64,000 nt of DNA from the NCBI GenBank assembly GCA_035353595.1, contig DAOPZW010000001.1:1099-65098 (forward strand). The letters are read 5' to 3'. The notes under the pieces were generated by a model. That model ran no database searches. It saw only the letters and a program-made list of their open reading frames with translations, and had not been told where the DNA came from. The stretch comes from Elusimicrobiales bacterium. Its GTDB lineage: Bacteria; Elusimicrobiota; Elusimicrobia; Elusimicrobiales; UBA9959. The first letter of the stretch is position 1, and each line of letters opens with the position of its first letter. Made by a program: the position numbers and the translations under genes. Of this stretch, positions 1 through 64,000 are shown piece by piece.

Positions 1-17
1 GTAAAAAGGGGGGGGCG

Positions 18-1481
18 ATGGAGAACAAGAAACTTACCACCAACGCCGGCGCGCCGGTGGCGGACAACCAGAACATACTGACGGCGGGCCGGCGCGGGCC
101 GGCGCTGCTGCAGGACGTGTGGTTCCTGGAGAAACTGGGTCATTTCGACCGCGAGGTGATCCCGGAGCGGCGCATGCACGCCAAGGGCTCCGGGGCCTAC
201 GGGACTTTTACCGCTACGCGCGAGCTGGGTAAATACAGCCGGGCCAGGCTCTTCGCCAAAGCCGGCAAGAAGACCGAAGTGTTCGCGCGCTTCTCCACGG
301 TGGCCGGCGAACGCGGCGCCGCCGACGCCGAGCGCGACATACGCGGTTTCGCGCTGAAGTTCTATACCGAGGAGGGCAACTGGGACCTGGTGGGCAATAA
401 TACGCCGGTGTTCTTCCTGCGCGACCCGCTGAAGTTCCCCGACCTGAACCACGCCGTGAAGCGCGACCCGCGCACCAACCTGCGCAGCGCGCGCAATAAC
501 TGGGACTTCTGGAGCTCCCTGCCCGAGGCGCTGCACCAGGTGACCATCACCATGAGCGACCGCGGCATCCCGTTCTCCTACCGGCACATGCACGGCTTCG
601 GCAGCCATACCTTCAGCCTGATCAACGCGGCCAATGAAAGGTTCTGGGTGAAGTTCCACCTGGTGACCTGGCAGGGGATAAAGAACCTCACCGACGCCGA
701 AGCCGCGGTGCTGGCCGGCAGGGACCGCGACAGCCACCAGCGCGACCTCTACGAGAGCATAGAGCGCCGGGACTTTCCCCGGTGGACCATGTACGTGCAG
801 GTTATGCCGGAGGCGGACGCGGCGCGGCTGCCGTATAACCCGTTCGACCTGACCAAGGTCTGGCTGCACAAGGATTGCCCGCTGCAGGAAGTGGGGGTGC
901 TGGAGCTCAACCGCAACCCGGAGAATTATTTCGCCGAGGTGGAGCAGTCGGCCTTCAACCCCGCCAATATCGTGCCGGGCATAGGGTTTTCGCCGGACAA
1001 GATGCTGCAGGGGCGGCTGTTCGCCTACGGCGACGCGCAGCGCTACCGCCTGGGCGTCAACCACCACCTGATACCGGTGAACGCGGCGCGCTGCCCCTTC
1101 CACAGCTATCACCGCGACGGGGCCATGCGGGTGGACGGCAACCACGGCGGCGCGCCGGGCTATGAGCCCAACAGCCGCGGGGAATGGGCCGGGCAGCCGG
1201 GCGCGGCGGAACCGCCGCTGGAGATAGGCGGGCTGGCGGCGCATTGGGACCACCGCGAGGATACGGATTACTACAGCCAGCCGGGCAGGCTGTTCAACCT
1301 GATGAAGCCCGGGCAGCGGCAGGCGCTGTTCGAGAACACCGCCCGCGCGCTGGGCGACGCCCCCGGGGAAATTAAGCTGCGCCATATAGGCAACTGCCGG
1401 AAAGCCGACCCGGCTTACGGCGCGGGCGTGGGCGCGGCGCTGGGGATGCCGATGGGGGAACTGGCGAAAGCGGGAAAATAG
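18..1481 (+). CDS. katA: Monofunctional haem catalase
   Basis: 487-aa ORF. Catalase motifs are readable in the translation: '[22 protein letters not shown]', '[43 protein letters not shown]', and the proximal Tyr region '[15 protein letters not shown]'. Confidence 0.95.
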
Positions 1482-1591
1482 TAGCTTGTTCTTGAGCGGG
1501 GGGATACAGGACGGAAAAATGGCGGAGCTGCGGGCGAGCGTCCGAACGCGGGGTCTTTAATTCAACCCCGCGCCCGGGCCGGGAGGCTTTT

Positions 1592-1771
1592 TCAGTTCAC
1601 GGCCTCCAGTTCCGCCAGCGTTTTCGTTATTTCGGCCGCCGCGGCCTTCATCAGGGCCAGCATTTCTTTTTTTTCAGGGGCGGAGCAGTCCTTGTAAAGC
1701 TCGGCGGCGCTCTTGAGGCTGGAGCATTTCGACCTCAGGTCGTGCAGCAGTTTGGAAGGGTCGGCGGTCAT
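1592..1771 (-). CDS. 59-aa helical His-containing protein (mini HPt-like), paralogue of 11955..12137
   Basis: Hand translation: MTADPSKLLHDLRSKCSSLKSAAELYKDCSAPEKKEMLALMKAAAAEITKTLAELEAVN. ATG at 1771 lies 9 nt after the regulator stop (1781) and is preceded by GGAG. Absent from the ORF track because it is under 60 aa. Aligns along its length with the 60-aa product of 11955..12137. Confidence 0.7.
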   Translation of the reverse strand: MTADPSKLLHDLRSKCSSLKSAAELYKDCSAPEKKEMLALMKAAAAEITKTLAELEAVN

Positions 1772-1780
1772 GCGGTCTCC

Positions 1781-3127
1781 TTAAATCTTGTCCCCGCTCT
1801 TTTTGAGCGTGGCGTAGAGCAGCCTGGTGGAGATCTTAAGGGCCGCCAGCGTTTTTGTGCGGCTGCCCTCGTTCTCGTCCAGGTTCCTTTTGATTATTTC
1901 CGCTGAAACTTTATCCAGCGCGGCTTCCAGGCCGTGGGCCAGCGCATAGGCGTAAAGGTCCTCGCCGGCGGGCCCCGCCGCGGGGCTGCCGGCGGGACCC
2001 GCCGCGCGGCCTTTCAAGTGCTTCTGCGCGGTCTCCAGGCTTACCCTGCCGCCGGGGCCGCCGGCCACCAGGTCCGTGAACTTCTTCAGTTCGCGGATAT
2101 TGCCGGGCCATGCATAGCTTCCCATGAATTCCCTGGCCTCGGGCGTGAAAGCCAGGCGCCGGCCGGTTTTGGTGAAGTGCAGCACCAGCGGGAAAATATC
2201 GCAGCGGCGGCGCGCCAGCGGCTTGAGCGTTATTGTATAGCCGTGCACGCGGTGGAACAGGTCGAAGCGCAGCTTGCCCTGCGCTATCAGCGCCTGCGGG
2301 TCTTCCAGCGTGGCGCTGATGATGCGGAACTCCGAGCGCTCCGGCTTTTCCGAGCCCAGCGGGTAGAAGGAGCGCTCCTCCAGCGCCTTGAGCAGCTTGG
2401 TCTGCATGTTCAGGCTCATGGCGCCTATCTCGTCGAGGAATAGCGTGCCTTTGTGCGCTTCCAGCAGGCGGCCTTTGCGCGCTTCGGAGGCGCCGGTGAA
2501 AGCGCCTTTCTTGTAGCCGAACAGTTCCGCTTCCAGCAGGTCTTCGGAATAGGCCGAGCAGTTGATGGCCACGAAAGCGCCGTCCCGCCCGGAATGCTCG
2601 TGCAGGATCTTGGCCAGAGAGGTTTTGCCGGTGCCGGAGGGGCCCAGGATCACGATGGGCAGCTCGGTGGGCGCGTATTTGAGCGCCTCGGCGGCCGCGG
2701 CCTTCGTTTCCGGGTCCTGGGTGATGAAAGCGTCCGCGAAGATGTCGGCGGCGCCGGCGGCTTTGCGGTGCTGCAGGAATTTCTGCAGGATGTCCGCCAC
2801 GTTGCGCTCTTCGTTGCCCTTGGCGTAGAAGTCGCCCGCGCCCGCCTCGTAGGCCTTGTCTATCATCTCGTCGGAATCGGAGCTGGACACCACCACGGCG
2901 TAGAGCCCTTTGTCCACGGCCCGCGGGATCGCCTTGAGGCCGGAGTAATCGTCGCCGGGGCCCAGCATCAGGTCGAAGAAGCCCAGGTCGTAGCGCCCGG
3001 TCTCCAGTTTTTTCAGGGCGGTCTTAAGGTCGCCCGCCAGGTCCACGTTGTGCGCGGCCAGCTGCGCGGCCATAACTTTCTGGGCCAGCTTGTCGTCTTC
3101 CACCACCAGGATATTCAGCTTTTCCAT
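1781..3127 (-). CDS. Sigma-54-dependent response regulator (REC + AAA+ + Fis-type HTH), here 'EBP1'
   Basis: REC domain ('LNILVVEDD', 'FFDLML'), Walker A 'GPSGTGKT', sigma-54 contact loop 'GAFTGA', 'WPGNIRELK', C-terminal HTH. The likely start is MEKLNILVVEDD at 3127, not the ORF-track start at 3157. Confidence 0.92.
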   Translation of the reverse strand: MEKLNILVVEDDKLAQKVMAAQLAAHNVDLAGDLKTALKKLETGRYDLGFFDLMLGPGDDYSGLKAIPRAVDKGLYAVVVSSSDSDEMIDKAYEAGAGDFYAKGNEERNVADILQKFLQHRKAAGAADIFADAFITQDPETKAAAAEALKYAPTELPIVILGPSGTGKTSLAKILHEHSGRDGAFVAINCSAYSEDLLEAELFGYKKGAFTGASEARKGRLLEAHKGTLFLDEIGAMSLNMQTKLLKALEERSFYPLGSEKPERSEFRIISATLEDPQALIAQGKLRFDLFHRVHGYTITLKPLARRRCDIFPLVLHFTKTGRRLAFTPEAREFMGSYAWPGNIRELKKFTDLVAGGPGGRVSLETAQKHLKGRAAGPAGSPAAGPAGEDLYAYALAHGLEAALDKVSAEIIKRNLDENEGSRTKTLAALKISTRLLYATLKKSGDKI

Positions 3128-3146
3128 AGATTCTCTTTTGAGAAGA

Positions 3147-3168
3147 AATATTTTCAAATGAAAATGTT
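3147..3168. promoter_or_regulatory. Palindromic upstream activator site AATATTTTCA-AA-TGAAAATGTT
   Basis: 22-bp near-perfect inverted repeat in the divergent EBP1/RpoN-like intergenic region, about 90 bp upstream of the -24/-12 promoter at 3251. The same core recurs at 4428 and at 57680/57700. Confidence 0.6.
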
Positions 3169-3250
3169 AACCCTTGGAACTATTATACAGAAGTTGCGGG
3201 TATAGTGTATCTCCTATAGAAAAACGGTGGCGCGGGTGCCGCCTGTTTTT

Positions 3251-3266
3251 TGGCATAAAAATTGCT
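3251..3266 (+). promoter_or_regulatory. Sigma-54 (-24/-12) promoter TGGCAT-AAAAA-TTGCT
   Basis: Matches the TGGCAC-N5-TTGCW consensus with correct GG/GC spacing. Nearly identical to the sites at 4525, 57799 and 10397 (minus strand). Confidence 0.75.
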
Positions 3267-3310
3267 CTGCTGCGGGTACAATGACTATAATATGCCTTGA
3301 GAGAAAAACT

Positions 3311-4390
3311 ATGACAAGATCTTACCGCACAGGGCTGCACCACGTGACCGGGGCAAAAACTTCCGCCTCCGTAATGGGCGCCGTTAAAATGGGCCAGCTG
3401 GCCGCCATGAGCGAGGAGGAATTCGAGAAAAGCCTGCTCGAGATGGAGAGCGGCCGCACTTTCCAGCTGCTCAAGGCCTCCGGCGCCGTGAACCTGGCCG
3501 AATTCCCGTCGGCGCGCTACGCCGCGCGCAAATACGCGGGCTACGGTCTTAAACTTTCCGGCGGGGACCTGCCCGAACTGGCCGACGGCAAAGGCGACCT
3601 GGTGGCCCTGATCCAGGGAATCGGCCAGGAGAAGTTCGAAGCCTGCTTCCTTAAAGACGCCGCGATGAGCGACGTGGAGCGGGCCGAAGAGTGCGATATC
3701 AGCGTGGCCGACGCGCAGCGCCTGCGCGATTTTGTGAACCGGGCTTTCATCCAGGCCGAGTTCGAAGGCGCGGCCGAGGCGCCGGCGGCCAAAGTTTTCA
3801 GCGCGGTGGCCGGCATTGAACTTAATGACGGCGAGCCGCAGCTGGGCTTCTTCCACCGCGAGGTGTGGAAAGGCCGCTACAAGGTGGACGCCGAAAAGCT
3901 GGCGGCCCTGCTGCCGGGGCTGCCGCAGGCCGAGCAGAACCGCGTGGAGAAGCTGCTGCGCAAGCTGGAATTCGCCGACAAGCGCAAGACCACGCTGTAC
4001 CGCGCGCTGGAGATCCTGATCAGCGTCCAGGCCGAGTACCTGGCCACCGGCGAGGCCGGCCGCCGCCGTCCGCTGTCGCAGCGGACCATGGCTAAAAACC
4101 TGGATGTGGACGCCAGCGTGTTCAACCGCCTGATCTCCAATAAATCGATACAGATGCCCTGGGGCATGGAAGCGCCCATGAGCGCGCTGCTGCCCAGCCC
4201 CAAGAAAGTGAACATAGACCGGCTTTATGAGATCGCGTCCGAAAAACCCGAGCTCAGCGACGAGGCCCTGCGCACCGAACTGAAGACGCGCCACGGCATA
4301 GCCCTTTCGCGGCGCTCGGTGGCGCAATACCGCAAGGATCTCGGCCTGCAGTCCGGCGGCCGGCGCGCGCCCGAAGCGGCGCAAGAGTGA
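3311..4390 (+). CDS. Short, divergent sigma-54 (RpoN)-like factor
   Basis: Collinear with the RpoN C-terminal two-thirds: 'KRKTTLYRALEILISVQAEYL', HTH 'PLSQRTMAKNLDVDASVFNRLISNKSIQMPWG', RpoN box 'IALSRRSVAQYRKDLGL'. About 360 aa, against roughly 480 for typical RpoN. Start is uncertain (ATG 3281 or 3311). The ORF-track start at 3227 lies upstream of the predicted promoter. Confidence 0.75.
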   Translation: MTRSYRTGLHHVTGAKTSASVMGAVKMGQLAAMSEEEFEKSLLEMESGRTFQLLKASGAVNLAEFPSARYAARKYAGYGLKLSGGDLPELADGKGDLVALIQGIGQEKFEACFLKDAAMSDVERAEECDISVADAQRLRDFVNRAFIQAEFEGAAEAPAAKVFSAVAGIELNDGEPQLGFFHREVWKGRYKVDAEKLAALLPGLPQAEQNRVEKLLRKLEFADKRKTTLYRALEILISVQAEYLATGEAGRRRPLSQRTMAKNLDVDASVFNRLISNKSIQMPWGMEAPMSALLPSPKKVNIDRLYEIASEKPELSDEALRTELKTRHGIALSRRSVAQYRKDLGLQSGGRRAPEAAQE

Positions 4391-4409
4391 CCGGCCTTGA
4401 GCCGCCATA

Positions 4410-4441
4410 TTTTCATGCGAGAATATATTTTCAAATGAAAA
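4410..4441. promoter_or_regulatory. Upstream activator sites (TTTTCA-TG-CGAGAA degenerate copy plus TTTTCA-AA-TGAAAA)
   Basis: Full palindrome at 4428..4441, degenerate copy at 4410..4423, and an extra TGAAAA half-site at 4494..4499. All lie upstream of the -24/-12 promoter at 4525. Confidence 0.55.
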
Positions 4442-4524
4442 CATTTGCGTTCAAACCTGTTGCGGTCTTGCCTCTCCCAAACAGTTCCTCAAATGAAAAC
4501 CGGGCGGCTCCTGGTGATCCCCGG

Positions 4525-4540
4525 TGGCATAATTATTGCT
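4525..4540 (+). promoter_or_regulatory. Sigma-54 (-24/-12) promoter TGGCAT-AATTA-TTGCT
   Basis: Consensus GG/GC spacing. Followed by TCT, as at the other sites. Confidence 0.75.
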
Positions 4541-4647
4541 CTATATAGGGTGTGGCCGGGTTCCGTCGGGAGGTTCAGCGGGTAGGGCGGGACCCGGTCC
4601 CTAAATTTTGAGATGAAGGTAAAAGGCCTTAAGGCCGGCAAGAGAGT

Positions 4648-4740
4648 ATGGAATACCTGTTCGACATAGGATACTCATTTATTATCGCGGTCCTGGCCGT
4701 TGTCTATATTTCTTCCGTCCTGGTTGAGGGCGGCGTTTGA
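4648..4740 (+). CDS. Possible 30-aa hydrophobic micro-ORF in the leader of the DUF4097 operon
   Basis: Hand translation MEYLFDIGYSFIIAVLAVVYISSVLVEGGV. Lies between the sigma-54 promoter and the 4776 start. The RBS is weak (AAGAGAG directly abutting the ATG). Confidence 0.25.
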   Translation: MEYLFDIGYSFIIAVLAVVYISSVLVEGGV

Positions 4741-4775
4741 GCAGCTGGTTGATAAATCTTCAGAGGGAGAATAAA

Positions 4776-5597
4776 ATGAAAATACTGGCATCACTGGCGG
4801 TCATCTGCTTAGTTCCGGCAACAGCCGTTTATTGCGCGGCTCCGGAAATAAAAACTTTTCCCGCGGCGGGGATACAAAGTCTGCGCGTTGAAACCGGGGC
4901 CGGGGACATCCTTGTGGAGGGCGCGCCGGGGGACATACGGGTGGAGGTTACCGGCGAGGAGCCCGGCAAATGCCTGCTGACGATGAAGGCCGAAGCCGGT
5001 ATCTTTCTCGTCCGGGCCGAGGACGATCCCGCGGCCGCGACAAAACGCGGGTTCTGGCGCTCCCTTTTCGGCGGTTTTCACGGCGAGAATGGCTGCCAGG
5101 CGGGCTTTAAGGTTTCGGCGCCGGCGGCCCTGCCGCTCAGCGCGGCCAACGGCTCGGGCGAAATTTATATCAGCGGCCGCGACGGCGACGTGAGCGCCGG
5201 CAACGGCAGCGGCCATATCAAGGCGGAAAAAATCACGGGCAACCTGGACGTCAAGAACGGCTCGGGCGGCCTCTCCGGCGCCGGCTGCCCGAAAAGCCTG
5301 CGCGCGCGCACCGGTTCCGGCGGCATAACTTTCACCGGCCTTTGCGGGCCGGTCAACGCCGCCGCCGGCAGCGGCAATATCGAACTGAAATGGACGGGCG
5401 TTCCCCCCGCGGGCGAAGTGAGCGCGCGCACCGGTTCCGGGGATATCACCATGGTGTTCCCGCCTTCCGCCGCCATAGCCGCCAAGCTCGATAACGGTTC
5501 GGGCTCGATACGCAACGATTTCGTAAACGGCGGCAAATTTCCGGTGTCGGCCGGGGCCGGTTCCGGAAATATTTCCCTGCTCAAGGCCGTGAAGTAA
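4776..5597 (+). CDS. DUF4097-like beta-strand-repeat protein with signal peptide
   Basis: Starts MKILASLAVICLVPATAVYCA (signal-like). Reiterated 'GSG.I' strand repeats (NGSGEIYI, NGSGHIKA, TGSGGITF, AGSGNIEL, TGSGDITM, NGSGSIRN, AGSGNISL), typical of DUF4097 putative adhesins. Confidence 0.55.
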   Translation: MKILASLAVICLVPATAVYCAAPEIKTFPAAGIQSLRVETGAGDILVEGAPGDIRVEVTGEEPGKCLLTMKAEAGIFLVRAEDDPAAATKRGFWRSLFGGFHGENGCQAGFKVSAPAALPLSAANGSGEIYISGRDGDVSAGNGSGHIKAEKITGNLDVKNGSGGLSGAGCPKSLRARTGSGGITFTGLCGPVNAAAGSGNIELKWTGVPPAGEVSARTGSGDITMVFPPSAAIAAKLDNGSGSIRNDFVNGGKFPVSAGAGSGNISLLKAVK

Positions 5598-5634
5598 TTA
5601 AAAAACACAATTCAGCGGTTATTAAGGAGAAAAA

Positions 5635-6039
5635 ATGAAAATAAATATGAAACTGTTCGCGGGCGCGGCGCTGCTGGCCGCAGTGTGCGGGTTCGCGGCC
5701 TGCTCCAGGGGCGTGAGCAGTGTAAAGATCGTGTCCATCTCCCCGGATACTACCGTTAACCTGGCGGTGGGCGCCACGGTAGAACTGGAAGTGGCGGTGG
5801 CCTACGAGCTGAAGGAAAAAGAAGGCGCCATCTCGCTGGTGGTGCAGAAACAGGACAATTCTCCGATAGCCGACCTGCGTGAAAAGATCCTGAGCGGCAA
5901 GGGGACGTATACCTTCAAACAGAAATTCGTCGTGCCCGACACACACGCTGTTTCCGTTTCCGTGCCGCTGTTCGCCGATAACGCGGTAAAGACCGAGATA
6001 GTCGACCACCGGCTCTACGGCGTGGCAAAGAAGAAATAA
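5635..6039 (+). CDS. Lipoprotein, unknown function
   Basis: 134 aa. Lipobox 'GFAAC' after a hydrophobic signal. GGAG RBS upstream. Confidence 0.6.
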   Translation: MKINMKLFAGAALLAAVCGFAACSRGVSSVKIVSISPDTTVNLAVGATVELEVAVAYELKEKEGAISLVVQKQDNSPIADLREKILSGKGTYTFKQKFVVPDTHAVSVSVPLFADNAVKTEIVDHRLYGVAKKK

Positions 6040-6067
6040 GCGCGGTTGAGGCGGGCGGCGCAAAAAG

Positions 6068-6099
6068 AGGCGCCCCGTAAAAACGGGGCGCCTGTTTTT
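6068..6099. terminator. Bidirectional rho-independent terminator (repeat copy)
   Basis: AGGCGCCCCG-taaaaa-CGGGGCGCCT stem-loop, flanked by an A-run on one side and a T-run on the other. Confidence 0.7.
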
Positions 6100-6117
6100 A
6101 TTTCGCCGGGTCTTGCG

Positions 6118-6648
<531 letters not shown>

Positions 6649-6985
6649 TTAAAGAGGGAAGGCGAACCGGCGCGGGTTGGAATCCGACAGCAGGTCGATG
6701 TGCTTAAGCGGAGATCGGCCACGGCGGGCATTTTGAGCCGTTCCCGAGCGATATATATAGGGGGGATTTTTGGGGAGTCTCGCCGGTGTCCCTTAAAAAC
6801 AAAGAGGAGTTCCCGCTATGGAAAACCAGGATTCGGTAGTAAAAATCTATAAGTATTAGGGCTTACTGATCCCGATAGGCTTTAAGAAATAAGTATAGCG
6901 GCTATATTAAGCGGGACCCGGTAGCTATAGCTTGTGTTTTGTAGTAAGCGGCCAACTGGCCCGATTTAGAGCAGGAGGATGCCGT

Positions 6986-7135
6986 ATGAAGATGAACGTA
7001 TCATTAAGTGCCACGGAGCTTTCAGCGCTTCTGGTTGTTGTTGCTGTGGTGGTCGTTTATATCGTTGCCCCCGAGCGGGCAGACGTTGTGGCGCGGGTTT
7101 GGGTGGACGTGCTGCTCTTGGCCAGGACAAGGTAG
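6986..7135 (+). CDS. 49-aa hydrophobic small protein
   Basis: Strong RBS AGGAGG 8 nt before the ATG at 6986. MKMNVSLSATELSALLVVVAVVVVYIVAPERADVVARVWVDVLLLARTR has one predicted TM helix. Confidence 0.4.
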   Translation: MKMNVSLSATELSALLVVVAVVVVYIVAPERADVVARVWVDVLLLARTR

Positions 7136-7181
7136 CATGAATTGTTGTAGGCCGGGTGGTAACGCCTGTGTGGAAGGCGAA

Positions 7182-7361
7182 CTAGTTGTTCCTGTCTCTT
7201 TTTTGAGAAGAACGGGCCTCGAAACTTTTACCTTGTGTTAATGTGGCTTTCCATCCTTTAGGCGGCGGCCATGGTACACCCCATTCAGAAAGTTGCTTTT
7301 TCGTCCATCCTCCGTTGGCGGTACGAGCTTTTTCGATTTCATCAAGTGAAGGAATTTTCAT
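7182..7361 (-). CDS. 59-aa hypothetical protein with a 'GGWTKKQLSEWGVPWPPPKGWK' motif
   Basis: GAGGTGG RBS 6 nt before the internal ATG at 7361. The Trp/Pro-rich motif looks like a conserved small domain that I cannot name. Confidence 0.4.
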   Translation of the reverse strand: MKIPSLDEIEKARTANGGWTKKQLSEWGVPWPPPKGWKATLTQGKSFEARSSQKRDRNN

Positions 7362-7431
7362 AAAAACCACCTCGGAGCCCTTCATAAACGGATTTCCGCC
7401 TGAAAGGCGAACTACAGCTAAAGATGCGAGT

Positions 7432-8013
7432 TTACCGATTCAACGAATTCCCGCGACTCGCTTCGTCACGGAGCGCGGCCTGGAGTATTCTGTACACTTG
7501 TTTGTTTAGTTCGAAGGAATCCACGTCGATGGAATTTTTAGGAGAAGGAGTTCTACACACCGGACATTGCGGCAGAACCCGCATGATGCCGGTTCCGGGT
7601 ATCATGCCGGAACATTCCGCAAGGCAGTTTCTACACAATGGCCCTTTTATAAAGTCCTTAATATACGCCGGGGCGCAGTTATCGACAGGAGTTCTAAAAC
7701 CGTCATTGATAAAATGTGGGGAAATCTCCCAGTTGAAGTCGAGGAGCTTGATATATTTATGCCGCAGATTTCTGGTTTGATACCATCGGAAGACTCGTTT
7801 AATGTAGTCGCCCGCGCACCAGGCGGCTATGGCCCCGGCAATTACAAGGCCATATCCTTTTACTGGATGATTGTTCAGGGAGAATCCCAACACGCTTTGG
7901 GCGCTTTTCCGCAAGTAGAATAGAACAGATAATCCGAAAGCTCCAAGAAATAATCCAGCTGCCCAATCGACGGTTTTTTGGACCAACTGCCAAAACACTT
8001 GTTTAATATCCAT
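7432..8013 (-). CDS. Membrane protein with C-terminal Cys4 zinc-ribbon-like domain
   Basis: 193 aa. Two N-terminal hydrophobic helices, then 'CRNC...(19 aa)...CPVC'. No family recognised. Confidence 0.45.
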   Translation of the reverse strand: MDIKQVFWQLVQKTVDWAAGLFLGAFGLSVLFYLRKSAQSVLGFSLNNHPVKGYGLVIAGAIAAWCAGDYIKRVFRWYQTRNLRHKYIKLLDFNWEISPHFINDGFRTPVDNCAPAYIKDFIKGPLCRNCLAECSGMIPGTGIMRVLPQCPVCRTPSPKNSIDVDSFELNKQVYRILQAALRDEASRGNSLNR

Positions 8014-8037
8014 GGCTACATTTTGCCGGCGAAAAGC

Positions 8038-8304
8038 TCACTCATAATGGGTCCACATACGCAGCACTTTGACCGTGTGCTCGGGCTTGTAGACCTGGTA
8101 GACGAGGCGGTGCTTGATGTTAATGCGCCGCGAGTAGGCGCCGGCGAGGTCGCCGACGAGCCTTTCGTAGGGGGGAGGGTTCTGGAACGGGTTGGCGCGC
8201 AGAACGGCGAGCAGCGCCTCCGCGCGGGCGCGCAGGCCCGCGGCCTGGAGTTTTTTCGCGTCCTTGCAGGCGTCCCGCGTGAAGACGAGCTCCCAGCCTA
8301 CCAT
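8038..8304 (-). CDS. yoeB: YoeB/Txe-family type II toxin (mRNA interferase)
   Basis: 88 aa starting MVGWELVFTRDACKDAKKL, ending 'YSRRINIKHRLVYQVYKPEHTVKVLRMWTHYE', the YoeB signature. Overlaps the antitoxin stop by 7 nt. Confidence 0.85.
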   Translation of the reverse strand: MVGWELVFTRDACKDAKKLQAAGLRARAEALLAVLRANPFQNPPPYERLVGDLAGAYSRRINIKHRLVYQVYKPEHTVKVLRMWTHYE

Positions 8305-8540
8305 GGCAGCTTCTTGGCGCACTTTGAGACGGGGGTCTTCATGTTCTTGACCAGGGAGTCGCGCATGCCGGGAACAGACAGGAGGTAGAGCGTTTCCTGG
8401 ATGGCGTCCCAATCCTCGGCCGAGACGAGGACTGCGGCGGCGCGGCGGCCCTGGATCTGGACGGGGTGGTGGGTTGTCACGGCCGCGTCCACGAGGTGGA
8501 AGAGCTGGGCACGGGCCTGGCTGGTGGTTAGGGTTGTCAT
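8298..8540 (-). CDS. yefM: YefM/Phd-family antitoxin
   Basis: 80 aa. 'MTTLTTSQARAQLFHLVDAAVTTHHPVQIQGRRAAAVLVSAEDWDAIQETLYLLSVPGMRDSL' is the typical Phd/YefM fold sequence. The ORF-track N-terminal extension is rejected. Confidence 0.85.
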   Translation of the reverse strand: MTTLTTSQARAQLFHLVDAAVTTHHPVQIQGRRAAAVLVSAEDWDAIQETLYLLSVPGMRDSLVKNMKTPVSKCAKKLPW

Positions 8541-8835
8541 ATACTTATTGTACCAGATATTGTACCACTTGGCAAGGGGGGGGGGCTGTGGTGGCATTGT
8601 AAACCAGGATGAATAACTGTAATGCGGAATTAACAATAGCGGATGACAGGGATTCGCCGCGCGGTGTCGTGGAAGTAGAAGTTTTGCGACACTCGAAGAA
8701 AGAACGGGGAAATCCCACGACGAGAAAAGACAAGACGGGGGTGGACTTTTGCGACACTGAGGGAGGGTTGGGATAATTGGGGGAGTATTTTCGTGTCTGC
8801 CTATGGAAAATGGCGACTTCAGAAGAGGCTGCGGG

Positions 8836-9570
8836 TCAGAGGGAGAAACCAAAGAGCTTATCACTGAAGATGTTTAGGGAAACAAACAGATTCATATAGG
8901 CGTGAATTAAAATAACGGTTGAAAGTTTTTTCCCCTTCTCGTACGCAAAGCACATAAAAAAACCGATTAACATAGGATCGAGAAAGTCTTTGCCGTGTAA
9001 AAGTCCGAACAAGGCCCCATTAAGAAAAACAGCGGCAGCAAAGGGCAATTTCTTGCGCATGGCCACGTAAAGGCCCCTCCTCATAATGAATTCCTCTATC
9101 AAGGGCGAAAAGATGCAAAGGGCAAGGAGAAATAACGGTATTCTTGCTGGTGACGCCCGCAGAGCCGTTATAAACGAATCCGCAATCGCCGGGTTGTGTG
9201 TCTGGTCGTTCCAGAACAAAAGCATGTTCGACCACGGAAGGTCTATCGCCGCAAGAGCAATAGCAATAATCGCATCCGAAACATAAAGCAGGCACATTAA
9301 GACCACCCAATACTTCAAAGCCGGCTTGAATTCTGTTGTTATACCACTGAAATACTCACAAACATCTTTATACCCATAACCGAGTTTTTTAACATAGGGG
9401 TATATAGCAACCAAAGACCCAATACCCGTCATTACCAACTGTATTTCTTGATTCTTCAAGATAGGGAAGATCTTGCCCGGCAGGATTGCAAATAAAATAT
9501 AGGAAAGAAAGACTCTTCCAACCATCCATGTCAAATCCTTAAAATTCAAACTCTTTTTTTCAGTAATCAT
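8836..9570 (-). CDS. CPBP-family intramembrane glutamic endopeptidase (CAAX protease/bacteriocin-immunity type)
   Basis: Polytopic. Motif 1 'EEFIMRRGLY', motif 2 'FGLLHG', motif 3 'HAYMNL'. Confidence 0.75.
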   Translation of the reverse strand: MITEKKSLNFKDLTWMVGRVFLSYILFAILPGKIFPILKNQEIQLVMTGIGSLVAIYPYVKKLGYGYKDVCEYFSGITTEFKPALKYWVVLMCLLYVSDAIIAIALAAIDLPWSNMLLFWNDQTHNPAIADSFITALRASPARIPLFLLALCIFSPLIEEFIMRRGLYVAMRKKLPFAAAVFLNGALFGLLHGKDFLDPMLIGFFMCFAYEKGKKLSTVILIHAYMNLFVSLNIFSDKLFGFSL

Positions 9571-9654
9571 CTAAGTATTGATAATAACAGTTTCCTACTA
9601 CATCGGACTAGCCTATGGTTGTGTCGTAACAGCGACTATTCCTTTAGAATATAT

Positions 9655-9683
9655 CTGCCGCCCCAAGACTTATGGGGCGGCAG
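9655..9683 (-). terminator. Stem-loop terminator after the 9697..10347 gene
   Basis: Perfect 10-bp stem CTGCCGCCCC/GGGGCGGCAG with a 9-nt loop, 14 nt past the stop. The downstream tract on the minus strand is A/T-rich (ATATATTCT), a weak U-run. Confidence 0.5.
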
Positions 9684-9696
9684 ACTGGTTTACTGT

Positions 9697-10347
9697 TTAT
9701 TTCCGAACAGGAGGATTAATCGGCAGGGGATGAAGCGCGGCACCGCCGCCACCGCCGCTGCCACCACCACCACTATTGCTCGGTGGTGTCGGAGTAGGTT
9801 CGTATTCCGAACAGACTTTGACTACTTGATCTATAAAATGGTCTACAACCCAGGTGGCGACCGTTGTGAGAATCCATGTAACACATTTACCTTTGGTAGC
9901 ACCATTAGCAGAAAGATTATAACGAATCGTGTTCAGTAGTATTTCATTGTCAATAGTGTTTAAGGTTTCCCCATCCTTCATTATTAGTATTTGGTTAGGC
10001 AATTTTAAAGTAATGATTACCCCTTCAATCTTTAGGTTTTTTTCAATGCTATCATCATGCAATCTTTGTGTATTGTATGAAGCTACAATATCTTTTATTA
10101 ACTGCTGTTTGCTTCTCATGGGGCTTTCTTTTGTGCCTGGCTCTACTTTGTTTGTTTCAAGGAAGGCGGATACGGTGGGAATTGGCAATGCCACCGTCTC
10201 GAAATCAGATAAAGCTTTCTTGAAGCCATCTAAAGATGATGTCAGATTGCCTCCCCTGTCAAAGTCAATTTGCATTTCCTCGGCCCTGGCCATCGAGGCC
10301 GCCGTCATCACCGCGAAGATCGCTATCAGTATGCTGGTCTTTTTCAT
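9697..10347 (-). CDS. Secreted protein with Gly-rich C-terminal tail, unknown function
   Basis: 216 aa. Signal peptide MKKTSILIAIFAVMTAASMARA. C-terminus 'PTPTPPSNSGGGGSGGGGG'. AGGAG RBS. Sits directly downstream of a sigma-54 promoter. Confidence 0.6.
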   Translation of the reverse strand: MKKTSILIAIFAVMTAASMARAEEMQIDFDRGGNLTSSLDGFKKALSDFETVALPIPTVSAFLETNKVEPGTKESPMRSKQQLIKDIVASYNTQRLHDDSIEKNLKIEGVIITLKLPNQILIMKDGETLNTIDNEILLNTIRYNLSANGATKGKCVTWILTTVATWVVDHFIDQVVKVCSEYEPTPTPPSNSGGGGSGGGGGAALHPLPINPPVRK

Positions 10348-10396
10348 AATTCTCTTATCTCCTAACCTTTAGATTTTGTGCCGTCACCTTTGTATA

Positions 10397-10412
10397 GGCA
10401 ATATTTATGCCA
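10397..10412 (-). promoter_or_regulatory. Sigma-54 (-24/-12) promoter TGGCAT-AAATA-TTGCC (minus strand)
   Basis: The reverse complement of GGCAATATTTATGCCA matches the consensus spacing. Lies ~50 nt upstream of the ATG at 10347. Confidence 0.7.
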
Positions 10413-10525
10413 AACCCCTGATTCGCTGTGCCTGGGCGGGTGTAATATCATGGTTATCGTCGGAGGAGTTCTTGTTATGGCGCGGCTTCATAGGGAGCTT
10501 TCAAAACACGGGGGCAGGGAATTCA

Positions 10526-10561
10526 GTCCCGTACCGGAACGATATCGTTCCGGTATGGGAC
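10526..10561. promoter_or_regulatory. 36-bp palindrome GTCCCGTACCGGAACGAT|ATCGTTCCGGTATGGGAC
   Basis: 18-bp arms with 1 mismatch. Lies ~115-150 bp upstream of the minus-strand sigma-54 promoter and ~50 bp upstream of the EBP2 start. Candidate activator or operator site. Confidence 0.5.
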
Positions 10562-10609
10562 TATTCCGCCGGATTTTGGTATCATTCTGGATACCGAACA
10601 AGGGGACTT

Positions 10610-11953
10610 ATGCAAAAACTGAAGATACTGGTTATTGAGGATGACAGCCTGGCGCGCGAGGTGATGGCCGAGAACTTGGCCGGCCATGCGGTGGACTTTG
10701 CCGCGGATAAGGCCGCGGCCGAGCGCAGGCTGAAGGCCGGGGATTACGATATCTGTTTTGTGGATCTGCTTCTGGGCGTGGACGATGACTATTCCGGGCT
10801 GAAGTTGATTCCATTGGCGGCGGCTAAGAAAATATACACGGTGGTGATGTCGGGTTGCGATACCGAGGACACCATAAGCCGCGCCTATGCGCTGGGTTGC
10901 AGCGAGTTCTACGTCAAAGGCAATGAGGTGGCCAATATCCCGGCCATCATAGTCCGGTATCTGCAGGGTGACGGGGGGAAGAAAGCGCAGGAAATCTTCG
11001 CCGGGGATTTTATTACCCACGACCCAGAGACACGCGGGCTGGTGACGGAGGCGCTTAAATATGCCGCCACGAGCCTGCCGTTGATGATATTGGGGCCCTC
11101 GGGGACGGGCAAGACTACGCTAGCACAGTTATTGCACGACCATTCCGGCCGGGAAGGGGATTTTGTGGCGATGAACTGTTCGGCCTATACAGAGGATCTG
11201 CTGGAGGCCGAGCTGTTCGGCTATAAGCGCGGAGCGTTCACCGGCGCGCACGAAAACCGCAAAGGGAAACTGGCCCAGGCGGACAAGGGCACGCTGTTCC
11301 TGGACGAGATAGGCGCCATGAGCCAGAATATGCAGGTAAAGCTGCTCAAAGCCATAGAAGAGAAGCGTTTTTCTCCGCTGGGTTCGGACAAGCCCGAGTA
11401 TTCCGACTTCCGTGTGATGAGCGCGACGCTGGAGGACGTGCAGAAGCTGCTTGCCGAGAAACAACTGCGGTTCGATTTCTTCCAGCGCGTGCACGGCATG
11501 ACGATAACGCTTAAACCTCTGGCGCAGAGGAAATGCGACATTTTCCCTCTGATGCAGGCTTTGACCAGAAAGGGGAAGCGGCTGGCCTTCGAGCCCGAGG
11601 CCAGGGAGTACGTGCTGGCGCATAACTGGCCAGGCAATACGCGGGAGCTAAAACGCTTTGTGGAGCTAGTAAGCGCCGGCACGCATGGACAGGTAACGCT
11701 GGAGACCGCGCGCCGGCATATTACGCCCGCCGCGCCGGCTACGGCGGCCACCGGGGCGGCGGCGGGGGAATACTATGATTATGCGCTTAAACACGGCTTG
11801 GCGGCCGCGGTGGACCGCCTTACGGGGGAACTGGTAAACCGCAGCCTGGACGAGAACGGCGGCAAGAGGGCAGCAGTCCTGGCGCAGCTTAAGATCTCAA
11901 AGCGTCTTTTGTATGGTACGCTGTCGAAAACGCGCGGACCGGAGGGAAAATAA
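10610..11953 (+). CDS. Sigma-54-dependent response regulator, paralogue of 1781..3127 ('EBP2')
   Basis: Starts MQKLKILVIEDD (AAGGGGA RBS). 'GPSGTGKT', 'GAFTGA', 'WPGNTRELK', C-terminal HTH. Long identical runs with EBP1, for example DLLEAELFGYK, GTLFLDEIGAMS, ITLKPLA, CDIFPL. Confidence 0.92.
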   Translation: MQKLKILVIEDDSLAREVMAENLAGHAVDFAADKAAAERRLKAGDYDICFVDLLLGVDDDYSGLKLIPLAAAKKIYTVVMSGCDTEDTISRAYALGCSEFYVKGNEVANIPAIIVRYLQGDGGKKAQEIFAGDFITHDPETRGLVTEALKYAATSLPLMILGPSGTGKTTLAQLLHDHSGREGDFVAMNCSAYTEDLLEAELFGYKRGAFTGAHENRKGKLAQADKGTLFLDEIGAMSQNMQVKLLKAIEEKRFSPLGSDKPEYSDFRVMSATLEDVQKLLAEKQLRFDFFQRVHGMTITLKPLAQRKCDIFPLMQALTRKGKRLAFEPEAREYVLAHNWPGNTRELKRFVELVSAGTHGQVTLETARRHITPAAPATAATGAAAGEYYDYALKHGLAAAVDRLTGELVNRSLDENGGKRAAVLAQLKISKRLLYGTLSKTRGPEGK

Positions 11954-11954
11954 C

Positions 11955-12137
11955 ATGGCCGACATCGAGAAGATCTATCACAATATAAAGTCCAAGGCGG
12001 TAAACCTTAAAGCGGCGGCTGAGCAACTGGATAAATATCCGCAGGATAAGCGCGATAAATTTATACCGCTCATGCGTGAGGCGGCGCAGGACATTATAAG
12101 ACTGTTGGGTGAGCTGGAGGCGCAGCCCCGGAAGTAA
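11955..12137 (+). CDS. 60-aa helical His-containing protein (mini HPt-like), paralogue of 1592..1771
   Basis: MADIEKIYHNIKSKAVNLKAAAEQLDKYPQDKRDKFIPLMREAAQDIIRLLGELEAQPRK. ATG is 2 nt after the EBP2 stop, with GGAGGG upstream. Shares H-x-[LI]-[RK]-S-K-x3-L-K-x-AAE and the ...LM+-AA--I---L-ELEA pattern with the 1592..1771 product. Confidence 0.7.
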   Translation: MADIEKIYHNIKSKAVNLKAAAEQLDKYPQDKRDKFIPLMREAAQDIIRLLGELEAQPRK

Positions 12138-12156
12138 TTCCTGTTCGGCCCGGCGA

Positions 12157-14289
12157 TTAACTTTCTGACTTCACGCCCCAGGGGGCTTCTTTGGTAACCA
12201 CCCGCAGCCAGGGAAGGTGGGCGAATCTTTGCGGCGGGTGGCCGGTGGCCAGGGAAATATTGGTGTAACCTTTCTCTTTGAGCTCGACGGCTATGTTTTC
12301 ACCTTTTATGTTGTCGCCGAGCTCGGAATCTATATAAAGTGGAATATCTTTGGGGAAGTCGCCCAGGCTTGCCAAGAACTCGGCCGGGTTGGTAAACGCC
12401 TTGAGTTCGATGCCGTTTTCCTGGGCGGCCCATTCCCAGTTCATATGCGTGATGGCGTCGTCGTCCAGCAGGACCGCCCGCGTAGGCGGGGCGGCGGCTA
12501 CCGAAACAGGCACAAAACCGGACAAGCTTTTGGGGATCATCCGCACTTTAAGCCGGGCGCATTCCTCAATTATCCGTTTTTCTTCGCAGCGGCTGGTGAC
12601 CAGTATTGTCTGGCCGCAAAGGCCGAGCTCTTCGGCCAGGCCTAAGCCGGTTTCTTTATAGCCCGCAAGCTCATAGTCGAAAAGACAGACGGCGCTTTCG
12701 GCTTTTGCTGAATTGTCTTTAATCCAGGAGCGTAATTTATCAGGCTCGCAGAAATGGAGAATTTCAATATCATATTCTTTGACGCGGGCGGATTCGAACC
12801 AGCCGCGCCAGATCTGGTGGATGCCGGGGTCGTCATCAAGTACTACTACCGGGCGGCCGGGGGGAAGTGCTAGCGCTGACACGAAACCGGCCGGGGCCGC
12901 AGCCTTGGGCAGTTTTATGGTGACTGTGGTACCTTTGCCGGGCGTTGAAGCGATTGCCAGGCTGCCGCCCCAGCTTTCCGCGGTGGACCTGGCGTGGAAC
13001 AGGCCGAGGCCCGAGCCGCCGGCTTTGCCGTGGGTTTCGCCCTTTTGCCCGAGCTTTGTCAGGATCTCGGGCGGTATGCCTTTGCCTGTGTCCGATACCG
13101 TCAGAACAACTTTTTCATCTTCATGTGTTAACTTCACGTCCACCGCACCTTTATCCCCCAAGGCCTCGACGGCATTATTGACCAGGTTGGAGATCATGCG
13201 CCGGAATTCGATCGGCTGGAGCCTGGCGAACAGGCCGTAGGATTCCCGTGTTAATTCAAAATCAATATTGATGCCGGGCTTTGATCCGAATTGCAGGCGC
13301 TTTTCCGTGACGACCGGATCTATGAGGCTTGAGAGCAGGCGAACTTCCGGAGGCTCGCCGGCGACATGGCCGCCGGCGGCTCTGCCGGCTACAGCGCTTG
13401 GCTGCTGCCGGTTCTTTTCGAGAAGGTTGTTGGCTATGTCGCGTATACGATTGACCGCGTGGCGCACCATAATGCGCTGCTTCTCTGGGAGTTGTTCTGT
13501 GTTCTTGAGCGCGGCGTCCAGAGCTACCAGAGGGGAGCGGATATCGTGGGCGACCTGGGCGGCCATATTGGAAACGGCCTTGCTTACGGCAAGCTCGCTT
13601 TCAAGGCGCGCGGCCAGCCCCAGCGCGTCGCTCATGCGGTTGGTCATCTGGGCGAAAGGCACGCCTATAATATCCGCCGGGAGAGTTTCTATATGGCACT
13701 TTATCGAATCGCGGATAATGTCGCTCCGGCCGGACCCGGCTATGGCGTTTATCTCGTTGATGGAGCGCTCGATGGCCAGCAGCGTCCGCATAGCGCCCAG
13801 GTTGGAAATTATCAGCAGCCCCAGGAAGAAGAATACCACGGTGATGAACAGAATGTAATTCTGCCCGAACGCCACGGCGTTAACGTCCACAAGGTCTATG
13901 ACATATTCAAGCCGGCCAAGCTCCGCGCCGTTAGAGATGAATGGGACATTGTGTGTTATCTGGGCGCGAGACCTGTCGTAAAGGTTGCCGACTATGGCCT
14001 CTTTAAAGATCCACCGGCTGCCCTCGAACCCTACCGGGTGGAAAGTGATGCGCTTGATGTTGTCGTTCTTGATGCGCCACATGATGCGTTGCGTCTCGAA
14101 GACGTCACCATCAAGAAAAGCCTTCTCGAAGTAAGCTGCGTTCTGACGCATGGCGGTCAGCAGCTTGTCGTTCGCCACACGCACTGCGGAGAAGGCCGAG
14201 AACGCCTGCCAGAAAGCGACAAAGACCAGCACCGACACTACGTAGTGCCGCCAATTGTAGGCAAGAATGCGGGCAAAAAGTCTTACCAT
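12157..14289 (-). CDS. Hybrid sensor histidine kinase (2 TM, HisKA, HATPase_c, two C-terminal receiver domains)
   Basis: H-box 'AHDIRSPLVAL'. N/G boxes 'NLVNNAVEA', 'DTGKGIPPE', 'GGSGLGLFHA'. REC1 'VVVLDDDPG...CLFDYEL...ILVTS...MIPK'. REC2 'AVLLDDDA...LYIDSEL...SLATG...VVTK'. Confidence 0.88.
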   Translation of the reverse strand: MVRLFARILAYNWRHYVVSVLVFVAFWQAFSAFSAVRVANDKLLTAMRQNAAYFEKAFLDGDVFETQRIMWRIKNDNIKRITFHPVGFEGSRWIFKEAIVGNLYDRSRAQITHNVPFISNGAELGRLEYVIDLVDVNAVAFGQNYILFITVVFFFLGLLIISNLGAMRTLLAIERSINEINAIAGSGRSDIIRDSIKCHIETLPADIIGVPFAQMTNRMSDALGLAARLESELAVSKAVSNMAAQVAHDIRSPLVALDAALKNTEQLPEKQRIMVRHAVNRIRDIANNLLEKNRQQPSAVAGRAAGGHVAGEPPEVRLLSSLIDPVVTEKRLQFGSKPGINIDFELTRESYGLFARLQPIEFRRMISNLVNNAVEALGDKGAVDVKLTHEDEKVVLTVSDTGKGIPPEILTKLGQKGETHGKAGGSGLGLFHARSTAESWGGSLAIASTPGKGTTVTIKLPKAAAPAGFVSALALPPGRPVVVLDDDPGIHQIWRGWFESARVKEYDIEILHFCEPDKLRSWIKDNSAKAESAVCLFDYELAGYKETGLGLAEELGLCGQTILVTSRCEEKRIIEECARLKVRMIPKSLSGFVPVSVAAAPPTRAVLLDDDAITHMNWEWAAQENGIELKAFTNPAEFLASLGDFPKDIPLYIDSELGDNIKGENIAVELKEKGYTNISLATGHPPQRFAHLPWLRVVTKEAPWGVKSES

Positions 14290-15696
14290 CTAAAATTCGC
14301 CACCTCGGGGTATTCCATTAGTTCGCTACCGACAACAAGATTTTTTATTTCCCTGGGATAATAAACTGTGTCATTCCCCTGATAAAGAGCAAGGGCGGCA
14401 TAATGCTTGGAAAGTTTATTCGCGATTTCCTCAGCCAGCCGCCGGCGCGGTTCCCGGGAGTCTTCATTTAAAAGCTCTGTATATTCAGCATTCAGGCCCG
14501 CAACATTATAATCCAGATAACTGCCTTTTCCAGTGAATGATGAAAGGAAGTCCTGCTGCTCTGCCCGCATAGCGCTGAGCATTATCACCAATAAGTCGTA
14601 TGCACGGGGTCTTTTACTGAGAGATGCCGCGAGTGTGTTTGCGTCATAGTTCACAACCTTGATATTTAGGCCTGTCCTCTTGTGGAGGATAGAGGCAAAT
14701 TCGGTAATCTGCGGAATATTATCCTTCCGCCAATTTGCAAGAATTATTGGTCTGGCGAAACTATGCTTTCCGCAGAGCGAACGGTCCTGGTAAGGAAGCC
14801 CGGCCCTGGCCCCTGGGATCCCCAACGGAAAAACCGTCTGAATATTATAAAAGGACTGTTTTTGGGGGAAGTAAGCCCGCCGGAAAGTATCAACGTCAAT
14901 GCAGTTGTACAGGACCTCTCTGATTTTTTCATCCGCTACGTTTATCAGCAGAACTTCAGATTTTAGCCCTAAATTCTCAAAACTCAGGAAGCCTTTCCTG
15001 ACATGCTCCGGGACATCGAACGGCGCGATACGGTTAAAATCTTTTACGGCTTTATTGTGCAGATTGGGATCGTTCCCCCCCTTTATAGTCGTAAAAGGCG
15101 ATTTTATTGTACCCGTGCGCCACAGGCTCCTTACGCACGAGAGTTATTTTGTCTTTGGACATTTCCGAGATCCTATACGCTCCCAGACCGAGCTGGTACG
15201 CCCCATTGTCAATGGCGGGCGCGTTTTCGTATTGAGAAAGGAAATCTAGGTAGCCACTCCGGCCCCGCTTGAAAGTTACAGCGCAACAGCTGCCGGTGTT
15301 GGTTACCGTGGCGGTTGGATCGTAGCTGGCGGTGACAGCACGTAAATAATTGTTGAAATACTCCGCGGAGAACGGGCGAGAAGTGTCGAAGTGCAGGTTG
15401 GTATCCGGGCACAGAACGTACTGTGAAGAGTCGGCGCTCCTGCTCCAGTTGCTCAGCACTTTCGTCGTGTAATTTTGCCCGTCATCTTTCCGGAAGACCG
15501 GTTCATGGGTCTGCTTCAGGATATAGTAAACACTGTTTGTAATAGTCTTCGTCGATATTCTGTCGGGTAGCGCAGAAAGCAGTGCTCCCCATACTTTTGC
15601 GTCGCTCCGGGCAACGGATAACCCCCACAGGGCCGCACACAGGACGGCAATCGCGGCGAATGCGAGTCTCGCTTTTTTATGTGGCCAGATCATCAT
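14283..15696 (-). pseudogene. Family-5 (peptide/nickel-type) periplasmic solute-binding protein, split by a frameshift in a C7 run
   Basis: ORFs 15052..15696 and 14283..14825 are the N- and C-terminal parts of one SBP. Removing one base from the C7 homopolymer (15075..15081) gives an uninterrupted ~470-aa frame, verified by hand from 15074 to 14826 with no stop. The stop overlaps the kinase start by 7 nt. Confidence 0.75.
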
Positions 15697-15717
15697 TACA
15701 AAAGGGCGATCACCAGA

Positions 15718-17154
15718 CTAGCGCGCCGGCGGTTTTTCAGCTTCACTGCAGGGGGCAAGCAGACATTTATTTGCGCGCTCCTGGAGGTTTTCGTAGTCCA
15801 CACCGCTAGCCAGAGCTTTTTCATATTCTGCACAGGCCAGCTCCCGCTCACCGAGGAGATCGCGGCAATTTCCGATATAAAAATGCGACAAGGCATCCCA
15901 GACCGGCTTCAACGAACCAGCCTGCCCCAGGATGGCGTTATTGAATTCTTCGATGGCTTTTTGATGCTTTCCGGCGGCCATATGTACGCGCCCAAGAATA
16001 TGCCAGGAATACTCGTCCGTGGGTTTGTCTGCCAAAGCGCGGAGAAGTCCTGATTCCGCCTTATCATAAATCCCGGCGTTAAAATAGCTTTCTGCCAGAT
16101 CCTTTTCCACCTGCGCTCTGGCATAGGCCTCATCGCCGCTTTTATCGCCGAACACGTACCCGCCTCCGTTCACGGGCGGCAGTGAAAAGCCACTGAACTC
16201 CGCTGCGGAAGGATATGCCTCCGTCCCTCCAGGCTGCAGGATGAAGAATTCCCGGTCCGTCCCGACAACAGAGGACTTGACCTTGATGTTTTCTCCGATG
16301 AGGCAGATAAGCCGTTTTGGATAAAGGTTGCCGAAAAACCACTCCGGGCTGACATCACCTATGCCCGCCGTCTCCCTGACCCGCCTGGCAAGGGCGCTTT
16401 CCGGTTCAAATTTGAATCTTCTGGCTAGGGTAGGGTCAACTGGGACCCAACCAAAAGGCGGAAGAAAGACCTCCGCCCATTGATGGCCGCCGTTTTTTAA
16501 CCAGTTACAGGTCACCGTCCTCGCGGGGATGCCCTGTGAGCGGCATAGAGAGATAAAAACAGCGCAGAATTCACCGCAATCGCCTTTCAACCTCTTAAGA
16601 GACTTCGATGCTCCGCGAGATTTAAAGTCTGGATATTCATAGTGGAGGTTATCCACTACCCACATAAAAATCTTTTTAGCGATAAAATATGGGTTGCGCT
16701 CCCCTCCGGCTATCTCTTGCGCTTTTGCCATAATCTCACCGGAGATATCAAGCCAGCCCTCGGATATCGTATAGCGGACATACTCGGCAGAATTTTTGTC
16801 GCACCAGGAAACACGCTTCGGGTCTATCTTAATAGACACTCCCTCGAACTCCAGGTCGAAATCATAGTAAAAGGTCGCTTGGCCGCTACCGGCCAGGCTC
16901 CCGGCTTTTGTATTCCAGATAAGGATCCGATTGCCGTTGGGCTGGTCGTCGATGATAGCCGAAGGCTGCGGCGAGAAAGTGAGATTCTCAACCCGCTGTC
17001 CCATATGGTTCATCGGTAGGGAAAAGAAAAGGGTTATCTCACCCACGCCAGTTGCTGACAATTTTAGATTGTCCACGAAATACCAATATCTACCATGAAC
17101 ACGGCAGCGTTCAGGCGCGATTTGGATGGGAGCTGTGCGGGATTCTTCAGGCAT
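15718..17154 (-). CDS. Transglutaminase-like (Cys-His-Asp) enzyme with C-terminal TPR repeats
   Basis: 'GDCGEFCAVFISLCRSQGIPARTV...GGHQWAEVFLPPFGWVPVDPT' is the transglutaminase-core triad context. The C-terminal ~120 aa is TPR-like. No signal peptide. Confidence 0.75.
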   Translation of the reverse strand: MPEESRTAPIQIAPERCRVHGRYWYFVDNLKLSATGVGEITLFFSLPMNHMGQRVENLTFSPQPSAIIDDQPNGNRILIWNTKAGSLAGSGQATFYYDFDLEFEGVSIKIDPKRVSWCDKNSAEYVRYTISEGWLDISGEIMAKAQEIAGGERNPYFIAKKIFMWVVDNLHYEYPDFKSRGASKSLKRLKGDCGEFCAVFISLCRSQGIPARTVTCNWLKNGGHQWAEVFLPPFGWVPVDPTLARRFKFEPESALARRVRETAGIGDVSPEWFFGNLYPKRLICLIGENIKVKSSVVGTDREFFILQPGGTEAYPSAAEFSGFSLPPVNGGGYVFGDKSGDEAYARAQVEKDLAESYFNAGIYDKAESGLLRALADKPTDEYSWHILGRVHMAAGKHQKAIEEFNNAILGQAGSLKPVWDALSHFYIGNCRDLLGERELACAEYEKALASGVDYENLQERANKCLLAPCSEAEKPPAR

Positions 17155-17165
17155 GTGTAAATGGA

Positions 17166-18053
17166 CTATGTTGAGAGTGCGGCCAGAGTTTTCCGACCCT
17201 TAGCTCTTAAACTGAAAAGATACTTGCACATGGCGCAAGGCGCTGAATGCTGTGGGGAGAACTTGGGGGAGGGAATCTTAAAATACTCTATCAATTCCTG
17301 GAAAGTTTTTTTGCGCATGATAGAATAGAACTCGCTGCCGAGATGTCCTGCCAACGTCGGATGCACATATCCTCTCCCATCCCCGTCCAATGCAAGATGG
17401 GAACAACATGTGGTAAAACCTTCGCCGGGAAGATAAATCAGTTTATTGTTGTTTGGGCATTTTTTCTGCAGGACGTCCGCGTCAAAGCTCGGGTAAATGT
17501 GCTGTAGTTTGTTCTTTTGCGCCGCACCTATAGGGTGTATCGGCTGAACACCGACCGGGAAGTCCCCCATCTTTTTAAGATCTTTGATAAGCAGAAGGTC
17601 CATTGGGGTCTGGACCGTCATCAAGACATTAAAGCTTCTGCCGCTCCGCCTGCATGCAGAATAAAGATTTGACAGGTTCGCCTCTTTCTGGAACGCTTTA
17701 TGGAAGCGGTCGTATGATAACTGGACGCCGGAAAGCGCCCTAAACTCGTTTAGGACCGTTAAGGCGGCCGCTTCGGTCCTGGCGAAGTGCCCGTTAGTGG
17801 TTATCTTTATTTGCGGGAAGGGCGCGTATTTGATTCCGGAGAGAATCGTGTTTATCTTGTCTATGTACAATGTCGGTTCACCGCCGACAAAAAGCAGCGA
17901 CTGGAACTGATATGTATTTATTGCTCTGATTAGAAGATGGATCTCTTCTTCGGTAAGACTTACCTGGCGCTTTTCGCTGACCCCGCAATGCGCACAGTTG
18001 AAATTACATCTATATCCTACAAGTATACTGCAGCTGGTCGGCCTATTTCGCAT
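17166..18053 (-). CDS. Radical SAM enzyme (short, with C-terminal Cys cluster)
   Basis: 'YRCNFNCAHC' is the CxxxCxxC motif. 'GGEPTL' SAM-binding motif. C-terminal Cys residues ('TTCCSH', 'CAMC') suggest an auxiliary cluster. Confidence 0.8.
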   Translation of the reverse strand: MRNRPTSCSILVGYRCNFNCAHCGVSEKRQVSLTEEEIHLLIRAINTYQFQSLLFVGGEPTLYIDKINTILSGIKYAPFPQIKITTNGHFARTEAAALTVLNEFRALSGVQLSYDRFHKAFQKEANLSNLYSACRRSGRSFNVLMTVQTPMDLLLIKDLKKMGDFPVGVQPIHPIGAAQKNKLQHIYPSFDADVLQKKCPNNNKLIYLPGEGFTTCCSHLALDGDGRGYVHPTLAGHLGSEFYSIMRKKTFQELIEYFKIPSPKFSPQHSAPCAMCKYLFSLRAKGRKTLAALST

Positions 18054-18134
18054 AAAATAGCTGGCATTACCAGGATATCGTATAAAAAGACGGCGGGGTC
18101 AGCAAGCATGGGACAGTTGATGTCTAGACCTGAG

Positions 18135-18338
18135 TTATCCGACTTTTTTAGTATCCCCGGCAGCATCAAATACCGGAGATTCACACACCAGAACCCCGGT
18201 ATCAGAAATCTTGGCAACCGAAAATAATTTCGTTCTTTCGCCTATAGAAAGCGTCTGAACATACTGCATAGCCTGGGTAGTGGAAAAAATCCCTACGGAA
18301 ACCAGGAAGGCCGCTATCACTTTATCTTTGTTCGTCAT
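18135..18338 (-). CDS. 67-aa secreted small protein, candidate radical-SAM substrate
   Basis: AAGGGGA RBS 6 nt before the ATG. MTNKDKVIAAFLVSVGIFSTTQA|MQYV... has a signal or leader with an AxA-like site. The predicted mature ~44 aa has one Cys. It is the first gene of the operon, directly upstream of the rSAM gene. Confidence 0.5.
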   Translation of the reverse strand: MTNKDKVIAAFLVSVGIFSTTQAMQYVQTLSIGERTKLFSVAKISDTGVLVCESPVFDAAGDTKKVG

Positions 18339-18361
18339 TTGTATTCCCCTTAACTCCTAAC

Positions 18362-18390
18362 ATTCTGCCATTTTCAGCGCGGCCTTACAA
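18362..18390 (-). promoter_or_regulatory. Possible sigma-70-type promoter TTGTAA-17-CAGAAT for the peptide/rSAM operon
   Basis: Read on the minus strand. 17-nt spacer. The -10 element ends ~23 nt before the ATG at 18338. Preceded by an A/T-rich hairpin plus T-run (18381..18426) that could insulate it from read-through. Confidence 0.3.
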
Positions 18391-18677
18391 AGAAAAAAGG
18401 AAAAGCAAATTTTGATTTTGCTTTCCCTGGATGCGCCGGATTAAGGTCCGACCGTGGATACCCGGGGGCCAATTCCCCCGATTACAAGGAAACTACGATT
18501 AGAGTTTAGCTGACTTAGGTTGCGCCCGGAAGTGCCGTTGGGCCTGGTGGGTTCTAGGCCCTGCCTTCCCCGCAGTTGAATGACGCCATTACTGGTTCTG
18601 CTTCTTTGCAGTTTTCCGCAAGGCCGAGGTTGTTGGCGCGGGCCTTACCGCCGCAGGCGGTACAATGGTGACCGTAA

Positions 18678-18941
18678 ATGGGCCCGAAGAATTCGCACTG
18701 CGTTGTGCGGCTGGGCATCTTCGACGGCGAGTTCCACTGGCACAAGCACGACGCGGAAGACGAACTCTTCTACGTGCTGGAAGGCAGACTGCTGCTGGAC
18801 CTGGAGGGCCAAACCCTGGAACTGCTGCCCAACCAGGGCTACACCGTCCCCAGGACCGTGCTGCACCGCACCCGCGCCCGGGAAAAAACGGTGGTGCTGA
18901 TGGTGGAAAAGAACACCGTAAACCCCAAAGGCGACAACTGA
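18678..18941 (+). CDS. Cupin-domain protein, probably N-terminally truncated or degraded
   Basis: 'GEFHWHKHDAEDELFYVLEGRLLLDLEG...VPRTVLHR' is a cupin_2 core. Only 87 aa. A stop sits immediately upstream in frame, and an N-terminal-like 'NGPEEFAL' occurs in another frame. Confidence 0.5.
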   Translation: MGPKNSHCVVRLGIFDGEFHWHKHDAEDELFYVLEGRLLLDLEGQTLELLPNQGYTVPRTVLHRTRAREKTVVLMVEKNTVNPKGDN

Positions 18942-18994
18942 GAAACAAAAGGGCCCCTGCGGCTTGTCTTATGTTTGCCGCAGGCCGGCGCAGT

Positions 18995-21426
<2,432 letters not shown>

Positions 21427-21665
21427 CTATTTTAAGGTTATTGAAAATAACGGGCATTGTCAAGCCTGCATTTGTGAACGCTGGGGTGTGCCGGAAAATA
21501 CTTGCGGTAAACAGCCTGTACCGCGTTAAGCGCCTGGGGGTCGAACTGAACCCGCCTGCGGGCGATTACCAAATACGCGCTTTTGCGCTGAGGGCCGGAG
21601 TAGGTCTAAAAACGGGGCGTCCTGAGCGGCCGGCCCATGCGGCGGCCGGCGCCCCGGACTATACT

Positions 21666-22808
21666 ATGGATATGAAAAAAATACTCATGGCAGTTGCGGC
21701 GCTGGGTTTAGCCGCCGCGGCACAGGCGGCAACCCTTGAAGACTTGGCGGCCTCTCCCGCGGGTTTCGCTTCGCTGTATGCGGCGGACCTTTCCGGTCTT
21801 GAAAGTCCCAAATCCCTGCCCGGTATAAATATCCCGGCGGCCAAGGCTTACGCTGTGGATTATACGCTGCGCGGCGTGCTCACGCGCAGCGGTGATAAAA
21901 CCCTCTTCAACACCCCCGACGGCAGGCTGTTCGAACTGAAAATAAGCGCCGGCAAAGCCCGCCGCTACGACGGCAGGTCCGTGGAGATCTCCGCCAGGGC
22001 CACGGCCGCGGACCAGCTCTCCGTGCTGAAGGTTTCCAGGATAGAGGAATACCGGCCGGGCAGCCAGGAAGTGCAGCTGCCGCCGTATTCGGCCTTAAGA
22101 AAGCCCGCCCGTATAGTGAGCGGCGACGGCGCGGCCGCGGTGGTTGAAAATGTGCGCTGGAATTACGACCTCAAGGCCCCCGCGGTTTTCGACTGGGCCA
22201 CCGCCACGATAAAGCCGGAGCTGGTAAAAAATATTTACTTCGTGAAAAAACCTTTCGCTCCGGAATGGCTGGCGGCCCATTCGCTGTTCGCCTTCTCCTT
22301 CGAGGACGGCGGGCTGACCGACGCCGCGGGTAATAAGGCCGGCGCCCTGGTGCTTTCCATAGAGGCTTACCTGCGCGACGGCCAGAGCTATTCCCTGACG
22401 GACGGCCTGAAGAACAAATTCTCCATAGTATGGCAGCTCACCACCTGGGAGGAATACTCCGCCCGCACGGTATATGTTGAAAAGCAGCGCCTGATCCCCT
22501 ATCCCGTTACTCTCGGCCATGAACAGAAAGCGGCGCTCCTGCGGGAGGCCCTGCGGCAGGCCGCCGTCAACCGCGAGGGGGAATATTACCACACGGTCAC
22601 CAATAACTGCACCAATAACCTGGTCATACTGATGAACCATGTGCTGCCGGAGAACCGGCGCATCAAGCCCTGGACCATCCCCGCGCTGGTCTATAATCTT
22701 AATTCCACCATGCCCATCTGGGTGCCGGGTTACCTGCAGAAGAAAGGTTTGCTCGGCGCGGAGCTGCCGCCCGTGAACGAGGCGAGCTTCCCCGTGATGC
22801 TGCCCTGA
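21666..22808 (+). CDS. DUF4105-like secreted/outer-membrane-associated protein
   Basis: Signal peptide MDMKKILMAVAALGLAAAAQA. C-terminal region 'YYHTVTNNCTNNLVILMN' resembles the DUF4105 'Y..f..NC' motif. The ORF-track start at 21441 is rejected. Confidence 0.5.
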   Translation: MDMKKILMAVAALGLAAAAQAATLEDLAASPAGFASLYAADLSGLESPKSLPGINIPAAKAYAVDYTLRGVLTRSGDKTLFNTPDGRLFELKISAGKARRYDGRSVEISARATAADQLSVLKVSRIEEYRPGSQEVQLPPYSALRKPARIVSGDGAAAVVENVRWNYDLKAPAVFDWATATIKPELVKNIYFVKKPFAPEWLAAHSLFAFSFEDGGLTDAAGNKAGALVLSIEAYLRDGQSYSLTDGLKNKFSIVWQLTTWEEYSARTVYVEKQRLIPYPVTLGHEQKAALLREALRQAAVNREGEYYHTVTNNCTNNLVILMNHVLPENRRIKPWTIPALVYNLNSTMPIWVPGYLQKKGLLGAELPPVNEASFPVMLP

Positions 22809-22886
22809 AACCCTTACTGGTTTAGCGGATTCATTCCGCGTGGGCTGCGATCTGCCTGGTGTGGTTTTTACTCGGAAGCTGCTGTC

Positions 22887-24116
22887 TTATTGCGGGCCGG
22901 GTTTGCTTTTCAATTTCAGCACCGCCCGCCGCAACCAGCCGGTCTGCCCGGTGCTGGTGCTGACTTTTGCGCGTTCACCTTTCAGGCCGAGCACGGTCAC
23001 TACGGAATCTTTGAACATGAAGCCGAGGCTGTCCGTGCTTTCGGGGTCTTTGTACAATATGGCGCGGTTCGTTACTATTATAGCGCTGCTGCCGGTTTCA
23101 AAATAGTTGGCCGACTGCGGGCTGGCATATGCCGCGTCGCTGGCCTTTTTTTCCGCTATCTTATGCTTTTCGAATTTCATGACCAGCGTCAGCAGGTGGG
23201 AATTGCCCAGGTCCCCGAACGGGACATAGGCGTAATCAAAGCCGGCATCTTTATAACCTATACCGAACCCGGCGCTGAAGCCGGCGTATTTCCCGGCTTT
23301 TCCCGCGCCGGTGCGGCCGTTGTAGCCGGCGCGGAGAGCGGCGCTCAGCGCGTCAAAGAAACTCTTCCGGTATTCCAGGCCGGCACAGCCGTACGCCGGC
23401 GCGCCTCTGGCCATAATCCCGTCGAAAGCCAGCAGGAACCCCGTGCCCAGCCGGTAGCTGCTGCCCAGCCTGAACGTACTGGGCAGCCGCGCGACCTCGG
23501 ACCTGTACTTCAGCCCGGGGCCCAGATTAGAAAATGAAGCCGCCAGCGTCAGCGAGCGGCCGGTCCAGCGCACGCCGCCGTCGCCCGCATAGGACAGCGC
23601 CTCGTGATAAAGCCGCGAATAGAGCAGTTTCGCCCCGAGCCCGTATTCGAAGTCTTTATACCTGCGCGCATTGTACGCCGAGACCGCCAGGTCCATGGGT
23701 GACAGGGAATCGCCGGTCAGGTTACCGGCATTATCCACCTTCGCTATGCCTCCCGGGGACAGATACTGCGCCCCGAACCCCAGAACGCCGTGTTTGAGCG
23801 TCTCTACCGCCAGGCTGACGTGATCATAAGAGACCGACTGGAAATAGACCGCGTGCGTCAGGGAGAGATTGACCCCTTCCAATCCGGCGATCTGCGCGGG
23901 ATTATAATGGATGGCCGAGGCGTCGGTGGAGGCGGCTGCCTGCGCGTCGCCCAGCGCTACCGCCCTGGCGCCGGCCGGGAGCTCCAGGAATTGCGCGCCG
24001 GTGGTGCCTAAGGCGCCGGCTGAATAATCTCCGGCCCGGGCGGCAGGCAGCCCTGCCGTGCAGATGCCGAGCGCGAGCAGGATCGCCGGGAACTTTTGCC
24101 GCTGATCAGTGTTCAT
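22887..24116 (-). CDS. PorV/PorQ-like outer-membrane beta-barrel protein with C-terminal SH3b-like domain
   Basis: Signal peptide. N-terminal signature 'FLELPAGARAVALGDAQAAASTDASAIHYNPAQIAGL'. Alternating beta-strand pattern. C-terminus 'AILYKDPESTDSLGFMFKDSVVTVLGLKGERAKVSTSTGQTGWL' is SH3-like. Start overlaps the upstream stop (ATGA). Confidence 0.65.
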   Translation of the reverse strand: MNTDQRQKFPAILLALGICTAGLPAARAGDYSAGALGTTGAQFLELPAGARAVALGDAQAAASTDASAIHYNPAQIAGLEGVNLSLTHAVYFQSVSYDHVSLAVETLKHGVLGFGAQYLSPGGIAKVDNAGNLTGDSLSPMDLAVSAYNARRYKDFEYGLGAKLLYSRLYHEALSYAGDGGVRWTGRSLTLAASFSNLGPGLKYRSEVARLPSTFRLGSSYRLGTGFLLAFDGIMARGAPAYGCAGLEYRKSFFDALSAALRAGYNGRTGAGKAGKYAGFSAGFGIGYKDAGFDYAYVPFGDLGNSHLLTLVMKFEKHKIAEKKASDAAYASPQSANYFETGSSAIIVTNRAILYKDPESTDSLGFMFKDSVVTVLGLKGERAKVSTSTGQTGWLRRAVLKLKSKPGPQ

Positions 24117-27100
24117 CTTTCAATTACCAGCTTTTTGACCGCGCGCTTGCCGGCAGCGTTTTCAATAACGGCCATGTAAACTCCGCTGGCCGCGGCGCGG
24201 CCCGCTTCGTTCTTGCCGTCCCAGGCCTTGCAGCCGCCGTCGGACGCCGCTATGGCGAGCTTGCGGATGCGGTCGCCCTGCAGGTTGTAAATGGTTATCC
24301 GCCCTTCGAGCCCGAGGTTTTCAAAGTTAACCCCCGCGCCGCAGCCGGCGGCCGGGGAATCGTACCGGCCGCCGCTGCCGGGCGTCCACGGCACCGGGTA
24401 AACCTTCACTGAATCAAGGCCCGGCGCCGCGCTCACCAGCAGCCCGTACGTCGAAAAATGCGGTACCGCTGCGCTGAAATGATTCTGGACATAATCGGGA
24501 ACAGAGCCCGCTACCAGCTCCCAGCGGGAGAAGGCTTCATTGAGCCAGTACAGCGAAAGTTTGGTTTCCTTGATATGCGTGCCGTCCACCAGCCCGTCAT
24601 TATCAGCGTCGGGATAAGGAATTGTTATGGTTACCGGCAGGTCGAAACCGGGGATCACCGCCTGGGTGTTGGTGTCGGTTGCGGTAAACATCCTGTACAG
24701 ATTGACCGCCTGTACCGGAACCAGCCCGCCGGTGTTCTGGAAAGCCGTCCCGAGCTGGCCGCCCGACGGGTCCGGCCGCGCTATCTCCACATCCAGCTGT
24801 CCGGCATAAGCGTTGGCCGGCACTGTTACCATTGTGCCGTCATCGCTGTAAAAAACGCCCCCGCTGAGGCCGCTCAAAGAAGTGTCGATCGCGAACGTAG
24901 CGCCGGTGAGGATAAGCGTCCCGACGTTGCCGGCCGTGTCCGTGGCTGAAAGGTCAAAGGCGGCCGTGCCGTTGGGAACACCGGGATTTATAAATCCATG
25001 GCCCGTCCAGTTCTTGTTAGCCCCGGTTAAAGTGAGCGGTACCGTCAACCCGCCGGACGGGGTGTACGACAGCAGAGGCGCCTGTGGGATGGAGCCGGCG
25101 TCCTGCAGCGTAACGGCCACAGAGAAGACGCCGGTTTTTAAAGGCTGGACCGGGGTGACAACTATAACGGCGCGGGGCCCCACGGTGTCTACCTGGAAAG
25201 ACGCGTTCTTTACGCCTGTATTCGAGGCCAGGTCTTTGCCCGAAGAGGCTATGGCCGCCGTACCTTCAAAACCAGGGACCGCGGTATAAACGCCCTGCCA
25301 GCTCAGCGCCCCGGCGGCGCTAAGAACGACAGGCGTTGCCGCGCCCTGCCCGTGCTGTGTTACGCTGATAGCCGGCGGCTCTTTCAGGTCTTCGCTGGAA
25401 AGCAGCGTAATGGTGACCGGCCCCGCCTTGGCCGGATCGGGCGCGGCCGTTACGGTCAGCGTCGGCGAGGCGGTATCTACCGTGAACTTGTAGCGCGCGA
25501 TCGCGCCCGCGTTGCCCGCATCGTCCACGCCGCGCAGGTGGAACCAGTAGGTGCCGTCGGCCGTCAGGGGGCCGGTATAATTCGTAAGAACGGTTTCCGT
25601 AACGGCGTCGAGCGTATACGCCTCAGCCTGGTTGAGCGCGTAACTGTAACCGGCTAAACCGGAACCGGTTTCCGCCGCAGCGCTCCAGGTAAAAGAGGGG
25701 GTATTCAGCGAAGTGGAGGCGTTCTCGGCGTGTGTGGGAGAAGTTATGGCCGGCGTGCCCGGCGCCGTGGTATCCACCGCGAAACTGGCGGAACCGGCCA
25801 GGGGACGCGCGTGCAGGTCCAGCCCGGAAACCGAGATTGCCGCGTTGCCGTCGTACCCGGCCAGCACCGTATAGGTGCCGCTCCAGGTTATGTTGTTCTG
25901 GCTCGTCAGCGGCACAGCGGCAGCCGAGGCGCCGTTCTGCGTTACGGTCGCCGACATCGCGCTCATTTCCTTGTTGAGGGTAACGGTCAGCGTTATCGGA
26001 CCTTCTTTGGCCGGATCGCGGGAAACAGCTATCCCCTGCAGCACGGGGGCCAACAGGTCTATCTTGACCGGGCCGTAGCGCGCGGGATCTCCCCAGTTGC
26101 CGGCATTGTCCTTGGCCTTGACATAAAAATACCAGGTGCCGTCGGGTACGTTCTGGAACGTGGTCGTGTTGGCGGTAAGGTTCACCGTCATGGCCGGCGA
26201 ATAAGCGGCGGACTGGACCAGCGCCACGCTGTACCCCGCCACGCCGGAGGGGCCGTCGTCCAGGACCAGCCAGCTGAACTGCGGGTTATTGCTGACCGTG
26301 TTCCAAACGTTCGGCTGATGCGTTGCCGAAGTGGTAGGCGGCTCCGGCGGGGTGGAGGCATCCACCGTTTGGCCGTTGGAATTTACCGGTGTGGAATACA
26401 GCCCCGCCCCGTTCTGGGCTTTGATGGAAAAATAGCAGGTCGCCCCGTCATCCAGCCCCGGCCCCGAAACTGTCACGGCGCGGGCGGCGCCGTTGTCGGT
26501 CCAGGGGGCTATATCCGTAGCCCCGGGGGCGGTTCCCGCTGCGTACCAGTATTTCGCGATCCCGGAATAGTTGTCGGCAGCGGCGCTCCAATTGGCTGAA
26601 AACCGGCTGGTAGAGCTCGAATAGGTAATGTCGGCGCCTGTGCCGTCGTTGACTACGGCTACCGCCGACGGCGGCGTGGAGTCCAGCGTCTGCCCGTCGG
26701 ACATCGTCTCGGCCGAGAGCAGCCCGGCCCCGTTCTCGGCTTTTACAAAGAAGTACACATGGTCGCCTTCTGTCATGGAGTTGGTGAAATAAGTCACCGC
26801 GCGGGAGGAACCATTGTCGGTCCAGCCGAGAAGGCTCGTCGGATCATCCTGAGTGAAACCGATAGCGTACCAGTAACGCGCTATGCCGCTCTGCGCGTCG
26901 CTGGAGGCGCTCCAGTTGGCCGAGATCTGGGTTGCCGAGGTGGTATAGCTGATATCGGCGCCGGTGCCGTCGTTTACCGCGGCTATCGCGGCCGGCGCGC
27001 TGCCGTCCGCCGTCTGCCCGTTGGAATTGGCCGCCGCGGACAGCAGCCCCGCCCTGTTCTCGGCCTTGACCGAAAAATAATAGGTCTGGCCGGTAGTTAA

Positions 27101-30100
27101 TGATAAGCCCGTTTTGGTTACGCTCAGCGAGCCGCCGTTGTCGGTCCAGCCCGCCACATCGGTGCCGCCGGCCGCGGTGCCTATGGCGTACCAGTATTTC
27201 GCCACTCCGGACTGCGCGTCGGAAGAGGCGCTCCAGTTCGCCTTAAGCTGGGTCAGCGAACCGGTATAAACGATGTCGGCCCCGGCGCCGTCGTTGACCG
27301 TGGCTACCGCGGCCGGCGCGCTGGTGTCCACCAGCTGCCCGTCGGAATTGGCCGCGGCGGAAAGCAGGCCGGCGCCATTTTCGGCTTTTACCGTGAAGTA
27401 ATAAGTCGTTCCGTTGCTGAGCGAAAGCCCTGTTCTGGTCACGCTGAGCGAGCCCCCGTTATCGGTCCAGCCCGCCACGTTCGTGCCGCCGGCGGCGGTG
27501 CCTATGGCGTACCAGTATTTAACTATCCCGGATTGCGCGTCGCTGCCGGCGTTCCAGTTAGCGGACAGCTGGGTCAGGGACCCGGTATAATTTATGTCCG
27601 CGCCGGTGCCATCTCTTGAGGTGCTTGGCGCCGCGGGCGCGGTCGCGTCCACCAGCTGGCCGTTCGAATTGGCGGCCGCGGACAGCAGCCCCGCCCCGTT
27701 CTCGGCCTTGACCGAGAAGTAGTAGGTCTGCCCGTCGCTGAGGGACAAACCGGCGGCTGTAACGCTGCGGGCGGAACCGTTATCCGTCCAGCCCCGTATA
27801 TCGGCGCCGCCGGCCGTGCTGCCTATGGCGTACCAGTATTTTACTATGCCGGATTGGGCGTCGGACGAGGTTCCCCAGTTGGCCGCCAGCTGGGTCAGCG
27901 AACCGGTGTAGGCGCTATCGGCGCCGGTGCCGTCGTTCACCGCGGCTACCGCGGCCGGCGCGCTGGCGTCCACCGTCTGGCCGTTGGAATTGGCGGCGGC
28001 GGATTGCAGCCCTACGCCGTTCTCGGCTTTGACCGTAAAGTAATAGGTCTGCCCCGTAGTCAGCGAGAGGCCTGTCCGGGTTACGCTGAGCGCGGCCCCG
28101 TTGTCGGTCCAGCCCGCGATATTGGCCGCACCCGCGCTGGTGCCGATGGCGTACCAGTATTTGGCTATGCCGCTTTCGGCGTCGGTGGCGGCGCTCCAGT
28201 TGGCCGCCAGCTGGGTCAGCGAACCGGTATAGGTTATGTCGGCGCCCGCGCCGTCGCTTACCGCGGGTACGGCGCCGGGCGGAGTGCTATCGGGAGGCGT
28301 ATCGTCCCTGATCAAGCGGACAGCCATCCCGTATTTGTTGCCGGTGACATAATCCCCCAAAAAGGTGTAGCCGTAAAACAGCCCCTGATAGTAGGACTCC
28401 ACATCAGTATTTAAGGTGGAAGTCCAGAACAGAGAGCTTGCGCTCATGGCGCCGAAGACCCCGCTGATCCCATACCGCAAGCCTGAAGCATAAGCGGTAA
28501 AGCCGCTGCTGTTGTTGGCCGCCTGATTGTTGCCAGGAGCTCCGGCTGTTGCGGAAGCGGCCCAAGAACTGTTGCCGGCAATTGATTTGGCTATTTTATT
28601 CCCGCTGGTAGTGGCATCGTAATTATAACCATTGGCTATAAGCCAGTCACTGGCCCTGTTCCATTCCTGTCTGCTGGGCACATGCCAGCCCGAAGGGGCT
28701 ATGTTGCGGTTATCGGCGGCCGCATACCAGTTATACAGCAGTCCGTAAGTCGGTACATTGCCGGAGTCGTTGTCGTAGCTGCAATATGCGGCCGAGCCGG
28801 CATTCGCCCAGGCGGTATCGTCCGTGATATTGCTTATGCTGTCGCCGTTCCTGAACCGGGTGGTTCTCAGGTTTTCCACCGTCCAGGTGTTGGTCCCTAT
28901 GATCACCGTGTGGTACACGTTCCCGTCAATGTCCGTAACCGTGCTGGATTGGGCGGCCGCATTTACCGTCTGGCCGTTCGAATTTGCCGGGGTAGAATAT
29001 GTGCCCGCTCCGTTTTCGGCCTTCACCGAAAAGTATACGGTGCTGCCATTGGGGACCAGCAGGCCGGTTTTGGTCACGCTGAGCGCCGTGCCATTATCCG
29101 TCCAATCCACAATATTCGTGCCGCCGGCAACAGTGCCTATGGCGTACCAGTACCTTAAGATACCGGATTCAGCGTCGGAGGAAACGGTCCAGTTGGCTGA
29201 AAGTTCGGTCCGGGAATCGGTAGTAGCTATGTCGGCGCCCAGGCCGTCGTTTACGGTCGCTACGGTCGCGGGCGCGGTGGTGTCCACGCTCTGCCCGTTG
29301 GAATTGGCCGGGGTGGAATTAATGCCCGCGCCGTTCTCGGCTTTAACTGAAAAATAATACATCTGGCCATAGGCAAGGGACAAGTCGGTTTTGATCGCGT
29401 TGAGGGATAAGCCAACGCTGGTCCAGTTCGTTATGTCGGTGCCGCCGGGGGTGGTGCCTATGGCGTACCGGTATTTAACTATGCCGCTTTCCTGGTCGGT
29501 GGAGGCGGTCCAGTTGGCGGAAAGCCGGGTAAGCGAATCGCCGTAATCCCTGTCGGAACCGAGGCTGTCGCTGACAACCGGCTGTGTGGGCGGGGTGGTA
29601 TCGGGCGTGGCGCCGGATTGGCATGAGCAATACGCGCTGCCTGTAAGCCCGCGGCCATTTTTTACCTGCAGGTAGACGGTATCGCCATAGCCTAAAGTCC
29701 AATCCCCTACGGTTTTTGAGAAGGAGCTCCCGCTGGAGGTGAGCTGCCAGGCGGTATCGGTAAAAGAGGCGTTGTTCGAGACCCGGTAAGCCAGCGGATT
29801 GCTGTCGGTGTCCGCCGCGCTGAGCGACAGGGTTGCCGGCCCTGCCGGACAGGCAGCGCCGCAACTGCCGTTGATCTTGATATCGGCCGCGGGCGGAGTT
29901 GTGTCGGGAAGATAATCAAAAATGCGATTAACAAATATTTCGGTATTAACCGGACCGAAAAGATCTGCTGATTCGTTCATTTTTGAGATATAGGTGGGGC
30001 GATAAACCCCCAGCGGTTTGTAAGCCGCCCCTTCGAACAGGCCTACTTCGGCGGAGCCGGCAGGTCCTATGGTAGGCAGCGGGGTAGCGGGAAACACCCA

Positions 30101-30769
30101 TTCTCCCCACTTAAGCGTAGAACGGTCCGTGTTGATGGTTACATTCCGTTGGGAGGGTTCACCGCCTGAATAGTAGCCTGTAGATTCCACATACTCATCG
30201 CTCAGTAAGCCAAAACAGTGCCCGGCCTCATGCGTAAGACAGTCCGGGCCGGATGTTATGGAACACGACCCAATTCCGCCATACCAGGCCGCGCCGCCAT
30301 AGGCGACGCTGTTTACAATAACAAGTACGATGTCGCGGCCCTGTACGAATCCGGCCACGGAGCCGGCCGCGGCATGCGCCAGATTGATATTGGAGGATAA
30401 TGAACGACAGCTGCTGCTGTTGCCGGCTACGATCGAGAATGCGCTGCCAAGGGCATTGTCCACTACATTGCCGGAGCAGTTTTCATTGCTCGCGCCGGAT
30501 TGGTTGCTGATAACGTCGACGCGGTAGACATTGAAGAAATCCTTGTAATCGCCCAGTTCCTGTGAAAAAAAAGTGTTATAGGCGGTCTGGGCGTCAGTCG
30601 CAAAATTGGAGATTTGCGCGCTGGTGTACCCGTCGCTTAAAAAGATCAGGTTTATTTTGTTCGCCGCCGTGCCGCTGTAAATGGTGGCGGTATTCCAGGC
30701 TGTGGCAGGGGCGGCCAGGAACATTAAAAGTCCCGCCATGGTCCCCGCCAGGCCGGGGCGCGGTCTCAT
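24113..30769 (-). CDS. 2218-aa secreted multidomain protein: M64-like metallopeptidase, FN3-like repeats, FISUMP domain, Ig-like domains, T9SS-type C-terminal domain
   Basis: 'LTHEAGHCFGLLSDEY' is the M64-type HExxH (30218..30232). Eight ~105-aa repeats built around 'KYWYAIGT..GG.....WTDNG...SVT..GLSL..G.TYYF.VKAENGAGL'. 'DIDGNVYHTVIIGTNTWTVENL...YGLLYNWYAA...APSGWHVPS' is a Fibrobacter-type FISUMP domain. C-terminus 'VYPVPW...ITIYNLQGDRIRKL...WDGKNEAGRAAASGVYM'. Confidence 0.8.
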   Translation of the reverse strand: MRPRPGLAGTMAGLLMFLAAPATAWNTATIYSGTAANKINLIFLSDGYTSAQISNFATDAQTAYNTFFSQELGDYKDFFNVYRVDVISNQSGASNENCSGNVVDNALGSAFSIVAGNSSSCRSLSSNINLAHAAAGSVAGFVQGRDIVLVIVNSVAYGGAAWYGGIGSCSITSGPDCLTHEAGHCFGLLSDEYVESTGYYSGGEPSQRNVTINTDRSTLKWGEWVFPATPLPTIGPAGSAEVGLFEGAAYKPLGVYRPTYISKMNESADLFGPVNTEIFVNRIFDYLPDTTPPAADIKINGSCGAACPAGPATLSLSAADTDSNPLAYRVSNNASFTDTAWQLTSSGSSFSKTVGDWTLGYGDTVYLQVKNGRGLTGSAYCSCQSGATPDTTPPTQPVVSDSLGSDRDYGDSLTRLSANWTASTDQESGIVKYRYAIGTTPGGTDITNWTSVGLSLNAIKTDLSLAYGQMYYFSVKAENGAGINSTPANSNGQSVDTTAPATVATVNDGLGADIATTDSRTELSANWTVSSDAESGILRYWYAIGTVAGGTNIVDWTDNGTALSVTKTGLLVPNGSTVYFSVKAENGAGTYSTPANSNGQTVNAAAQSSTVTDIDGNVYHTVIIGTNTWTVENLRTTRFRNGDSISNITDDTAWANAGSAAYCSYDNDSGNVPTYGLLYNWYAAADNRNIAPSGWHVPSRQEWNRASDWLIANGYNYDATTSGNKIAKSIAGNSSWAASATAGAPGNNQAANNSSGFTAYASGLRYGISGVFGAMSASSLFWTSTLNTDVESYYQGLFYGYTFLGDYVTGNKYGMAVRLIRDDTPPDSTPPGAVPAVSDGAGADITYTGSLTQLAANWSAATDAESGIAKYWYAIGTSAGAANIAGWTDNGAALSVTRTGLSLTTGQTYYFTVKAENGVGLQSAAANSNGQTVDASAPAAVAAVNDGTGADSAYTGSLTQLAANWGTSSDAQSGIVKYWYAIGSTAGGADIRGWTDNGSARSVTAAGLSLSDGQTYYFSVKAENGAGLLSAAANSNGQLVDATAPAAPSTSRDGTGADINYTGSLTQLSANWNAGSDAQSGIVKYWYAIGTAAGGTNVAGWTDNGGSLSVTRTGLSLSNGTTYYFTVKAENGAGLLSAAANSDGQLVDTSAPAAVATVNDGAGADIVYTGSLTQLKANWSASSDAQSGVAKYWYAIGTAAGGTDVAGWTDNGGSLSVTKTGLSLTTGQTYYFSVKAENRAGLLSAAANSNGQTADGSAPAAIAAVNDGTGADISYTTSATQISANWSASSDAQSGIARYWYAIGFTQDDPTSLLGWTDNGSSRAVTYFTNSMTEGDHVYFFVKAENGAGLLSAETMSDGQTLDSTPPSAVAVVNDGTGADITYSSSTSRFSANWSAAADNYSGIAKYWYAAGTAPGATDIAPWTDNGAARAVTVSGPGLDDGATCYFSIKAQNGAGLYSTPVNSNGQTVDASTPPEPPTTSATHQPNVWNTVSNNPQFSWLVLDDGPSGVAGYSVALVQSAAYSPAMTVNLTANTTTFQNVPDGTWYFYVKAKDNAGNWGDPARYGPVKIDLLAPVLQGIAVSRDPAKEGPITLTVTLNKEMSAMSATVTQNGASAAAVPLTSQNNITWSGTYTVLAGYDGNAAISVSGLDLHARPLAGSASFAVDTTAPGTPAITSPTHAENASTSLNTPSFTWSAAAETGSGLAGYSYALNQAEAYTLDAVTETVLTNYTGPLTADGTYWFHLRGVDDAGNAGAIARYKFTVDTASPTLTVTAAPDPAKAGPVTITLLSSEDLKEPPAISVTQHGQGAATPVVLSAAGALSWQGVYTAVPGFEGTAAIASSGKDLASNTGVKNASFQVDTVGPRAVIVVTPVQPLKTGVFSVAVTLQDAGSIPQAPLLSYTPSGGLTVPLTLTGANKNWTGHGFINPGVPNGTAAFDLSATDTAGNVGTLILTGATFAIDTSLSGLSGGVFYSDDGTMVTVPANAYAGQLDVEIARPDPSGGQLGTAFQNTGGLVPVQAVNLYRMFTATDTNTQAVIPGFDLPVTITIPYPDADNDGLVDGTHIKETKLSLYWLNEAFSRWELVAGSVPDYVQNHFSAAVPHFSTYGLLVSAAPGLDSVKVYPVPWTPGSGGRYDSPAAGCGAGVNFENLGLEGRITIYNLQGDRIRKLAIAASDGGCKAWDGKNEAGRAAASGVYMAVIENAAGKRAVKKLVIER
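26360..28294 (-). repeat. Six tandem ~320-bp coding repeats (FN3-like modules R3-R8); two more at ~28961..29608
   Basis: Repeat boundaries derived from residue counts 826..1470 of the 2218-aa protein. The copies are clearly diverged at nucleotide level, not identical. Confidence 0.75.
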
Positions 30770-31698
30770 TGGCTTTCCCCTGTAACGGTGCCGAGTTCCA
30801 GCACCGACTTTAGGTCAAGGTCGGCCGCCGCGGGGGCGGAGGACGCTTTTACGGTTTTAAAGTTCTTCCTCTGTTGGCCGCGGCCGCCTGCCGGGGCCTT
30901 GCGATGCGAAACCCGCAAGGTCTTGATCCTGGTGTCGTAGGGCAGGGTCAGGGTCATTTCAGCCTTGGCCGCCTTGTAGCTGCCGCCCTTCATTACCTTG
31001 CGCCCCGGCGACCGCCCTCCCGCCTGCTGCGGTTCCGGGTCTTCAAAATAATCGTAGAATCCCTGCGTGGGATCATCCAGGCTCTGGGTCGCCAGGGTGT
31101 TTCCGGCGGCGTCCACCGCTTCAACGTAGCGGGAGCCTTCCGAGGCAGGCTGGCGGTAGAACATCGGCCTGGGTTTATTTATTATCTTTTTTGAAACCAC
31201 CTTGTAGCTGTTCCCGTCGGTTCCCAGTACGACCTGCAGGTATTTATCGCCGGGGGGAGGCTGCGGGGCGGGCATGGCTTCCAGGTTGTTGTTCCAGGTC
31301 TGCGCCGCCATTACGCCAGCGGGGCCGTAGGCCGCGCGCAGGCTCTCCGGCTCGGTTATCTCTTCCCTGTAAAATACGGCGCCGCAGCGGGTGGCCAATT
31401 CCGCCTCCAGGGCTGCCGGCACATGCCCGTAGAAAATGCCTGGCCCCAAAGCGCCATCCAGCCGCCCCCCATTGTCCGCTACGTAGCGGCGGCATTCCGC
31501 GGCAAGGCCGGCCGCGGCCCGGCTGCTGAGCAAAACCAGCGCATCCGCGGCTGCCGGCGCGGCAAGGCAGCGCTGCGCGGCCAGCAGCGGCAACAGCGCG
31601 AACAGCTGCAGCAGGATGGATTTATGTAATGGCCGCTGGGTTGCTGTTGATGGCATATGATAAGTATAAAGCAGGCTGGTAGACATGTCAACACCCAC
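30766..31698 (-). CDS. Secreted hypothetical protein, first gene of the M64 operon
   Basis: Hydrophobic signal 'ILLQLFALLPLLAAQRCLAAPAA'. Stop overlaps the M64 start (ATGA). Exact start uncertain. Confidence 0.5.
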   Translation of the reverse strand: MGVDMSTSLLYTYHMPSTATQRPLHKSILLQLFALLPLLAAQRCLAAPAAADALVLLSSRAAAGLAAECRRYVADNGGRLDGALGPGIFYGHVPAALEAELATRCGAVFYREEITEPESLRAAYGPAGVMAAQTWNNNLEAMPAPQPPPGDKYLQVVLGTDGNSYKVVSKKIINKPRPMFYRQPASEGSRYVEAVDAAGNTLATQSLDDPTQGFYDYFEDPEPQQAGGRSPGRKVMKGGSYKAAKAEMTLTLPYDTRIKTLRVSHRKAPAGGRGQQRKNFKTVKASSAPAAADLDLKSVLELGTVTGESQ

Positions 31699-31851
31699 GG
31701 CAATCAGGCCGCTGCATTTATCAGCTATGTTATTCTATCAGTATCGGCGGCATTAAGCCTGAGACGCAGGGCCCGGTACGGTCCGGTTTTAACTCCCAGG
31801 CCTTTTGCCCGGATGGCTTACGTCCGCGCGGAGCAATGAATTAATGAGAAA

Positions 31852-31870
31852 AGTGAAGTGTCACTTCACT
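31852..31870. promoter_or_regulatory. Perfect palindrome AGTGAAGTG-T-CACTTCACT (candidate operator)
   Basis: 9-bp arms in the divergent intergenic region between the M64 operon and the HTH regulator. A TATAAT lies at 31909..31914. Confidence 0.4.
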
Positions 31871-31929
31871 GCTATATTTTACTTGTGAAGCGCGCTGCCG
31901 ATATTCGTTATAATATGCGGTAAAGGAAC

Positions 31930-32796
31930 GTGAAACAATCGCTTATGAAAACCGTTTTTTCTGAAATGCTGGGGCAGCTCCGGACGCAGGCCGGTTTTGA
32001 GACAGCTTATAAGTTCTACCATAAGAACGGCGGCCAGGGCGTGTTGAAGATGAGCTATCGCAACTATCTCAACCTTGAGCAGGGGCGCAGCCTGCCACCT
32101 TTGGAAAGACTCGGAACTCTTACCTGGGCGCTGCGCATTCATCACGGCAGCGCCGAGGCTAATGCCCTGGTTTCCGCCTGGCTGCGGAGCATGGCGGGAG
32201 AGGATAATTTCCGGGATTACCTGGCGCCCCTGCTGGCGCCGAAACCCGCGGAGCCCCCGCTATCCCCGGCGTCGCAGGCGCTGAAAAAATTTGTAGATGC
32301 GGGGACTGGGCCTCTGAGCCTGGAACAGGTCCGCGCCATACACCTGTCCGAGAACCATTGCCTGTGCGCTACCGCCATGAATTGCGAGAGGGGCGCGCTG
32401 AGCATCAGGGAATTGGCGGAGCGCCTGGAACTGCCGGAAGCAACGGCGGCGAAAGTAATGAGGGATCTGGCAGGAGCGAAGCTCGTGAAAGAGGTGAAAA
32501 AAGATGTATATCGCAATTCTGCCGGGATGTCCTGCAAACGTGCGCCCGGAGGCAATATCATTCCCGAAGATATCAAACAAAAAATACGCGGGACCTGGCG
32601 CAAGTTGGAAGCCGCCGGGAAAGTGGTCTACCCGTACCGGGTAATTATGCGGGCTGACGAAAAGGACTCCGCCGGGTTGTTCAACATGATGGATACGCAT
32701 ATGGCGGCGGTGCAGGCCTACGCCGTGGATAAGGGCAGCGCTTCCACCGCCCTGTTCATGGTGGAGGCGCGCATCACCCGGTTGCGCAAGTTCTGA
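31930..32796 (+). CDS. HTH transcriptional regulator (possibly TIGR02147/DUF4423-like)
   Basis: N-terminal XRE-like HTH ('MSYRNYLNLEQGRSLPPLERLGTLTWAL'). A second wHTH-like segment ('LSIRELAERLELPEATAAKVMRDLAGAKLV'). GTG start at 31930 or ATG at 31945. Confidence 0.5.
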   Translation: MKQSLMKTVFSEMLGQLRTQAGFETAYKFYHKNGGQGVLKMSYRNYLNLEQGRSLPPLERLGTLTWALRIHHGSAEANALVSAWLRSMAGEDNFRDYLAPLLAPKPAEPPLSPASQALKKFVDAGTGPLSLEQVRAIHLSENHCLCATAMNCERGALSIRELAERLELPEATAAKVMRDLAGAKLVKEVKKDVYRNSAGMSCKRAPGGNIIPEDIKQKIRGTWRKLEAAGKVVYPYRVIMRADEKDSAGLFNMMDTHMAAVQAYAVDKGSASTALFMVEARITRLRKF

Positions 32797-32871
32797 GCGG
32801 CGTTGCTTTATTTTTATTTACAGCCTGAATATGTTTCAATTGTACAGGACAAAACGGAGACAGGAGCAACT

Positions 32872-34425
32872 ATGAACAAGCCCAGCGAGCCCCAGAAAAC
32901 GGAAACGGCCGTGACGCCCCGCGCGCAGGATTACGCGCAGTGGTACCTGGACGTTATAAAGAAAGGCAGCATGGCCGAGCACTCGCCGGTGCGCGGCTGC
33001 ATGGTGATCCGCCCGCACGGCTACGCCGTCTGGGAAAAGATGCAGCGCGAGCTCGACGACAGGTTCAAGGCCACCGGCCACGAGAACGCCTATTTCCCGC
33101 TGTTCATCCCGCTGTCCTTCTTCTCCAAGGAAGAGAAGCACGCCTCCGGCTTCGCCAAGGAATGCGCGGTCATCACGCACCACCGCCTGAAGTCCGCCAA
33201 CGGCGAGGTGGTGGTGGACCCCGAGTCCAAGCTGGAGGAGCCGCTGGTAGTGCGGCCCACCAGCGAGACCATAATCTGGGCGCAGTACAAGAACTGGATC
33301 CAGAGCTACCGCGACCTGCCGCTGCTGATAAACCAGTGGGCCAACGTAGTGCGCTGGGAAATGCGCACGCGCCTGTTCCTGCGCACCGCCGAGTTCCTGT
33401 GGCAGGAAGGCCACACCGCGCACGCCACCGAAAAAGAGGCGCTGGAAGAGACCTGGCGCATGCTTGACGTGTATGCCGACTTCGCCGAGAACGTGATGGC
33501 CGTGCCCGTGGTGAAGGGCCGCAAGACCGAGGGCGAGCGGTTCGCCGGCGCGCTGGAAACGCTTTCCATAGAAGGCATGATGCAGGACGGCAAGGCCCTG
33601 CAGATGGGCACCAGCCACTACCTGGGCCAGAACTTCTCCAAGGGCGCGGACGTGAAGTTCCAGAACAAGGAAGGCCAGCTGGAATACGTGTACGCCACCA
33701 GCTGGGGCGTGAGCACCCGCCTGGTGGGCGCGCTGATCATGACCCACTCCGACGACAACGGCCTGGTGCTGCCGCCCAAGCTGGCCCCCATACAGGTGAT
33801 AGTGATCCCGATCTTCAAGACCCCCGACGAGCAGGCCCGGACGGTGGCCGAGGCGAAGAAAGTTGCCGCCGAGCTGAAGGCCCTGGGCGTGGCCGTGCGC
33901 GTGGACGACCGCGACGGCATAATGCCCGGCGCCAAGTATTATGAATGGGAAGGCAAGGGCGTGCCGCTGCGCATAGAAGTGGGCCCCAAGGACCTGGAGA
34001 AGGGTTCGCTGTGCATAGCCCGCCGTTTCGTGGCCGAGATACCCGGCGAGGCGCCCGCCGACCAGCGCCGGCGCCGCAAGGTTTTCCTGCCGCGGGCCGA
34101 GGCTATCGCCTCCATAGCGCCCACGCTGGCCGCCATGCAGAAAGAGCTGCTGGAGCTGGCCCGCACGCGCCGGACCGCGCGCACGCGCGTGATAGACAAG
34201 CTGGAGGATTACGAGAAGTTCTTCAAGGGCGAGGGCGGCGGCTTCGCCTGGGTGCACTGGGCCGGCACGCCGGCGCAGGAGGAGGAGATGACCCAGCGTT
34301 TCGAGACCAGCATACGCTGCCTGCCTTTCGAGGACCAGATCCCCGCCGAGGCCAAAGGCGAGGGCGTCTGTATCCTTACGGGGCAGCCTTCCAAACAGCG
34401 GGTGCTGATGTCCAAGTCCTACTAG
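32872..34425 (+). CDS. proS: Prolyl-tRNA synthetase (archaeal/eukaryote-like type)
   Basis: 'YAQWYLDVIKKGSMAEHSPVRGCMVIRPHGYAVWE', 'RPTSETIIWAQY', 'FLWQEGHTAH', 'GTSHYLGQNFSK'. Starts MNKPSEP with a GGAG RBS. Confidence 0.92.
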   Translation: MNKPSEPQKTETAVTPRAQDYAQWYLDVIKKGSMAEHSPVRGCMVIRPHGYAVWEKMQRELDDRFKATGHENAYFPLFIPLSFFSKEEKHASGFAKECAVITHHRLKSANGEVVVDPESKLEEPLVVRPTSETIIWAQYKNWIQSYRDLPLLINQWANVVRWEMRTRLFLRTAEFLWQEGHTAHATEKEALEETWRMLDVYADFAENVMAVPVVKGRKTEGERFAGALETLSIEGMMQDGKALQMGTSHYLGQNFSKGADVKFQNKEGQLEYVYATSWGVSTRLVGALIMTHSDDNGLVLPPKLAPIQVIVIPIFKTPDEQARTVAEAKKVAAELKALGVAVRVDDRDGIMPGAKYYEWEGKGVPLRIEVGPKDLEKGSLCIARRFVAEIPGEAPADQRRRRKVFLPRAEAIASIAPTLAAMQKELLELARTRRTARTRVIDKLEDYEKFFKGEGGGFAWVHWAGTPAQEEEMTQRFETSIRCLPFEDQIPAEAKGEGVCILTGQPSKQRVLMSKSY

Positions 34426-34513
34426 GCTGCGGCGCTGACGTTCTCCCTGATAACTGGACCACGGGAAGCTGGAAAAATTGCTGGATTATAGGCCTCCAAG
34501 AGCGGAGGAGAAC

Positions 34514-34777
34514 GTGAATAAGCGGTTCACGGAAGAACAGGTAGCGTTCGCGCTGAAGCAGCATGAGACCGGGGTCCCCATAGCTGACATATGCCGTAAA
34601 ATGTGCGTCAGCGACGCCTCATTTTATCTTTGAAAGAAGAAATACGCGGGGATGGGCATAACCGAGCTGCGCAAATTGAAGGCCTTGGAGGAGGAAAACC
34701 GGCAGCTTAAGAAGCTGGTGGCGGATCTCAGCCTGGACAAGCAGATGCTGCAGGATGTGCTCTCAAAAAAATTCTGA
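34514..34777 (+). pseudogene. IS3 orfA (HTH transposase N-terminal part) with an in-frame TGA
   Basis: VNKRFTEEQVAFALKQHETGVPIADICRKMCVSDASFYL*KKKYAGMGITELRKLKALEEENRQLKKLVADLSLDKQMLQDVLSKKF. The TGA at 34631 sits where IS3 OrfA proteins have the conserved Trp (TGG). Confidence 0.7.
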
Positions 34778-35633
34778 AGCTGCGCGTAAGCGCACCGCCG
34801 CCCGATCCCTCCAGGATACCTACAGGGTCAAAATAAGGCGGGCGTGCAGGCTTGTGAAGGCCGAGCGCTCCGGATATTACTATAAGCCGCATGGCAGGGA
34901 CAATAGGGCCCTGCGCTTGCGGATACTGGACATAGCCAATGCCGGGCCCGGATTCGGATATCTGCGGATACACATCCTTCTTCGACGGGAGGGCTGGCTG
35001 GTAGATAAAAAGTGCGTTTACAGGATCTACACGGAAGAAATGCTTCAGGTCCGCACGAAGCAGCGAAGAAAACGCATAAGCCAGCCCCGGGTTAGATTGC
35101 CATTGCCGGGGGCAGTAAACGAGCACCGGAGCATGGATTTTATACATGATCCCCTGGAAGACGGCCGAAAGTTCCGGATCCTGACCGTGGTAGACCAGTT
35201 TAGCCGGGAATGCCCGATACTGGCGGCGGAGCATTCGTTAAGCTGGGAAAAAGTCGTAGAATATCTTGAAGGGTTGCGACGCAGGCGCGGTCTGCCCAAG
35301 GCGATAACCGTGGACAACGGGACGGAGTTCATTTCAAAAGCTCTTGATGCCTGGGCGTATCGCAACGGCATACACCTGGATTACATAAGGCCCGGGAAAC
35401 CGGTTGAAAACGCCTGTATCGAGAGTTTTAACGGCCGGCTTCGCGACGAGTGTTCGAACGCGAACGTGTTCGCGGCATTAGAGTCGGCTTCGAGTTTGCT
35501 TGAGGCATGGCGGCAGGATTACAATAATTTTAGACCGCACACTTCTGCCGACGGCATGCCGCCGGCCGAGTATGCGGCGAAGTGCAGGGAAGGCCTAAAA
35601 ACAGCTGCGGTTTTCCAACGCTCTGTGGTCTAG
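34755..35633 (+). CDS. IS3 orfB (DDE transposase catalytic part)
   Basis: 'RRACRLV', 'GYLRIHILLRREGW', 'DFIHD...RILTVVDQFSRE', 'ITVDNGTEF', 'RPGKPVENACIESFNGRLRDE'. Lies in the +1 frame relative to orfA, not the canonical -1 frame. Confidence 0.85.
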   Translation: MCSQKNSEAARKRTAARSLQDTYRVKIRRACRLVKAERSGYYYKPHGRDNRALRLRILDIANAGPGFGYLRIHILLRREGWLVDKKCVYRIYTEEMLQVRTKQRRKRISQPRVRLPLPGAVNEHRSMDFIHDPLEDGRKFRILTVVDQFSRECPILAAEHSLSWEKVVEYLEGLRRRRGLPKAITVDNGTEFISKALDAWAYRNGIHLDYIRPGKPVENACIESFNGRLRDECSNANVFAALESASSLLEAWRQDYNNFRPHTSADGMPPAEYAAKCREGLKTAAVFQRSVV

Positions 35634-35684
35634 TTTTCGGAGGAAGGTCAGGTTAACCCGAATCAGATCTACGCATTAATTTTG

Positions 35685-37628
35685 ATGACCGACTTGGATC
35701 TTAGAATTGCAACTCGCCACTCTTTGTTTTGGGTCCTTTTTGTACTCCTATCAACTCCAAGGTTACTGCTTGCCGTTACGGCAAGCCCGAGAGGTGTCGA
35801 AGTTACGCAGCCGGATGGGACTAAGATCGCCATCTATATGCGCGGAGATGAGTTTTATAGTTGGAATGAAGACGCAAAGGGCTACACGATCGTAAAAGAC
35901 ACAAGTACCGGCGAATGGTTATATGCAAAAAAAGACCTCAAGGGTGCTTTGTCCACAACTGAGTTTAAGGTCGGAGTGAAGGACCCCGACACCTTAAATT
36001 TAAAAAAACATTTCACGGATGGTTCAAAGGTTTCGCGGGCGCGGAATTTTCACCGTGCACGGAAAACGGCTTCGGCGTTTTCAGTTGCCGCTAGTCGTGT
36101 TAGCGCTGCTCCAGCCAGAGTTCCGGTATTAACCGGGACAATGAAGAACCTGGTTATTCTTGCACGTTTTTCCGACATTGCTCCGACCTATTCACAGGCT
36201 CAGCTAGACAGCTTGTTTAATCAAGTCGGCTATAGCTTTGACGGCGCCGTCGGTTCGGTTAAAGACTATTATCACGAGGTTTCATACAACCTCCTGACCA
36301 TACAATCTACGGTTAGCCAGTGGGTCACTTTGCCGCATGGTTATGCGTACTATGGGGCAAATGATGTGAACGGCAACGACGTCGGAGCACGGGAAATGGT
36401 CCTTGATGCCATAAACGCTCTTGATGCTGCCGGTTTTGACTTCAGTACCGTTGATGGAAATAACGATGGAGAAGTTGACGGACTTACCATTATCCATTCT
36501 GGCCGCGGTGAAGAAGCAAATTCCGGAATCAATAATGATTACATCTGGTCCCATCAATATGGACTTTCTGCCCCTGTTTATAAAGATGGCAAAAAGTTGC
36601 AAATGTACCATACCGAACCGGAAGTTCGTGGCACTGATGGATGGCCTGCGACATGGGGAATCTCCCGTATAGGGGTAATTGCCCACGAAACCGGCCATTT
36701 CTTAGGCTTACCTGACCTTTATGATTATGGCGGAGACAGTCACGGCGCCGGGCAATTTTGCCTTATGGCTGAAGGAAACTGGAACGGTGGAACCAATTGC
36801 GGCGTATCTCAAGGCGATGGGTCAACCCCTGCCCATATGAGCGCTTGGCCCAAGGCGATACTTGGTTGGGCTACGCCGACACAGATTACCAATGCCGGCA
36901 GTTATAACCTGCCGAGGATAGAGGATAACCGCAGCGCCATGTATTGGATGCAGGCAGCCGCATTCTTATCTTCCGAATACTTCCTGATGGAAAACAGGCA
37001 AAGTGTCGGCTTTGACTATTGTTTGCCGGGTGTAACCAACGGCATTTTGATATGGCATGTTGACCACACCATGTGGAATAACGGGGATAACGACGACCAG
37101 ACTCACTACCTTGTGGACCTTGAAGAGGCAAGTGGGATTCAACATCTTGCCAGCAACACAAGTTCGGGGGATGGTTCTGATTACTTTCGACCAGGGAATA
37201 ATGTAAGTTTCGGGGATACAACTTTTCCTAATAGCAAAAGCTATCTGAACTATAATCTCGGGCTTCTTATTCGCAACATCTCCGCGAGTGGCGATCCGAT
37301 GACTTTTAGTGTTACGCAATCTGCCGCTTCCGAATTGTCCATGGGGAAACTTAAAGCCTATCCCAATCCTTGCTACTTTGACAAGAACCCGAACATAACC
37401 ATAGCCGGCATCCCGCCGGACGCAAAGGACGTAAAGGTTTACATTTACAACGCCGCGGGCAAATTGGTCCGCACCCTGGAAAGCGGCAGCGAGATAGACG
37501 AGGACAACGTTGCTGTATGGGATGGCCGCGACGAGAACGGCCTTAAATCCGCGAGCGGCATCTGTTTTTATCTGGCTAAGTTCTCCAACTACGACAGGGC
37601 GACCGGCAAGTTCTATGTTTTTTGGTAA
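35685..37628 (+). CDS. M6-family (immune inhibitor A-like) metalloprotease with T9SS-type C-terminal domain
   Basis: 'GVIAHETGHFLGLPDLYDY' HExxH. 'M6 domain' context ('MKNLVILARFSD', 'SVKDYYHEVSYN'). C-terminus 'KAYPNPCYF...VKVYIYNAAGKLVRTL...WDGRDENGLKSASGICFY'. Confidence 0.78.
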   Translation: MTDLDLRIATRHSLFWVLFVLLSTPRLLLAVTASPRGVEVTQPDGTKIAIYMRGDEFYSWNEDAKGYTIVKDTSTGEWLYAKKDLKGALSTTEFKVGVKDPDTLNLKKHFTDGSKVSRARNFHRARKTASAFSVAASRVSAAPARVPVLTGTMKNLVILARFSDIAPTYSQAQLDSLFNQVGYSFDGAVGSVKDYYHEVSYNLLTIQSTVSQWVTLPHGYAYYGANDVNGNDVGAREMVLDAINALDAAGFDFSTVDGNNDGEVDGLTIIHSGRGEEANSGINNDYIWSHQYGLSAPVYKDGKKLQMYHTEPEVRGTDGWPATWGISRIGVIAHETGHFLGLPDLYDYGGDSHGAGQFCLMAEGNWNGGTNCGVSQGDGSTPAHMSAWPKAILGWATPTQITNAGSYNLPRIEDNRSAMYWMQAAAFLSSEYFLMENRQSVGFDYCLPGVTNGILIWHVDHTMWNNGDNDDQTHYLVDLEEASGIQHLASNTSSGDGSDYFRPGNNVSFGDTTFPNSKSYLNYNLGLLIRNISASGDPMTFSVTQSAASELSMGKLKAYPNPCYFDKNPNITIAGIPPDAKDVKVYIYNAAGKLVRTLESGSEIDEDNVAVWDGRDENGLKSASGICFYLAKFSNYDRATGKFYVFW

Positions 37629-37634
37629 GAGCAA

Positions 37635-39053
37635 ATGAAACGGGCCAGCGCACTAATTCTGATTGCGGCCGTGTCGGCGATCCCGGCAAAGCCCCTTGCC
37701 GCCCAGACAGCCTCCAATGCTGCCTCGTTCCTTGAAATAGACTGTGGAGCCAGGGGCGAGGCCTTGGGCGGAGCGTTCACGGCCATAGCCGACGACGCCT
37801 CTTCCGTTTTTTACAACCCGGCCGGACCGGGCCTGGTCAACAGGTCGGAAGTGATGGTTTCGCACTCCCAATGGCTTGAAGGCTTATGGAATGAACAGGT
37901 CGCCTATGTTCATCCTGTAAACGCCAAGTTGACCGTGTTTGCGGGGATAACCGCGCTGGTCAGTCCCCCGCTCGACAAATTCGACGAGACCGGGGCGCAG
38001 AATGGCACATTCAACGCGTTTGACGGCGCGCTGAGCGTGGGCGCCGCGACCGGGTTTGGCGCCAACGGTTATATCGGCATGAACGTGAAAACCATTTATT
38101 CCGAGGCCGACCTCCATAAGGCTTTCGCCTACGCGGGAGATGCCGGAGTCATACAGAATATCGGCGCATTGCGGCTCGGCTTCTCTATACAGAATATCGG
38201 CACGCAGATGAAACTCTATAAAGAAAAGTTCAACCTGCCCCGCATCTCCCGCGGCGGCGCCGCACTTAAGCTGTTAAACAAGCACTGGCTGTCGGCCGAA
38301 GTAATTAGGTTGAACGATGGCAAGGCATTATGGGGCGGAGGGTTGGAAAGCGAATTTACGGTTACTTCGGAATATACCGGGGTATTGCGGTTCGGCTACA
38401 AACAGGGCCGCTCCAAAAATACCGGCTCGGGAATTTCAGCAGGCCTCGGGCTGAAGGCCGGGGATATTTCCGGGGACTACGCGTTTTCCCCGTTCGGAGA
38501 ACTGGGCGCCACGCACCGGCTTACGCTGAACTTAAAATTTGGCGAAAGCCGTGACAGTTCCTCGCGTCCTGCGCGGAGCAAGCCGCCGGTAAAAGCGGAT
38601 ATCCCGGCGCCGGCACCTGATCCCGAACCGACCGCGACGGAGCCGGCAACCGCCACGAACGCGGCGCTTGAAGCGGCGGACAGGTATTATTCCCAAAAGG
38701 ATTATTCCAATGCGGCGGCGCAGTATGCCGCGGCGTCGAAGATGCTGCCGGAAGACGATACGCTCCGCATACGTGTGTTTGAACGGCAGGGACAGATATC
38801 ACTGAAGGGCAAGAACATCCCCAAAGCGAGGGGCTTTTATCTGGCTGCCATACAGACCGCAAAAATACTTGCCGTGACAGATGTGAATGTTGTCAATTCC
38901 TATCTTGGTTTGGCATACTGTTTCGATAAAAGCGCGAACATTCCGGCGGCGATAAAGAACTACGAAAAAGCCCTGGAGCTTTCCACGAACGAAAAGACCA
39001 AGGCGGGGATCCGGAAAACACTGCAGCGGCTTAAATCCAATCCTAAGCAGTAG
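37635..39053 (+). CDS. PorV/PorQ-like outer-membrane beta-barrel protein with C-terminal TPR region
   Basis: Signal peptide. 'FLEIDCGARGEALGGAFTAIADDASSVFYNPAGPGL' is the same signature as the 22887..24116 product. Pro-rich linker, then TPR-like 'YYSQKDYSNAAAQYAAA...'. Starts 7 nt after the M6 stop. Confidence 0.65.
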   Translation: MKRASALILIAAVSAIPAKPLAAQTASNAASFLEIDCGARGEALGGAFTAIADDASSVFYNPAGPGLVNRSEVMVSHSQWLEGLWNEQVAYVHPVNAKLTVFAGITALVSPPLDKFDETGAQNGTFNAFDGALSVGAATGFGANGYIGMNVKTIYSEADLHKAFAYAGDAGVIQNIGALRLGFSIQNIGTQMKLYKEKFNLPRISRGGAALKLLNKHWLSAEVIRLNDGKALWGGGLESEFTVTSEYTGVLRFGYKQGRSKNTGSGISAGLGLKAGDISGDYAFSPFGELGATHRLTLNLKFGESRDSSSRPARSKPPVKADIPAPAPDPEPTATEPATATNAALEAADRYYSQKDYSNAAAQYAAASKMLPEDDTLRIRVFERQGQISLKGKNIPKARGFYLAAIQTAKILAVTDVNVVNSYLGLAYCFDKSANIPAAIKNYEKALELSTNEKTKAGIRKTLQRLKSNPKQ

Positions 39054-39086
39054 CGGGGGCATAACGCGCGGCATCAGTTCTGGTAC

Positions 39087-41318
39087 ATGCGAAGACTTGT
39101 AAAGATTTTAGTGCCGGCTTTAGGCGGGGCCTTGGCGCTTGGCCTGGCCACCTTTGTGGGGTTAAAGCTGTACTTCACCCCGGCCCGGATCAAAGCTCTG
39201 ATAGTCAGCTATGCCGCTGCAAATCTGAAAAGAGAGGCCAGCCTGGATTCCGCCACGTTAACGCTGCGCGGTTTTGCCGTGAAGAATTTGCGGATATCGG
39301 AGTATCCCGACCTGAAGAAAGGCGAGTTCCTGTCCGTCGCCGAGTTCGACATCCGTCCGGACCTGTTGGCGCTGCTCAAAAAGCAAATTAAGATCGGTTC
39401 CATCCTGGCTTCCGGGGTAAATCTCAGCATCGTTGAGGTCGCCACCGGTACCTACAATTTTTCGGATATGCTGCAGTCACAGCCGGGCGCCGGGGTGGCC
39501 GGGACTTCCGTGGCCGCCGCGCCGCCGGCATTCAGTATCTCAAATATAACCGTAAAGAATTTAAAGCTTTCCTATTTAAGCGCGGACAAAAGCATGGCGG
39601 TGCGTTTGTCCGATACCAAATTCACCGCCGGCAATATTTCCGGGGCGGACTTTTTCCCGTTCGAAGCGGGTTCTAAGCTTAAAGTGAAATCTCCGTACCT
39701 GAGCGGCGAGTTCCCGGTATCGGTAAAGGGCAAGCTGGATCTGGGCGGTCTCAACCCGGAAAAGGGCAAAGTAATTATTGAAGCCGGCTCCCTCAAGGCG
39801 GGCAACATCAATGCGGGGTATTCCGGCGAACTGGAAGGGTTCCAGAAATTTTCAATAAAACTCGCGCTGAACGTGGAGCCATTCTCGACCAGTGATCTGA
39901 AACCGTATCTTCCGGCCGTACCGCCCCGCATTCCGGTCCCGGTGATCCGGGTTTCCGCCGTATTCAATGCCACGACCAGCAGCGCGGTCTTCAAAAGCAT
40001 TGAGTTCAAGTCCGGCCCGGCTGAGGGGAATTTAACGGGCCGCGCCGCCTGGAATCCCGCCGTAGACTATGAGCTGCAGGCCCGGTTGAAGGTGCGCAGC
40101 CCTAAGATGGCCTCGGATGTTCTGGCCGTGAATTTCCCCGCCGTTCCCAAAGGTTATCAGCTGCCGCCGGCGAATATCGACGCGGTCGTCTCGCTTACGC
40201 CGGAGAAGATAAGCATCACGGAGGCAAAACTATCAGCCGCCAGTCTTCAAGGCGGCATAGTGGGGGATCTGAAACGATCTCCTCTTTCGTTCATCGGAAT
40301 AGCCAGGTTCAATGTGGGAGAAATGAAGGACATGGCCGCCATCGCCCCGTTCCTTAAACAATTCGAGCCCAAAGGCAAAGCGGGGGCGGATATCAAAATT
40401 AGTTATGCCAAGAAATTGGCGCTGAGCGGAAAGGCCAGTTTCAACGGGATGGGCGCGAAATTCGCCGGCTGCGAGCTTTCCTCTTTGAAAGGCGCGATAG
40501 ACATTTCTAAAAACCAGATGAAATCCAAAGGTATCAGCGCAAAGTTAAATGGCGCGGAATTAAAAATGGATCTCGCCGCCCAGAATTATCTCGAGCGCCC
40601 GAAGATTACGCTTAATGTTGAACAGGCCCCGGTAGTTATTCCGGAAATTTCCATTTCCACCGCGGCTCAGGGCGGCGGGCCCGTTAAGGCCGCACAGCTT
40701 GCGGCGCAGGAAAAACCATTAACCTTTGATCTGAGCGGTGTTTCGAAGATAGGCGGGCTTACCTACCCGGAATTGAACGCCGGCGAAAGCACGTTTAAAT
40801 ATGATCTGAAAGGGATATCTGCGGACCTTACGGGTTTGTCCGGACGGGCGTCTTTTGCGGTAAAAGGCGGAAAATTCGACAATTTGTGCGCCTTGGCGGA
40901 AAAGAACAAGGTTTCAAAAGTTGTGCTGTACCCTATGGTGATATTGGCTGTCGCCTCACGAACCATAAAAGGCGTAAAACTGCCGGATTTCAACACTGTG
41001 GTTTTCAGCAAGATGGAAGGCGATTATGTTTTTGAGAACGGCGTGATGCGATTGCAGAAATCCAGCCTGGACGCAGAAGCGGCCGACGTTAACGCCAGCG
41101 GCAGCATTAACCTTGCTACGGAAGAAATAGACATGAGGGTCAGCGTGAAGCTGAAGAAAGCCAGCGGCATAAGCATGTCCGTGCCCCTGGCGATGAAGAT
41201 CAAGGGCACTTTTGCCGCGCCGGAGGCGAAAGTCGATGTGAAGTCCGTCCTGGACCAGCCCGTAATTAAAGACAACCTGAAAAAACTATGGGACGGATTG
41301 GTTAAGAAAAAGAAGTGA
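39087..41318 (+). CDS. AsmA-family protein
   Basis: 743 aa. N-terminal anchor 'ILVPALGGALALGLATFVGL', then a long beta-rich region with a C-terminal AsmA-like segment ('DVNASGSINLATEEIDMRVSVKL'). Confidence 0.55.
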   Translation: MRRLVKILVPALGGALALGLATFVGLKLYFTPARIKALIVSYAAANLKREASLDSATLTLRGFAVKNLRISEYPDLKKGEFLSVAEFDIRPDLLALLKKQIKIGSILASGVNLSIVEVATGTYNFSDMLQSQPGAGVAGTSVAAAPPAFSISNITVKNLKLSYLSADKSMAVRLSDTKFTAGNISGADFFPFEAGSKLKVKSPYLSGEFPVSVKGKLDLGGLNPEKGKVIIEAGSLKAGNINAGYSGELEGFQKFSIKLALNVEPFSTSDLKPYLPAVPPRIPVPVIRVSAVFNATTSSAVFKSIEFKSGPAEGNLTGRAAWNPAVDYELQARLKVRSPKMASDVLAVNFPAVPKGYQLPPANIDAVVSLTPEKISITEAKLSAASLQGGIVGDLKRSPLSFIGIARFNVGEMKDMAAIAPFLKQFEPKGKAGADIKISYAKKLALSGKASFNGMGAKFAGCELSSLKGAIDISKNQMKSKGISAKLNGAELKMDLAAQNYLERPKITLNVEQAPVVIPEISISTAAQGGGPVKAAQLAAQEKPLTFDLSGVSKIGGLTYPELNAGESTFKYDLKGISADLTGLSGRASFAVKGGKFDNLCALAEKNKVSKVVLYPMVILAVASRTIKGVKLPDFNTVVFSKMEGDYVFENGVMRLQKSSLDAEAADVNASGSINLATEEIDMRVSVKLKKASGISMSVPLAMKIKGTFAAPEAKVDVKSVLDQPVIKDNLKKLWDGLVKKKK

Positions 41319-41380
41319 ACGGTAATGCGGTTTTTTTGCGGGTAACCGACTGCGGCTTTTTCTTAAACCCGCGCTGATCT

Positions 41381-42673
41381 TTATTCGTAGCGCAGCGCTT
41401 CCACGGGGTCCAGCTTGGAGGCCTGGAGGGCGGGGTACAGGGCGGCCAGGAAGCCGGTGAGCACGGCGGCCAGCACCGACAGCAGCGGCATCCACCATTG
41501 CACCATCATCATGTCCGTATCGCCTTTGGAGGCCAGGTATTGTATGCCGGTCATCGAGATGAGGATGCCCGCTATGCCGCCGAAGAAGCCCAGCAGCATG
41601 GCCTCGATGAGGAACTGCGCCATGATGTCGGCGCGGGTGGCGCCGATGGCGCGCCGGATGCCTATTTCCTTGATGCGGGAATAAATGGTGGCCAGCGTCA
41701 CGTTCATGATACCTATGCCGCCGGCCAGGATGGCGATGGCGCCGATGATCAGCACCGTGTACATGTCGCGGTGCTTGTCGGCCATCTTGGTCTTTATGAT
41801 CTCGCCGAAATCCTTGATGTCCAGCCGCAGCCTGCCGCCGTGCCTGGCCTGCAGGGTCTTTTCCATGCGGCGCTTGTATAATTCAACCGTCGAGGCTTTG
41901 CCGGTGTCCACGTTGATGGCGTCGATGCTGCCCACGCCGCCCCAGCCGCTGTCGAGCAGGCGTTGGTAGGTGGTTACCGGTACCATCACCTTCGCGTCCC
42001 ACTCCTCCAGGTCCAGGAAAGTTTTGGGGTTGTTCTCCAGCGGCGGGGATTCCAGGATGCCGACCACCGTATAAATATTGTCGCCCAGCTGCACGGTCTT
42101 GCCCAGCAGGTCGTGATGCTTTATGAATTCCTGGAAATCGTCCTTCCAGCCGTAGAACTTCATCCACTGCGGCTTCTTGAACCAGCCGCCGGTCTGGATG
42201 ATGACGCAGACGCGGGCATAGGAATCTATGTCGTATTGGCTGATAAAGCGCCCGCGCACCTTGTAGATCCAGCCGCGCTTCTTCCACTCCAGCGTGATGC
42301 CGCCCACGCCTTCCCAGTCATTGTAGTCGCCGTAAACGAACTGCGCCCCGCTGTCGGTGACGGGCGAGACCATAGGCAGCTCCGGGAAATTGGCGCGCAG
42401 CGCCATGGCGTCCTCGAAGGTTATATGGTCGCGGGCTTCCTTCTTGTCAATGCTGGTGCTTTCCTGGTAGGAGCGCTTGGTCTGGATCTTAAGGCGGCCG
42501 TGGCCCAGCACTTCCAGCGCTTTCCTGGTGCGGAAGTTCATCGAATAGATGAGCGTGAGGCTGTACATGATGGAGATGACGCCGATGGAGATGGCGAAAA
42601 AAGTAAGGAAGGACCGCATCTTGTGATGCAGGATCTCCAGCGTGCCCGTGCGCAGCGATTCTGAAATTCTCAT
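41381..42673 (-). CDS. MacB/FtsX-type ABC transporter permease
   Basis: 430 aa. N-terminal TM, large periplasmic domain, then the C-terminal FtsX 3-TM bundle ('EIGIRRAIGATRADI'). Confidence 0.85.
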   Translation of the reverse strand: MRISESLRTGTLEILHHKMRSFLTFFAISIGVISIMYSLTLIYSMNFRTRKALEVLGHGRLKIQTKRSYQESTSIDKKEARDHITFEDAMALRANFPELPMVSPVTDSGAQFVYGDYNDWEGVGGITLEWKKRGWIYKVRGRFISQYDIDSYARVCVIIQTGGWFKKPQWMKFYGWKDDFQEFIKHHDLLGKTVQLGDNIYTVVGILESPPLENNPKTFLDLEEWDAKVMVPVTTYQRLLDSGWGGVGSIDAINVDTGKASTVELYKRRMEKTLQARHGGRLRLDIKDFGEIIKTKMADKHRDMYTVLIIGAIAILAGGIGIMNVTLATIYSRIKEIGIRRAIGATRADIMAQFLIEAMLLGFFGGIAGILISMTGIQYLASKGDTDMMMVQWWMPLLSVLAAVLTGFLAALYPALQASKLDPVEALRYE

Positions 42674-43338
42674 GGGTTCTCGATGGCCCCGTCTTTCATG
42701 CTGATTATGCGCGAAGCCTGTTTGGCCAGGCCCTGGTCGTGCGTGACCATGATTATCGTAAGCCCGGAAGCGTTCAGTTCCTTGAGCAGCGCCATCACTT
42801 CCAGCCCGGTGCGCGAATCCAGATTGCCGGTGGGCTCGTCGGCCAGCAGCAGGCCGGGGTTATTGGCCAGCGCCCGGGCCATGCCCACGCGCTGGCGCTC
42901 GCCGCCGGAAAGTTCCAGCGGGCTGTGCTCGGCCTTGTCTTTAAGCCCCACGCGTTCCAGCAGCGCGCGGGCGCGGGTTTCGCTCTCGTCGGAAGCGGCG
43001 CCCAGGTAGAGCATGGGCAGGCGCACATTGTCCAGCGCCGTGAAGCGCGGCAGCAGATTGAAGGACTGGAAGATGAAGCCCACCTCGGAAAGGCGCAGCG
43101 CGGAGCGCTCGGAGTCGGAGAAAGAACCGACATTTCGGTCCCGGAAAAAATAGTGGCCCGCGCTGGGTTTGTCCAGGAACCCCAGGATATTCAACAGCGT
43201 GGATTTGCCGCAGCCCGACGGCCCCGTGACGGCCACGAATTCGCCGGCCTTGATGGAAAGGTCCAGCCCTATCAGGGCCTGGAAACCGTGCAGCCGCTTG
43301 AGCTGGTAGGTTTTTTGGAGGTTCTCGCACTTGATCAC
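42670..43338 (-). CDS. ABC transporter ATP-binding protein (MacB/LolD type)
   Basis: Walker A 'GPSGCGKST', signature 'LSGGERQR', Walker B 'LLLADEPTGNLD'. Confidence 0.92.
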   Translation of the reverse strand: MIKCENLQKTYQLKRLHGFQALIGLDLSIKAGEFVAVTGPSGCGKSTLLNILGFLDKPSAGHYFFRDRNVGSFSDSERSALRLSEVGFIFQSFNLLPRFTALDNVRLPMLYLGAASDESETRARALLERVGLKDKAEHSPLELSGGERQRVGMARALANNPGLLLADEPTGNLDSRTGLEVMALLKELNASGLTIIMVTHDQGLAKQASRIISMKDGAIENP

Positions 43339-43351
43339 GGTGGCTCCGGTG

Positions 43352-44353
43352 CTATTTGCCCGCAGGGGGTGAAGCCGGGCTGCCTGAGGCGCCGCCGGCG
43401 GCGGAACCGGCGGGCTTGGGGGCGTCGTCGGCCTCTATGTTCAGCGGCTTGTCGGCGTAAACGGTGTCGCCTTCTTTAAGCCCCGAGAGCACTTCCACTT
43501 CCGTCTCGTTGCGCAGACCGGTCTTAATGTCTGCTTTCCTGGATTTGCCGCCGGGTACGTACAGGTAGGCGAATTGCCTCCCCTTTTCCTCGAAAAGTCC
43601 GGAAACAGGCATTACCAGCGTGCCGCGCCGGGAGTCCATCACGGCTTCTATGCGCGAAGTCATGCCGGATTTAACCCTGGCCAAATTCTTCTGGTCTATG
43701 CCTATTTCCACTTTGAAGCTCTTGGTGCTGCCGCGGCTGGATTCCGCCTGGGGGGAGATCAGCGTGATCCTGCCGCTCAGCGGCAGGGCGGGCAGCGCGT
43801 CTATGGTCACTTTTACCGGCAGGCCGGCGCGCAGCTTCATAACTTCCATCTCGCTGACGTTGAGCCCCACCACCAGCGAGGTGAAATCACCCACCTGCAT
43901 CAGGCAGGCCGGGCTGCCGTCGGCCAGGCCGCTGATGCGCTGGTCGATCTTGACTATGCCGCCGGAACCCGAGTTGCCGGAACAGGTCAGCACGGTGCCG
44001 CTGATGGGCGCGGCCACGTCCACCGGCACGTATTTATCCGAATCGGTCTGGCCGGGCTGCACCACGGCCAGCTTGTCGCCCTTCTTTACGGTGTCGCCTT
44101 CGCGGGCCAGCACCGCGGTCACGCGGCCGCCTACGCGCGAATATACTTCTATCACGTCCCTGGGGCGCACGTCGCCTATGTCCTGGAACTTGACCGCGAT
44201 ATCGCCTTTGGTCACGGTCACCTTTTCTATTTCGCCTTCCACCAGCGAAGTGTTCTTGTAGGCGCGGTAGCCCCACCAGCCGCCGCCGCCCAGCACGGCC
44301 AGGAGCCCGCCGTAGATGAAAATTTTCCGCAGTAAGTGTTTAAGTGTTTTCAT
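43352..44353 (-). CDS. Efflux periplasmic adaptor (HlyD/MFP family)
   Basis: N-terminal anchor, lipoyl-like hairpin ('GDTVKKGDKLAVV'), beta-barrel domain. Confidence 0.8.
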   Translation of the reverse strand: MKTLKHLLRKIFIYGGLLAVLGGGGWWGYRAYKNTSLVEGEIEKVTVTKGDIAVKFQDIGDVRPRDVIEVYSRVGGRVTAVLAREGDTVKKGDKLAVVQPGQTDSDKYVPVDVAAPISGTVLTCSGNSGSGGIVKIDQRISGLADGSPACLMQVGDFTSLVVGLNVSEMEVMKLRAGLPVKVTIDALPALPLSGRITLISPQAESSRGSTKSFKVEIGIDQKNLARVKSGMTSRIEAVMDSRRGTLVMPVSGLFEEKGRQFAYLYVPGGKSRKADIKTGLRNETEVEVLSGLKEGDTVYADKPLNIEADDAPKPAGSAAGGASGSPASPPAGK

Positions 44354-44368
44354 AAGCGGCGCGGCGCC

Positions 44369-45646
44369 TCAACGCCAGATCTTCCTGCCCACGGTCTTGT
44401 CATAAGAAATGCGGTCGAGCAGCAGGTCGAAGAACGAATTGGCCAGGCTGTTCTGCGCGCTCAGTTCGTCGGACTGCGCGTCGTTGAGCTCGATGATGCC
44501 GGCCCGGCCCTGGGAATACTTTTCTTTTACTATGGCGAGGTTCTCCGCCGAGATCTCGGCCTGCATTTTGGCTACTTCATAGCTTTTAAGCGCCAGCGCC
44601 CGGGAATGCCAGGCCGAAATTATTTCTTTTTTTGCGGCCAGCTCGTCGGAGAGCAGCGACCGCTGCGAACGCGCCAGCTCGATCTCGGCCGACAAATTCG
44701 AATTGTTGACGCCCAGGGTGCCCACGCCCAGGGGCAGGGACAGGCTGACGCCGGCGGAGTAGGAGTGGTTCAGCGCGCCGGGCGCCGGGTCGCCCAGGCC
44801 CAGCAGGCCCTGGCGGCTGTAGGAAGCGTCCGCCGATAAGTTCGGCAGCCAGCCGATGCGGGCTTCCTTGCGGGCTATTTTTTTTTGCTCCAGGGAAAGC
44901 CGCGCCTGGCGCAGGTCCGGCCTGTTGGCCAGCGCATAGGCCAGGTCCGCGGACAGGTCCGGCATGCCGAGGTCGGAAACCCCGGTCACTTCGGCCAGCA
45001 GGGCTTCTTCGTCGGGCTGGCGGTAGACCAGTGTGTTGAAGGCCATCTCCGAGTTGCGGCAGCTCTCGGCGTAACTCATTTCGCTGAGCTGGCTGGAGCG
45101 GAAATTCAGTTCGCTCTTGAGCACGTCGGAATAGCTCTTGAGCCCGTCCTTGTAATAGGCCTGGGCTTTCCTGAACTGCTCCTCGTAGGCGGCCAGGCTG
45201 GCCTGCGCCACTTTCCTGAGCTGGCGCTTGCGGAGCACGTCGTAATAAGTGTTGAGGGCGCTGATGGTCAGGTCCTGCCGGGCGGAGAACAGCGCCAGTT
45301 CCGTGCTGTCTCGGCCCAGGCGCGCCGAGTCCAGCCCCAGCTTGTCCTTGAAATTATTGAACAGGTTCAGCGAGGCCGACAGCCCGGCCGTAGTGTTGTT
45401 TTTAGCGAAGGCCAGCCGGGGGGAACGCGACGAGCTGTAGAAGGTGTTGGCGGCGCTGACCGAGACCGAGGGCAGGTAGAAGGAAGCCAGGGAATACAGG
45501 TAGCCGCTGCGGGAAAGCTCCAGGCTTTCCTCGGCCTGTTTGAGCGTATGCGAAACCGCGAAGACCTCGGCCAGGTAGCTGTCCAGCGTCCAGGAGGCGG
45601 CGCTGGCCGCCTGGCTGAACGCGAGGAGCAGGACGAGGATCTTCAT
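44369..45646 (-). CDS. TolC-family outer-membrane efflux protein
   Basis: Signal peptide, duplicated coiled-coil/beta architecture, 425 aa. Located in an operon with the adaptor and ABC genes. Confidence 0.8.
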   Translation of the reverse strand: MKILVLLLAFSQAASAASWTLDSYLAEVFAVSHTLKQAEESLELSRSGYLYSLASFYLPSVSVSAANTFYSSSRSPRLAFAKNNTTAGLSASLNLFNNFKDKLGLDSARLGRDSTELALFSARQDLTISALNTYYDVLRKRQLRKVAQASLAAYEEQFRKAQAYYKDGLKSYSDVLKSELNFRSSQLSEMSYAESCRNSEMAFNTLVYRQPDEEALLAEVTGVSDLGMPDLSADLAYALANRPDLRQARLSLEQKKIARKEARIGWLPNLSADASYSRQGLLGLGDPAPGALNHSYSAGVSLSLPLGVGTLGVNNSNLSAEIELARSQRSLLSDELAAKKEIISAWHSRALALKSYEVAKMQAEISAENLAIVKEKYSQGRAGIIELNDAQSDELSAQNSLANSFFDLLLDRISYDKTVGRKIWR

Positions 45647-45652
45647 TTGCGG

Positions 45653-47083
45653 CTATTTGCCCTTAAGTTTCGCCGTATAGGCCGCGTGGAATTTCTTCAT
45701 CTCCGCCACCAGCTGCTTGATCTCGTCTTTGGGCGGCAGGAAAGTGGTGCGGAAGTGCAGCGTGCCCGGCCGCTGGCCGAAGCCCGAGCCCGGCACCACG
45801 CAGATGCCGGTGGCCTCCAGCAGCTCCAGGCAGTAGTCGCCGTCGCGGCCGGCCTCGTAGGCCGCCCGCTCTTCGGCGGTCATCGCGTCGGGGTTCACGC
45901 CGGAGGCGTGCGGCAGGTCGAATTTTACGAAAGCGTACATGGCGCCTTCCGGAATGTTCGTGGTCATGCCGGGGATCTCGTTCAGGCCGCGGCCCAGGAT
46001 CTCCGCTTTCTCCCTGAGGTCGCTGAGGATGGCGGAGCGCTCGGCCGTGTAGAGCGAATAGCTGGCTTCGCCCTTGACCGGCGGCGCCACCATCAGGCCG
46101 GTAACCACCTGGCCGTCCACGTTGGAGCACAGGCCGATGGACTGCAGCTTGATCATCTCCGCGTAAACATCGTCGGGCATGTTCCGGATCTCCAGGTAGC
46201 CGCCGCGGTGGCCGCATTCGCCCAGGAAACCTTTCGACACGGAGTGGAAGCTGAACAGCGTCACTTCGGTTTCGCCCATGTCGTGCATGACCTTGGCGAA
46301 GGAATGGAATTTCAGCTTGTCGGAATAGATGTTCTCCTGGTACACCTCGTCGGCCAGGATGGCCAGCCCGTTCCTCTTGGCGAAGCCGATTATCATCTTG
46401 ATGTTCTCGCGGGACAGCACCGCGCCGGTGGGGTTGCCGGGGTTGATGACGGCGATGGCCACGGGGTTGATGCCGCTTTCGCGGCCGGCGGCCAGGCTGG
46501 ATTCCAGCTCGCTCTCGTCGAGCTGCCAGTGCTTGGCCTCGTCGAGGAAATAATTTATCTGCCTGGCGCCGTACAGCTCTATGGTGGCGCTGTACAGCGG
46601 GTACTGGGGGATGGGGATCATGAACCCGTCGTTGCTGCCCTTGATGAGCAGCGTGAACGCCGCCTGCACGCCCTTGCTGGCGCCGTCGGTGAGCAGGATG
46701 CGGTCCGGGTCGGCCGGGATGCCGTCGCGCCGGGTTATGAACTCCGCCACCGCGCGGCGGAAGAACGGTATGCCGGCGCTCTGGGTGTACGCCCCGGTGC
46801 CGCTGGGGTTATTCGCCAGTATGGTTTTGGCCCGGGCTATGGCGTCGGCCGGAAAAAGCTTCGCGGCTTCGGGCATTTCCAGCAGGGCCGGGTATTCCAG
46901 CAGGCTCAACACCTGGCGCACGAAAGTTATGGGCTTCTGCTTGAGCGCCTGCGGGTTGCCGATATTGCAGTAAATTATTTTACGACCCTGGGCTTCCAGC
47001 TGGTTGGCCCGGGCAACAATTTTGCCCCTTACGGCATAATGGGCTTTGCGGAGTTTTGGATTGACATCGTTGAGTTTTACCAT
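45653..47083 (-). CDS. PLP-dependent aminotransferase, alanine-aminotransferase-like
   Basis: 'CNIGNPQ', 'VINPGNPTG', 'SFHSVSKGFLGECGHRGGY' with the PLP-binding Lys in SKG. Confidence 0.85.
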   Translation of the reverse strand: MVKLNDVNPKLRKAHYAVRGKIVARANQLEAQGRKIIYCNIGNPQALKQKPITFVRQVLSLLEYPALLEMPEAAKLFPADAIARAKTILANNPSGTGAYTQSAGIPFFRRAVAEFITRRDGIPADPDRILLTDGASKGVQAAFTLLIKGSNDGFMIPIPQYPLYSATIELYGARQINYFLDEAKHWQLDESELESSLAAGRESGINPVAIAVINPGNPTGAVLSRENIKMIIGFAKRNGLAILADEVYQENIYSDKLKFHSFAKVMHDMGETEVTLFSFHSVSKGFLGECGHRGGYLEIRNMPDDVYAEMIKLQSIGLCSNVDGQVVTGLMVAPPVKGEASYSLYTAERSAILSDLREKAEILGRGLNEIPGMTTNIPEGAMYAFVKFDLPHASGVNPDAMTAEERAAYEAGRDGDYCLELLEATGICVVPGSGFGQRPGTLHFRTTFLPPKDEIKQLVAEMKKFHAAYTAKLKGK

Positions 47084-47158
47084 AGCTTAAATTATATAAA
47101 TATTAGCGGGCCTCCGATTCGCCGGAAAGATTAGGTAAAATAAACGGGGCAGGAAAAT

Positions 47159-48097
47159 ATGCATATCATCAGCGCCTCCAGGCGCACCGACATCCCCCAT
47201 TACTACGCCCCGTGGTTCCGGGCCCGGCGGCGGGCCGGGTTCGCCGATTACCGTACGGTGTTCGGCGGCGGCAGCAAGGGGTATTTCCGGGCTTCGCTCA
47301 GGCCGGAGGAGGTAATAGGCTATTTGTTCTGGACCAAGTTCGCGGGGCCTTTCCACGGCGAGCTGGCGGCGCTGCGGGCGGAGAACCTGCCTTATGTTTT
47401 TCAGTACACCATCACCGGCTACGGCCGGGAAATCGAGCCTGGCATCCCGGACCGCGAGGCGGCCATAGCGGATTTCCTGGCCGTGGAAAAAACTTTGCCG
47501 GGCCCCGCCGCCATACAGTGGCGCTACGACCCGGTGCTGATCTCCGACAAGACCTACGGCCACGCCTGGCACCGGGAAAATTTCAGGCAGATAGCCGCGC
47601 GCCTGGCCGGCCATACCCGCGTGGTGAACGTGAGCTTTACCGAGCCTTACCGCAAAGCCGTAGGCAAAGTGCCGGCCGGGCATAATATCCTGTGGCGCCA
47701 GAGCCCCGGGCAGTGCGAGGGGCTGGCTTTGAAACACCCGCAACTGCGCGCGGTGGGCGAGCCGGAGACGGCGCTGCTGCACGAGCTGGCCGCCATCGCC
47801 GGCGCCTGCGGCATACAGCTGCGCGTCTGCTGCAATAAAGAATACGCCTATGAATTTCCCCGGGCGCAATGCTGCGGCCCCGAACTGTTCGCCCCTTACG
47901 GGCCGGTGCTGGAGCTGCAGGTCACCGGCCTGCCGCAGGGCCCTTCGCGCGAAAGCTGCCGCTGCCTGAAAACCGTGGATATAGGCATGTCCGACACCTG
48001 CCCGGCCGGCTGCTTCTACTGTTATGTAACCACCACCGCACAGCAGGCCGCCAAGAATTTTGAGAACCACGACCCGGGCGCGGCGCGGCTGCGGTAG
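47159..48097 (+). CDS. DUF1848-family protein
   Basis: N-terminus 'MHIISASRRTDIPHYYAPWF' and a C-terminal Cys cluster ('CRCLKTVDIGMSDTCPAGCFYCY'), both typical of DUF1848. Confidence 0.6.
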   Translation: MHIISASRRTDIPHYYAPWFRARRRAGFADYRTVFGGGSKGYFRASLRPEEVIGYLFWTKFAGPFHGELAALRAENLPYVFQYTITGYGREIEPGIPDREAAIADFLAVEKTLPGPAAIQWRYDPVLISDKTYGHAWHRENFRQIAARLAGHTRVVNVSFTEPYRKAVGKVPAGHNILWRQSPGQCEGLALKHPQLRAVGEPETALLHELAAIAGACGIQLRVCCNKEYAYEFPRAQCCGPELFAPYGPVLELQVTGLPQGPSRESCRCLKTVDIGMSDTCPAGCFYCYVTTTAQQAAKNFENHDPGAARLR

Positions 48098-48275
48098 CGG
48101 CTGCAGTCCGGTAAAAACATTCCGCCTGCCCGTGAGCTCTGCGAAAAACCGCAAAACCGCCTTTCCCGCGACGGTAATTTCGGCCGGTCCGGCTGCGTTC
48201 TGCTGCGAAGGCTTGTTCCCGGGCAGGGTTCCAATGGGGCAAAAGATTTAGCCCGGCGTATCCGGGGACAGCGGA

Positions 48276-49214
48276 CTATTTCAATAAACCATAGGCGCCG
48301 ATAATCCCATATAGTTCTTGCGCATATATCTCATTGGCGAGAGCTGAAGGGTGCTGGTCTAAAGGGTGCAGGTAAAATTTTCTTTTTGAAGTATGCATTA
48401 TGCCGGCTTTTTTATAATAGACGGCGGGGTTGGCTTTTGCTGTTTCCATAAAAAGATCAGCATGCTCTTTTCCCTGAGTTAAGGTGTATATCAGGATTTT
48501 AAAACCGGACCTTTTCGCAAGTTCCTCGAGCTTCTTCAATGGTTGTCTGACAAAATCTATGTTCTTTAATCTTTTATTGTTCATTAACTCTTCGTATTTT
48601 CCGCCACTGTGTTTTATTCCCAGTTCGTTGACTAAAGTTGAAAATTCCACGCTTTCATCGTCATTTCCCAGGAAGGCTATTATGACCAGATCCGGGCGGT
48701 ATTTTAAAGCTTTTTCTTTAAAACGTTCAATTTCCTGCGCAGTATTCATTCCCGGAACGCCAAAATTCAAAACCTCAAAATGTTTCCCGGCGATTTCCTT
48801 GTTCAACATCTTTTCTAACTGGAAACTAAACGTTTCCTCTAAATTCAAGCCCACGCCAAAAGCAAAAGAATCGCCTAATACAGCCACTCTATAAACATTA
48901 TCGGGTTTATTGACGGTATATTCTCTACCCCTGAAACCGTCGGAGTTTATCCTGATAAGATAAGGGTCCAGGCCTTCCACGCCGGATACAGGCGTAACTT
49001 CACAATTCGCAATAAGCTTCCATCCTTTTCCGCAAATATATTCCCATGAGGGTTGGATCGCTTGCCGGGGCCCTGCTGCGAAATATGACCGCGCCTTTGC
49101 GGCTGCCTCCTTGATCTCCGCCGATCTGAAAGAAATGAAAAATATTAAAAACAACCAGGCCGATATAATGATCAGCCAGGAGCACACTAGAGCGGTTTTA
49201 TTCCTGGGCGTCAT
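48276..49214 (-). CDS. SGNH/GDSL-type hydrolase, membrane-anchored
   Basis: N-terminal TM. Block I 'VAVLGDSFAFG'. 'GVPGMNT' and 'DQHPS' blocks. The gene is visibly AT-rich relative to its neighbours. Confidence 0.7.
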   Translation of the reverse strand: MTPRNKTALVCSWLIIISAWLFLIFFISFRSAEIKEAAAKARSYFAAGPRQAIQPSWEYICGKGWKLIANCEVTPVSGVEGLDPYLIRINSDGFRGREYTVNKPDNVYRVAVLGDSFAFGVGLNLEETFSFQLEKMLNKEIAGKHFEVLNFGVPGMNTAQEIERFKEKALKYRPDLVIIAFLGNDDESVEFSTLVNELGIKHSGGKYEELMNNKRLKNIDFVRQPLKKLEELAKRSGFKILIYTLTQGKEHADLFMETAKANPAVYYKKAGIMHTSKRKFYLHPLDQHPSALANEIYAQELYGIIGAYGLLK

Positions 49215-49568
49215 AACCTGTTATATCCTCTTGCCGTAAGAACACCGTTATCCTGCCGGATCAGCTCAACTGGCGGGCTTGCGCAAACCGGTGTCCGGGC
49301 GGAAGCCGCCCGGCCCCCGGCCGCCGCGGCGGATTTAATTTTTTTCGGGAAAAACGCCGAGTTTTTGTTATTATAGCTAAATTAGACGGAGGCGCAGTCT
49401 TTCTGAAATTGCAGCCGGGATATAAGGAAGGTTCATTGTAAGGACCGCCACCCGGGCAAGCGCAGGGCAGCTTAATATCCGCCGCGCGTTTCCGGCCGGC
49501 TAACGGCATAACCCGGGGCCGGTTTTGTTTCGGCCGGGTCTCTAAGTTGCGTAAAATATCTTCTCTGA

Positions 49569-50663
49569 ATGACCGGCCAAAAAATGAAAACAAGTTCACG
49601 CGCGAACCGCGAGCCCGGGGTTGAAAAACGATCCCGGTTGCGCGCGCTCCTGCTGGGCGGCTCGGGCCTGCTGAGCGGCGCCGCCCGCGAAGCCTTCCTG
49701 GCCGCCGGGCATGAGGTGACCGTGCTTTCGCGCGGCACGGCGGAACTGCCGGCCCATCCCGGCCTGCGCCGCCTGCGCGCCGACCGTCATGACGGGGGAG
49801 CGCTGGGCGCGGCCCTGCGGGGGCAGCGCTTCGACTTTACCGCCGACTTCCTGGCCTATGACGCCGCCGATATAGAGCGGCTGCTGGCCGCGCCAGGCTT
49901 CGTGCCGGGCCGGCTGGTTATGATCTCGAGCGGCCAGGTTTACCTGGTAGGCGAAGGGGCGCGCCCGCCCTACAGGGAAGCGGACGCCGCGCTGCCGGCC
50001 GTGCGCGAGCCCGCGCCCGGCACCAGGGACTGGCGCGAGTGGGCCTACGGCATGGGCAAGCGGGCCGCCGAGGCGGCGCTCGCGCGCGGCTTCGCGGCCC
50101 GCGGCGTCCCGTCACTGGCCCTGCGGCTGCCGGTGGTGCAGGGAGAGGCCGACGGGCAGGCTTCGCGGCGGCTCTGGGCCTGGCTGGAGCGTATGCGGGA
50201 CGGCGGCCCGGTGCTGCTCCCCGACGGGGGAACGCAGCAGGTCCGCTTCATTTACGCCGGAGATGTGGCCGCCGCCCTGTTGCGCCTGGCCGTCATGCCG
50301 GAGTGGCCGGCCGCGCCGGCCCTCAACCTGGCTCAGCCCGGCGAGAACACGCTGAAGGAATTTCTGGAACTTGCGGCCGCCGGCGCCGGGCTGCATCCGC
50401 GCTTTGTTCCCGTGCCGGCGGCGGCGCTGGAGGCCGCGGGCCTGGCCGAGACCTGCGCGCCCTACTGGGGGCGCTGGTGCTCGCGCCCCGACCCTTCAGC
50501 TGGCTTCGCGGCGCTGGGCCTGCGCACCAGGGGCCCGGCAGAATACCTGCCGGCGGTGGTGCGGGCGCACCTGCAGGCTCTGCCCGCTCTTTCCCACCCG
50601 GGTTATGCGCTCCGCGCGCAGGAACTGGCCCTGGCCGCCCGCCTGCCCGGCGGCGTTGACTGA
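49569..50663 (+). CDS. NAD-dependent epimerase/dehydratase family protein
   Basis: Rossmann motif 'LLLGGSGLLSGA', 'YGMGKRAAE' (YxxxK). Start uncertain (49569 or 49584). Confidence 0.7.
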   Translation: MTGQKMKTSSRANREPGVEKRSRLRALLLGGSGLLSGAAREAFLAAGHEVTVLSRGTAELPAHPGLRRLRADRHDGGALGAALRGQRFDFTADFLAYDAADIERLLAAPGFVPGRLVMISSGQVYLVGEGARPPYREADAALPAVREPAPGTRDWREWAYGMGKRAAEAALARGFAARGVPSLALRLPVVQGEADGQASRRLWAWLERMRDGGPVLLPDGGTQQVRFIYAGDVAAALLRLAVMPEWPAAPALNLAQPGENTLKEFLELAAAGAGLHPRFVPVPAAALEAAGLAETCAPYWGRWCSRPDPSAGFAALGLRTRGPAEYLPAVVRAHLQALPALSHPGYALRAQELALAARLPGGVD

Positions 50664-50919
50664 CGCTCCTGCGCCGGGCCGCTCACAAAATTCGTGTCCC
50701 CGTCTGTCCGGCGGCGTCCGGAACTTAAAACAGGAACAGCAGCGTCTTTTCTGTGATGCGGATCTATGTCCTTCCTTCCCGGCTGGTCTGCCTGATCTTT
50801 GCCGTATTGCCGGCAGCTGTCGCCCCGGGCGGCCGCCACGGCATATTTTTCAAAAAAACCGCCAACTTTTTGTTATCATACCTTTCAGCCGCCGCCCCTG
50901 CCGCGGCGAGGAGGGCCAT

Positions 50920-52542
50920 ATGGACATAAAAGAGAAGATAGAAGGGATTTTTCCCGCGGAAGACGGAGTTCCCGCCGAAGCGCGCATAGCGCCGCTGGAG
51001 CAGAAAGATTACCTGGCCAACGGCCGCATAAAGGCCTGGGCCGGCCCCCGCCAGGAGGTGTTCTCCCCGGTCTGCCTGCAGGGGAAAAAGGGGCCGGCGC
51101 GCGTGCGCCTGGGTTCCTACCCGCTGATGACCGAGAAGGAGGCGCTCGAGGCGCTGGACGCGGCGGCCAGGGCTTACGATGAGGGGCGCGGCCTGTGGCC
51201 CACCCTCGGCGTGGAGGCCCGCATAGCCCACATGGAGGAGTTCGTGTGGCGCATGAAGGAGCGCCGCGCCGAAGTGGTGAAGCTGCTGATGTGGGAGATA
51301 GGCAAGTCGGCCGACGATTCCGCCAAGGAGTTCGACCGTACGGTGGAATACATCGCCGACACCATAAGCGCCCTCAAGGACCTGGACCGGAGCTCGTCGC
51401 GGCTGTCGGTAACGCAGGGCATCATAGCGCAGATAAAGCGCGCGCCGCTGGGCGTGGTGCTGTGCATGGGGCCGTACAATTACCCGCTCAACGAGACCTT
51501 TACCACCCTCATCCCGGCCATCCTGATGGGCAACACCGTGGTGTTCAAGCCGCCCAAATACGGCGTGCTGCTGCACCGGCCCCTGCTGGAGGCTTTCCGC
51601 GATTCGTTCCCCAAGGGCGTGGTGAACACCCTGTACGGCGAGGGCCGCAAGATCATCGGGCCCATCATGAAGACCGGCAAGGTCAACGTGCTGGCCTTCA
51701 TCGGCTCGAGCAAGGTGGCCGACCTGCTCAAGCAGCAGCACCCGGCGCCGCACCGCCTGCGCAGCGTGCTGGGCCTGGACGCCAAGAACGCCGGGATAAT
51801 CCTGCCCGACGCCGACATAGACCTGGCGGTGGCGGAAACCCTTACCGGCGCCCTGTCCTACAACGGCCAGCGCTGCACCGCGCTCAAGATCCTGTTCGTG
51901 CACCGCTCGGTGCAGAGCGAGTTCCTGGAGAAACTGGTGACCGGCATAGAAGGCCTGAAGCTCGGCATGCCCTGGGAGCCCAAGGTGAAGATCACCCCGC
52001 TGCCCGAGGCCGAGAAGCCCGCCTACCTGGCCGAGGTGCTGGCCGACGCCAAAAAGCACGGCGCCAAGGTGATAAACGAGGGCGGCGGCCAGGCGAGCGC
52101 CAGCTTCGTCTATCCCGCCGTGGTCTACCCCGTCAGCGAGAAGATGCGGCTGTGGCGCGAGGAGCAGTTCGGCCCCGTGATCCCGGTGGTGCCGTTCACG
52201 GACGTTAAGGAGCCGCTGAAGTACGTGGTGGATTCCGACTTCGGCCAGCAGGTGAGCGTGTTCGGGCGCGACATCGGGAAGATCGCCCCCATGCTCGACG
52301 TCCTGGTCAACCAGGTCTGCCGCGTCAACGTGAACAGCCAGTGCCAGCGCGGCCCCGACGTGTTCCCGTTCACCGGCCGCAAGGATTCCGCCGAGGGCAC
52401 GTTGTCGGTGTCCGACGCGCTGCGCTGCTTCTCCATCCGCTCGCTGGTGGCGGCCAAGGAGTCGGACGCCAACAAGCGGCTCATCCGCGGCATCCTGCGC
52501 GGCCGCAAGTCCAGGTTCCTGTCCACGGACTTCATCCTGTAA
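50920..52542 (+). CDS. NADP-dependent aldehyde dehydrogenase (GapN-like)
   Basis: Starts MDIKEKIEG with a GAGGAGGG RBS. 'FKPPKYGVL', catalytic 'YNGQRCTALK', 'EEQFGPVIPV'. The 183-aa upstream extension in the ORF track is rejected. Confidence 0.8.
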   Translation: MDIKEKIEGIFPAEDGVPAEARIAPLEQKDYLANGRIKAWAGPRQEVFSPVCLQGKKGPARVRLGSYPLMTEKEALEALDAAARAYDEGRGLWPTLGVEARIAHMEEFVWRMKERRAEVVKLLMWEIGKSADDSAKEFDRTVEYIADTISALKDLDRSSSRLSVTQGIIAQIKRAPLGVVLCMGPYNYPLNETFTTLIPAILMGNTVVFKPPKYGVLLHRPLLEAFRDSFPKGVVNTLYGEGRKIIGPIMKTGKVNVLAFIGSSKVADLLKQQHPAPHRLRSVLGLDAKNAGIILPDADIDLAVAETLTGALSYNGQRCTALKILFVHRSVQSEFLEKLVTGIEGLKLGMPWEPKVKITPLPEAEKPAYLAEVLADAKKHGAKVINEGGGQASASFVYPAVVYPVSEKMRLWREEQFGPVIPVVPFTDVKEPLKYVVDSDFGQQVSVFGRDIGKIAPMLDVLVNQVCRVNVNSQCQRGPDVFPFTGRKDSAEGTLSVSDALRCFSIRSLVAAKESDANKRLIRGILRGRKSRFLSTDFIL

Positions 52543-52717
52543 GCGGCGGGGAGGAAAAAGAGGGGCCCGGGCGTAAACCCGGGCCCTTCCGTTTTCCCTG
52601 CGTGAACGGGCAGCCTGTCACGGTTCAATTTATTATTTGGTCCGGGTCCGGTCTGGCCCTCGGGTTCGCCGGCTGATCATACGGCAGCCTGCTTTTTTCG
52701 TCCCATCCCGTGCTTAC

Positions 52718-52746
52718 TTGACAGGTCAATGGGCCTGGGGTATAAT
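52718..52746 (+). promoter_or_regulatory. Consensus sigma-70 promoter TTGACA-17-TATAAT
   Basis: Both hexamers match exactly with a 17-nt spacer. The -10 ends 6 nt before the ATG at 52753. Confidence 0.65.
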
Positions 52747-52752
52747 CTTGAT

Positions 52753-53781
52753 ATGAGGCTTCTGCTGGCACTGGCTCTGACGCTGTTCCACCTCGACATA
52801 TATGCCGGGGTAAAGACCGTTTACGGTGAAGACGGGCGCGTAGATTTCTGGCAGGTCAGCGACAAGGTGCAGCGCCGCGTAATGCCTTCCGCGGTATCTA
52901 TCTTCAATTCGACCGGGACGCTGGCCTGCGAAGGCGCGGAGTGTTTCTTCCGCGGCCCCGCTTTCTCTCACGAGAACAGGGCCATGTGCCCGGGGGAAAG
53001 GTTCTTCGACCAGCCCAGCGGCGCCGTGTGTTCGGGGACCCTGGTAGGGCCGGACCTGGTGCTTACGGCCGGGCATTGCCTGGAGCCGAAAGACGGCCAG
53101 CCGCCGCCCTGCCGGAGCACGCGCTTCGTGTTCGGCTACAATGTCCCCCGGGAGGGCGTCTACCCGCAGAAAGTGCCCGCGGCCGAAGTGTATTCCTGCA
53201 AGGCGGTTGTGCTTTACGCGCTGGAGAAAGGCGACGATTATGCGCTGGTGCGGCTGAATCGCAAGGTTTCCGGCCACCAGCCGGCGCAGGTGGACTACAG
53301 GCTGCCCGCAGCCGGCGCTGCCATCTTCTCCGTGGCGGGGCCCTACGGCCTGCCGCTGAAAGTGCTGGCCGGCGCCAGGGTGCGCAAGGCGTTCGCCGAC
53401 GCGCCGCAGATGTTCATCACGGACCTGGACGCCTCGGGCGGAGTTTCAGGGGGCGGGGTGTTCGACGCCGTCACCGGGAAAATGGTGGGCATACACGTGG
53501 CCAGCTACGACACCGACAGCGAGGTAGTGCCGCTGCCGGCGAACCACGGCCTTCCGCCCGGAGACAGGCGGGTGCTCAAGGGCAAGTGCCGGACCGTCAA
53601 GCGCTACACGCAGGACGCGGGGGACGGGAAAAAGACCGTAGCCATCGCCTCGGTGCGCAAACTGCCGGCTTTTCTGCGCCCCGCCGTTAAAGAGGCGGTG
53701 AAGAGCCTGCCCCCGGTCGAAGCGCCCAAGCCCCTTCCTTCCGGCATGGCCGAGCAGATCAATTCCGCCTTCGGGCGCTGA
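52753..53781 (+). CDS. Secreted trypsin-like (S1) serine protease
   Basis: Signal peptide MRLLLALALTLFHLDIYA. 'CSGTLVGPDLVLTAGHC' (His), 'DYALVRL' (Asp), 'DASGGVSGGGVF' (Ser). Confidence 0.82.
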   Translation: MRLLLALALTLFHLDIYAGVKTVYGEDGRVDFWQVSDKVQRRVMPSAVSIFNSTGTLACEGAECFFRGPAFSHENRAMCPGERFFDQPSGAVCSGTLVGPDLVLTAGHCLEPKDGQPPPCRSTRFVFGYNVPREGVYPQKVPAAEVYSCKAVVLYALEKGDDYALVRLNRKVSGHQPAQVDYRLPAAGAAIFSVAGPYGLPLKVLAGARVRKAFADAPQMFITDLDASGGVSGGGVFDAVTGKMVGIHVASYDTDSEVVPLPANHGLPPGDRRVLKGKCRTVKRYTQDAGDGKKTVAIASVRKLPAFLRPAVKEAVKSLPPVEAPKPLPSGMAEQINSAFGR

Positions 53782-53958
53782 TAGCTGTTTGACTTGATAT
53801 TGACAAGCGGTGTTTCGAAGCCGCCGGGAAAGCCCGGCGGTTTTATTTTGGGCCGGCCATGGCGGCCTGTCGATATTGTCTCATTTGCTAGAATGGCTGT
53901 ATCGGTAACGGGCGTATACAGTCATTTAATCAAGCGTCCCTAAGGAGCAGCGTAACCT

Positions 53959-55377
53959 ATGACGGAAGGCAAAACAACCTGGAAATTTTCTTCTACGTTC
54001 TGGTCCGCTAATATTATCGAGCTCTTCGAGCGGGCGGCTTATTACGGCTGCTTCATCTTCCTTACCGTCTACCTGACCAACCGCATCGGCTTCACGGACA
54101 AGGAGACGGGCGTCATCACCGGCGTGTTCTCCTTCCTGCTCTACCTCATGCCCACTTTCATGGGCACGCTCGCAGACAGGATAGGTTTCCGCAAGGCGCT
54201 GTGCGCGGCGTTCCTGCTGCTGGCCTTCGGCTACGCCCTGCTGGGCCTGGTGCCGGCCAAGCTGACGGCGGTCATCGCCCTGCTGTTCATCATCAGCGGC
54301 GCGGCCATAGTCAAGCCCGTGGTCTCCGGCACGGTGGCCAAGTGCTCCGACGAACTCAACCGGGCGCGCGCCTTCTCGCTGTTCTATTGGGCCGTGAATA
54401 TCGGCGCCTTCGCGGGCAAAAGCGTGGTGGACCCCATCCGGCAGGCCTTCGCCGGCGCGGGGGATTCCGGCCTGCTGGCGGCGCTGAAAACGCTGATCGG
54501 AAACCCGACCGGCCTCGGCTGGGAGCTGCAGTTCGTCAACCTCTATTCTTCCTGCATGGCGCTGACGGCTTTCCTGCTTACTTTCTTCTTTTACCGGGAG
54601 GTGGCGCCCGCCGCGGGAACCGCCGGAGCCCCGAAAAAGACCGTGCGGGAACTGGCGCGGGGCATGGCCAAAGCCGTTACCAACTGGCGCTTCGCCTGCC
54701 TTATCGTGATCACCGGCTTCTTCTGGGCCATACAGGGCCAGCTCTACGCCACCATGCCCAAGTACCTCTTCCGCATGGTAGGGCTCGCGTCCAAGCCGGG
54801 CTGGGTGGCCAACGTGAACCCGTTCGTGGTGGTGCTGTGCGTGATCCCGATCACGCACATGGTGCGCAACTGGCGGTCCGTGAACTCCATCGCCGTTTCT
54901 TTCCTCATCATTCCTTTCTCAGCTTTTGCGGTCACGCTGGCCCCGCTGCTCGGCACGCAGGAAGTGTCCCTGGGCTTCACCACCATGAACCCCGTGATCC
55001 TGATGATGATGATCGGCATCGCTTTCCAGGGCCTGGCCGAATGCTTCCTTTCGCCGAAGTACCTGGAGTTCGCGTCGAAGCAGGCGCCCCCCGGCGAGAC
55101 GGGCCTCTACATGGGCTACGCCCATCTCAATTCGGCCTTCGGCTGGCTGTTCGGCTTCATCCTCTCCGGGATCCTGCTGGACAAGTGGTGCCCCGACCCG
55201 GCCAAGCTGCCGCCGGACCTGACCGAGGCGGCCAGGGCCGCCGTCTACGCCCACGCCCACTACATCTGGTACGTGTTCACCGGCATCGGCATACTGGGCT
55301 TCTTGCTGCTGATGGTCTTCCGCGCCGTCACCGACGCGATAGACAGGAAGCAGGCTCAGGGACGCTTGCTTAAATGA
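53959..55377 (+). CDS. POT/PTR2-family proton-dependent oligopeptide transporter
   Basis: Signature 'ELFERAAYYG' (ExxERFxYYG). About 12-14 TM segments. Confidence 0.82.
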   Translation: MTEGKTTWKFSSTFWSANIIELFERAAYYGCFIFLTVYLTNRIGFTDKETGVITGVFSFLLYLMPTFMGTLADRIGFRKALCAAFLLLAFGYALLGLVPAKLTAVIALLFIISGAAIVKPVVSGTVAKCSDELNRARAFSLFYWAVNIGAFAGKSVVDPIRQAFAGAGDSGLLAALKTLIGNPTGLGWELQFVNLYSSCMALTAFLLTFFFYREVAPAAGTAGAPKKTVRELARGMAKAVTNWRFACLIVITGFFWAIQGQLYATMPKYLFRMVGLASKPGWVANVNPFVVVLCVIPITHMVRNWRSVNSIAVSFLIIPFSAFAVTLAPLLGTQEVSLGFTTMNPVILMMMIGIAFQGLAECFLSPKYLEFASKQAPPGETGLYMGYAHLNSAFGWLFGFILSGILLDKWCPDPAKLPPDLTEAARAAVYAHAHYIWYVFTGIGILGFLLLMVFRAVTDAIDRKQAQGRLLK

Positions 55378-55475
55378 CTATTTATTAACAAGCCGTACGC
55401 CGCCGGCCGGCTGCGCGGGCGGCCGTCAGGGCGCATAGCGCTTGAGACGGCAGGCCCGCTGCTGCGCCCGGGATT

Positions 55476-57596
55476 TTGATATATTATTCTCCGGCAGGTT
55501 CAAAGAAATATTTTTGTGTTTCACCACGGGCCGCCCGGGCGATCGGCTGGCTGCTGGCCGCCTGGCTGGGCGCGACAGGCTGGGTGTATTACCACGGGCA
55601 CGACTGGACGGCGCTGTGGCAAATGTGGCGCTACTGGCCCACCCTTATCCCGAATTTTTCCGCCGCCCGGGCCTGGATCATCCTGTGCGACCTGGCCCTG
55701 CTGGCGGCGCTGCTCTGGCTGACGCTGCTGGGCCGCGGCGCCGGCGCCGCGCTGCTGGCATACGCCGGGCTGGCTACCGGGGAAAAGCCGGGGCAGTTCG
55801 CTTTGAGCCTGGCGGCGGGCTGGGGCGCCATGGCCCTGGCCATGTTCGGGCTGGGCGCGCTGGGCGCGTGGAACAGGCCGTTAGTGTTCGCGCTGCTGGG
55901 CGCCGGCACGGCCGCCCTGGCCTTTGGGCAATACCGCGGCTGGCGCGCCGCGGCCGCGGCGCCGCCCAAGGCGTCCCCCGCCGGGGCGCGGCCGCTGTTC
56001 TCCTGGAATAAAGCGTGGCTTTTAATCTTCGCCTGTTTCGCCGCGCTGAACCTGCTGTGCGCCTTCGTCCCCGAAATATTCTACGACGCGCTGGTCTACC
56101 ATTTAGCTCTGCCGGACCTGTACTGGAAACACGGCGGCCTTATGGCTACGCCGTGGAACCTTTACGCCGGGCTGCCGCAGCTGGTGGAATGCCTCTACGC
56201 CTTGGCCCTGCCGGTGGGCGGCGACGGGCTGGCGCGCCTGCTGCACTGGGCCTTCGGCCTGGGCGCGGCGCTGCTTACTTTCGCGATGGCGCGCCGTTAT
56301 GTAAGCCTGGGCGCCGCTTACCTGGCCGCGCTGCTGTTTTACAGCATCCCGCTGGTGGGCGTGCTGTCCGGCCAGTCTATGACGGACCTGGGCTGGGTGT
56401 TTTTCCAGCTGGCCGGGCTGTACGCGCTGTGCATACGCCTGGAAGCCCCGGATAATTCGCGGAACTGGACGCTGCTGGCCGGAATGCTATGCGGTTGCGC
56501 CATGGGCAGCCGCTACCAGGCCTGGCTGCCGTCCCTGCTGGCCGGCGCGGCGCTGGCCCGGGCGCTGCCCGCCGGCGGCAAAGGCGGCCGCCGGGAAGCG
56601 CTGCTGCTCGCCGCGGCCGCCCTGGCGGCGGCGGCGCCGTGGCTGGTAAAGAACGCGGTCTTCTATCACAATCCAGTTTACCCGTTCCTGCACGAGTATT
56701 TTTCGGCGGGGCCCGCCCCGCGCTGGCGGGACCTGCTGGCCGACGGCGGGGGCCGGGACCCGGGGCTGTTGCTTTCCAGCTGGGCCGGCCTGCGCTCCTG
56801 GCTGCTGTACTTCTGGGACTACTCTTTCGGGGCCAATGACCTGGGGCCGGCGCTCCTGCTGGCGTTTCCCGCGCTGTTGCTGCGCAAACATCTTAAACAG
56901 CCGCTGCTTTTTCTGCGGGAAGTTTTCTTGCTGGTCTGGTTCACGCAGAGTTTTTTCAGCGGCCTGGCCCGTTTCCTGCTGCCCTGCTTTCCGCTGGCCT
57001 TCATACTCTTTGCCGCGGCGGCGGAAAATTACCTGGACCGCAGGGTGAGAAACGCGCTCAACGCCGGCCTGCTTTTTGTTTTTTGTTCCAACTTCATGCT
57101 GCAGGTCTATATCTTCAAAGCTTACGGGGCCGACAACGCGGTGCTGGGGCTGGAAACGGCGGCCGAATATCTTAAGACCGCGCATAAGACTTATCCCCGG
57201 CCGCCTTATGTCGCGCTGGAATACATCAATAATACCCTGCCGCAGGACGCGCGCGTGCTGTTCGTGGGCGAGGCGCGCGGCTTTTACTGCCGGCGCGATT
57301 ACCTGGCCGGCGCGGTCTTTAACGAGCCGCCGCTGCGCGAGTGGCTGCGCGGCGCCGCCGGCGCCGAAGAACTGCTGGCCCGTTTCCGCGCGGAGCGCAT
57401 AACGCATGTGCTGATAAATCACAATGAGCTGGAAGCCTGGCGGCGCGCCTACCCCGCGGCCATGGCGCTGGACAGCAGGGCCGCGGCGGTCTTCGATGAA
57501 TTCACACGGCGCTTTCTGCGTTTGAAGTTCGAAAGCAAAACCGCCCCGGCCGGCAGCATAATTTCCTGGACCCAGGTTTACGAAGTAGCCCTGTAA
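55476..57596 (+). CDS. Polytopic membrane protein, tentatively a GT-C-type (PMT_2/ArnT-like) glycosyltransferase
   Basis: 706 aa. More than 10 hydrophobic segments followed by a ~150-aa soluble C-terminal domain. The family call is tentative and the start is uncertain. Confidence 0.4.
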   Translation: MIYYSPAGSKKYFCVSPRAARAIGWLLAAWLGATGWVYYHGHDWTALWQMWRYWPTLIPNFSAARAWIILCDLALLAALLWLTLLGRGAGAALLAYAGLATGEKPGQFALSLAAGWGAMALAMFGLGALGAWNRPLVFALLGAGTAALAFGQYRGWRAAAAAPPKASPAGARPLFSWNKAWLLIFACFAALNLLCAFVPEIFYDALVYHLALPDLYWKHGGLMATPWNLYAGLPQLVECLYALALPVGGDGLARLLHWAFGLGAALLTFAMARRYVSLGAAYLAALLFYSIPLVGVLSGQSMTDLGWVFFQLAGLYALCIRLEAPDNSRNWTLLAGMLCGCAMGSRYQAWLPSLLAGAALARALPAGGKGGRREALLLAAAALAAAAPWLVKNAVFYHNPVYPFLHEYFSAGPAPRWRDLLADGGGRDPGLLLSSWAGLRSWLLYFWDYSFGANDLGPALLLAFPALLLRKHLKQPLLFLREVFLLVWFTQSFFSGLARFLLPCFPLAFILFAAAAENYLDRRVRNALNAGLLFVFCSNFMLQVYIFKAYGADNAVLGLETAAEYLKTAHKTYPRPPYVALEYINNTLPQDARVLFVGEARGFYCRRDYLAGAVFNEPPLREWLRGAAGAEELLARFRAERITHVLINHNELEAWRRAYPAAMALDSRAAAVFDEFTRRFLRLKFESKTAPAGSIISWTQVYEVAL

Positions 57597-57679
57597 AAGG
57601 GCAAGGCGCCGCGGGCTTTCCGGCCGCCTGTGCCGGCAGCGGGGCGCCGTTGCGGCCTTCCGCCGCTGCTTTATATACA

Positions 57680-57713
57680 TTTTCAAGTGAAAATAAGGAT
57701 TTTCATATGAAAA
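57680..57713. promoter_or_regulatory. Two tandem upstream activator sites TTTTCA-AG-TGAAAA and TTTTCA-TA-TGAAAA
   Basis: Sites at 57680..57693 and 57700..57713, centres 20 bp apart, ~90-120 bp upstream of the -24/-12 promoter at 57799. Confidence 0.6.
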
Positions 57714-57798
57714 TAATTTATCCTCATTAATACAGGGGCCCTGCCAGGCGGGGGGCTACCTCCTATGAAAATGCCGGGTTTCGGCTTACCGGGGGCGC

Positions 57799-57814
57799 TG
57801 GCATATAAATTGCT
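57799..57814 (+). promoter_or_regulatory. Sigma-54 (-24/-12) promoter TGGCAT-ATAAA-TTGCT
   Basis: Consensus spacing. Followed by an ~85-nt leader and an AAGGAG RBS before the ATG at 57911. Confidence 0.75.
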
Positions 57815-57910
57815 CTGTGAAGGTTGCCGGGGTCACCGGATCCCGGTAAGGCAAAGCGTGGTACGGGGCAATATTCGTTCTGCGCTGCACAGCAGTAAGG
57901 AGAAAAATAC

Positions 57911-58213
57911 ATGGAAGCTAATGAAAAAGGGGTTTCGCGGCGCGACGCGCTCAGGCGGATGGCGAAAGTTACGATGGGCATCGGCATGGGCCTGCAGCTC
58001 GTAGGATCTTTTGTGCCGTCGGGGCACGCGGCGGTGACCGCGGCGCAGGGCGCCAGATTCAGTACAATAGGGCAGGTGTCCTCTCCCGCCATAGGCGTGG
58101 CGACGGCCGGCGCTGTGAACAGCGTCACCAGGGAGGGCTGCTATACGAACGGCGCCGGTTACAGCAATAACGGCTACCAGCCGTACAGCAAATACGTTAA
58201 CTGCAATCCGTAA
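57911..58213 (+). CDS. 100-aa precursor-like protein with twin-arginine signal peptide
   Basis: 'VSRRDALRRMAKV' is a Tat motif. Followed by the h-region 'TMGIGMGLQLVGSFV' and 'GHA|AV'. C-terminus 'REGCYTNGAGYSNNGYQPYSKYVNCNP' is Tyr/Asn/Gly-rich with two Cys 20 residues apart. AAGGAG RBS. Confidence 0.7.
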   Translation: MEANEKGVSRRDALRRMAKVTMGIGMGLQLVGSFVPSGHAAVTAAQGARFSTIGQVSSPAIGVATAGAVNSVTREGCYTNGAGYSNNGYQPYSKYVNCNP

Positions 58214-58223
58214 GCTGAACCTC

Positions 58224-58266
58224 GTTGCGCCGCGGCGGCCGCAGCGCCGCCGCGGCGCGGCGCAAC
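58224..58266 (+). promoter_or_regulatory. GC-rich intercistronic stem-loop after the precursor gene
   Basis: GTTGCGCCGCGGCGG...CCGCCGCGGCGC(GGCGC)AAC imperfect inverted repeat. No T-run follows, so it is more likely an attenuator or stabiliser than a full terminator. Confidence 0.45.
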
Positions 58267-58296
58267 CGGGGGAGACAAGACGAAGAAAAACACAAT

Positions 58297-59298
58297 ATGC
58301 CCAACATCCTGCTCACACAAAAATGCGTCCGTTCCTGTCCTTACTGTTTCGCCAAGAAACAGATGAACGACGGCGACAGCGGTGAAATAATAAAGTGGGA
58401 AGACATGGTTTACCTGGCGGACCTGTTCTCCCGGGGCGGCTGCCGCGAAATGCGGTTCCTGGGCGGCGAGCCCACGCTGCACCCGGCTTTCGCCGACTTT
58501 CTCGCCTATTCCCTGACGCGCGGTTTTTCCGTAACGGTCTTCAGCAGCGGCATCATGTCGGACAAGGTCAAAGAAGATCTGCGGCGGGTCTATAAGACCG
58601 TGCCGCAGGCCGACAAGAACGTTTCCTTTCTCTGCAACCTCAACGACCCCGAGCTGTCCCCGCCCGCCGAAAACAAGCGCGTCGAGGAATTCCTGGAAGA
58701 ATTCGGGGCCTGGGTGATGCCCGGCTTCAATATCTACCGGAAGGACTTCAGCCTGGATTTCCTGTTCCGCTATATCAACCGCTACGGCCTGCGGCGCTCC
58801 ATCCGGCTGGGCCTGACGCACCCGATCCTGGGCGAGAGCAATTCCTTTATAGCCATTCCCGAGATGCAGGGCATAGTGGACCGGCTGCTGGGCTACCTGC
58901 CGCAGTTCAACCAGCAGGACGTGGTGCCCGGGCTCGACTGCGGCTTCCCGATGTGCCTTTTCAGCGACAGCCAGCTGGGGCAGCTGTATAAAGCCACCAA
59001 GGGTTCCCAGAGATTTACCTGCGGTGTGCCGCTGGATATCGGGCCGGACATGACGGCCTGGGGCTGCTTCCCGCTGTCGGCCACGCACCGCAAATCCGTG
59101 TACGAATTCGACGATTATAACCAGATGACGGAATACTTTACGACTTTCGCGCAGGACATCAGAAAAGAGGCCGGCGGCATCTACGAGAAATGCGACGCCT
59201 GTACCTGGCGGAAAAAAGGCATGTGCGACGGCGGCTGCGCGGCGCATATGCTGCGCGAAATAGCCAAGGAGGGCGGCGTGCGCGCTTTCAAAATATGA
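58297..59298 (+). CDS. Radical SAM/SPASM-domain enzyme 1
   Basis: 'QKCVRSCPYCFAKK' is the CxxxCxxC motif. 'GGEPTLHP'. C-terminal 'CDACTWRKKGMCDGGCAAH' is a SPASM-like Cys cluster. Confidence 0.85.
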   Translation: MPNILLTQKCVRSCPYCFAKKQMNDGDSGEIIKWEDMVYLADLFSRGGCREMRFLGGEPTLHPAFADFLAYSLTRGFSVTVFSSGIMSDKVKEDLRRVYKTVPQADKNVSFLCNLNDPELSPPAENKRVEEFLEEFGAWVMPGFNIYRKDFSLDFLFRYINRYGLRRSIRLGLTHPILGESNSFIAIPEMQGIVDRLLGYLPQFNQQDVVPGLDCGFPMCLFSDSQLGQLYKATKGSQRFTCGVPLDIGPDMTAWGCFPLSATHRKSVYEFDDYNQMTEYFTTFAQDIRKEAGGIYEKCDACTWRKKGMCDGGCAAHMLREIAKEGGVRAFKI

Positions 59299-60131
59299 CA
59301 ACAGCGACAAAACGTGTTTTCGTGGTTCCCTTCAATGAAGCCGTGCTGGGTAAAACGGGTTCGCACCCGGTGGCCGTGCGCACCAACGATCCCGGCGAGA
59401 TAAGCCGCATAGCCGCTTCGGTCAGCGCCGACAGGCTGCATTGCATCGAGGTCAGCTCCGACAGCCTGGCCGGGCTGGACTTCAAGAAAGAATGGCTGGC
59501 GCTGCCGCTGGTGTTCCGCTTGAAACGCGCCGGGCGGCTGCTGGACAGCATTCCCGCGCTCGAAACCCTGCGCGGCGCCGCGGCCCGCTTCTATTTCCCG
59601 GCCACGCCTGAAAATATCACGGCGGCGCGCGTGCTGTCCTCGCTGATGGTGAAGACGGGGCTGCTGCTGGACGGCGAAGGCGCCGACTGGGACGCCCTGG
59701 AAGACCTGGTGGTCTACGATTCCTGCGGCAAAGTGCCGCACTCCTCCGTGGAGCCTTTCCGCTACGTGTACGCCGAGTATAAGAACCGGCAGGCGGATTA
59801 TAACGAGCTGTACCTGGAAAAAGAGGGCACCTTCTACCATTGCGACGCGCAGGGCAATGTGGCCCTTTCCGGCGCCGCGCTGGCCGGCGGCGACTTTATA
59901 GGCACGCTGGACAAAGCCGACGCCATAGACTTCTCCGCCTGCAGCCTGGCCGCCAGGGAAAAGCGCCGCGCCCCGCTGCTGAAATTCGAAGGCTGCGCGG
60001 TGTGCCCCGGCTGGCTGGCCTGCGGTTACCGCAACAGCGCCAAACCCGAAACCTGCGGCATGAAGCCGTTCATGACCGCGCTGCTGGACGCCGCCGAACA
60101 GGTGAATAAAAATGCCGACCATAATATTTAA
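59295..60131 (+). CDS. SPASM-only 'pseudo-rSAM' protein (no CxxxCxxC motif)
   Basis: 278 aa. ATGA overlap with the upstream stop. No N-terminal radical-SAM Cys triad, but a C-terminal 'CAVCPGWLACGYRNSAKPETC' cluster. Confidence 0.55.
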   Translation: MTTATKRVFVVPFNEAVLGKTGSHPVAVRTNDPGEISRIAASVSADRLHCIEVSSDSLAGLDFKKEWLALPLVFRLKRAGRLLDSIPALETLRGAAARFYFPATPENITAARVLSSLMVKTGLLLDGEGADWDALEDLVVYDSCGKVPHSSVEPFRYVYAEYKNRQADYNELYLEKEGTFYHCDAQGNVALSGAALAGGDFIGTLDKADAIDFSACSLAAREKRRAPLLKFEGCAVCPGWLACGYRNSAKPETCGMKPFMTALLDAAEQVNKNADHNI

Positions 60132-61221
60132 AGCTACCGAACGCTGCAACGCGAACTGCGCCTACTGCGACGTGGTGCGCAAGAAATGCGTGCCGGACAT
60201 GTCCATGGACATGCTGCGGCTGGTCTTCTCCCGGGCGGACGCGTTCCTGAAAGAAAGGCCCGCCGAGCATATCAACCTGACCTGGCACGGCGGGGAAGTG
60301 ATGATGCTGGGGGCCGATTACCTGAACGCGGCGGCGCGGCTGCAGGCCGAGTGCTGCCCGTCCACCAAAGACCGGATCTTCCATTCGGTGCAGTCCAACC
60401 TTACGCTGCTCGACGCCGGGCTGGTGGCCGCGCTGCGCAACCTGGGCATCAATAACGTCGGGACCAGCTACGACCCGCAGGACAATGTGCGCGGGTTCGG
60501 CAGCAGTCGGGATTCCGACAGCTACAATAAGCGCTTCTTCAGGGGCGTATCCCTGCTAGAGGAGAACGGCATGCAGTGGGGGCTTATCTACGTGGTCACC
60601 AAAAAGTCGCTGGCGGTGCCCGGCGAGTTGTTCCATTTTTTGACCAATATGACCAACGCCCTGATGATAAATCCCATCCTCACGCACGGCGGCGACGAGC
60701 TGGGCCTGGGCATAACGGCCGCGGAATACGCCGATTTCCTGGGCGAGATGTTCAAACTGTGGTGGCCGGCCCGGGACCGGTACGGCATGGTGCGGCCCTT
60801 CTCGGAATATTACGGCTACTATACGCGGCGCGAGACCGGGCTGGTCTGCACCCGCGGCGGCCAGTGCGGCAACAACCACATGTACATCGGCCCGCAGGGC
60901 CAGCTTTCGCATTGCAGCTGCTCCGCCGACTGGAGCCTGGTGGATTACGGCAATATCGCGGATACCACCATCGGCGAAGTTTTCGGCCGGCAGAAGCGCA
61001 AAGACTGGGCGGAGCGCGGCGCGGTGCTGGAGGCAGGGGACTGCAAGGACTGCCGCTTCTGGGGCATCTGCCACGGCGGCTGCCCGATGGATTCGCTGGC
61101 CGTGCACGGCGACCTGCGCCACAAGAGCGAGTGGTGCGACGGCACGAAACTGTTCCTGACCAAGTATTTCGAGCCGATAACAGGCTTACATTATGAAGGG
61201 GGCTCCGGCCATGGCAACTGA
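60112..61221 (+). CDS. Radical SAM/SPASM-domain enzyme 2 (anSME-like)
   Basis: 'TERCNANCAYCDV' is the CxxxCxxC motif. 'HGGEVMM'. C-terminal 'CTRGGQCGNNHMYIGPQGQLSHCSC' and 'GDCKDCRFWGICHGGCPMD' are SPASM clusters. Confidence 0.88.
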   Translation: MPTIIFKATERCNANCAYCDVVRKKCVPDMSMDMLRLVFSRADAFLKERPAEHINLTWHGGEVMMLGADYLNAAARLQAECCPSTKDRIFHSVQSNLTLLDAGLVAALRNLGINNVGTSYDPQDNVRGFGSSRDSDSYNKRFFRGVSLLEENGMQWGLIYVVTKKSLAVPGELFHFLTNMTNALMINPILTHGGDELGLGITAAEYADFLGEMFKLWWPARDRYGMVRPFSEYYGYYTRRETGLVCTRGGQCGNNHMYIGPQGQLSHCSCSADWSLVDYGNIADTTIGEVFGRQKRKDWAERGAVLEAGDCKDCRFWGICHGGCPMDSLAVHGDLRHKSEWCDGTKLFLTKYFEPITGLHYEGGSGHGN

Positions 61222-62062
61222 ACCGCAGTGGATAGATCCTACCGGCGGGCTGGGCGACGTGCTGCTGCTGTCGGGCGTGCTCAAGCTGGTCCACGACAGG
61301 ACGGGCAAGAAATACAACATGATCCGGCGCACTTCTTTCACCGAAATGCTGGCCGGGCATCCGGCCATAGACCGCATAGATTATTTGCCGGCTGGCGCCC
61401 CGGTGATGCCGGTGAAATACGGGCTCAGCGAAGAAGTGCAGACCGGCGGCACCCGGGCTTTCCAGATGCTGGCCAAGATGTTCGGCCTGGAGCTGCCGGC
61501 GCCGGAAACTTTATACCTGCCGATGGACGGGGTTTCGGATACGCTGCTGGCGGACATGATCCCGTGGCGGGAGAAGAACGTGGCCATAGTGCCGGACAGC
61601 ACGGCGCCGAAAAAAATGATGCCGGCGGCCAAATGGGAAAAGGTGGCCAAAGCGCTGGCCGACAGCGGGGCGCTGGTGGTGCAGTTCGGCAAGAAAGGGT
61701 CCGAAAAGATCAAGTACTCCTATTCGCTGGCCGGCGTGACCACGCCCAAAGAAGCGATACTGCTGCTCAAGCGCATGGACCTGCTGATAACGCCCGACAG
61801 TTTCCTGATGCACGCCGCGCACATGACCGGCACGCCGGCCATTTCCCTGTGGGGCCCCACCGAAGCCGACATCTACGGCTACCCGGACCAGCAGCGGCTG
61901 GTAGTTCCCTGCCAGCACGGCCCCGGGAAATGCCGGGTGGCCGACTTTTTCGGCAAATGCTCGGCGCCGGCGCACTGCATGGACAAGATAGACACGGACG
62001 AGATAGTGGCGCGCGCGCTGAAGCTGCTGGGCGGGCAGGGCGGCCGCGGGGGGAAAAAATGA
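61211..62062 (+). CDS. Glycosyltransferase family 9 (heptosyltransferase-like)
   Basis: 'PTGGLGDVLLLSGVL' N-terminal motif and 'LITPDSFLMHAAHMTGTPAISLWGPT' C-terminal GT9 motif. Overlaps the upstream gene by 11 nt. Confidence 0.7.
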   Translation: MATEPQWIDPTGGLGDVLLLSGVLKLVHDRTGKKYNMIRRTSFTEMLAGHPAIDRIDYLPAGAPVMPVKYGLSEEVQTGGTRAFQMLAKMFGLELPAPETLYLPMDGVSDTLLADMIPWREKNVAIVPDSTAPKKMMPAAKWEKVAKALADSGALVVQFGKKGSEKIKYSYSLAGVTTPKEAILLLKRMDLLITPDSFLMHAAHMTGTPAISLWGPTEADIYGYPDQQRLVVPCQHGPGKCRVADFFGKCSAPAHCMDKIDTDEIVARALKLLGGQGGRGGKK

Positions 62063-63240
62063 GCCTGAAGCCGTATGTTTTCCTGATGTGGCTGGCGCTG
62101 CTGCCGGCGCCGGCAGGCGCGGCGGTGCCCGAGGGCCAGCCGGCGCCGCGCGTGAGCATGCAGCTGCTTAAAGACGGCGCCGTTACCGATTTCCCCGGCT
62201 GGGCGGCGTACCGGGGCAAGGTGGTTGTGCTGGAACTGTGGGGCACCTGGTGCGCCCCTTGCGTGGTCTCCATTCCGCATTTTAACGGCTTGCAGAAAGC
62301 GCTGCAGGGTAAACCTGTGGAATTTATTTCCGTCACCGACGAGAGCGCGGCCCGCGTGGGGAAGTTCCTGGAGCAGCATCCGATGGCGGGCACCGTGGCC
62401 GTGGGCGGCGGGGAAGCCATCAGCGCTTTCGGCACGGGCCTGTTCCCGCAGACGGTGATAATAAGCAAAACCGGGACCGTGCTGCGCTATACCCAGCCCG
62501 AAGAACTTTCTGAGAAAGCCCTGGCCCGGCTGCTGGCTACCGGCTCAGCCGCCGGCATCAGGCGCATACTTCCCGACGTCGCTCCCGCGAAAAAGACGGC
62601 GCGCAGGACGCTGTTCGAGGTGCGCATAGACAGCATGTCCTGCGACGAGCCCGACAGTTTCGAGACCCAGGCCGGCCCCGCGGGCGTGACGCTGACCTGC
62701 AGCGGGGACCTGCGCCACGCGCTGTCGCAGGCTTACGGGATAAAGGAAAATAATATAGAGATCTCGTCCGCGCTGCCGCGGCAGAGCTTCAGCCTCACCG
62801 CGCGGTATCCGCAGGCTTCTGAGAAAATGTTCCGGTCTTTGCTGCGGCAGGCCGTAAAGACCGCTTACGGCGCAGAAGTGCGCGGCGTGAAAAAAGAAAA
62901 ACAGGTGCTGCTGCTCCGTTATGACAAAGAGACGCCGCACAGCGGCCTGCAGCCGGCCAAAGATAGCCGCGCCTCCGTAAGCGGCAGCAACCAGTCCGTC
63001 CGCGCGCAAGGCGCCCGGATGGACCAGATCGCGGGGATGCTTGAAAATATCTGCCGCCTGCCGGTACTGGACGAAACAGGGCTGGCCGGCGGCTACGATA
63101 TAGACATTGAATGGGAGCCGGCAACCCCGGAGGCGCTGGGCGCCGTTCTTAAAGAAAAGCTCGGCCTGACGCTGGTCCCCGCCAGCCGCGGGCTGGAGAC
63201 GCTGGAAGTCTACCCGGCCGGGGGAGAATCAGGTTCCTAA
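62059..63240 (+). CDS. Exported TlpA-like thioredoxin fused to a TIGR03435-type C-terminal domain
   Basis: Signal 'FLMWLALLPAPAGAA'. Redox motif 'WGTWCAPC'. C-terminal 'TLFEV...LRHALSQAYGI...LPVLDETGLAGGYDIDIEW...KLGLTLV' matches the TIGR03435 pattern. ATGA overlap with the GT9 stop. Confidence 0.7.
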   Translation: MSLKPYVFLMWLALLPAPAGAAVPEGQPAPRVSMQLLKDGAVTDFPGWAAYRGKVVVLELWGTWCAPCVVSIPHFNGLQKALQGKPVEFISVTDESAARVGKFLEQHPMAGTVAVGGGEAISAFGTGLFPQTVIISKTGTVLRYTQPEELSEKALARLLATGSAAGIRRILPDVAPAKKTARRTLFEVRIDSMSCDEPDSFETQAGPAGVTLTCSGDLRHALSQAYGIKENNIEISSALPRQSFSLTARYPQASEKMFRSLLRQAVKTAYGAEVRGVKKEKQVLLLRYDKETPHSGLQPAKDSRASVSGSNQSVRAQGARMDQIAGMLENICRLPVLDETGLAGGYDIDIEWEPATPEALGAVLKEKLGLTLVPASRGLETLEVYPAGGESGS

Positions 63241-63421
63241 AAAGCGCCGGCAGCCGCGCTGCGCAAAAATCCGCGCCAGGGTAAAAGGGGCTGAAACTTT
63301 CCCGATGCGCCACGTTAAGGATCTGCTGCCGGGAGCGGCAGGCCTCGCGATATGGCCGGGTATTTGAAATCCGGGACCGGGGGTGTCTTTTTTCTTTAAG
63401 TTTGGTAATATATACCTGTAC

Positions 63422-63492
63422 GGCGCGGTGGCCAAGTGGTAAGGCGGAAGTCTGCAAAACTTCTATTCGCGGGTTCGATTCCCGCCCGCGCC
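63422..63492 (+). tRNA. tRNA-Cys (GCA)
   Basis: Acceptor GGCGCGG/CCGCGCC. Anticodon stem GAAGT/ACTTC with loop CTGCAAA. T-arm GGGTTCGATTCCC. No encoded CCA. A T-run follows. Confidence 0.9.
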
Positions 63493-63547
63493 TTTTTTCT
63501 TTTTCAAATTAATCTGGAGGATGGGGAGGAACCCCCTTAACACGCCT

Positions 63548-64000
63548 ATGCACCTCAGCAGATTAGCACTGTCCCTCGGCCAGTCGGCCACGCTCAAACT
63601 AAATGAATTAGCCAATAACCTCAAAGCTGAGGGCAAGCCCGTAGTGCACCTGGGCGGCGGCGAACCCGAAGAGAAAATACCCGCCGGCGCCTTCGAAGAA
63701 AGCCGCAAAATGCTGGACGCGGGCTTTGTGCGCTATACGCCCGTTTCCGGCACCGCGCCGCTTAAAAAAGAGATCGTGGCCTATACCGAGCGGTATTACG
63801 GCGTGAAGCCCGGCCCCAAAAACATAGTGGTAGCTTCCGGCGCCAAGCAGGCTATTTATAATTTCCTTATTTCGGTGCTGGACCCCGGCGACCAGGTGAT
63901 CTTCCCCGCGCCTTACTGGGTGAGCTACCCGGAGATGGTGCGCCTGGCCCACGGCACGCCCGTGGTGGTGCGGCCCGCCGCCGGCCGGCTCCAGGTGGAC
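63548..64000 (+). CDS. Aspartate/aromatic-type class I aminotransferase (3'-truncated by the window end)
   Basis: Open frame from the ATG at 63548 to the window end. 'VVHLGGGEPEEKIP', 'YTPVSGTAPLKKEIVAY', 'VVASGAKQAIYN', 'PAPYWVSYPEM'. Confidence 0.75.
   Translation, partial: MHLSRLALSLGQSATLKLNELANNLKAEGKPVVHLGGGEPEEKIPAGAFEESRKMLDAGFVRYTPVSGTAPLKKEIVAYTERYYGVKPGPKNIVVASGAKQAIYNFLISVLDPGDQVIFPAPYWVSYPEMVRLAHGTPVVVRPAAGRLQVD

Follow-up and report, generated by a model that had tools for sequence, protein, structure and literature searches.

A candidate riboswitch-gated peptide-signalling cassette in Elusimicrobiota and other diderm lineages

What might be achieved by an operon that joins a small peptide to a radical SAM enzyme, a solute-binding protein and a membrane histidine kinase? 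A preliminary description of the 64,000-nt stretch of Elusimicrobiales DNA analysed here (the window) proposed a loop in which a peptide is produced, modified, exported and sensed. The conserved gene core supports the central idea of this proposal, and a transglutaminase-fold protein originally counted as a member drops out of it; export, modification and sensing are steps that we infer. On balance, we think the locus is probably a self-contained signalling cassette of the peptide-pheromone type, gated by a nucleoside riboswitch.

The five cassette genes all lie on the minus strand, and their positions, intergenic gaps (81, 11 and 21 nt) and the 7-nt overlap between the binding-protein stop and the kinase start agree with the earlier account (Table 1). 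G+C content is 0.44–0.57 at ∼7–19 kb, compared to 0.58–0.65 in the flanks of the window, consistent with the island postulated previously. This island of ∼12.5 kb, small and mobile, carries the cassette and is bounded by repeats of the icd 3' end, which are ∼98% identical and spaced 12,939 nt apart. The left copy encodes a truncated isocitrate dehydrogenase C-terminus.

Table 1. Positions of the cassette, its neighbours and the island boundaries in the window
Feature	Position	Strand	Description
Direct repeat, left copy	6051..6540	.	∼490 nt, duplicated icd 3' end
Probable output genes	8836..10347	-	Secreted 216-aa 'DFDG-motif' protein (9697-10347) and CPBP/Rce1-type intramembrane protease (8836-9570)
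Sigma-54 promoter-like site	10397..10412	-	TGGCATAAATATTGCC; 50 nt upstream of secreted-protein gene
Sigma-54-dependent response regulator	10610..11953	+	Receiver, AAA+, DNA-binding; convergent with kinase gene
60-aa protein with invariant His	11955..12137	+	1 nt downstream of regulator gene
Membrane histidine kinase, 710 aa	12157..14289	-	∼110-aa extracytoplasmic loop, HisKA-like H-box, HATPase, two C-terminal receiver-like domains
Family-5 (cluster C) solute-binding protein gene	14283..15696	-	Interrupted; parts 15052-15696 and 14283-14825
Cytoplasmic transglutaminase-core and TPR protein, 478 aa	15718..17154	-	Pfam
EpeE/YydG-like radical SAM enzyme, 295 aa	17166..18053	-	CX3CX2C motif and one auxiliary-cluster domain
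67-aa precursor peptide	18135..18338	-	Signal-peptide-like leader (∼residues 1-40) and hypervariable C-terminal core
Candidate sigma-70-type promoter P2	18362..18390	-	TTGTAA, 17 nt, TGG-CAGAAT; between terminator and peptide gene
Intrinsic terminator	18393..18428	-	12-bp stem, 7-nt loop, T6; terminator scan and minimum-free-energy fold
2dG-II-type purine riboswitch aptamer	18422..18492	-	P1-P2-P3 three-way junction; Rfam RF03165
Direct repeat, right copy	18990-19479		∼490 nt, duplicated icd 3' end

The comparison set comprised 29 genome loci and 80 metagenome loci anchored on the riboswitch, with hosts in the Elusimicrobiota and other diderm lineages. The core consists of the small peptide, an EpeE/YydG-like radical SAM enzyme, a family-5 binding protein and a translationally coupled kinase. 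Its order is kept in ∼25 of the 29 genome loci, and in 17 of the 80 metagenome loci plus one IS-disrupted copy. The earlier concern that these genes might occur independently in other genomes is not borne out: the four remain together across many species and in paralogous copies within a genome (L006, L007 and L023 of UBA9634; L004, L015 and L025 of STB_10). Where downstream products could be identified in the 80-locus sample (about two thirds of loci), they were either cassettes of this peptide-signalling type or secreted proteins.

The precursor has both the N-terminal leader and the good ribosome-binding site ascribed to it previously; the leader is hydrophobic, and AGGGGA stands 7 nt upstream of the ATG. 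In 27 of the 29 genome loci, the radical SAM homologue is immediately preceded by a homologous small ORF, which settles whether this ORF is conserved. Mean pairwise identity is 53% in the leader and 23% in the core, and such a conserved leader followed by a hypervariable tail is characteristic of RiPP and pheromone precursors. A profile search of 1.84 billion proteins recovered 83 representatives, all but two of them 34–92 aa long, and neither Pfam nor NCBIfam contained a family matching the peptide. Also conserved is the segment after the hydrophobic stretch, QYVxxLSxxEK. Conservation of this degree would be unusual in a Sec signal peptide, the residue at –3 is often bulky, and the hydrophobic stretch of one homologue (L026) is broken; hence the leader may serve as a recognition leader or membrane anchor instead of a cleaved signal. 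No ABC exporter or C39 peptidase was found among the cassette genes at any locus examined, consistent with export mediated by the signal-peptide-like leader.

The next gene product had been called a radical SAM enzyme, and Pfam agrees (Radical_SAM, 45 bits). Its top NCBIfam match, TIGR04078, covers the whole enzyme and scores 68 bits, well short of the YydG equivalog cut-off of 300. The family profile matches PDB entry 8ai1 (YydG) with an E value of 1.6e-25, and the top nine Foldseek matches to an AF2 model (pLDDT 93) are all EpeE (E ∼3e-14, TM ∼0.7). Cys217 aligns with the H-atom donor of EpeE, Cys223, and the H-donor and auxiliary-cluster cysteines are conserved; EpeE Asp210 is aligned to Asn203 of the window enzyme. 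By sequence and predicted fold, the closest relative is the RiPP epimerase EpeE/YydG, and the cofactor-maturase role raised as an alternative in the preliminary description is rejected on this basis. The most likely modification would be L-to-D epimerisation of the variable core. Cys occurs in about half of the cores, which leaves room for other chemistry, for example a thioether link. Sibling cassettes with the same riboswitch keep a small hydrophobic-leader peptide, an SBP_bac_5 protein (35–94 bits) and the same kinase, with YcaO-like proteins (27.9 and 23.9 bits) or a different radical SAM enzyme in place of the maturase. Some siblings have no detected maturase beside the peptide, yet retain the binding protein and kinase.

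The transglutaminase-fold assignment itself is sound: Pfam reports Transglut_core (82 bits) plus TPR, and the Cys-His-Asp motifs are present by inspection (GDC193, GGH224 and VPVD240). Membership of the system is another matter. The gene is found only in four cassettes (those of the window, L001, L002 and L155), and the slot is elsewhere filled by a GNAT-like protein, an M3 peptidase, a TldD/PmbA peptidase or a beta-lactamase-fold protein, or is empty. This distribution marks it as a lineage-specific accessory gene outside the conserved core, so that the analogy drawn earlier with lasso-peptide B enzymes describes a lineage-specific option at best. There is a likeness to the lasso-peptide B/B2 leader peptidases, namely a transglutaminase core bearing Cys-His-Asp motifs and encoded beside a RiPP-like precursor. 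However, the cassette has neither a lasso cyclase (C) nor an RRE/B1 partner, and its transglutaminase carries a TPR domain and is replaceable by unrelated enzymes.

For the binding protein, the repaired 470-aa sequence had no Pfam match even at E ≤ 1. Its profile matches NikA/CntA in the PDB (E 2e-5), and the AF2 model of an intact, 87%-identical homologue (P0063; pLDDT 90) retrieves YliB, NikA, DppA, OppA and MppA with Foldseek (E 1e-24 to 1e-21, TM 0.6–0.74). Thus the family-5 call made previously, for which a Pfam search alone gave nothing, is verified by the homologue's modelled fold. In the window, the gene contains a +1 frameshift due to one extra base in a G7 run at 15075–15081 (AAAGGGGGGGAAC, versus AAAGGTGGAAAC in the 87%-identical L001 orthologue). 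All 116 homologues are uninterrupted, most being ∼430–490 aa and a few shorter fragments. Because of the frameshift, the cassette of the window may be off, decaying or mis-assembled.

The kinase matches HATPase_c at 89 bits and HisKA below threshold (21.1 bits versus a cut-off of 26.9). Its designation as a hybrid kinase rests on the two C-terminal receiver-like domains, which show the canonical DD/D/T-S/K residues by inspection and match Response_reg weakly (19 bits). The kinase start overlaps the binding-protein stop in most loci, and the extracytoplasmic segment is the best-conserved part of the cassette (pairwise identity: mean 79%, median 86%). Pfam matches for the regulator are Sigma54_activat (182 bits) and Response_reg (35 bits). 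Its suggested link to the cassette recurs beyond the window, with a sigma-54 regulator within 8 kb in at least 8 of the 29 genome loci (L001, L005, L006, L008, L010, L019 and L025 among them) and homologues near the cassette in several metagenome loci. The 60-aa protein adjoins this regulator in 14 loci besides the window, and its His is invariant within K(L/I)xHx(L/I)KSK. hhalign places this residue on the H-box His of the kinase weakly (E 0.0056, probability 6.5%), and no match was found in the PDB; a role in phosphotransfer is speculative.

The sigma-54 arm of the earlier proposal is supported by the promoter-like site ahead of the secreted-protein gene. Equivalent sites (TGGCAT-N5-TTGCT) follow the kinase gene in L001, L002, L004, L008, L024 and L029, where they precede secreted proteins or a second RiPP-like cluster. 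The DFDG protein and the CPBP protease (Rce1-like, 60 bits in Pfam) are probable outputs, and this pair is found directly behind the riboswitch in L084, L101, L120, L144, L146 and L148. Apart from L001 and L017, no sigma-54 promoter was found before the peptide operon, and hence a positive feedback loop is not evident.

Absent from the preliminary description, lying just outside the stretch it treated, are a 2dG-II-type riboswitch and a terminator, which change the regulatory logic. The aptamer matches all 71 positions of the Rfam model RF03165 (1–71) at 82.2 bits (E 1.2e-21; gathering score 60), and 19 further cassettes have matches of 62–86 bits immediately before the peptide gene, giving 20 with the window. 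The cassette aptamers retain the G-C pair atop P1 and the extended J3/1, as in the 2dG-II class (PMC6847200). The proposed ligand is 2'-deoxyguanosine or a close guanine nucleoside. The position corresponding to env1 A77 is U, and an A77U mutant binds 7-fold more weakly in vitro (PMC6847200). The 5' arm of the terminator, GGGAAA (18422–18427), doubles as the 3' strand of P1. The two structures are thus mutually exclusive, which predicts a ligand-ON switch with the terminator as its expression platform. The terminator element is kept in the alignment of cassette upstream regions. Columns of the promoter-like element P2 are conserved across 21 cassettes, and also in sibling peptide-first cassettes; it scores below threshold in a consensus promoter scan and is a candidate only. 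As this element lies 3' of the terminator, the riboswitch may modulate expression, not gate it.

A mechanism can be envisaged from these parts. Transcription would start upstream of the aptamer and, without ligand, the terminator would form. With ligand, P1 would sequester the terminator 5' arm and allow read-through into the operon, a weak internal promoter probably providing basal expression. The radical SAM enzyme would modify the variable core in the cytoplasm, likeliest by epimerisation, and the leader would carry the peptide over the inner membrane; the accessory enzyme of the variable slot (in the window, the transglutaminase-fold/TPR protein) may cut it back or modify it further. Once outside the cytoplasm, the peptide would be captured by the variable binding protein, which would dock on the conserved kinase loop. 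Phosphoryl groups would then pass through the receiver-like domains of the kinase, possibly via the 60-aa His protein, to the regulator, which would activate sigma-54 promoters such as that at 10397–10412, and with it the secreted protein and CPBP protease.

The peptide could instead serve mainly as a toxin resembling the epipeptide EPE of B. subtilis, whether antimicrobial or for cannibalism, and not as a dedicated cell-density signal; we regard this as unlikely. The binding protein, kinase and sigma-54 arm would in that case sense the toxin for self-protection or auto-induction, as in nisin–NisK. All characterised relatives of the radical SAM enzyme produce membrane-active toxins (PMC7026026, PMC13012085), the CPBP-type protease among the outputs belongs to a family often tied to bacteriocin immunity or processing, and another RiPP-like cluster is under the sigma-54 promoter in L002 and L008. 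Hypervariable cores would also suit toxin-immunity arms races. However, no cassette encodes an ABC exporter or EpeAB-like immunity transporter, the cores, which are short and polar or charged, show no obvious amphipathic character, and the siblings lacking a detected maturase beside the peptide still retain the binding protein and kinase. Toxin and signal are compatible roles, not mutually exclusive ones.

What, then, would recognise the peptide? On average, pairs of cores are 23% identical, pairs of binding proteins 41% and pairs of radical SAM enzymes 44%; for the kinase, the mean is 65% in the cytoplasmic part and 79% in the extracytoplasmic loop. Core similarity tracks that of the binding protein and radical SAM enzyme (rho ∼0.3) and not that of the kinase (rho ∼0), shared ancestry being uncorrected in these values. 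This pattern fits the binding protein as the specificity determinant. It would be unexpected for a receptor of a fixed metabolite, and we consider it improbable that what the binding protein and kinase detect is some unrelated solute from outside (such as an oligopeptide, metallophore or nucleoside-derived compound), with the peptide and radical SAM enzyme merely a co-transcribed effector. Family-5 proteins do bind varied ligands, including Ni-chelates, glutathione and the signal HEHEAA, and the riboswitch suggests a theme of nucleoside or DNA turnover; against this, peptide, maturase, binding protein and kinase occur together in three architecturally different cassette types. An unreleased, N-terminally anchored modulator of the kinase (MgrB/SafA-like), tuned by radical SAM modification, would account for the well-conserved hydrophobic N-terminus, QYVxxLSxxEK segment and kinase loop, but is very improbable, as it leaves the conserved, translationally coupled binding protein without a role and sits poorly with the hypervariable C-terminal tails and the interrupted hydrophobic stretch in L026.

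The signalling cassette that we favour has parallels among known systems. No published description of the whole was found in the literature searched, in keeping with the earlier remark that it is not a described family. In the Vibrio LuxP-LuxQ-LuxU-LuxO pathway for AI-2, a periplasmic binding protein and a membrane hybrid kinase feed a phosphorelay to a sigma-54-dependent, NtrC-type regulator. The cassette likewise pairs a solute-binding protein with a hybrid kinase and a presumed phosphorelay to a sigma-54 regulator, which matches the LuxO model at 152 bits, under its cut-off. LuxP, however, is of the ribose-binding-protein type, whereas the cassette protein is of family 5 (oligopeptide/nickel type), and the presumed ligand is a ribosomal peptide from the same operon. 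The cassette shows no LuxU-type Hpt domain, the 60-aa His protein being the only candidate. In the Gram-positive pheromone cassettes agrBDCA and comQXPA, one operon encodes precursor, modifying enzyme and receptor kinase, and signal and receptor are hypervariable, with multiple specificity variants. The cassette shares this arrangement and its variable signal and receptor parts. It differs in that the receptor would be split between a soluble binding protein and a kinase with a conserved sensor loop, the modifiers are radical SAM or YcaO-like enzymes, the regulator is sigma-54-dependent, the hosts are diderm and expression is predicted to be riboswitch-gated; moreover, no autoinduction promoter was found before the operon, except for the sigma-54 sites in L001 and L017.

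Streptococcal RaS-RiPPs are radical SAM-modified small peptides tied genetically to peptide signalling through shp/rgg (PMC9389541, PMC13361665). In those streptococci, a separate quorum-sensing circuit with a cytoplasmic receptor has the RiPP as its output, whereas in the cassette the candidate signal is the modified peptide itself, and its receptor would be extracytoplasmic. B. subtilis epeXEPAB (yydFGHIJ) also has a small precursor gene immediately before an EpeE/YydG-type radical SAM enzyme, and in both systems this enzyme has a single auxiliary cluster and a CC motif containing the conserved H-donor Cys. Among solved structures EpeE comes closest, and its family is the best NCBIfam match, although identity is only ∼21% and the score far under the equivalog cut-off. 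The cassette precursor, with its 40-residue hydrophobic leader, is unrelated to EpeX; the EpeP protease and EpeAB ABC transporter are missing, and the cassette is tied instead to a binding protein, kinase and sigma-54 regulator, behind a riboswitch. Epipeptides have been described as restricted to Bacillota (PMC13012085), while the cassette occurs in Elusimicrobiota and other diderms. Finally, the cassette aptamers match the 2dG-II class (Rfam RF03165; Weinberg et al. 2017; Matyjasik and Batey 2019) over its full length. That class was published from metagenomic reads only, with hosts unassigned (PMC5473149); the hosts here are Elusimicrobiota MAGs, and their aptamers carry U for env1 A77. A rare 2'-deoxyguanosine-type riboswitch, whose natural role was previously unknown, is now placed before what are probably peptide-signalling cassettes.

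The five genes described in the preliminary account of the operon are present on the minus strand at the positions it gave (see table). Their spacing is likewise as reported, with gaps of 81, 11 and 21 nt and an overlap of 7 nt between the stop codon of the binding-protein gene and the start codon of the kinase gene. The source organism is an Elusimicrobiales MAG, the name under which NCBI lists a radical SAM protein 100% identical to that of the window. To see how widely the arrangement occurs, we scanned one genome per GTDB species and recovered 29 loci in which a full-length relative of the radical SAM enzyme is encoded. Their hosts are mostly Elusimicrobia MAGs, with one each labelled Halobacteriovorax, Deltaproteobacteria and Geoanaerobacter. 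By tblastn and ORF inspection, 27 of the 29 loci have a homologue of the small ORF immediately before the radical SAM gene, and 26 have a binding-protein gene downstream of the latter. Wherever the contig extends far enough, the kinase gene comes directly after the binding-protein gene, mostly with overlapping stop and start codons. Precursor, modifying enzyme and receptor kinase are co-located in ∼25 genome loci, and several genomes contain two or three cassettes.

Features of the cassette, its upstream region, the surrounding island and sequence beyond it (positions in the window)
Feature	Position	Strand	Basis
Palindrome AGGCCCaaaGGGCC and TAnACT −10-like box	18500–18560	minus	conserved in most cassettes, alignment columns 1–75
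2dG-II aptamer	18422–18492	minus	Rfam RF03165, 82.2 bits vs gathering score 60, E 1e-21, model 1–71 of 71
Terminator, 12-bp stem and T-run	18393–18428	minus	terminator scan
TTGnnn-17-TGGCAGAAT element	18362–18390		conservation
Precursor peptide	18135–18338	minus	ORF list
Radical SAM enzyme	17166–18053	minus	ORF list, Pfam Radical_SAM
Transglutaminase/TPR protein	15718–17154	minus	ORF list, Pfam Transglut_core and TPR
Binding protein, two fragments	15052–15696 and 14283–14825	minus	ORF list
Kinase	12157–14289	minus	ORF list, Pfam HATPase_c, sub-threshold HisKA
60-aa ORF	11955–12137	plus	
Sigma-54 activator with receiver domain	10376–11953	opposite to cassette	Pfam
Sigma-54 promoter-like site TGGCATAAATATTGCC	10397–10412	minus	near-consensus
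Secreted DFDG-motif protein	9697–10347		
CPBP protease	8836–9570		
Phd/YefM antitoxin	∼8380–8620	minus	64 bits
YoeB-like toxin	8038–8412	minus	37 bits
Island direct repeats	6051–6540 and 18990–19479		∼98% identity
DUF4097 secreted protein	4737–5597		
Sigma-54 DNA-binding-domain protein	3227–4390	plus	57 bits
Further sigma-54 promoter-like sites	3251–3266, 4525–4540 and 57799–57814		near-perfect TGGCATA-N4-TTGCT

The N-terminal 40 residues of the precursor, its leader, are strongly conserved, with the consensus M-x-x-K/N-D-K-V/I-I-x-A-F-L-V-S-x-G-x-F-S-x-x-Q-A-x-Q-Y-V-x-x-L-S-x-x-E-K, and the C-terminal 20–30 residues are hypervariable. Among 1.84 billion representatives, searching with a profile returned only 83 family members, all but two of them 34–92 aa long. 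No informative name for the family was found in the sequence sources, which give 'hypothetical protein' throughout except in two JGI entries that are evidently mis-annotated.

The best curated match of the radical SAM enzyme is TIGR04078 (YydG, now EpeE, peptide epimerase). The score, 67.9 bits, is below the equivalog cut-off of 300, and the alignment runs end to end (residues 7–284 versus model positions 2–296). A profile built from 41 family members matches the sequence of the YydG crystal structure over its full length (E 1.6e-25), the next matches being viperin and MoaA, over the N-terminal core only (1e-8). When the enzyme was modelled with AF2 (pLDDT 93), the nine best structural neighbours were all EpeE (E ∼3e-14, TM ∼0.7), followed by SkfB at 1.6e-8. 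Within the family, the CX3CX2C cysteines (C16, C20 and C23) are invariant, as are C199, C216, C273 and C276; C209 and C217 are conserved in at least 90% of members, and the C-terminal cysteines align with those of YydG. These residues predict an EpeE-type plan, in which the radical SAM cluster is joined by one auxiliary [4Fe-4S] cluster housed in an extended twitch (T-SPASM) domain. In the CC motif, the second Cys (C217) falls opposite chain residue 248 of the EpeE structure; with a tag offset of 25, that residue would be native Cys223, the H-atom donor (PMC5682303, PMC13012085, for the motif and the EpeE cysteines). Asn203 occupies the position of EpeE Asp210, so the chemistry may differ from that of EpeE. 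Most cores contain a V/I/L-rich stretch and the precursor adjoins the radical SAM gene; the putative activity is L-to-D epimerization of core Val/Ile, as by EpeE. A role in cofactor maturation, which the preliminary description named as a ground for refuting its reading, can be set aside, as the MoaA, viperin, NirJ and HxsC models cover the N-terminal radical SAM core only (1e-12 or weaker). A known anti-phage defence system is likewise dismissed, with PADLOC giving just generic radical SAM core and AAA+ matches.

The position that follows the radical SAM gene is variable. Only the window, two of the genome loci (L001 and L002) and one metagenome locus (L155) contain the transglutaminase/TPR gene. 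The window protein has the transglutaminase-core motifs (Cys193, His224 and Asp240), and no signal peptide was found in it. Elsewhere the slot is occupied by a ∼230-aa GNAT-like protein (in 15 loci, with weak support from Pfam), an M3 oligopeptidase (L006 1163–3151, 402 bits), a TldD/PmbA peptidase (L020 8883–10262, 167 bits) or a beta-lactamase-fold protein, and in seven loci it is empty. Given this diversity, the slot seems to serve variable tailoring or processing steps, and the transglutaminase protein, earlier counted as part of the system yet missing from most cassettes, is an accessory. Removal of a RiPP leader by TldD/E is known from microcin B17, and the TldD/PmbA and M3 occupants hint that the slot may encode leader-processing enzymes. 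The analogy drawn to lasso-peptide B enzymes does not extend to lasso-peptide biosynthesis, as the transglutaminase core comes without an asparagine-synthetase-like cyclase (C) or an RRE anywhere in the cassette. The produce–modify–sense logic of the preliminary description is thus backed by conservation of the neighborhood, but with the transglutaminase protein reduced to an accessory.

In the window, the binding-protein gene is broken by one additional base in a G7 run (15075–15081), where the sequence reads AAAGGGGGGGAAC versus AAAGGTGGAAAC in the 87%-identical orthologue from L001. All of the homologues found are uninterrupted (116/116), and hence the frameshift is either recent or technical. 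Neither the two fragments nor the repaired protein gave a Pfam or NCBIfam match (E≤1 for the repaired protein versus Pfam), and PF00496 (SBP_bac_5) matches just 3 of 23 orthologues, the best at 1.6e-5. A profile of the orthologues matches NikA/CntA in the PDB weakly (E 2e-5), and its alignment by hhalign to one clear SBP_bac_5 protein is collinear and weak, with a probability of 9%. Because of this weak match, we turned to structure prediction. The AF2 model of an intact homologue (P0063, 87% identical; pLDDT 90) retrieved YliB, NikA, DppA, OppA and MppA in Foldseek, with E values of 1e-24 to 1e-21 over ∼500 columns. Assignment to family 5, as originally proposed, therefore stands at the level of fold, although the PF00496 gathering score is not reached; on the basis of the homologue's model, the window protein is predicted to have a cluster-C (family-5) fold.

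We calculated mean pairwise identities of the components for 16 complete cassettes. Values were 53% for the leader, 23% for the core (the C-terminal tail of the peptide), 44% for the radical SAM enzyme, 41% for the binding protein, 79% for the extracytoplasmic loop of the kinase (median 86%) and 65% for its cytoplasmic part. Core similarity tracks that of the binding protein and the radical SAM enzyme (rho 0.28–0.30), and not that of the kinase, in statistics that ignore shared ancestry. This pattern of divergence fits a model in which a variable receptor, the binding protein, would dock on an invariant transducer, the kinase. Conservation across loci of the overlapping stop and start codons, together with the highly conserved extracytoplasmic loop, is suggestive of physical and functional coupling between the two proteins.

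The kinase ends in two receiver-like domains, which by inspection contain the canonical acidic, Thr/Ser and Lys residues and match Pfam Response_reg weakly (19 bits). An Hpt domain that could serve a phosphorelay was sought in the cassette, and none was found. The identity of the sigma-54 regulator is clear from Pfam. One nucleotide past its gene begins a 60-aa ORF that is kept beside the regulator in 14 loci as well as in the window, and its product has an invariant His within the motif K-L-x-H-x-L-K-S-K. Alignment by hhalign sets this His on the H-box His of the kinase, weakly and with no PDB or Pfam support; we speculate that the 60-aa protein may be a minimal phosphotransfer protein.

For sigma-54 promoters, the pattern with up to two mismatches occurs 18 times in the whole window versus 33 times expected, which is not above chance, and only near-perfect TGGCAT-N5-TTGC sites recurring in other loci were accepted. 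One such site lies 50 nt upstream of the gene for the secreted DFDG protein, and in six genome loci (L001, L002, L004, L008, L024 and L029) its equivalents are found downstream of the kinase gene. A sigma-54/regulator-dependent promoter before the peptide operon, which would close a feedback loop, was sought across the loci and seen only in L001 and L017, at −278. In L002 (5938–7426) and L008 (12821–14589), the sites downstream of the kinase gene precede a second cluster of small peptide and radical SAM enzyme, which in L008 consists of a small Cys-rich peptide, a ∼108-aa small ORF and a radical SAM enzyme. Judging from these clusters, the signalling cassette may control other peptide natural products. 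The window also contains three further sigma-54 promoter-like sites, one of which precedes the gene for a DUF4097 secreted protein, and a protein with a sigma-54 DNA-binding domain is encoded just left of the island.

Alignment of the cassette upstream regions revealed a non-coding block far more conserved than the proteins. In the window, a 2dG-II aptamer shares the strand of the peptide gene, with 83 nt separating the end of the aptamer from the ATG, and RF03165 is its best family within the purine clan. In 19 more cassettes a 2dG-II match above threshold directly precedes the peptide gene, and those loci contain no other match. By sequence, the window aptamer belongs to the 2'-dG-II class and 2'-deoxyguanosine is its predicted ligand, with binding of this compound established for env1, env6, env23 and env30 (PMC6847200); the window RNA carries U where env1 has A77. 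The minimum-energy fold without ligand contains P2, P3 and the terminator and lacks P1, and the sequence GGGAAA is common to the 5' arm of the terminator and the 3' strand of P1. We infer from this overlap a ligand-ON architecture, by analogy with pbuE. Between the terminator and the ribosome-binding site is a conserved TTGnnn-17-TGGCAGAAT element, which resembles a weak extended −10 promoter and may give basal expression. A sigma-70 consensus scan of 18250–18700 returned no promoter, so it is conservation alone that points to an internal promoter. Upstream of the aptamer, most cassettes conserve a palindrome, AGGCCCaaaGGGCC, as well as a −10-like box, TAnACT; together these may represent the riboswitch promoter with an operator.

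Previously, 2'-dG-II riboswitches comprised 12 metagenomic examples with hosts unassigned (PMC5473149). Using a pattern derived from the aptamer, we located at least 119 metagenome stretches and retrieved 80 of them. The same peptide and EpeE-like enzyme are encoded in 17 of the 80, plus one copy interrupted by an insertion element. In L113, ∼1.3 kb of inserted DNA, with an ORF that appears transposase-like by eye, separates the riboswitch from the peptide gene. In ∼11 loci the small peptide is a different one and has a hydrophobic leader, with an SBP_bac_5 protein (35–94 bits) next in the longer contigs; in the two that are sequenced through (L134 and L142), the genes that follow encode a YcaO-like protein (23.9 bits) and, after it, the same kinase. 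Two of the 80 show the order peptide, YcaO-like protein (exceeding the gathering score at 27.9 bits), SBP_bac_5 protein and kinase. Sibling cassettes in these two gene orders are L131, L157, L134, L142, L085, L092 and L156. Another seven loci begin with other radical SAM enzymes, and ∼16 encode a secreted 'DFDG-motif' protein, with a CPBP protease visibly next in six, a pair that matches two genes of the window. The remaining quarter or so mostly have uncharacterized secreted proteins first (one trypsin-like); three of these loci encode small secreted peptides of other kinds, and in a few no downstream gene is obvious. The constant set is a peptide, an interchangeable RiPP-type maturase, a family-5 binding protein and one conserved kinase, and this constancy is the strongest argument for the peptide as ligand of the binding-protein/kinase pair. 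Our literature searches found nothing linking dG-II with radical SAM enzymes, and Elusimicrobia went unmentioned among the papers listed in a search on 2'-dG riboswitches and this group. The gene associations of Weinberg et al. 2017, as relayed in PMC8872408, include a 'signal receiver domain' for 2'-dG-II, which plausibly derives from kinases like that of the window.

The cassette, regulator and output genes all lie on a ∼12.5 kb island of low G+C content, bounded by a direct repeat of ∼490 nt in which the 3' end of the isocitrate dehydrogenase gene is duplicated. Duplication of the icd 3' end is a classic footprint of integration into icd (E. coli e14). The island carries a toxin–antitoxin pair, and no integrase was seen on it.

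We consider it probable that the operon is a signalling cassette. The produce–modify–sense reading would then be extended by riboswitch gating, interchangeable maturases and a mobile island. The gene combination had not been recognized as one of the described quorum-sensing or RiPP families, and the literature searched gave no signalling system of such a kind uniting a RiPP, a binding protein and a kinase. A broader joint reading, which we put forward tentatively and rate somewhat lower, is that the cassettes constitute an unrecognized family of peptide-based systems for quorum sensing or kin recognition in diderms. The hosts would be Elusimicrobiota, with relatives in Lentisphaerota and Bdellovibrionota; the pheromone would be a peptide with a Sec-type leader, matured by interchangeable RiPP enzymes (EpeE-like radical SAM or YcaO-like); the receptor would be a dedicated family-5 binding protein signalling through the conserved hybrid kinase to the sigma-54 regulator; and 2'-deoxyguanosine, an intracellular cue of DNA breakdown, would license the module by switching it on via the 2'-dG-II riboswitch.

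Signalling by post-translationally modified peptide pheromones is textbook knowledge for Gram-positive bacteria and, to our knowledge, hardly documented in diderm phyla. If the broader reading is true, diderms would have a modular, mobile form of peptide signalling whose receptor is laid out in a new way, as a family-5 binding protein together with a kinase whose sensor loop is conserved. The orphan 2'-dG-II class, whose structure is solved, would gain natural hosts and its main regulon, and with a host phylum and regulated genes its physiological role would become directly testable. EpeE-type radical SAM peptide chemistry would be carried past Bacillota and past toxins, and the hypervariable pairs of core and binding protein would represent a natural library of orthogonal peptide–receptor pairs.

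The main rival, which is not exclusive of signalling, is that the peptide is an epipeptide-type toxin also sensed by the cassette. EpeE/YydG systems have been described as antimicrobial and confined to Bacillota (PMC13012085, PMC7026026). However, epeXEPAB includes the protease EpeP and the ABC transporter EpeAB, neither of which is present in the window cassette or the homologous loci. Considered as a signalling cassette, the operon can be compared with LuxPQ-type systems, in which a hybrid kinase, an Hpt protein and a sigma-54 regulator form a relay; in the window, the regulator is clear, the receiver-like domains score 19 bits and the His-containing small protein is weakly H-box-like. With agr and comQXPA the cassettes share a logic: precursor, modifying enzyme and receptor kinase are encoded together, and the core and the binding protein are the most variable parts, with similarities that correlate.

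What the first reader, a model, noticed from the sequence alone, without database searches (positions are those of the whole stretch)
22887..39053. Two CTD-bearing metalloproteases, each with its own adjacent PorV-like barrel carrying an extra domain
The M64 giant protein (24113..30769) and the M6 protease (35685..37628) end in similar ~85-aa domains. The shared pattern is YP.P...I.IYN..G..+R.L....WDG..E.G...ASG+, which matches the T9SS/FlgD-Ig type C-terminal sorting domain.

Each is immediately followed by a beta-barrel protein with the PorV/PorQ-type signature FLE+..GAR..ALG.A..A..DAS...YNPA. One is joined by an ATGA overlap and the other by a 6-nt gap. One barrel is fused to an SH3b-like domain and the other to TPR repeats.

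In Bacteroidota a single PorV shuttles many cargos. Cargo-dedicated PorV-like partners with accessory domains would be a different arrangement.
Basis: partly seen in the sequence, partly recalled or inferred. Interest (0 to 1): 0.6.

Follow-up and report, generated by a model that had tools for sequence, protein, structure and literature searches.

The report
Cargo-specific PorQ-like anchor barrels, Elusimicrobia
In this Elusimicrobia genome piece, two secreted proteases each end in a small tail domain like that of the type IX secretion protein PorZ. Each is followed by its own outer-membrane barrel like PorZ's partner PorQ. This two-gene unit recurs across the phylum with many different enzymes, so it looks like a modular way of mounting enzymes on the cell surface.

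Summary
An M64 metalloprotease giant (24113..30769, -) and an M6 metalloprotease (35682..37628, +) end in homologous ~95-aa C-terminal domains (CTDs). Each is followed at once by a PorV/PorQ-family barrel, one by an ATGA overlap and one by a 6-nt gap. Both barrels pass NCBIfam NF033709, and their models match PorV best in the PDB. One barrel carries a periplasmic SH3b-like tail and the other a TPR tail.

The contig is from Elusimicrobiales, outside the FCB group where type IX secretion (T9SS) is known.

The pairing is conserved:
- In 331 kb of Elusimicrobia DNA, 21 of 21 CTD ORFs abut a barrel.
- In a CTD-seeded metagenome scan, 31 of 31 assessable loci do too.
- CTD type tracks barrel clade (r = 0.90), while the cargo is swapped (M64, M6, S8, C10, C25, M23, lectins, NHL).

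The CTD profile's best solved match is the uncleaved CTD of PorZ (5M11, E = 3e-13), which binds PorQ. The barrels score higher on the PorQ model than on the PorV model.

Best reading: a cognate CTD/barrel surface-anchoring module, like PorZ–PorQ and SprB–SprF, with PorE-like wall tethers fused to the barrel. Whether a T9SS translocon exists in these genomes could not be tested. I rate it a new variant of a known kind.

The parts
30766..31698 (-). Unknown 310-aa exported-looking protein. Its stop overlaps the M64 start by ATGA, so it is probably co-translated with the module. It is not conserved in related loci.
   Evidence: overlap; no family; no homolog in other loci
24113..30769 (-). Cargo 1, a 2218-aa surface protein. 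It has a signal peptide, a Peptidase_M64 domain (aa 32-233, HEAGH at aa 180), fn3-like repeats, a FISUMP domain (aa 622-821), Ig-like domains and a CTD.
24116..24412 (-). CTD type 1, the last ~99 aa of the M64 giant, ending KKLVIER. It is PorZ/PorU-like and carries two conserved Cys.
   Evidence: conserved at 53-63% identity in cargo of other loci
23166..24005 (-). Barrel 1, the PorV/PorQ-family beta-barrel domain (aa 38-317 of the 409-aa protein 22887..24116), with an N-terminal FLE..GAR..YNPA hatch.
   Evidence: NF033709 131.8 bits; PorQ 103.7 > PorV 52; AF2 pLDDT 82.6; top PDB hit PorV 8gl6_F, E = 1e-13
22902..23099 (-). SH3b-like all-beta tail of barrel 1 (aa 340-405), after a disordered linker (aa 318-336). 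It is predicted to be periplasmic and to bind peptidoglycan.
   Evidence: model; orthologous tails pass Pfam SH3_3; own tail only E = 0.08
34478..35633 (+). IS3-family insertion sequence (orfA in two pieces, then orfB), 48 nt upstream of M6. It is not part of the module but marks its boundary.
35682..37628 (+). Cargo 2, a 648-aa M6 (InhA-like) metalloprotease. It has a signal peptide, a catalytic domain (aa 158-459, HETGH at aa 335) and a CTD.
   Evidence: ortholog in L084 is 72.5% identical
37344..37625 (+). CTD type 2, the last ~94 aa of M6, ending GKFYVFW. It is FlgD_ig/PorZ-like.
   Evidence: the same CTD type sits on S8 and C10 proteases next to barrel2 orthologs
37716..38549 (+). Barrel 2, the PorV/PorQ-family beta-barrel domain (aa 28-305 of the 472-aa protein 37635..39053).
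   Evidence: NF033709 124.9 bits; PorQ 106.2 > PorV 30.4; AF2 pLDDT 84.8; top PDB hit PorV 8gl6_F, E = 6e-15
38646..39038 (+). TPR-like seven-helix tail of barrel 2 (aa 338-468), after a Pro-rich disordered linker (aa 309-337). It is predicted to be periplasmic.
   Evidence: closely related tails sit on barrels of the other clade (L001, L006; E ~1e-38)
39087..41318 (+). AsmA/YhdP-like 743-aa protein downstream of barrel 2. It is syntenic in two orthologous loci, and a functional link is uncertain.
   Evidence: Pfam AsmA in L084 and L085

Best explanation
Each pair is a two-gene surface-display module. The cargo is exported by Sec through its N-terminal signal peptide and crosses the outer membrane. 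Its C-terminal Ig-like domain is of the PorZ/PorU type. That domain is captured by the extracellular face of the PorQ/PorV-like 14-stranded barrel encoded by the next, translationally coupled gene, and it stays bound there uncleaved.

The barrel is specific for its own CTD type. Type 1 (ending KKLAIER) goes with the barrel1 clade. Type 2 (ending VYVFW) goes with the barrel2 clade.

The barrel's C-terminal extension lies in the periplasm and fixes the complex. SH3b or OmpA tails would tie it to peptidoglycan, and TPR tails to a protein partner. This does in one polypeptide what PorP plus PorE do in Porphyromonas.

The result is proteases and other hydrolases or adhesins held at the cell surface in a 1:1 ratio with their anchor.

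Shown here:
- the homologies;
- the predicted folds;
- obligate adjacency;
- co-variation of CTD and barrel;
- swapping of cargo and of tails.

Inferred, not shown:
- physical CTD-barrel binding;
- retention of the CTD;
- periplasmic location and ligands of the tails.

Unknown: which channel takes the cargo across the outer membrane. It could be a T9SS SprA/Sov-like translocon encoded elsewhere, or something else.
For: Family and fold:
- Both barrels pass NF033709. They score about twice as high on the PorQ equivalog as on the PorV equivalog.
- AF2 models with pLDDT 82.6 and 84.8 hit PorV from the substrate-bound T9SS translocon first, then FadL.

CTD identity:
- For 6 of 9 CTDs tested, including both window CTDs, the best NCBIfam match is the last ~90 positions of the PorZ model. 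PorZ and PorU C-ends appear in the hit lists of all nine. For the other three, a FlgD-family model ranks first.
- Three of the nine CTDs (L012, L019, L085 cargo) pass TIGR04183.
- The CTD profile matches PorZ 5M11 residues 668-758 end to end at E = 3.3e-13 and PorU 6ZA2 at 1e-3. Cleaved type A CTDs (RgpB, RemA) reach only E ~0.7.
- PorZ and PorU are the T9SS proteins whose CTDs are retained and bound to PorQ and PorV (PMC10202324; bioRxiv 10.1101/2020.05.13.094771).

Pairing:
- In the window both junctions are tight, an ATGA overlap and a 6-nt gap.
- In 331 kb of Elusimicrobia loci, 21 of 21 C-terminal CTD ORFs abut a barrel and there are no orphan CTDs. In 887 kb of FCB loci, only 18 of 58 do.
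- In an independent CTD-seeded metagenome scan, 31 of 31 assessable loci have the barrel domain starting 18-30 nt before the CTD ORF's end.

Specificity and modularity:
- Barrel identity against CTD identity gives r = 0.90 over 40 pairs, with 0 of 2000 Mantel permutations reaching it.
- Barrel1-clade cargo includes M64, a lipase-like protein, C10, C25, an M6-like protein, M23, Laminin_G and fn3-only proteins. NHL, SBBP and GH2-like cargo sit beside more distant barrels with other CTD types.
- Barrel2-clade cargo is M6, S8 or C10, all with the same VYVFW-ending CTD.

Tails:
- SH3b, TPR, OmpA or no tail occur on related barrels.
- The same TPR tail occurs on both barrel clades.

Precedent: PorP-PorE-type B CTD complexes and SprF-SprB (PMC9143113).
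Against: No binding, localisation or processing data exist, so everything rests on sequence and context.

Both window CTDs fall just below the TIGR04183 cutoff. The barrels fail the PorV, PorQ and PorV2 equivalog cutoffs. They are therefore family members, not orthologs.

Genes that are adjacent and inherited together will show correlated divergence without any physical interaction, so r = 0.90 alone does not prove binding.

The loci of the first census were chosen through the barrel, which is an ascertainment bias. The CTD-seeded scan covers CTD type 1 only.

No T9SS core gene lies among the window ORFs tested. No paper I could find reports T9SS in Elusimicrobia. The outer-membrane crossing step therefore has no identified machine.

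Treponema UPF0164/FadL-like barrels with TPR tails are interpreted as nutrient importers (PMC8407342).
Confidence: 0.6

Rival explanations
1. The barrels are dedicated secretion adaptors rather than anchors. As proposed for SprF with SprB, each barrel docks on a SprA/Sov-type T9SS translocon encoded elsewhere in the genome and pulls its own cargo out by the CTD. The cargo is then cleaved or released, so the pair is needed for export rather than for permanent display.
For: The homology and pairing evidence is the same as for the best explanation. PorV and PorP-like barrels are proposed to collect cargo at the same site on Sov/SprA (PMC9143113). One cargo, from L010, is a C25 gingipain-like peptidase that could process CTDs.
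Against: The CTDs resemble the retained CTDs of PorZ and PorU far more than the cleaved type A CTDs. Wall-tethering tails (SH3b, OmpA) on a barrel fit a fixed anchor better than a shuttle that moves. The L010 C25 protein does not match the PorU sortase model. No T9SS core gene was seen among the window ORFs tested.
Confidence: 0.2
2. The module is a self-contained secretion unit that needs no T9SS. The barrel, perhaps together with BAM or the AsmA/TamB-like protein, helps its own cargo across the outer membrane and then holds it, like a split autotransporter or two-partner system.
For: The gene order, cargo C-terminus followed by barrel, mirrors passenger-barrel order in autotransporters. Coupling is tight and stoichiometry is 1:1. 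The phylum lies outside the known T9SS range. An AsmA-like gene follows barrel2 in three loci.
Against: The models show a plugged FadL/PorV-type barrel with an N-terminal hatch. Known PorV-type barrels bind cargo but do not conduct it. There are no POTRA domains and no Pfam Autotransporter or TPS hits. AsmA synteny is limited to close relatives of barrel2. Absence of T9SS from these genomes is not shown.
Confidence: 0.1
3. The barrels are FadL-like importers. The neighbouring hydrolase digests polymers outside the cell and the barrel takes up the hydrophobic or peptide products. The shared C-terminal domain is a generic Ig-like module with no role in pairing.
For: The fold is FadL-like, with the hatch NPA motif. 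Pfam UPF0164 passes and Toluene_X gives weak hits. The Treponema relatives with TPR tails are read as importers (PMC8407342). A POT peptide symporter lies in the window.
Against: Cargo is not only proteases. It includes lectin-like, NHL, fn3-only and TIG/Big proteins with no product to import. What is conserved next to the barrel is the CTD, not the enzyme, and CTD type tracks barrel clade. The CTD is specifically PorZ/PorU-like. The barrels match PorV and PorQ better than FadL.
Confidence: 0.07

Closest known systems
PorZ-PorQ and PorU-PorV pairs of the T9SS attachment complex (Porphyromonas gingivalis)
   Same: A surface protein keeps its C-terminal Ig-like domain and is held on the cell by a 14-stranded PorV-family barrel. 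The CTDs here align end to end with the PorZ CTD (5M11) and with the PorU CTD. The barrels score best on the PorQ model. porU and porV are also neighbouring genes in Bacteroidota (own knowledge).
   Different: - Here the principle is used for many different cargo enzymes, not for two housekeeping T9SS parts.
- Cargo and barrel are always adjacent and translationally coupled.
- The barrels carry fused periplasmic tails.
- The host is Elusimicrobiota.
- The barrels fail the PorQ and PorV equivalog cutoffs.
Type B CTD proteins with cognate PorP/SprF-like barrels, and PorE (Flavobacterium johnsoniae SprB-SprF; P. gingivalis PG1035-PorP-PorE)
   Same: Cargo-dedicated FadL-type barrels are encoded next to their cargo. 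The uncleaved CTD is bound to the barrel. The complex is tied to peptidoglycan through a TPR- and OmpA-containing periplasmic partner (PMC9143113).
   Different: - The CTDs here are not type B (TIGR04131 12-15 bits against a cutoff of 35).
- The barrels match PorV/PorQ models, and no PorP/SprF model appeared in their hit lists.
- The PorE-like functions (TPR, peptidoglycan binding) are fused to the barrel instead of being a separate lipoprotein.
PorV (LptO), the shared shuttle for type A CTD cargo
   Same: It is the best structural match for both barrels (8gl6_F, 6h3i_F). The HMM superfamily and the N-terminal hatch motif are the same.
   Different: One PorV serves many cargo proteins whose CTDs are then cut by PorU. 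Here there is one barrel per cargo, and no orphan CTD proteins were seen in 331 kb.
Treponema pallidum FadL-like OMPs of Pfam UPF0164 (TP0548, TP0859, TP0865) with a C-terminal helical TPR extension
   Same: Both window barrels pass Pfam UPF0164. The architecture of a 14-stranded barrel, a short linker and a periplasmic TPR-like helical domain is the same (PMC8407342).
   Different: The treponemal proteins are read as nutrient importers, and no CTD-bearing partner gene is described for them.
FCB-phylum pairs of a ~1080-1200-aa CTD protein with a PorV-family barrel (found here in Ignavibacteria, Calditrichota, Marinimicrobia, Gemmatimonadetes and Bacteroidota MAGs)
   Same: The gene order and the CTD-plus-barrel adjacency are the same.
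   Different: The upstream protein is one conserved family of unknown function rather than variable cargo. Most CTD proteins in those genomes are unpaired (40 of 58). The barrels have no tails.

Membership tests
PorV/PorQ family (NCBIfam NF033709) | Whole-protein HMM score at or above the curated cutoff (90 bits) | tested here: met
   Barrel1 scores 131.8 bits and barrel2 124.9 bits.
PorV/PorQ family (NCBIfam NF033709) | FadL-type ~14-stranded outer-membrane barrel with an N-terminal hatch; closest solved structure is PorV | tested here: met
   AF2 models have pLDDT 82.6 and 84.8. The Foldseek PDB top hit is 8gl6_F (E = 1e-13 and 6e-15), and 6h3i_F ranks 2nd and 3rd. I did not count strands rigorously.
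PorV ortholog (NF033710) / PorQ ortholog (NF033711) / PorV2 (NF052325) | Equivalog HMM score at or above the cutoff (250 / 220 / 325 bits) | tested here: not met
   PorV 52 and 30 bits; PorQ 104 and 106 bits; PorV2 44 and 44 bits. The barrels are family members closest to PorQ, but not orthologs.
T9SS (as a system) | Core genes in the same genome: SprA/Sov, PorK/L/M/N, PorT, PorW and the PorU sortase | not testable with these tools
   Only 64 kb of the genome is available. No core gene lies among the window ORFs tested, which run to ~55 kb. No literature links Elusimicrobia to T9SS.
T9SS type A sorting domain (TIGR04183 / Por_Secre_tail) | HMM score at or above 23 bits, at the extreme C-terminus | tested here: inconclusive
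   Window CTD1 scores 20.8 bits and CTD2 22.8 bits, both just under the cutoff. Related CTDs pass: L012 30.6, L019 24.8, L085 25.7. All lie at the very C-terminus.
PorZ/PorU-type retained CTD | Sequence homology to the CTD of PorZ or PorU over its full length | tested here: met
   The profile of 12 CTDs hits 5M11_A residues 668-758 at E = 3.3e-13 and 6ZA2 residues 1055-1152 at E = 1e-3. NF052228 positions ~666-757 are the best NCBIfam hit for 6 of 9 CTDs, including both window CTDs, and appear in the hit lists of all nine.
PorZ/PorU-type retained CTD | The CTD is not cleaved and binds its barrel | not testable with these tools
   This needs proteomics or pull-downs.
T9SS type B sorting domain with PorP/SprF partner (TIGR04131) | Type B CTD HMM at or above 35 bits | tested here: not met
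   Scores are 12.6 and 15.5 bits for the two CTDs that hit at all.
FlgD Ig-like domain (Pfam PF13860) | HMM score at or above 27 bits | tested here: met
   The M6 CTD scores 34.5 bits. The M64 CTD is not detected by Pfam, but hits the FlgD NCBIfam model at E = 5e-5.
FadL/TodX transporters (Pfam PF03349 Toluene_X) | HMM score at or above 29.7 bits | tested here: not met
   Scores are 18.8 and 16.4 bits. The fold is related, but PorV ranks above FadL.
UPF0164 (Pfam PF03687, Treponema FadL-like OMPs) | HMM score at or above 21.4 bits | tested here: met
   Scores are 26.1 and 39.3 bits, covering the N-terminal part only.
Type V secretion (autotransporter / two-partner) | 12-stranded Autotransporter domain, or a 16-stranded TpsB barrel with POTRA domains | tested here: not met
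   No such Pfam or NCBIfam hits on barrels or cargo. The barrel fold is of the PorV/FadL type.
Peptidase M64 and Peptidase M6 | Family HMM above the cutoff, plus an intact HExxH zinc motif | tested here: met
   PF09471 scores 106 bits, with HEAGH. TIGR03296 scores 194.6 bits and PF05547 90.5 bits, with HETGH.

The most novel reading that the evidence does not exclude
Elusimicrobia, and Goldbacteria too, lack the T9SS translocon and motor. On this reading, the cargo-CTD plus PorQ-like barrel operon is a free-standing two-gene system that both delivers and anchors large enzymes on the outer membrane. It would be either the evolutionary precursor of the T9SS attachment complex or a reduced remnant of it working through another channel. 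Either way it would be a previously unrecognised surface-display or secretion route in a phylum outside the FCB group.
Probability: 0.25. Interest if true: 0.85.

Novelty: new variant of a known kind. Interest (0 to 1): 0.62.

Why it matters
It extends the recognition pair at the heart of type IX secretion, an Ig-like CTD held by a PorV-family barrel, to a phylum where this system has not been described.

Nature has made the pair modular here. There is one barrel per cargo, CTD types are matched to barrel clades, passengers are swapped among at least six peptidase families plus lectins and adhesins, and the wall-tethering domains are fused to the barrel.

This gives three things:
- A natural set of cognate and non-cognate CTD/barrel pairs for working out what sets binding specificity. 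That question is open for PorV, PorQ and SprF.
- Natural fusions that support the idea that PorP-PorE-type complexes tie surface cargo to peptidoglycan.
- A simple rule for predicting the surface proteome of uncultured Elusimicrobia: any gene directly upstream of a PorQ-like barrel.

If the genomes turn out to lack SprA and PorKLMN, it would also bear on how the T9SS arose.

Tried and rejected
Narrower alignments A2 and A4 worked.
- The third homologous-protein search, with the 104-aa CTD1, returned a single fragment and was wasted.
- Literature searches for Elusimicrobia with T9SS or type IX secretion gave only irrelevant co-mentions. They give no published evidence either way.
- I asked whether the L010 cargo, a C25 peptidase with CTD, is a PorU sortase. 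It has no match to NF033707 beyond the CTD, so I treat it as cargo.
- I asked whether the 310-aa upstream protein is a third conserved component. It has no homolog in any related locus.
- I asked whether the AsmA-like gene is part of the module. It is syntenic only in close barrel2 relatives (L084, L085) and absent from L086 and the P0073 context.
- My first adjacency script reported 'no partner' for L008, L013 and ten metagenome loci. These were artefacts of stop-to-stop ORFs running far upstream in GC-rich DNA. HMM envelope coordinates place every barrel start 18-30 nt before the CTD ORF's end.
- I assumed at first that the FCB hits were porU-porV pairs. The upstream proteins do not match PorU. 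They are either SusC/TonB-receptor-like or an unknown CTD protein family.
- I did not attempt a fused CTD-barrel structure prediction. The tool returns no interface measure and accepts only window sequences.

Full report
**What is in the window.**

- Minus strand: a 2218-aa protein (24113..30769) is followed by a 409-aa protein (22887..24116). The two overlap by ATGA ('aagATGAac').
- Plus strand: a 648-aa protein (35682..37628) is followed by a 472-aa protein (37635..39053). Its stop is TAA, and a 6-nt gap follows.

The large protein has a signal peptide, a Peptidase_M64 domain (106 bits, HEAGH at aa 180), fn3-like repeats, a FISUMP domain and Ig-like domains. The 648-aa protein is an M6/InhA-type metalloprotease (TIGR03296 194.6 bits, HETGH at aa 335).

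The two C-terminal ~95-aa domains are homologous (E = 2e-7 pairwise). The two downstream proteins are 32% identical over 290 aa (E = 5e-28). No other copy of either element occurs in the 64 kb.

A 310-aa unknown protein (30766..31698) is also coupled by ATGA to the start of the M64 gene. It has no relatives in other loci.

**The barrels.**

Both pass the NCBIfam PorV/PorQ subfamily model NF033709, at 131.8 and 124.9 bits against a cutoff of 90. Both fail the equivalog models. PorQ scores 104 and 106 bits against a cutoff of 220, and PorV scores 52 and 30 bits against a cutoff of 250. They are therefore closest to PorQ without being orthologs. Both also pass Pfam UPF0164.

AlphaFold2 models built from alignments have pLDDT 82.6 and 84.8. 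Each shows a plugged beta-barrel, a disordered linker and a well-folded tail:
- barrel1 has an all-beta ~60-aa tail domain;
- barrel2 has seven helices.

Foldseek against the PDB ranks PorV from the substrate-bound T9SS translocon (8gl6_F) first for both models. The second PorV chain, 6h3i_F, ranks second for barrel1 and third for barrel2, with a FadL mutant (2r89_A) between them. FadL and TodX otherwise follow.

The TPR tail is supported by several Pfam TPR models. The SH3b call for barrel1 rests on orthologous tails that pass Pfam SH3_3 (32 and 44.5 bits). Barrel1's own tail reaches only E = 0.08.

Related barrels carry SH3b, TPR or OmpA tails, or none. The barrel2-type TPR tail is also found on barrels of the barrel1 clade (E ~1e-38), so tails are shuffled. 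A FadL-type barrel with an even strand count puts its C-terminus in the periplasm. SH3b and OmpA domains bind peptidoglycan. The tails are therefore most likely periplasmic tethers (inference; the treponemal TPR tails were assigned the same way, PMC8407342).

**The CTDs.**

I tested nine CTDs from this window and related loci against NCBIfam. For six of them, including both window CTDs, the best match is the last ~90 positions of the PorZ model. For the other three, a FlgD-family model ranks first. PorZ and PorU C-ends appear in the hit lists of all nine.

TIGR04183 (type A sorting domain) scores 20.8 and 22.8 bits for the two window CTDs, against a cutoff of 23. Three related CTDs pass it. 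The type B model is far below its threshold.

A profile of 12 CTDs searched against all PDB sequences gave these matches:
- PorZ (5M11) residues 668-758, its exact C-terminus, at E = 3.3e-13;
- PorU (6ZA2) C-terminus at 1e-3;
- FlgD at 1e-3 to 1e-4;
- the cleaved CTDs of RgpB and RemA only at E ~0.7.

PorZ and PorU are the two T9SS proteins whose CTDs are not removed and which sit on PorQ and PorV. A review has suggested that 'cognate PorV-like barrels' protect such CTDs (PMC10202324; bioRxiv 10.1101/2020.05.13.094771).

**Organism.**

Both barrels are identical to NCBI proteins named 'PorV/PorQ family protein [Elusimicrobiales bacterium]'. Elusimicrobiota lie outside the FCB group. I found no paper connecting them with T9SS. 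An early survey found T9SS only in Bacteroidetes (PMC4793230), but its criteria were strict. No core T9SS gene lies among the window ORFs tested, which run to about 55 kb. That is a small part of a genome.

**Is the pairing conserved?**

Yes, by three lines of evidence.

1. Contexts of barrel homologs. Every assessable Elusimicrobia locus except L016 has a CTD-bearing protein ending at the barrel's start. In L016 the upstream ORF is a 416-aa protein with no CTD. Examples:
   - a 2067-aa CARDB/lipase-like protein (L001);
   - a 4984-aa NHL giant (L004);
   - an M6 protease with the same M6-barrel-AsmA synteny as the window (L084; barrel 75% identical);
   - a subtilisin (L085);
   - a C10 cysteine protease (L086);
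   - another S8 protease (L120);
   - in a Goldbacteria MAG, a TIG/Big protein (L119).

2. A genome scan seeded with the barrel gave 79 loci, which I censused with my own HMMs.
   - In 331 kb of Elusimicrobia DNA there are 21 C-terminal CTD ORFs, and all 21 abut a barrel. Of 23 barrels, 21 are paired. One of the unpaired barrels lies at a contig end and the other (L016) is a genuine exception.
   - In 887 kb from FCB phyla, only 18 of 58 CTD ORFs are paired.

3. A metagenome scan seeded with CTD type 1, and so independent of the barrel, gave 32 loci. In 31 of them the barrel domain begins 18-30 nt before the end of the CTD ORF. In the last, the contig ends 16 nt after the CTD. A few of these loci duplicate earlier ones.

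**Specificity and modularity.**

Over 40 pairs, barrel identity and CTD identity correlate at r = 0.90, with 0 of 2000 Mantel permutations reaching that value.

The barrel1 clade always goes with a CTD ending KKLAIER or KKLVIER. That CTD has two invariant cysteines and is more conserved (53-63% identity) than the barrels (40-50%).

The barrel2 clade always goes with a CTD ending GKVYVFW or GKFYVFW.

The passengers differ: M64, lipase-like, C10, C25 with propeptide, M6-like, M23 with SH3, Laminin_G and fn3-only in the barrel1 clade. M6, S8 and C10 occur in the barrel2 clade. SBBP, GH2-like and NHL cargo sit beside more distant barrels with other CTD types.

Co-inheritance of neighbouring genes explains part of the correlation. 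It does not explain why the enzyme part is replaced while the CTD-barrel junction stays intact.

**Mechanism proposed.**

The cargo is exported by Sec and crosses the outer membrane. Its PorZ-type CTD is then bound, uncleaved, by the dedicated PorQ-like barrel made from the coupled downstream gene. The barrel's periplasmic tail fixes the complex to the wall (SH3b, OmpA) or to a partner (TPR).

This parallels PorZ-PorQ, PorU-PorV and SprB-SprF. The fused tails parallel PorP-PorE, where a TPR/OmpA lipoprotein links the barrel to peptidoglycan (PMC9143113).

The homologies, predicted folds, adjacency, co-variation and shuffling are shown. Binding, CTD retention and tail topology are inferred. The outer-membrane channel is unknown.

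Rival readings:
- a secretion-adaptor role at a T9SS translocon encoded elsewhere;
- a self-contained split-autotransporter-like unit;
- FadL-like nutrient import.

Nutrient import fits poorly. The conserved partner is the CTD rather than the enzyme, and many cargo proteins are not hydrolases.

**Comparison and novelty.**

The barrels are members of the PorV/PorQ family. They are not PorV, PorQ or PorV2 orthologs. The CTDs belong with the PorZ/PorU branch of T9SS CTDs and are borderline for the type A model. Cognate CTD/barrel pairs are known in Bacteroidota, so the principle is not new.

What I could not find described:
- the obligate one-cargo-one-barrel operon used as a general, shuffled display module;
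- the fusion of wall-tethering or TPR domains to the barrel;
- its occurrence in Elusimicrobiota and Goldbacteria.

I rate it a new variant of a known kind, with interest 0.62. If whole-genome scans show that these bacteria lack SprA and PorKLMN, the module would be a free-standing surface-display route and would be considerably more novel (probability about 0.25).

Noticed in passing
window 30766..31698 (-): A 310-aa protein with a signal-peptide-like N-terminus and no family match. Its stop overlaps the M64 start by ATGA, so three genes (unknown, M64, barrel1) are translationally coupled. It has no homolog in any related locus.
   Followed up: partly
window 34478..35633 (+) and 35682..41318: An IS3-family element (orfA in two pieces, then orfB) lies 48 nt upstream of M6. 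The M6-barrel2-AsmA block has GC 0.49 / 0.565 / 0.535, against 0.61-0.64 for its neighbours. The orthologous block in L084 sits in a 0.51-GC contig without the IS. This suggests lateral acquisition of the whole block.
   Followed up: partly
L022, L024, L046 and about 30 other Zixibacteria/Ignavibacteria loci, around 6500..10900: In FCB phyla a PorV-family barrel lies directly downstream of a ~1120-aa SusC/TonB-receptor-like protein. A ~1000-aa CTD protein and an M6-CTD protease lie about 8.7 kb further on. It is a conserved cluster of unknown role.
   Followed up: partly
L043 6625..11005; L045 (two copies); L066; L074; L075; L079-L081: A conserved ~1080-1200-aa CTD-bearing protein with no Pfam or NCBIfam match sits directly upstream of a PorV-family barrel. 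It occurs in Ignavibacteria, Calditrichota, Marinimicrobia, Gemmatimonadetes and Bacteroidota MAGs. It is not PorU by HMM.
   Followed up: partly
L119 1544..7263 (Candidatus Goldiibacteriota MAG): A 1486-aa TIG/Big protein overlaps a barrel+TPR gene by 4 nt. Its CTD looks more like a classical type A CTD. The paired arrangement therefore extends to a second non-FCB phylum.
   Followed up: partly
window 24116..24412 (-) and alignment A4: Type 1 CTDs have two invariant cysteines (GCG.G and GCKAWDG), which suggests a conserved disulfide. Type 2 CTDs lack them.
   Followed up: no
window 38646..39038 (+); L001 and L006 barrel tails: The TPR tail of barrel2 is closely related (E ~1e-38) to tails attached to barrels of the other clade. 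Tails have therefore been exchanged between barrel clades independently of CTD type.
   Followed up: partly
window 15052..18053 (-): A YydG-like radical SAM enzyme, a transglutaminase-core/TPR protein and a 214-aa unknown protein lie in a row. This is possibly a peptide-modification cassette.
   Followed up: no
window 41381..45646 (-) and 53959..55377 (+): A MacB-like permease, an ABC ATPase, a membrane-fusion protein and a TolC-like channel form one operon downstream of the AsmA-like gene. A POT-family peptide symporter lies 8 kb further on, which fits a proteolytic lifestyle.
   Followed up: no
window 24113..30769 (-), aa 476-1450: The M64 giant contains at least seven ~107-aa fn3-like repeats, marked by the motif K[AN]ENGAG, interrupted by a FISUMP domain.
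   Followed up: no

What the first reader, a model, noticed from the sequence alone, without database searches (positions are those of the whole stretch)
57911..58213. Precursor carries a twin-arginine (Tat) signal, implying export of a pre-modified folded product
The N-terminus reads 'SRRDALRR', then a hydrophobic stretch, then 'GHA|AV'. This is a textbook Tat signal. Tat substrates are exported after cytoplasmic folding or cofactor insertion, which fits modification by cytoplasmic rSAM and GT9 enzymes before export. RiPP leaders are normally not Tat signals.

The predicted mature ~58-aa product ends in a Tyr/Asn/Gly/Ser-rich stretch (CYTNGAGYSNNGYQPYSKYVNC) bracketed by two Cys residues. This is a plausible target for rSAM crosslinks, glycosylation and a periplasmic disulfide made by the downstream thioredoxin.
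Basis: partly seen in the sequence, partly recalled or inferred. Interest (0 to 1): 0.7.

Follow-up and report, generated by a model that had tools for sequence, protein, structure and literature searches.

The report
Peptide precursor with Tat-like export signal
A 100-residue peptide gene heading a radical-SAM modification operon in Elusimicrobiales bacteria starts with a strongly conserved export signal of the twin-arginine (Tat) type. This suggests the peptide is cross-linked in the cytoplasm and then exported by a general pathway, an arrangement I found no report of for modified peptides, but nothing has been tested experimentally.

Summary
Window 57911-58213 (+) is a real 100-aa gene. Its N-terminus reads SRRDALRR, followed by a Gly-rich, weakly hydrophobic stretch and GHA|A.

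- **Conservation.** I found 13 distinct family members in total. The 12 linked to the cassette all keep S/A-R-R-x-A-[LI], a signal of about 40 aa and a small-x-small cleavage site. They meet the TatP motif and have Tat-like, not Sec-like, hydrophobicity.
- **Gene context.** The gene always heads a sigma-54-driven cassette found only in Elusimicrobiales: precursor, rSAM, a 278-aa Cys-rich protein, and an anSME/ChlB-like rSAM/SPASM enzyme. No exporter or leader protease is conserved.
- **Pattern of conservation.** The signal is the best conserved part (RR box 83%). The Tyr-rich tail varies (38%) but keeps three Tyr. This is the leader/core pattern of a RiPP.

- The Cys pair is not conserved.
- GT9 and the thioredoxin are accessory genes.
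- The thioredoxin is a TlpA-like reductant, not a disulfide maker.
- The mature part looks unstructured, not folded.

Weak points:
- Curated Tat-signal HMMs stay below threshold.
- The consensus Phe is Ala.
- One distant relative lacks the RR.
- I could not check whether the host has tatA/tatC.

Verdict: a new variant of signal-peptide-bearing RiPPs, probably Tat-routed. Confidence is about 0.5.

The parts
57652..57676 (+). Terminator-like hairpin plus T-rich tail ending the unrelated upstream 706-aa membrane-protein gene. It marks the 5' boundary of the operon.
   Evidence: The upstream gene is not conserved in other loci.
57799..57814 (+). Sigma-54-type -24/-12 promoter element TGGCAT-N5-TTGCT, 112 nt upstream of the start codon.
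   Evidence: The same element, with 0-2 mismatches and the GG-N10-GC spacing kept, lies upstream of the precursor in L001, L002, L005, L008, L009, L012, L014 and L016. Only 3 strict matches occur in the 64-kb window. No sigma-70-like promoter was found here.
57897..57902 (+). Shine-Dalgarno sequence AAGGAG, 8 nt before the ATG.
   Evidence: read from the sequence.
57911..58213 (+). Precursor gene, 100 aa including the signal.
   Evidence: pN/pS is 0.26 over the RR box and h-region.
57911..57967 (+). n-region with the twin-arginine box (residues 1-19). S9-R10-R11-D-A-L-R-R-M-A-K; the R10R11 codons are at 57938-57943.
   Evidence: Matches the TatP regex. The RR box has 83% mean pairwise identity among 12 members.
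57968..58015 (+). h-region (residues 20-35), VTMGIGMGLQLVGSFV. It is Gly-rich and weakly hydrophobic.
   Evidence: The best 12-aa Kyte-Doolittle window scores 1.64, with a family mean of 1.68. Mean pairwise identity is 69%.
58016..58030 (+). c-region (residues 36-40), PSGHA, with the predicted signal peptidase I site after A40.
   Evidence: A small-x-small (-3/-1) site sits at the same position in 11 of 12 members: AxA in nine, and GHA, VQA or LSA in the other three.
58046..58087 (+). [quoted passage not shown] It may be a second recognition element for the modifying enzymes.
   Evidence: G54 is invariant and I53 nearly so. Mean pairwise identity of residues 41-59 is 48%.
58139..58210 (+). Tyr/Asn/Gly/Ser-rich tail (residues 77-100), the putative core. 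It has three family-conserved Tyr (Y78 nearly invariant; Y84 and Y92 invariant), each opening a Y-x-x unit (YTN, YSN, YSK). C77 and C98 are not conserved.
58223..58262 (+). 17-bp GC-rich hairpin directly after the stop codon, with no U-tract. It probably sets the precursor-to-enzyme transcript ratio.
   Evidence: -44 kcal/mol, z = -3.1. GC-rich inverted repeats, read by eye, follow the stop in L014 and L016.
58297..59298 (+). rSAM enzyme 1 (333 aa). It has C10x3C14x2C17 and further conserved C-terminal Cys, and no signal peptide.
   Evidence: Present in all 9 cassette loci.
59295..60131 (+). 278-aa protein of unknown family with conserved C234xxC237...C243...C254. It is weakly SPASM-like and lacks CxxxCxxC.
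   Evidence: hhalign against the SPASM region of rSAM2 gives 11% probability. The AF2 model has pLDDT 61, and its highest-probability fold hits are SuiB and CteB, not significant.
60112..61221 (+). rSAM/SPASM enzyme 2 (369 aa), with C12x3C16x2C19 and two auxiliary-cluster Cys sets.
   Evidence: Profile hits: anSME 4e-17 over the full length, ChlB 7e-11. The best NCBIfam hit is DynA at 139 bits, against a cut-off of 450.
61193..62062 (+). GT9 (heptosyltransferase-family) glycosyltransferase with no signal peptide. It is accessory, found in 7 of 9 cassette types. Gene callers start it at 61211.
62059..63240 (+). Periplasmic TlpA/ResA-like redoxin (WCAPC) fused to DUF3738, with a Sec-type signal peptide. 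It is accessory, found in 5 of 9 cassette types.

Best explanation
The 100-aa product is the precursor of a peptide modified by radical-SAM enzymes (a RiPP). Its leader is an export signal of the twin-arginine type.

Proposed sequence of events:
1. The operon is transcribed from a sigma-54 promoter. The hairpin after the precursor gene probably keeps precursor transcript in excess over enzyme transcript.
2. In the cytoplasm, the two rSAM enzymes act on the three conserved Tyr-x-x units of the C-terminal tail, together with the 278-aa Cys-rich partner. The most likely chemistry is Tyr-to-C-beta cyclophane or ether cross-links. Where GT9 is present, it adds a sugar.
3. The unusually conserved signal (the SRRxA[LI][KR]RMAK box and the GxGMGLQLxGxF segment) and/or the QGARF..IG block act as the enzymes' recognition element.
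4. The modified precursor goes to the Tat translocase and is cleaved by signal peptidase I after residue 40. This releases a peptide of about 60 aa into the periplasm.
5. In the periplasm, the accessory proteins (Sec-exported TPR protein, Trx-DUF3738 redoxin, DsbD) handle it.

Shown: gene order, conservation, signal anatomy, and the cytoplasmic or periplasmic placement of the partners.
Inferred: the modification chemistry, the dual role of the signal, the Tat route, and the cleavage site.
For: - **Signal anatomy.** SRRDALR meets the TatP regex, which covers 97% of the TatP training set. The signal is about 40 aa, against a Tat average of 37. The h-region scores 1.68, like Tat (1.62) and unlike Sec (2.33) or the Sec-type signals in the same cassettes (2.50). 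A small-x-small site sits at residues 38-40.
- **Conservation.** S/A-R-R is kept in 12 of 12 cassette-linked precursors. Identity is 83% in the RR box and 69% in the h-region, against 22% in the linker and 38% in the tail. pN/pS is 0.26. The Trx-DUF3738 control shows the opposite pattern, with the signal at 45% and the Trx domain at 64%.
- **Precursor role.** The gene is always first in the cassette precursor, rSAM1, 278-aa protein, rSAM2, in 9 loci. A hairpin follows the stop codon.
- **Export route.** The enzymes have no signal peptides. No ABC exporter, C39 peptidase or other protease is conserved in the cassette, so export must come from the peptide's own signal.
- **Periplasmic partners.** The TPR and Trx-DUF3738 proteins carry Sec-type signals.
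- **Chemistry.** rSAM2 aligns over its full length with anSME, and also matches the Tyr-modifying triceptide synthase ChlB. Triceptides are defined by aromatic-X-X motifs, and ChlB's native motif is YDR (PMC11499958). The tail keeps three Tyr.
- **Precedent.** Bufferins and oxazolins are RiPPs with Sec signal peptides in place of leaders (PMC12452194).
- **Why Tat would help.** The SecYEG pore limits transport of cyclised peptides, and Tat has been proposed as the way round this (PMC5686179).
Against: - Curated Tat-signal HMMs do not reach threshold. TIGR01409 scores 9.3 bits against 16.7, in one member only. PF10518 gives nothing.
- The consensus Phe of S-R-R-x-F-L-K is Ala in every member.
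- Eight residues, including R15, R16 and K19, separate the RR from the h-region.
- There is no basic 'Sec-avoidance' residue in the c-region (read from the sequence).
- The distant relative P0009 (precursor, TPR, rSAM locus) has SRGEAIRR and fails the motif, yet keeps the rest of the N-terminal region. The conservation may therefore serve recognition rather than Tat targeting.
- No tatA or tatC lies in any held locus, and I could not examine the host genomes.
- No RRE/PqqD domain was found.
- There is no experimental evidence for modification, cleavage or export.
Confidence: 0.5

Rival explanations
1. The N-terminus is a cleavable signal peptide, but it uses Sec rather than Tat. The arginines are simply the basic n-region, kept because the same segment is read by the modifying enzymes. 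Small three-residue cross-links would still pass through SecYEG, as the heterocycles of bufferins do.
For: Tat HMMs are below threshold. Ala replaces the consensus Phe, and there is no Sec-avoidance charge in the c-region. P0009 keeps the region without the RR pair. Bufferins show that modified RiPPs can use Sec. The TatP regex alone has a 4-7% false-positive rate on Sec proteins.
Against: The h-region hydrophobicity (1.68) is far below that of the Sec-type signals of neighbouring genes in the same organisms (2.50, range 1.99-2.89). The signal is about 40 aa long, against 22-27 aa. The S/A-R-R triplet is kept in 12 of 12 cassette-linked members.
Confidence: 0.2
2. The N-terminal region is only a cytoplasmic leader peptide. 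It would be an amphipathic helix recognised by the rSAM enzymes or the 278-aa protein, and the resemblance to a signal peptide would be incidental. The product would stay inside the cell or leave through a transporter encoded elsewhere.
For: The N-terminus is more conserved than any ordinary signal peptide, as RiPP leaders are. The standalone DUF3738 proteins in L005, L008 and L012 have no signal peptide, so some partners are cytoplasmic.
Against: The region has the full tripartite layout: a basic n-region, 16 or more uncharged residues, and a helix-breaking Pro/Gly followed by a small-x-small site at a fixed distance. The TPR, Trx-DUF3738 and DsbD partners are periplasmic or membrane proteins. 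No transporter is conserved in the cassette.
Confidence: 0.12
3. The signal is not cleaved. The protein would be a small N-terminally anchored membrane protein, inserted by Tat or Sec, that displays a Tyr-rich modified tail in the periplasm.
For: Tat can insert N-terminally anchored proteins (established knowledge of Rieske proteins). In P0007 the small-x-small site is shifted.
Against: The uncharged segment before the Pro/Gly break is only about 16 residues, Gly-rich and weakly hydrophobic, so it would make a poor stable transmembrane helix. A small-x-small site sits at the same position in 11 of 12 members.
Confidence: 0.1
4. The small protein is not the substrate of the neighbouring rSAM enzymes. 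It would be an ordinary Tat- or Sec-exported periplasmic protein that happens to share the operon, for example a partner of the Trx-DUF3738 redoxin. The rSAM enzymes would act on something else.
For: There is no direct evidence of modification. rSAM2 is as close to anSME, a protein-modifying enzyme, as to peptide maturases.
Against: The precursor plus rSAM1, the 278-aa protein and rSAM2 form the only invariant core. The redoxin, GT9, DUF3738 and TPR genes come and go. The mature part is a low-complexity peptide with the leader/core conservation pattern. The whole cassette, including the small gene, is confined to one clade. No sulfatase or other candidate substrate is present in the loci.
Confidence: 0.06

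Closest known systems
Bufferins and oxazolins (MNIO-modified RiPPs with Sec signal peptides)
   Same: The precursor carries a general-export signal peptide in place of a classical leader. It is modified in the cytoplasm and works in the periplasm. The gene cluster has no dedicated exporter or leader protease. [quoted passage not shown]
   Different: The enzymes here are two rSAM proteins, not an MNIO/DUF2063 pair. The likely targets are Tyr, not Cys. The signal has Tat-type rather than Sec-type features. That paper does not mention Tat at all.
Triceptides and other rSAM cyclophane RiPPs (ChlB, XyeB, GrrM/OscB, YhhB, AmcB); darobactin and dynobactin (DarE, DynA)
   Same: rSAM2 is an anSME-like rSAM/SPASM enzyme without an RRE domain. 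It matches DynA, DarE, AmcB, GrrM and YhhB models and the ChlB structure. The core has conserved aromatic-X-X units, as triceptides do.
   Different: All the family models score far below their cut-offs (DynA 139 against 450). A second rSAM and a 278-aa partner are obligatory here. The precursor is long (100 aa) and carries a signal peptide, whereas darobactin uses a dedicated ABC exporter (from my own knowledge). No chemistry has been shown.
Anaerobic sulfatase-maturating enzyme (anSME/AtsB) acting on sulfatases
   Same: A cytoplasmic rSAM/SPASM enzyme modifies a polypeptide that carries an export signal, before export. rSAM2 aligns over its full length with anSME structures (4k37, E = 4e-17). 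From memory, modification of Klebsiella AtsA by AtsB was reported to depend on the AtsA signal peptide. If so, it is a precedent for a signal acting as a recognition element.
   Different: The substrate has no sulfatase domain. The C/S-x-P/A-x-R motif is absent: SSPAI has no Arg and is not conserved. rSAM2 scores 126 against the TIGR03942 cut-off of 349.
Tat signal peptides read by dedicated chaperones (REMPs such as TorD and DmsD)
   Same: A Tat-type signal with more sequence conservation than targeting alone needs suggests a second reader in the cytoplasm.
   Different: No TorD/DmsD-like protein is present. The candidate readers (the 278-aa protein and the rSAM enzymes) are unrelated to REMPs. 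The cargo is a peptide, not a cofactor-containing enzyme.

Membership tests
Twin-arginine (Tat) signal peptide | Twin-arginine motif resembling S/T-R-R-x-F-L-K at the n/h boundary (TatP default regex RR.[FGAVML][LITMVF]) | tested here: met
   SRRDALR is the match. All 12 cassette-linked members match; P0009 does not. The consensus Phe is Ala throughout.
Twin-arginine (Tat) signal peptide | Long signal (about 37 aa on average) with an h-region less hydrophobic than Sec signals | tested here: met
   The signal is about 40 aa. The best 12-aa Kyte-Doolittle window averages 1.68. E. coli Tat signals score 1.62 and Sec signals 2.33 (sequences from memory), and Sec-type signals in the same cassettes score 2.50.
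Twin-arginine (Tat) signal peptide | Signal peptidase I site (small residues at -3 and -1) after the h-region | tested here: met
   GHA|A in the window. AQA, AHA, AYA, AEA, VQA or LSA sits at the same position in the other members, 11 of 12 in all.
Twin-arginine (Tat) signal peptide | Recognition by the curated Tat-signal profiles (TIGR01409, PF10518) | tested here: not met
   TIGR01409 scores 9.3 bits against a cut-off of 16.7, for P0004 only. PF10518 gives no hit at E <= 10. The only other hits are sub-threshold matches to the N-termini of Iro and formate_TAT.
Twin-arginine (Tat) signal peptide | Host encodes TatA/TatC, and export depends on them | not testable with these tools
   No tatA or tatC in the window or in any fetched locus. 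The rest of the MAGs could not be read. The literature searches found nothing.
RiPP precursor (rSAM-modified) | Small gene next to, and co-oriented with, the maturase genes, with conserved synteny | tested here: met
   The gene is first in precursor, rSAM1, 278-aa protein, rSAM2 in 9 loci.
RiPP precursor (rSAM-modified) | Conserved leader and variable core that keeps the modifiable residues | tested here: met
   Identity is 83% in the RR box and 69% in the h-region, against 22% in the linker and 38% in the tail. Y84 and Y92 are invariant and Y78 nearly so.
RiPP precursor (rSAM-modified) | RRE (PqqD-like) recognition domain in a pathway protein | tested here: not met
   No PqqD/RRE hit in any cassette protein. 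RRE-independent maturases exist, so this does not exclude the class.
RiPP precursor (rSAM-modified) | Demonstrated post-translational modification of the peptide | not testable with these tools
   This needs co-expression and mass spectrometry.
Triceptide / cyclophane rSAM RiPPs | Maturase belongs to a characterised cyclophane-synthase family | tested here: inconclusive
   rSAM2 matches the DynA, DarE, AmcB, GrrM and YhhB models, but all far below their cut-offs. The profile hits the ChlB structure at 7e-11, yet anSME scores better at 4e-17.
Triceptide / cyclophane rSAM RiPPs | Aromatic-X-X motifs in the core | tested here: met
   Three conserved Tyr-x-x units: Y-[TNQY]-[NKAS], Y-[STA]-[NQG] and Y-[SGDR]-[KQRN]. 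The class definition is from PMC11499958.
anSME-sulfatase system | Substrate carries the C/S-x-P/A-x-R motif within a sulfatase domain | tested here: not met
   There is no sulfatase domain. SSPAI lacks the Arg and is not conserved across the family.
Bufferin-type RiPPs | MNIO (DUF692) enzyme with a DUF2063 partner | tested here: not met
   No such domains occur in the cassette. The system is analogous only in using a signal peptide.

The most novel reading that the evidence does not exclude
This would be the first natural RiPP pathway in which a Tat signal peptide is itself the leader. The same conserved 35 residues would be read first by the cytoplasmic rSAM machinery, or by the 278-aa SPASM-like partner acting as a REMP-type 'hold-back' chaperone. 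They would then be read by TatBC, so that only the cross-linked (and, where GT9 is present, glycosylated) peptide is released for export. That would be a built-in quality-control hand-off for a modified peptide.
Probability: 0.35. Interest if true: 0.8.

Novelty: new variant of a known kind. Interest (0 to 1): 0.6.

Why it matters
RiPP precursors normally carry private leader peptides and rely on dedicated exporters and proteases. Sec signal peptides on RiPPs (bufferins) were only recently recognised and were called highly unusual.

A Tat-type leader would extend that idea to the pathway built for cargo that matures in the cytoplasm. It would solve two problems together:
- it gives the enzymes time to act before export;
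- it moves cross-linked or glycosylated peptides that may not fit through SecYEG.

Engineers have speculated about exactly this route for lanthipeptide display, and their preliminary attempts failed (PMC5686179). A natural example would give them a working template.

The finding also defines an undescribed cassette restricted to Elusimicrobiales. It comprises two rSAM enzymes, a new 278-aa Cys-rich protein, and a Tyr-rich core. Neither its chemistry nor its biological role is known.

Tried and rejected
1. **Host Tat machinery.** tblastn with E. coli TatA and TatC (sequences from memory) against the window and all fetched loci found nothing. Literature searches on Elusimicrobia and Tat were uninformative, and the E. 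minutum genome paper is not held. This does not show that Tat is absent, because only about 20 kb per locus could be read.
2. **Other Tat substrates.** No other Tat-type N-terminus was found in the window or in the loci.
3. **Distant relatives of the precursor.** A profile search of 1.84 billion representatives gave only 4 further members and one spurious repeat protein, P0010.
4. **The 278-aa protein.**
   - No Pfam, NCBIfam or PDB sequence hit.
   - The AF2 model has pLDDT 61.
   - Foldseek against the PDB found nothing at E <= 0.001; the highest-probability hits were SuiB and CteB.
   - hhalign against rSAM2 gave 11% probability, across the SPASM region only.
   - I therefore call it 'SPASM-like' only tentatively.
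5. **DUF3738.**
   - The domain search returned one hit.
   - The two-sequence model was unusable, with pLDDT 38.
   - The PDB profile search and the literature search were both empty.
6. **Formylglycine idea (S-S-P-A as an anSME motif).** Rejected, because the motif has no Arg and is not conserved.
7. **Lipoprotein idea.** This came from a weak LPAM_MltD hit for P0005. Rejected, because there is no lipobox and the Cys is not conserved.
8. **RNA and promoter checks.** Rfam found nothing in 57400-58400, and there is no sigma-70 promoter.
9. **Metagenome scan.** It added no new variants.
Full report
**1. What is in the sequence**

Window 57911-58213 (+) is an ORF of 100 codons. An AAGGAG ribosome-binding site precedes it by 8 nt.

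The product begins MEANEKGVSRRDALRRMAK. An uncharged, Gly-rich stretch follows (VTMGIGMGLQLVGSFV), then PSGHA|AV. Cleavage after A40 would leave 60 residues. The coordinates and the description are correct.

The gene is real. Across nine loci, the 27 codons from the S-R-R triplet through the h-region show mean pN 0.16 against pS 0.60.

It is also the only convincing RR-type N-terminus in the 64-kb window.

**2. The family**

The protein has no Pfam or NCBIfam family. It is very rare.
- A search of 5.8 billion proteins found five homologues.
- A profile search of 1.84 billion representatives added four.
- Locus searches added three more.

That makes 13 distinct sequences. All those with a taxonomic label are from Elusimicrobiales or Elusimicrobiaceae MAGs.

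Twelve of the 13 are demonstrably linked to the same gene cassette. All twelve keep S/A-R-R-[DEA]-A-[LI]-[KR]-R-M-A-[KG], the GxGMGLQLxGxF segment, and a small-x-small site near residue 40.

The thirteenth, P0009, sits in a rearranged locus of precursor, TPR protein and rSAM. It reads SRGEAIRRIAK, so the first arginine pair is lost while the rest of the region remains recognisable.

**3. Is it a Tat signal?**

I could not run TatP or SignalP, so I applied their published criteria.

*In favour*
- The TatP default regex RR.[FGAVML][LITMVF] covers 97% of its training set (PMC1182353). All twelve cassette-linked members match it.
- The predicted signal is about 40 aa, against a Tat average of 37.
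- The best 12-residue Kyte-Doolittle window averages 1.68. Nine E. coli Tat signals score 1.62 and seven Sec signals 2.33 (sequences written from memory).
- A stronger control comes from the same operons. The TPR and Trx-DUF3738 proteins carry short, classical Sec-type signals averaging 2.50, range 1.99-2.89. The precursor's signal is therefore a different kind from the Sec signals these organisms use.

*Against*
- The curated Tat-signal HMMs do not reach threshold. TIGR01409 scores 9.3 bits against 16.7, in one member. PF10518 gives nothing.
- The consensus Phe is always Ala.
- Eight residues, including three basic ones, separate the RR from the h-region.
- The c-region has no basic residue.
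- I could not check the host Tat machinery. No tatA or tatC lies in any fetched locus, and the literature searches were empty.

I conclude that the signal is Tat-type by sequence rules, but that the route is unproven.

**4. Is it a RiPP precursor?**

The gene always heads the same co-oriented cassette:
- the precursor;
- a 333-aa rSAM enzyme;
- a 278-aa protein with no family, which has conserved C234xxC237...C243...C254 but no CxxxCxxC;
- a 369-aa rSAM/SPASM enzyme.

This holds in the window and in L001, L002, L005, L008, L009, L012, L014 and L016.

These four genes are the only invariant core. The other genes vary between the nine cassette types:
- GT9 is present in 7 of 9.
- Some form of DUF3738 is present in 8 of 9.
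- The Trx-DUF3738 fusion is present in 5 of 9.
- A TPR protein is present in 4 of 9.
- DsbD is present in 2 of 9.

No exporter, C39 peptidase or other leader protease is conserved.

A 17-bp GC-rich hairpin without a U-tract follows the precursor stop codon. GC-rich inverted repeats, read by eye, follow the stop in L014 and L016.

A sigma-54 -24/-12 element (TGGCAT-N5-TTGCT) lies 70-112 nt upstream of the precursor in all nine loci. Several loci have histidine kinases, sigma-54 activators or rpoN next door.

Within the precursor, mean pairwise identity varies by region:

| Region | Identity |
|---|---|
| RR box | 83% |
| h-region | 69% |
| N-terminus of the mature part | 48% |
| linker | 22% |
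| Tyr-rich tail | 38% |

The Trx-DUF3738 protein from the same genomes shows the usual opposite pattern, with its signal at 45% and its Trx domain at 64%.

A conserved N-terminus with a variable C-terminus that keeps a few residues (Y84 and Y92 invariant, Y78 nearly so) is the leader/core signature of RiPPs. It is not.

**5. Likely chemistry**

rSAM2 has the canonical CxxxCxxC motif and two sets of auxiliary-cluster cysteines. Its profile matches:
- anSME over the full length (4e-17);
- the triceptide synthase ChlB (7e-11);
- the sactisynthase CteB (4e-8).

In NCBIfam it matches DynA, anSME, DarE, DarW, AmcB, GrrM/OscB and YhhB, all far below their cut-offs.

Triceptides are three-residue cyclophanes made on aromatic-X-X motifs, and ChlB's native motif is YDR (PMC11499958). 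The three conserved Tyr here each open a Y-x-x unit whose third residue is mostly N, Q, K or R.

I therefore infer Tyr-based cyclophane or ether cross-links. This is inference only.

rSAM1 resembles known families only in its cluster-binding N-terminus. The 278-aa protein is at best weakly SPASM-like.

**6.

- The two Cys are absent from P0004/L009 and P0006/L014.
- The thioredoxin fusion occurs only in loci whose core has Cys (5 of 5 fusion loci; neither of the 2 Cys-less loci has it). That fits the idea that it acts on those Cys, but the numbers are small and the loci are related to each other.
- The thioredoxin is a TlpA/ResA-type WCxPC redoxin with a Sec signal, and DsbD follows it in L001 and L016. 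That marks a reducing or isomerising pathway, not disulfide formation.
- GT9 is accessory.
- The mature part is 49-65 aa. It is 65-75% G/A/S/T/N/Q/P/Y in 11 of 12 members (53% in P0007) and only 9-20% hydrophobic. It looks like a peptide, not a folded domain. From my own knowledge, Tat does also transport small unstructured hydrophilic substrates.

**7. Comparison with known systems**

The closest functional analogues are the bufferins and oxazolins. These are RiPPs that carry Sec signal peptides in place of leaders, a feature described as highly unusual (PMC12452194). That paper never mentions Tat.

My literature searches for Tat together with RiPP terms found no natural example. I found only a speculation that Tat might help lanthipeptide display, with unsuccessful preliminary attempts (PMC5686179).

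The cassette fails the membership tests for anSME-sulfatase, darobactin/dynobactin and bufferins.

I file it as a new variant of signal-peptide-bearing RiPPs, with enzymes related to cyclophane synthases.

**8. Verdict**

| Claim | Confidence |
|---|---|
| The N-terminus is an export signal | about 0.8 |
| The gene is the rSAM substrate | about 0.8 |
| The export route is Tat | about 0.55 |
| The full model | about 0.5 |

The single cheapest decisive test is to look for tatC and tatA in the MAGs that carry the cassette.

Noticed in passing
window 57799-57814; also L001, L002, L005, L008, L009, L012, L014 and L016, upstream of the precursor genes: A sigma-54-type -24/-12 promoter element (TGGCAT-N5-TTGCT) is conserved 70-112 nt upstream of every cassette. 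Two further strict matches lie at window 3251 and 4525. Several loci have a histidine kinase, a sigma-54 activator or rpoN next to the cassette. The operon therefore looks signal-regulated.
   Followed up: partly
L005 13311-14036; L008 10169-10924; L012 12623-13408: Standalone DUF3738 proteins in the cassettes have no signal peptide, whereas the Trx-DUF3738 fusions have a clear Sec-type signal. The same uncharacterised domain therefore seems to be used on both sides of the membrane, perhaps as the peptide-binding module. No literature on DUF3738 was found.
   Followed up: partly
L001 119-5745: A second, unrelated RiPP-like cluster lies about 4 kb upstream of the cassette in this MAG. It has a 44-aa ORF, a 460-aa rSAM/SPASM enzyme and ABC transporter genes, so it is of the classical type with a dedicated exporter.
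   Followed up: no
window 55476-57596: A 706-aa polytopic membrane protein with no Pfam or NCBIfam family sits directly upstream. Its only hit is a faint one to Alg9-like GT22 at E = 0.5. It is present only in near-identical contigs (L020-L022) and not in other cassette loci, so it is probably not part of the system.
   Followed up: partly
L004 730-2449: The most distant family member, P0009 (122 aa, SRGEAIRR in place of SRRDALRR), lies in a different arrangement: precursor, then a Sec-exported TPR protein, then an rSAM gene cut off by the contig end. An OMP beta-barrel gene lies upstream. This suggests a wider, still unsampled family in which the RR is not obligatory.
   Followed up: partly
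window 58225 vs 58297: The start of the first rSAM gene is ambiguous. The longest ORF starts at TTG 58225 (357 aa; the same start is called in L020), which lies inside the hairpin. Homologues in the other loci are called at the ATG equivalent to 58297 (333 aa).
   Followed up: no
L012 10818-12626: In one assembly, rSAM2 and GT9 are called as a single 602-aa fusion. The near-identical locus L013 has them as separate genes of 369 and 236 aa. This is probably an assembly or frameshift artefact.
   Followed up: no
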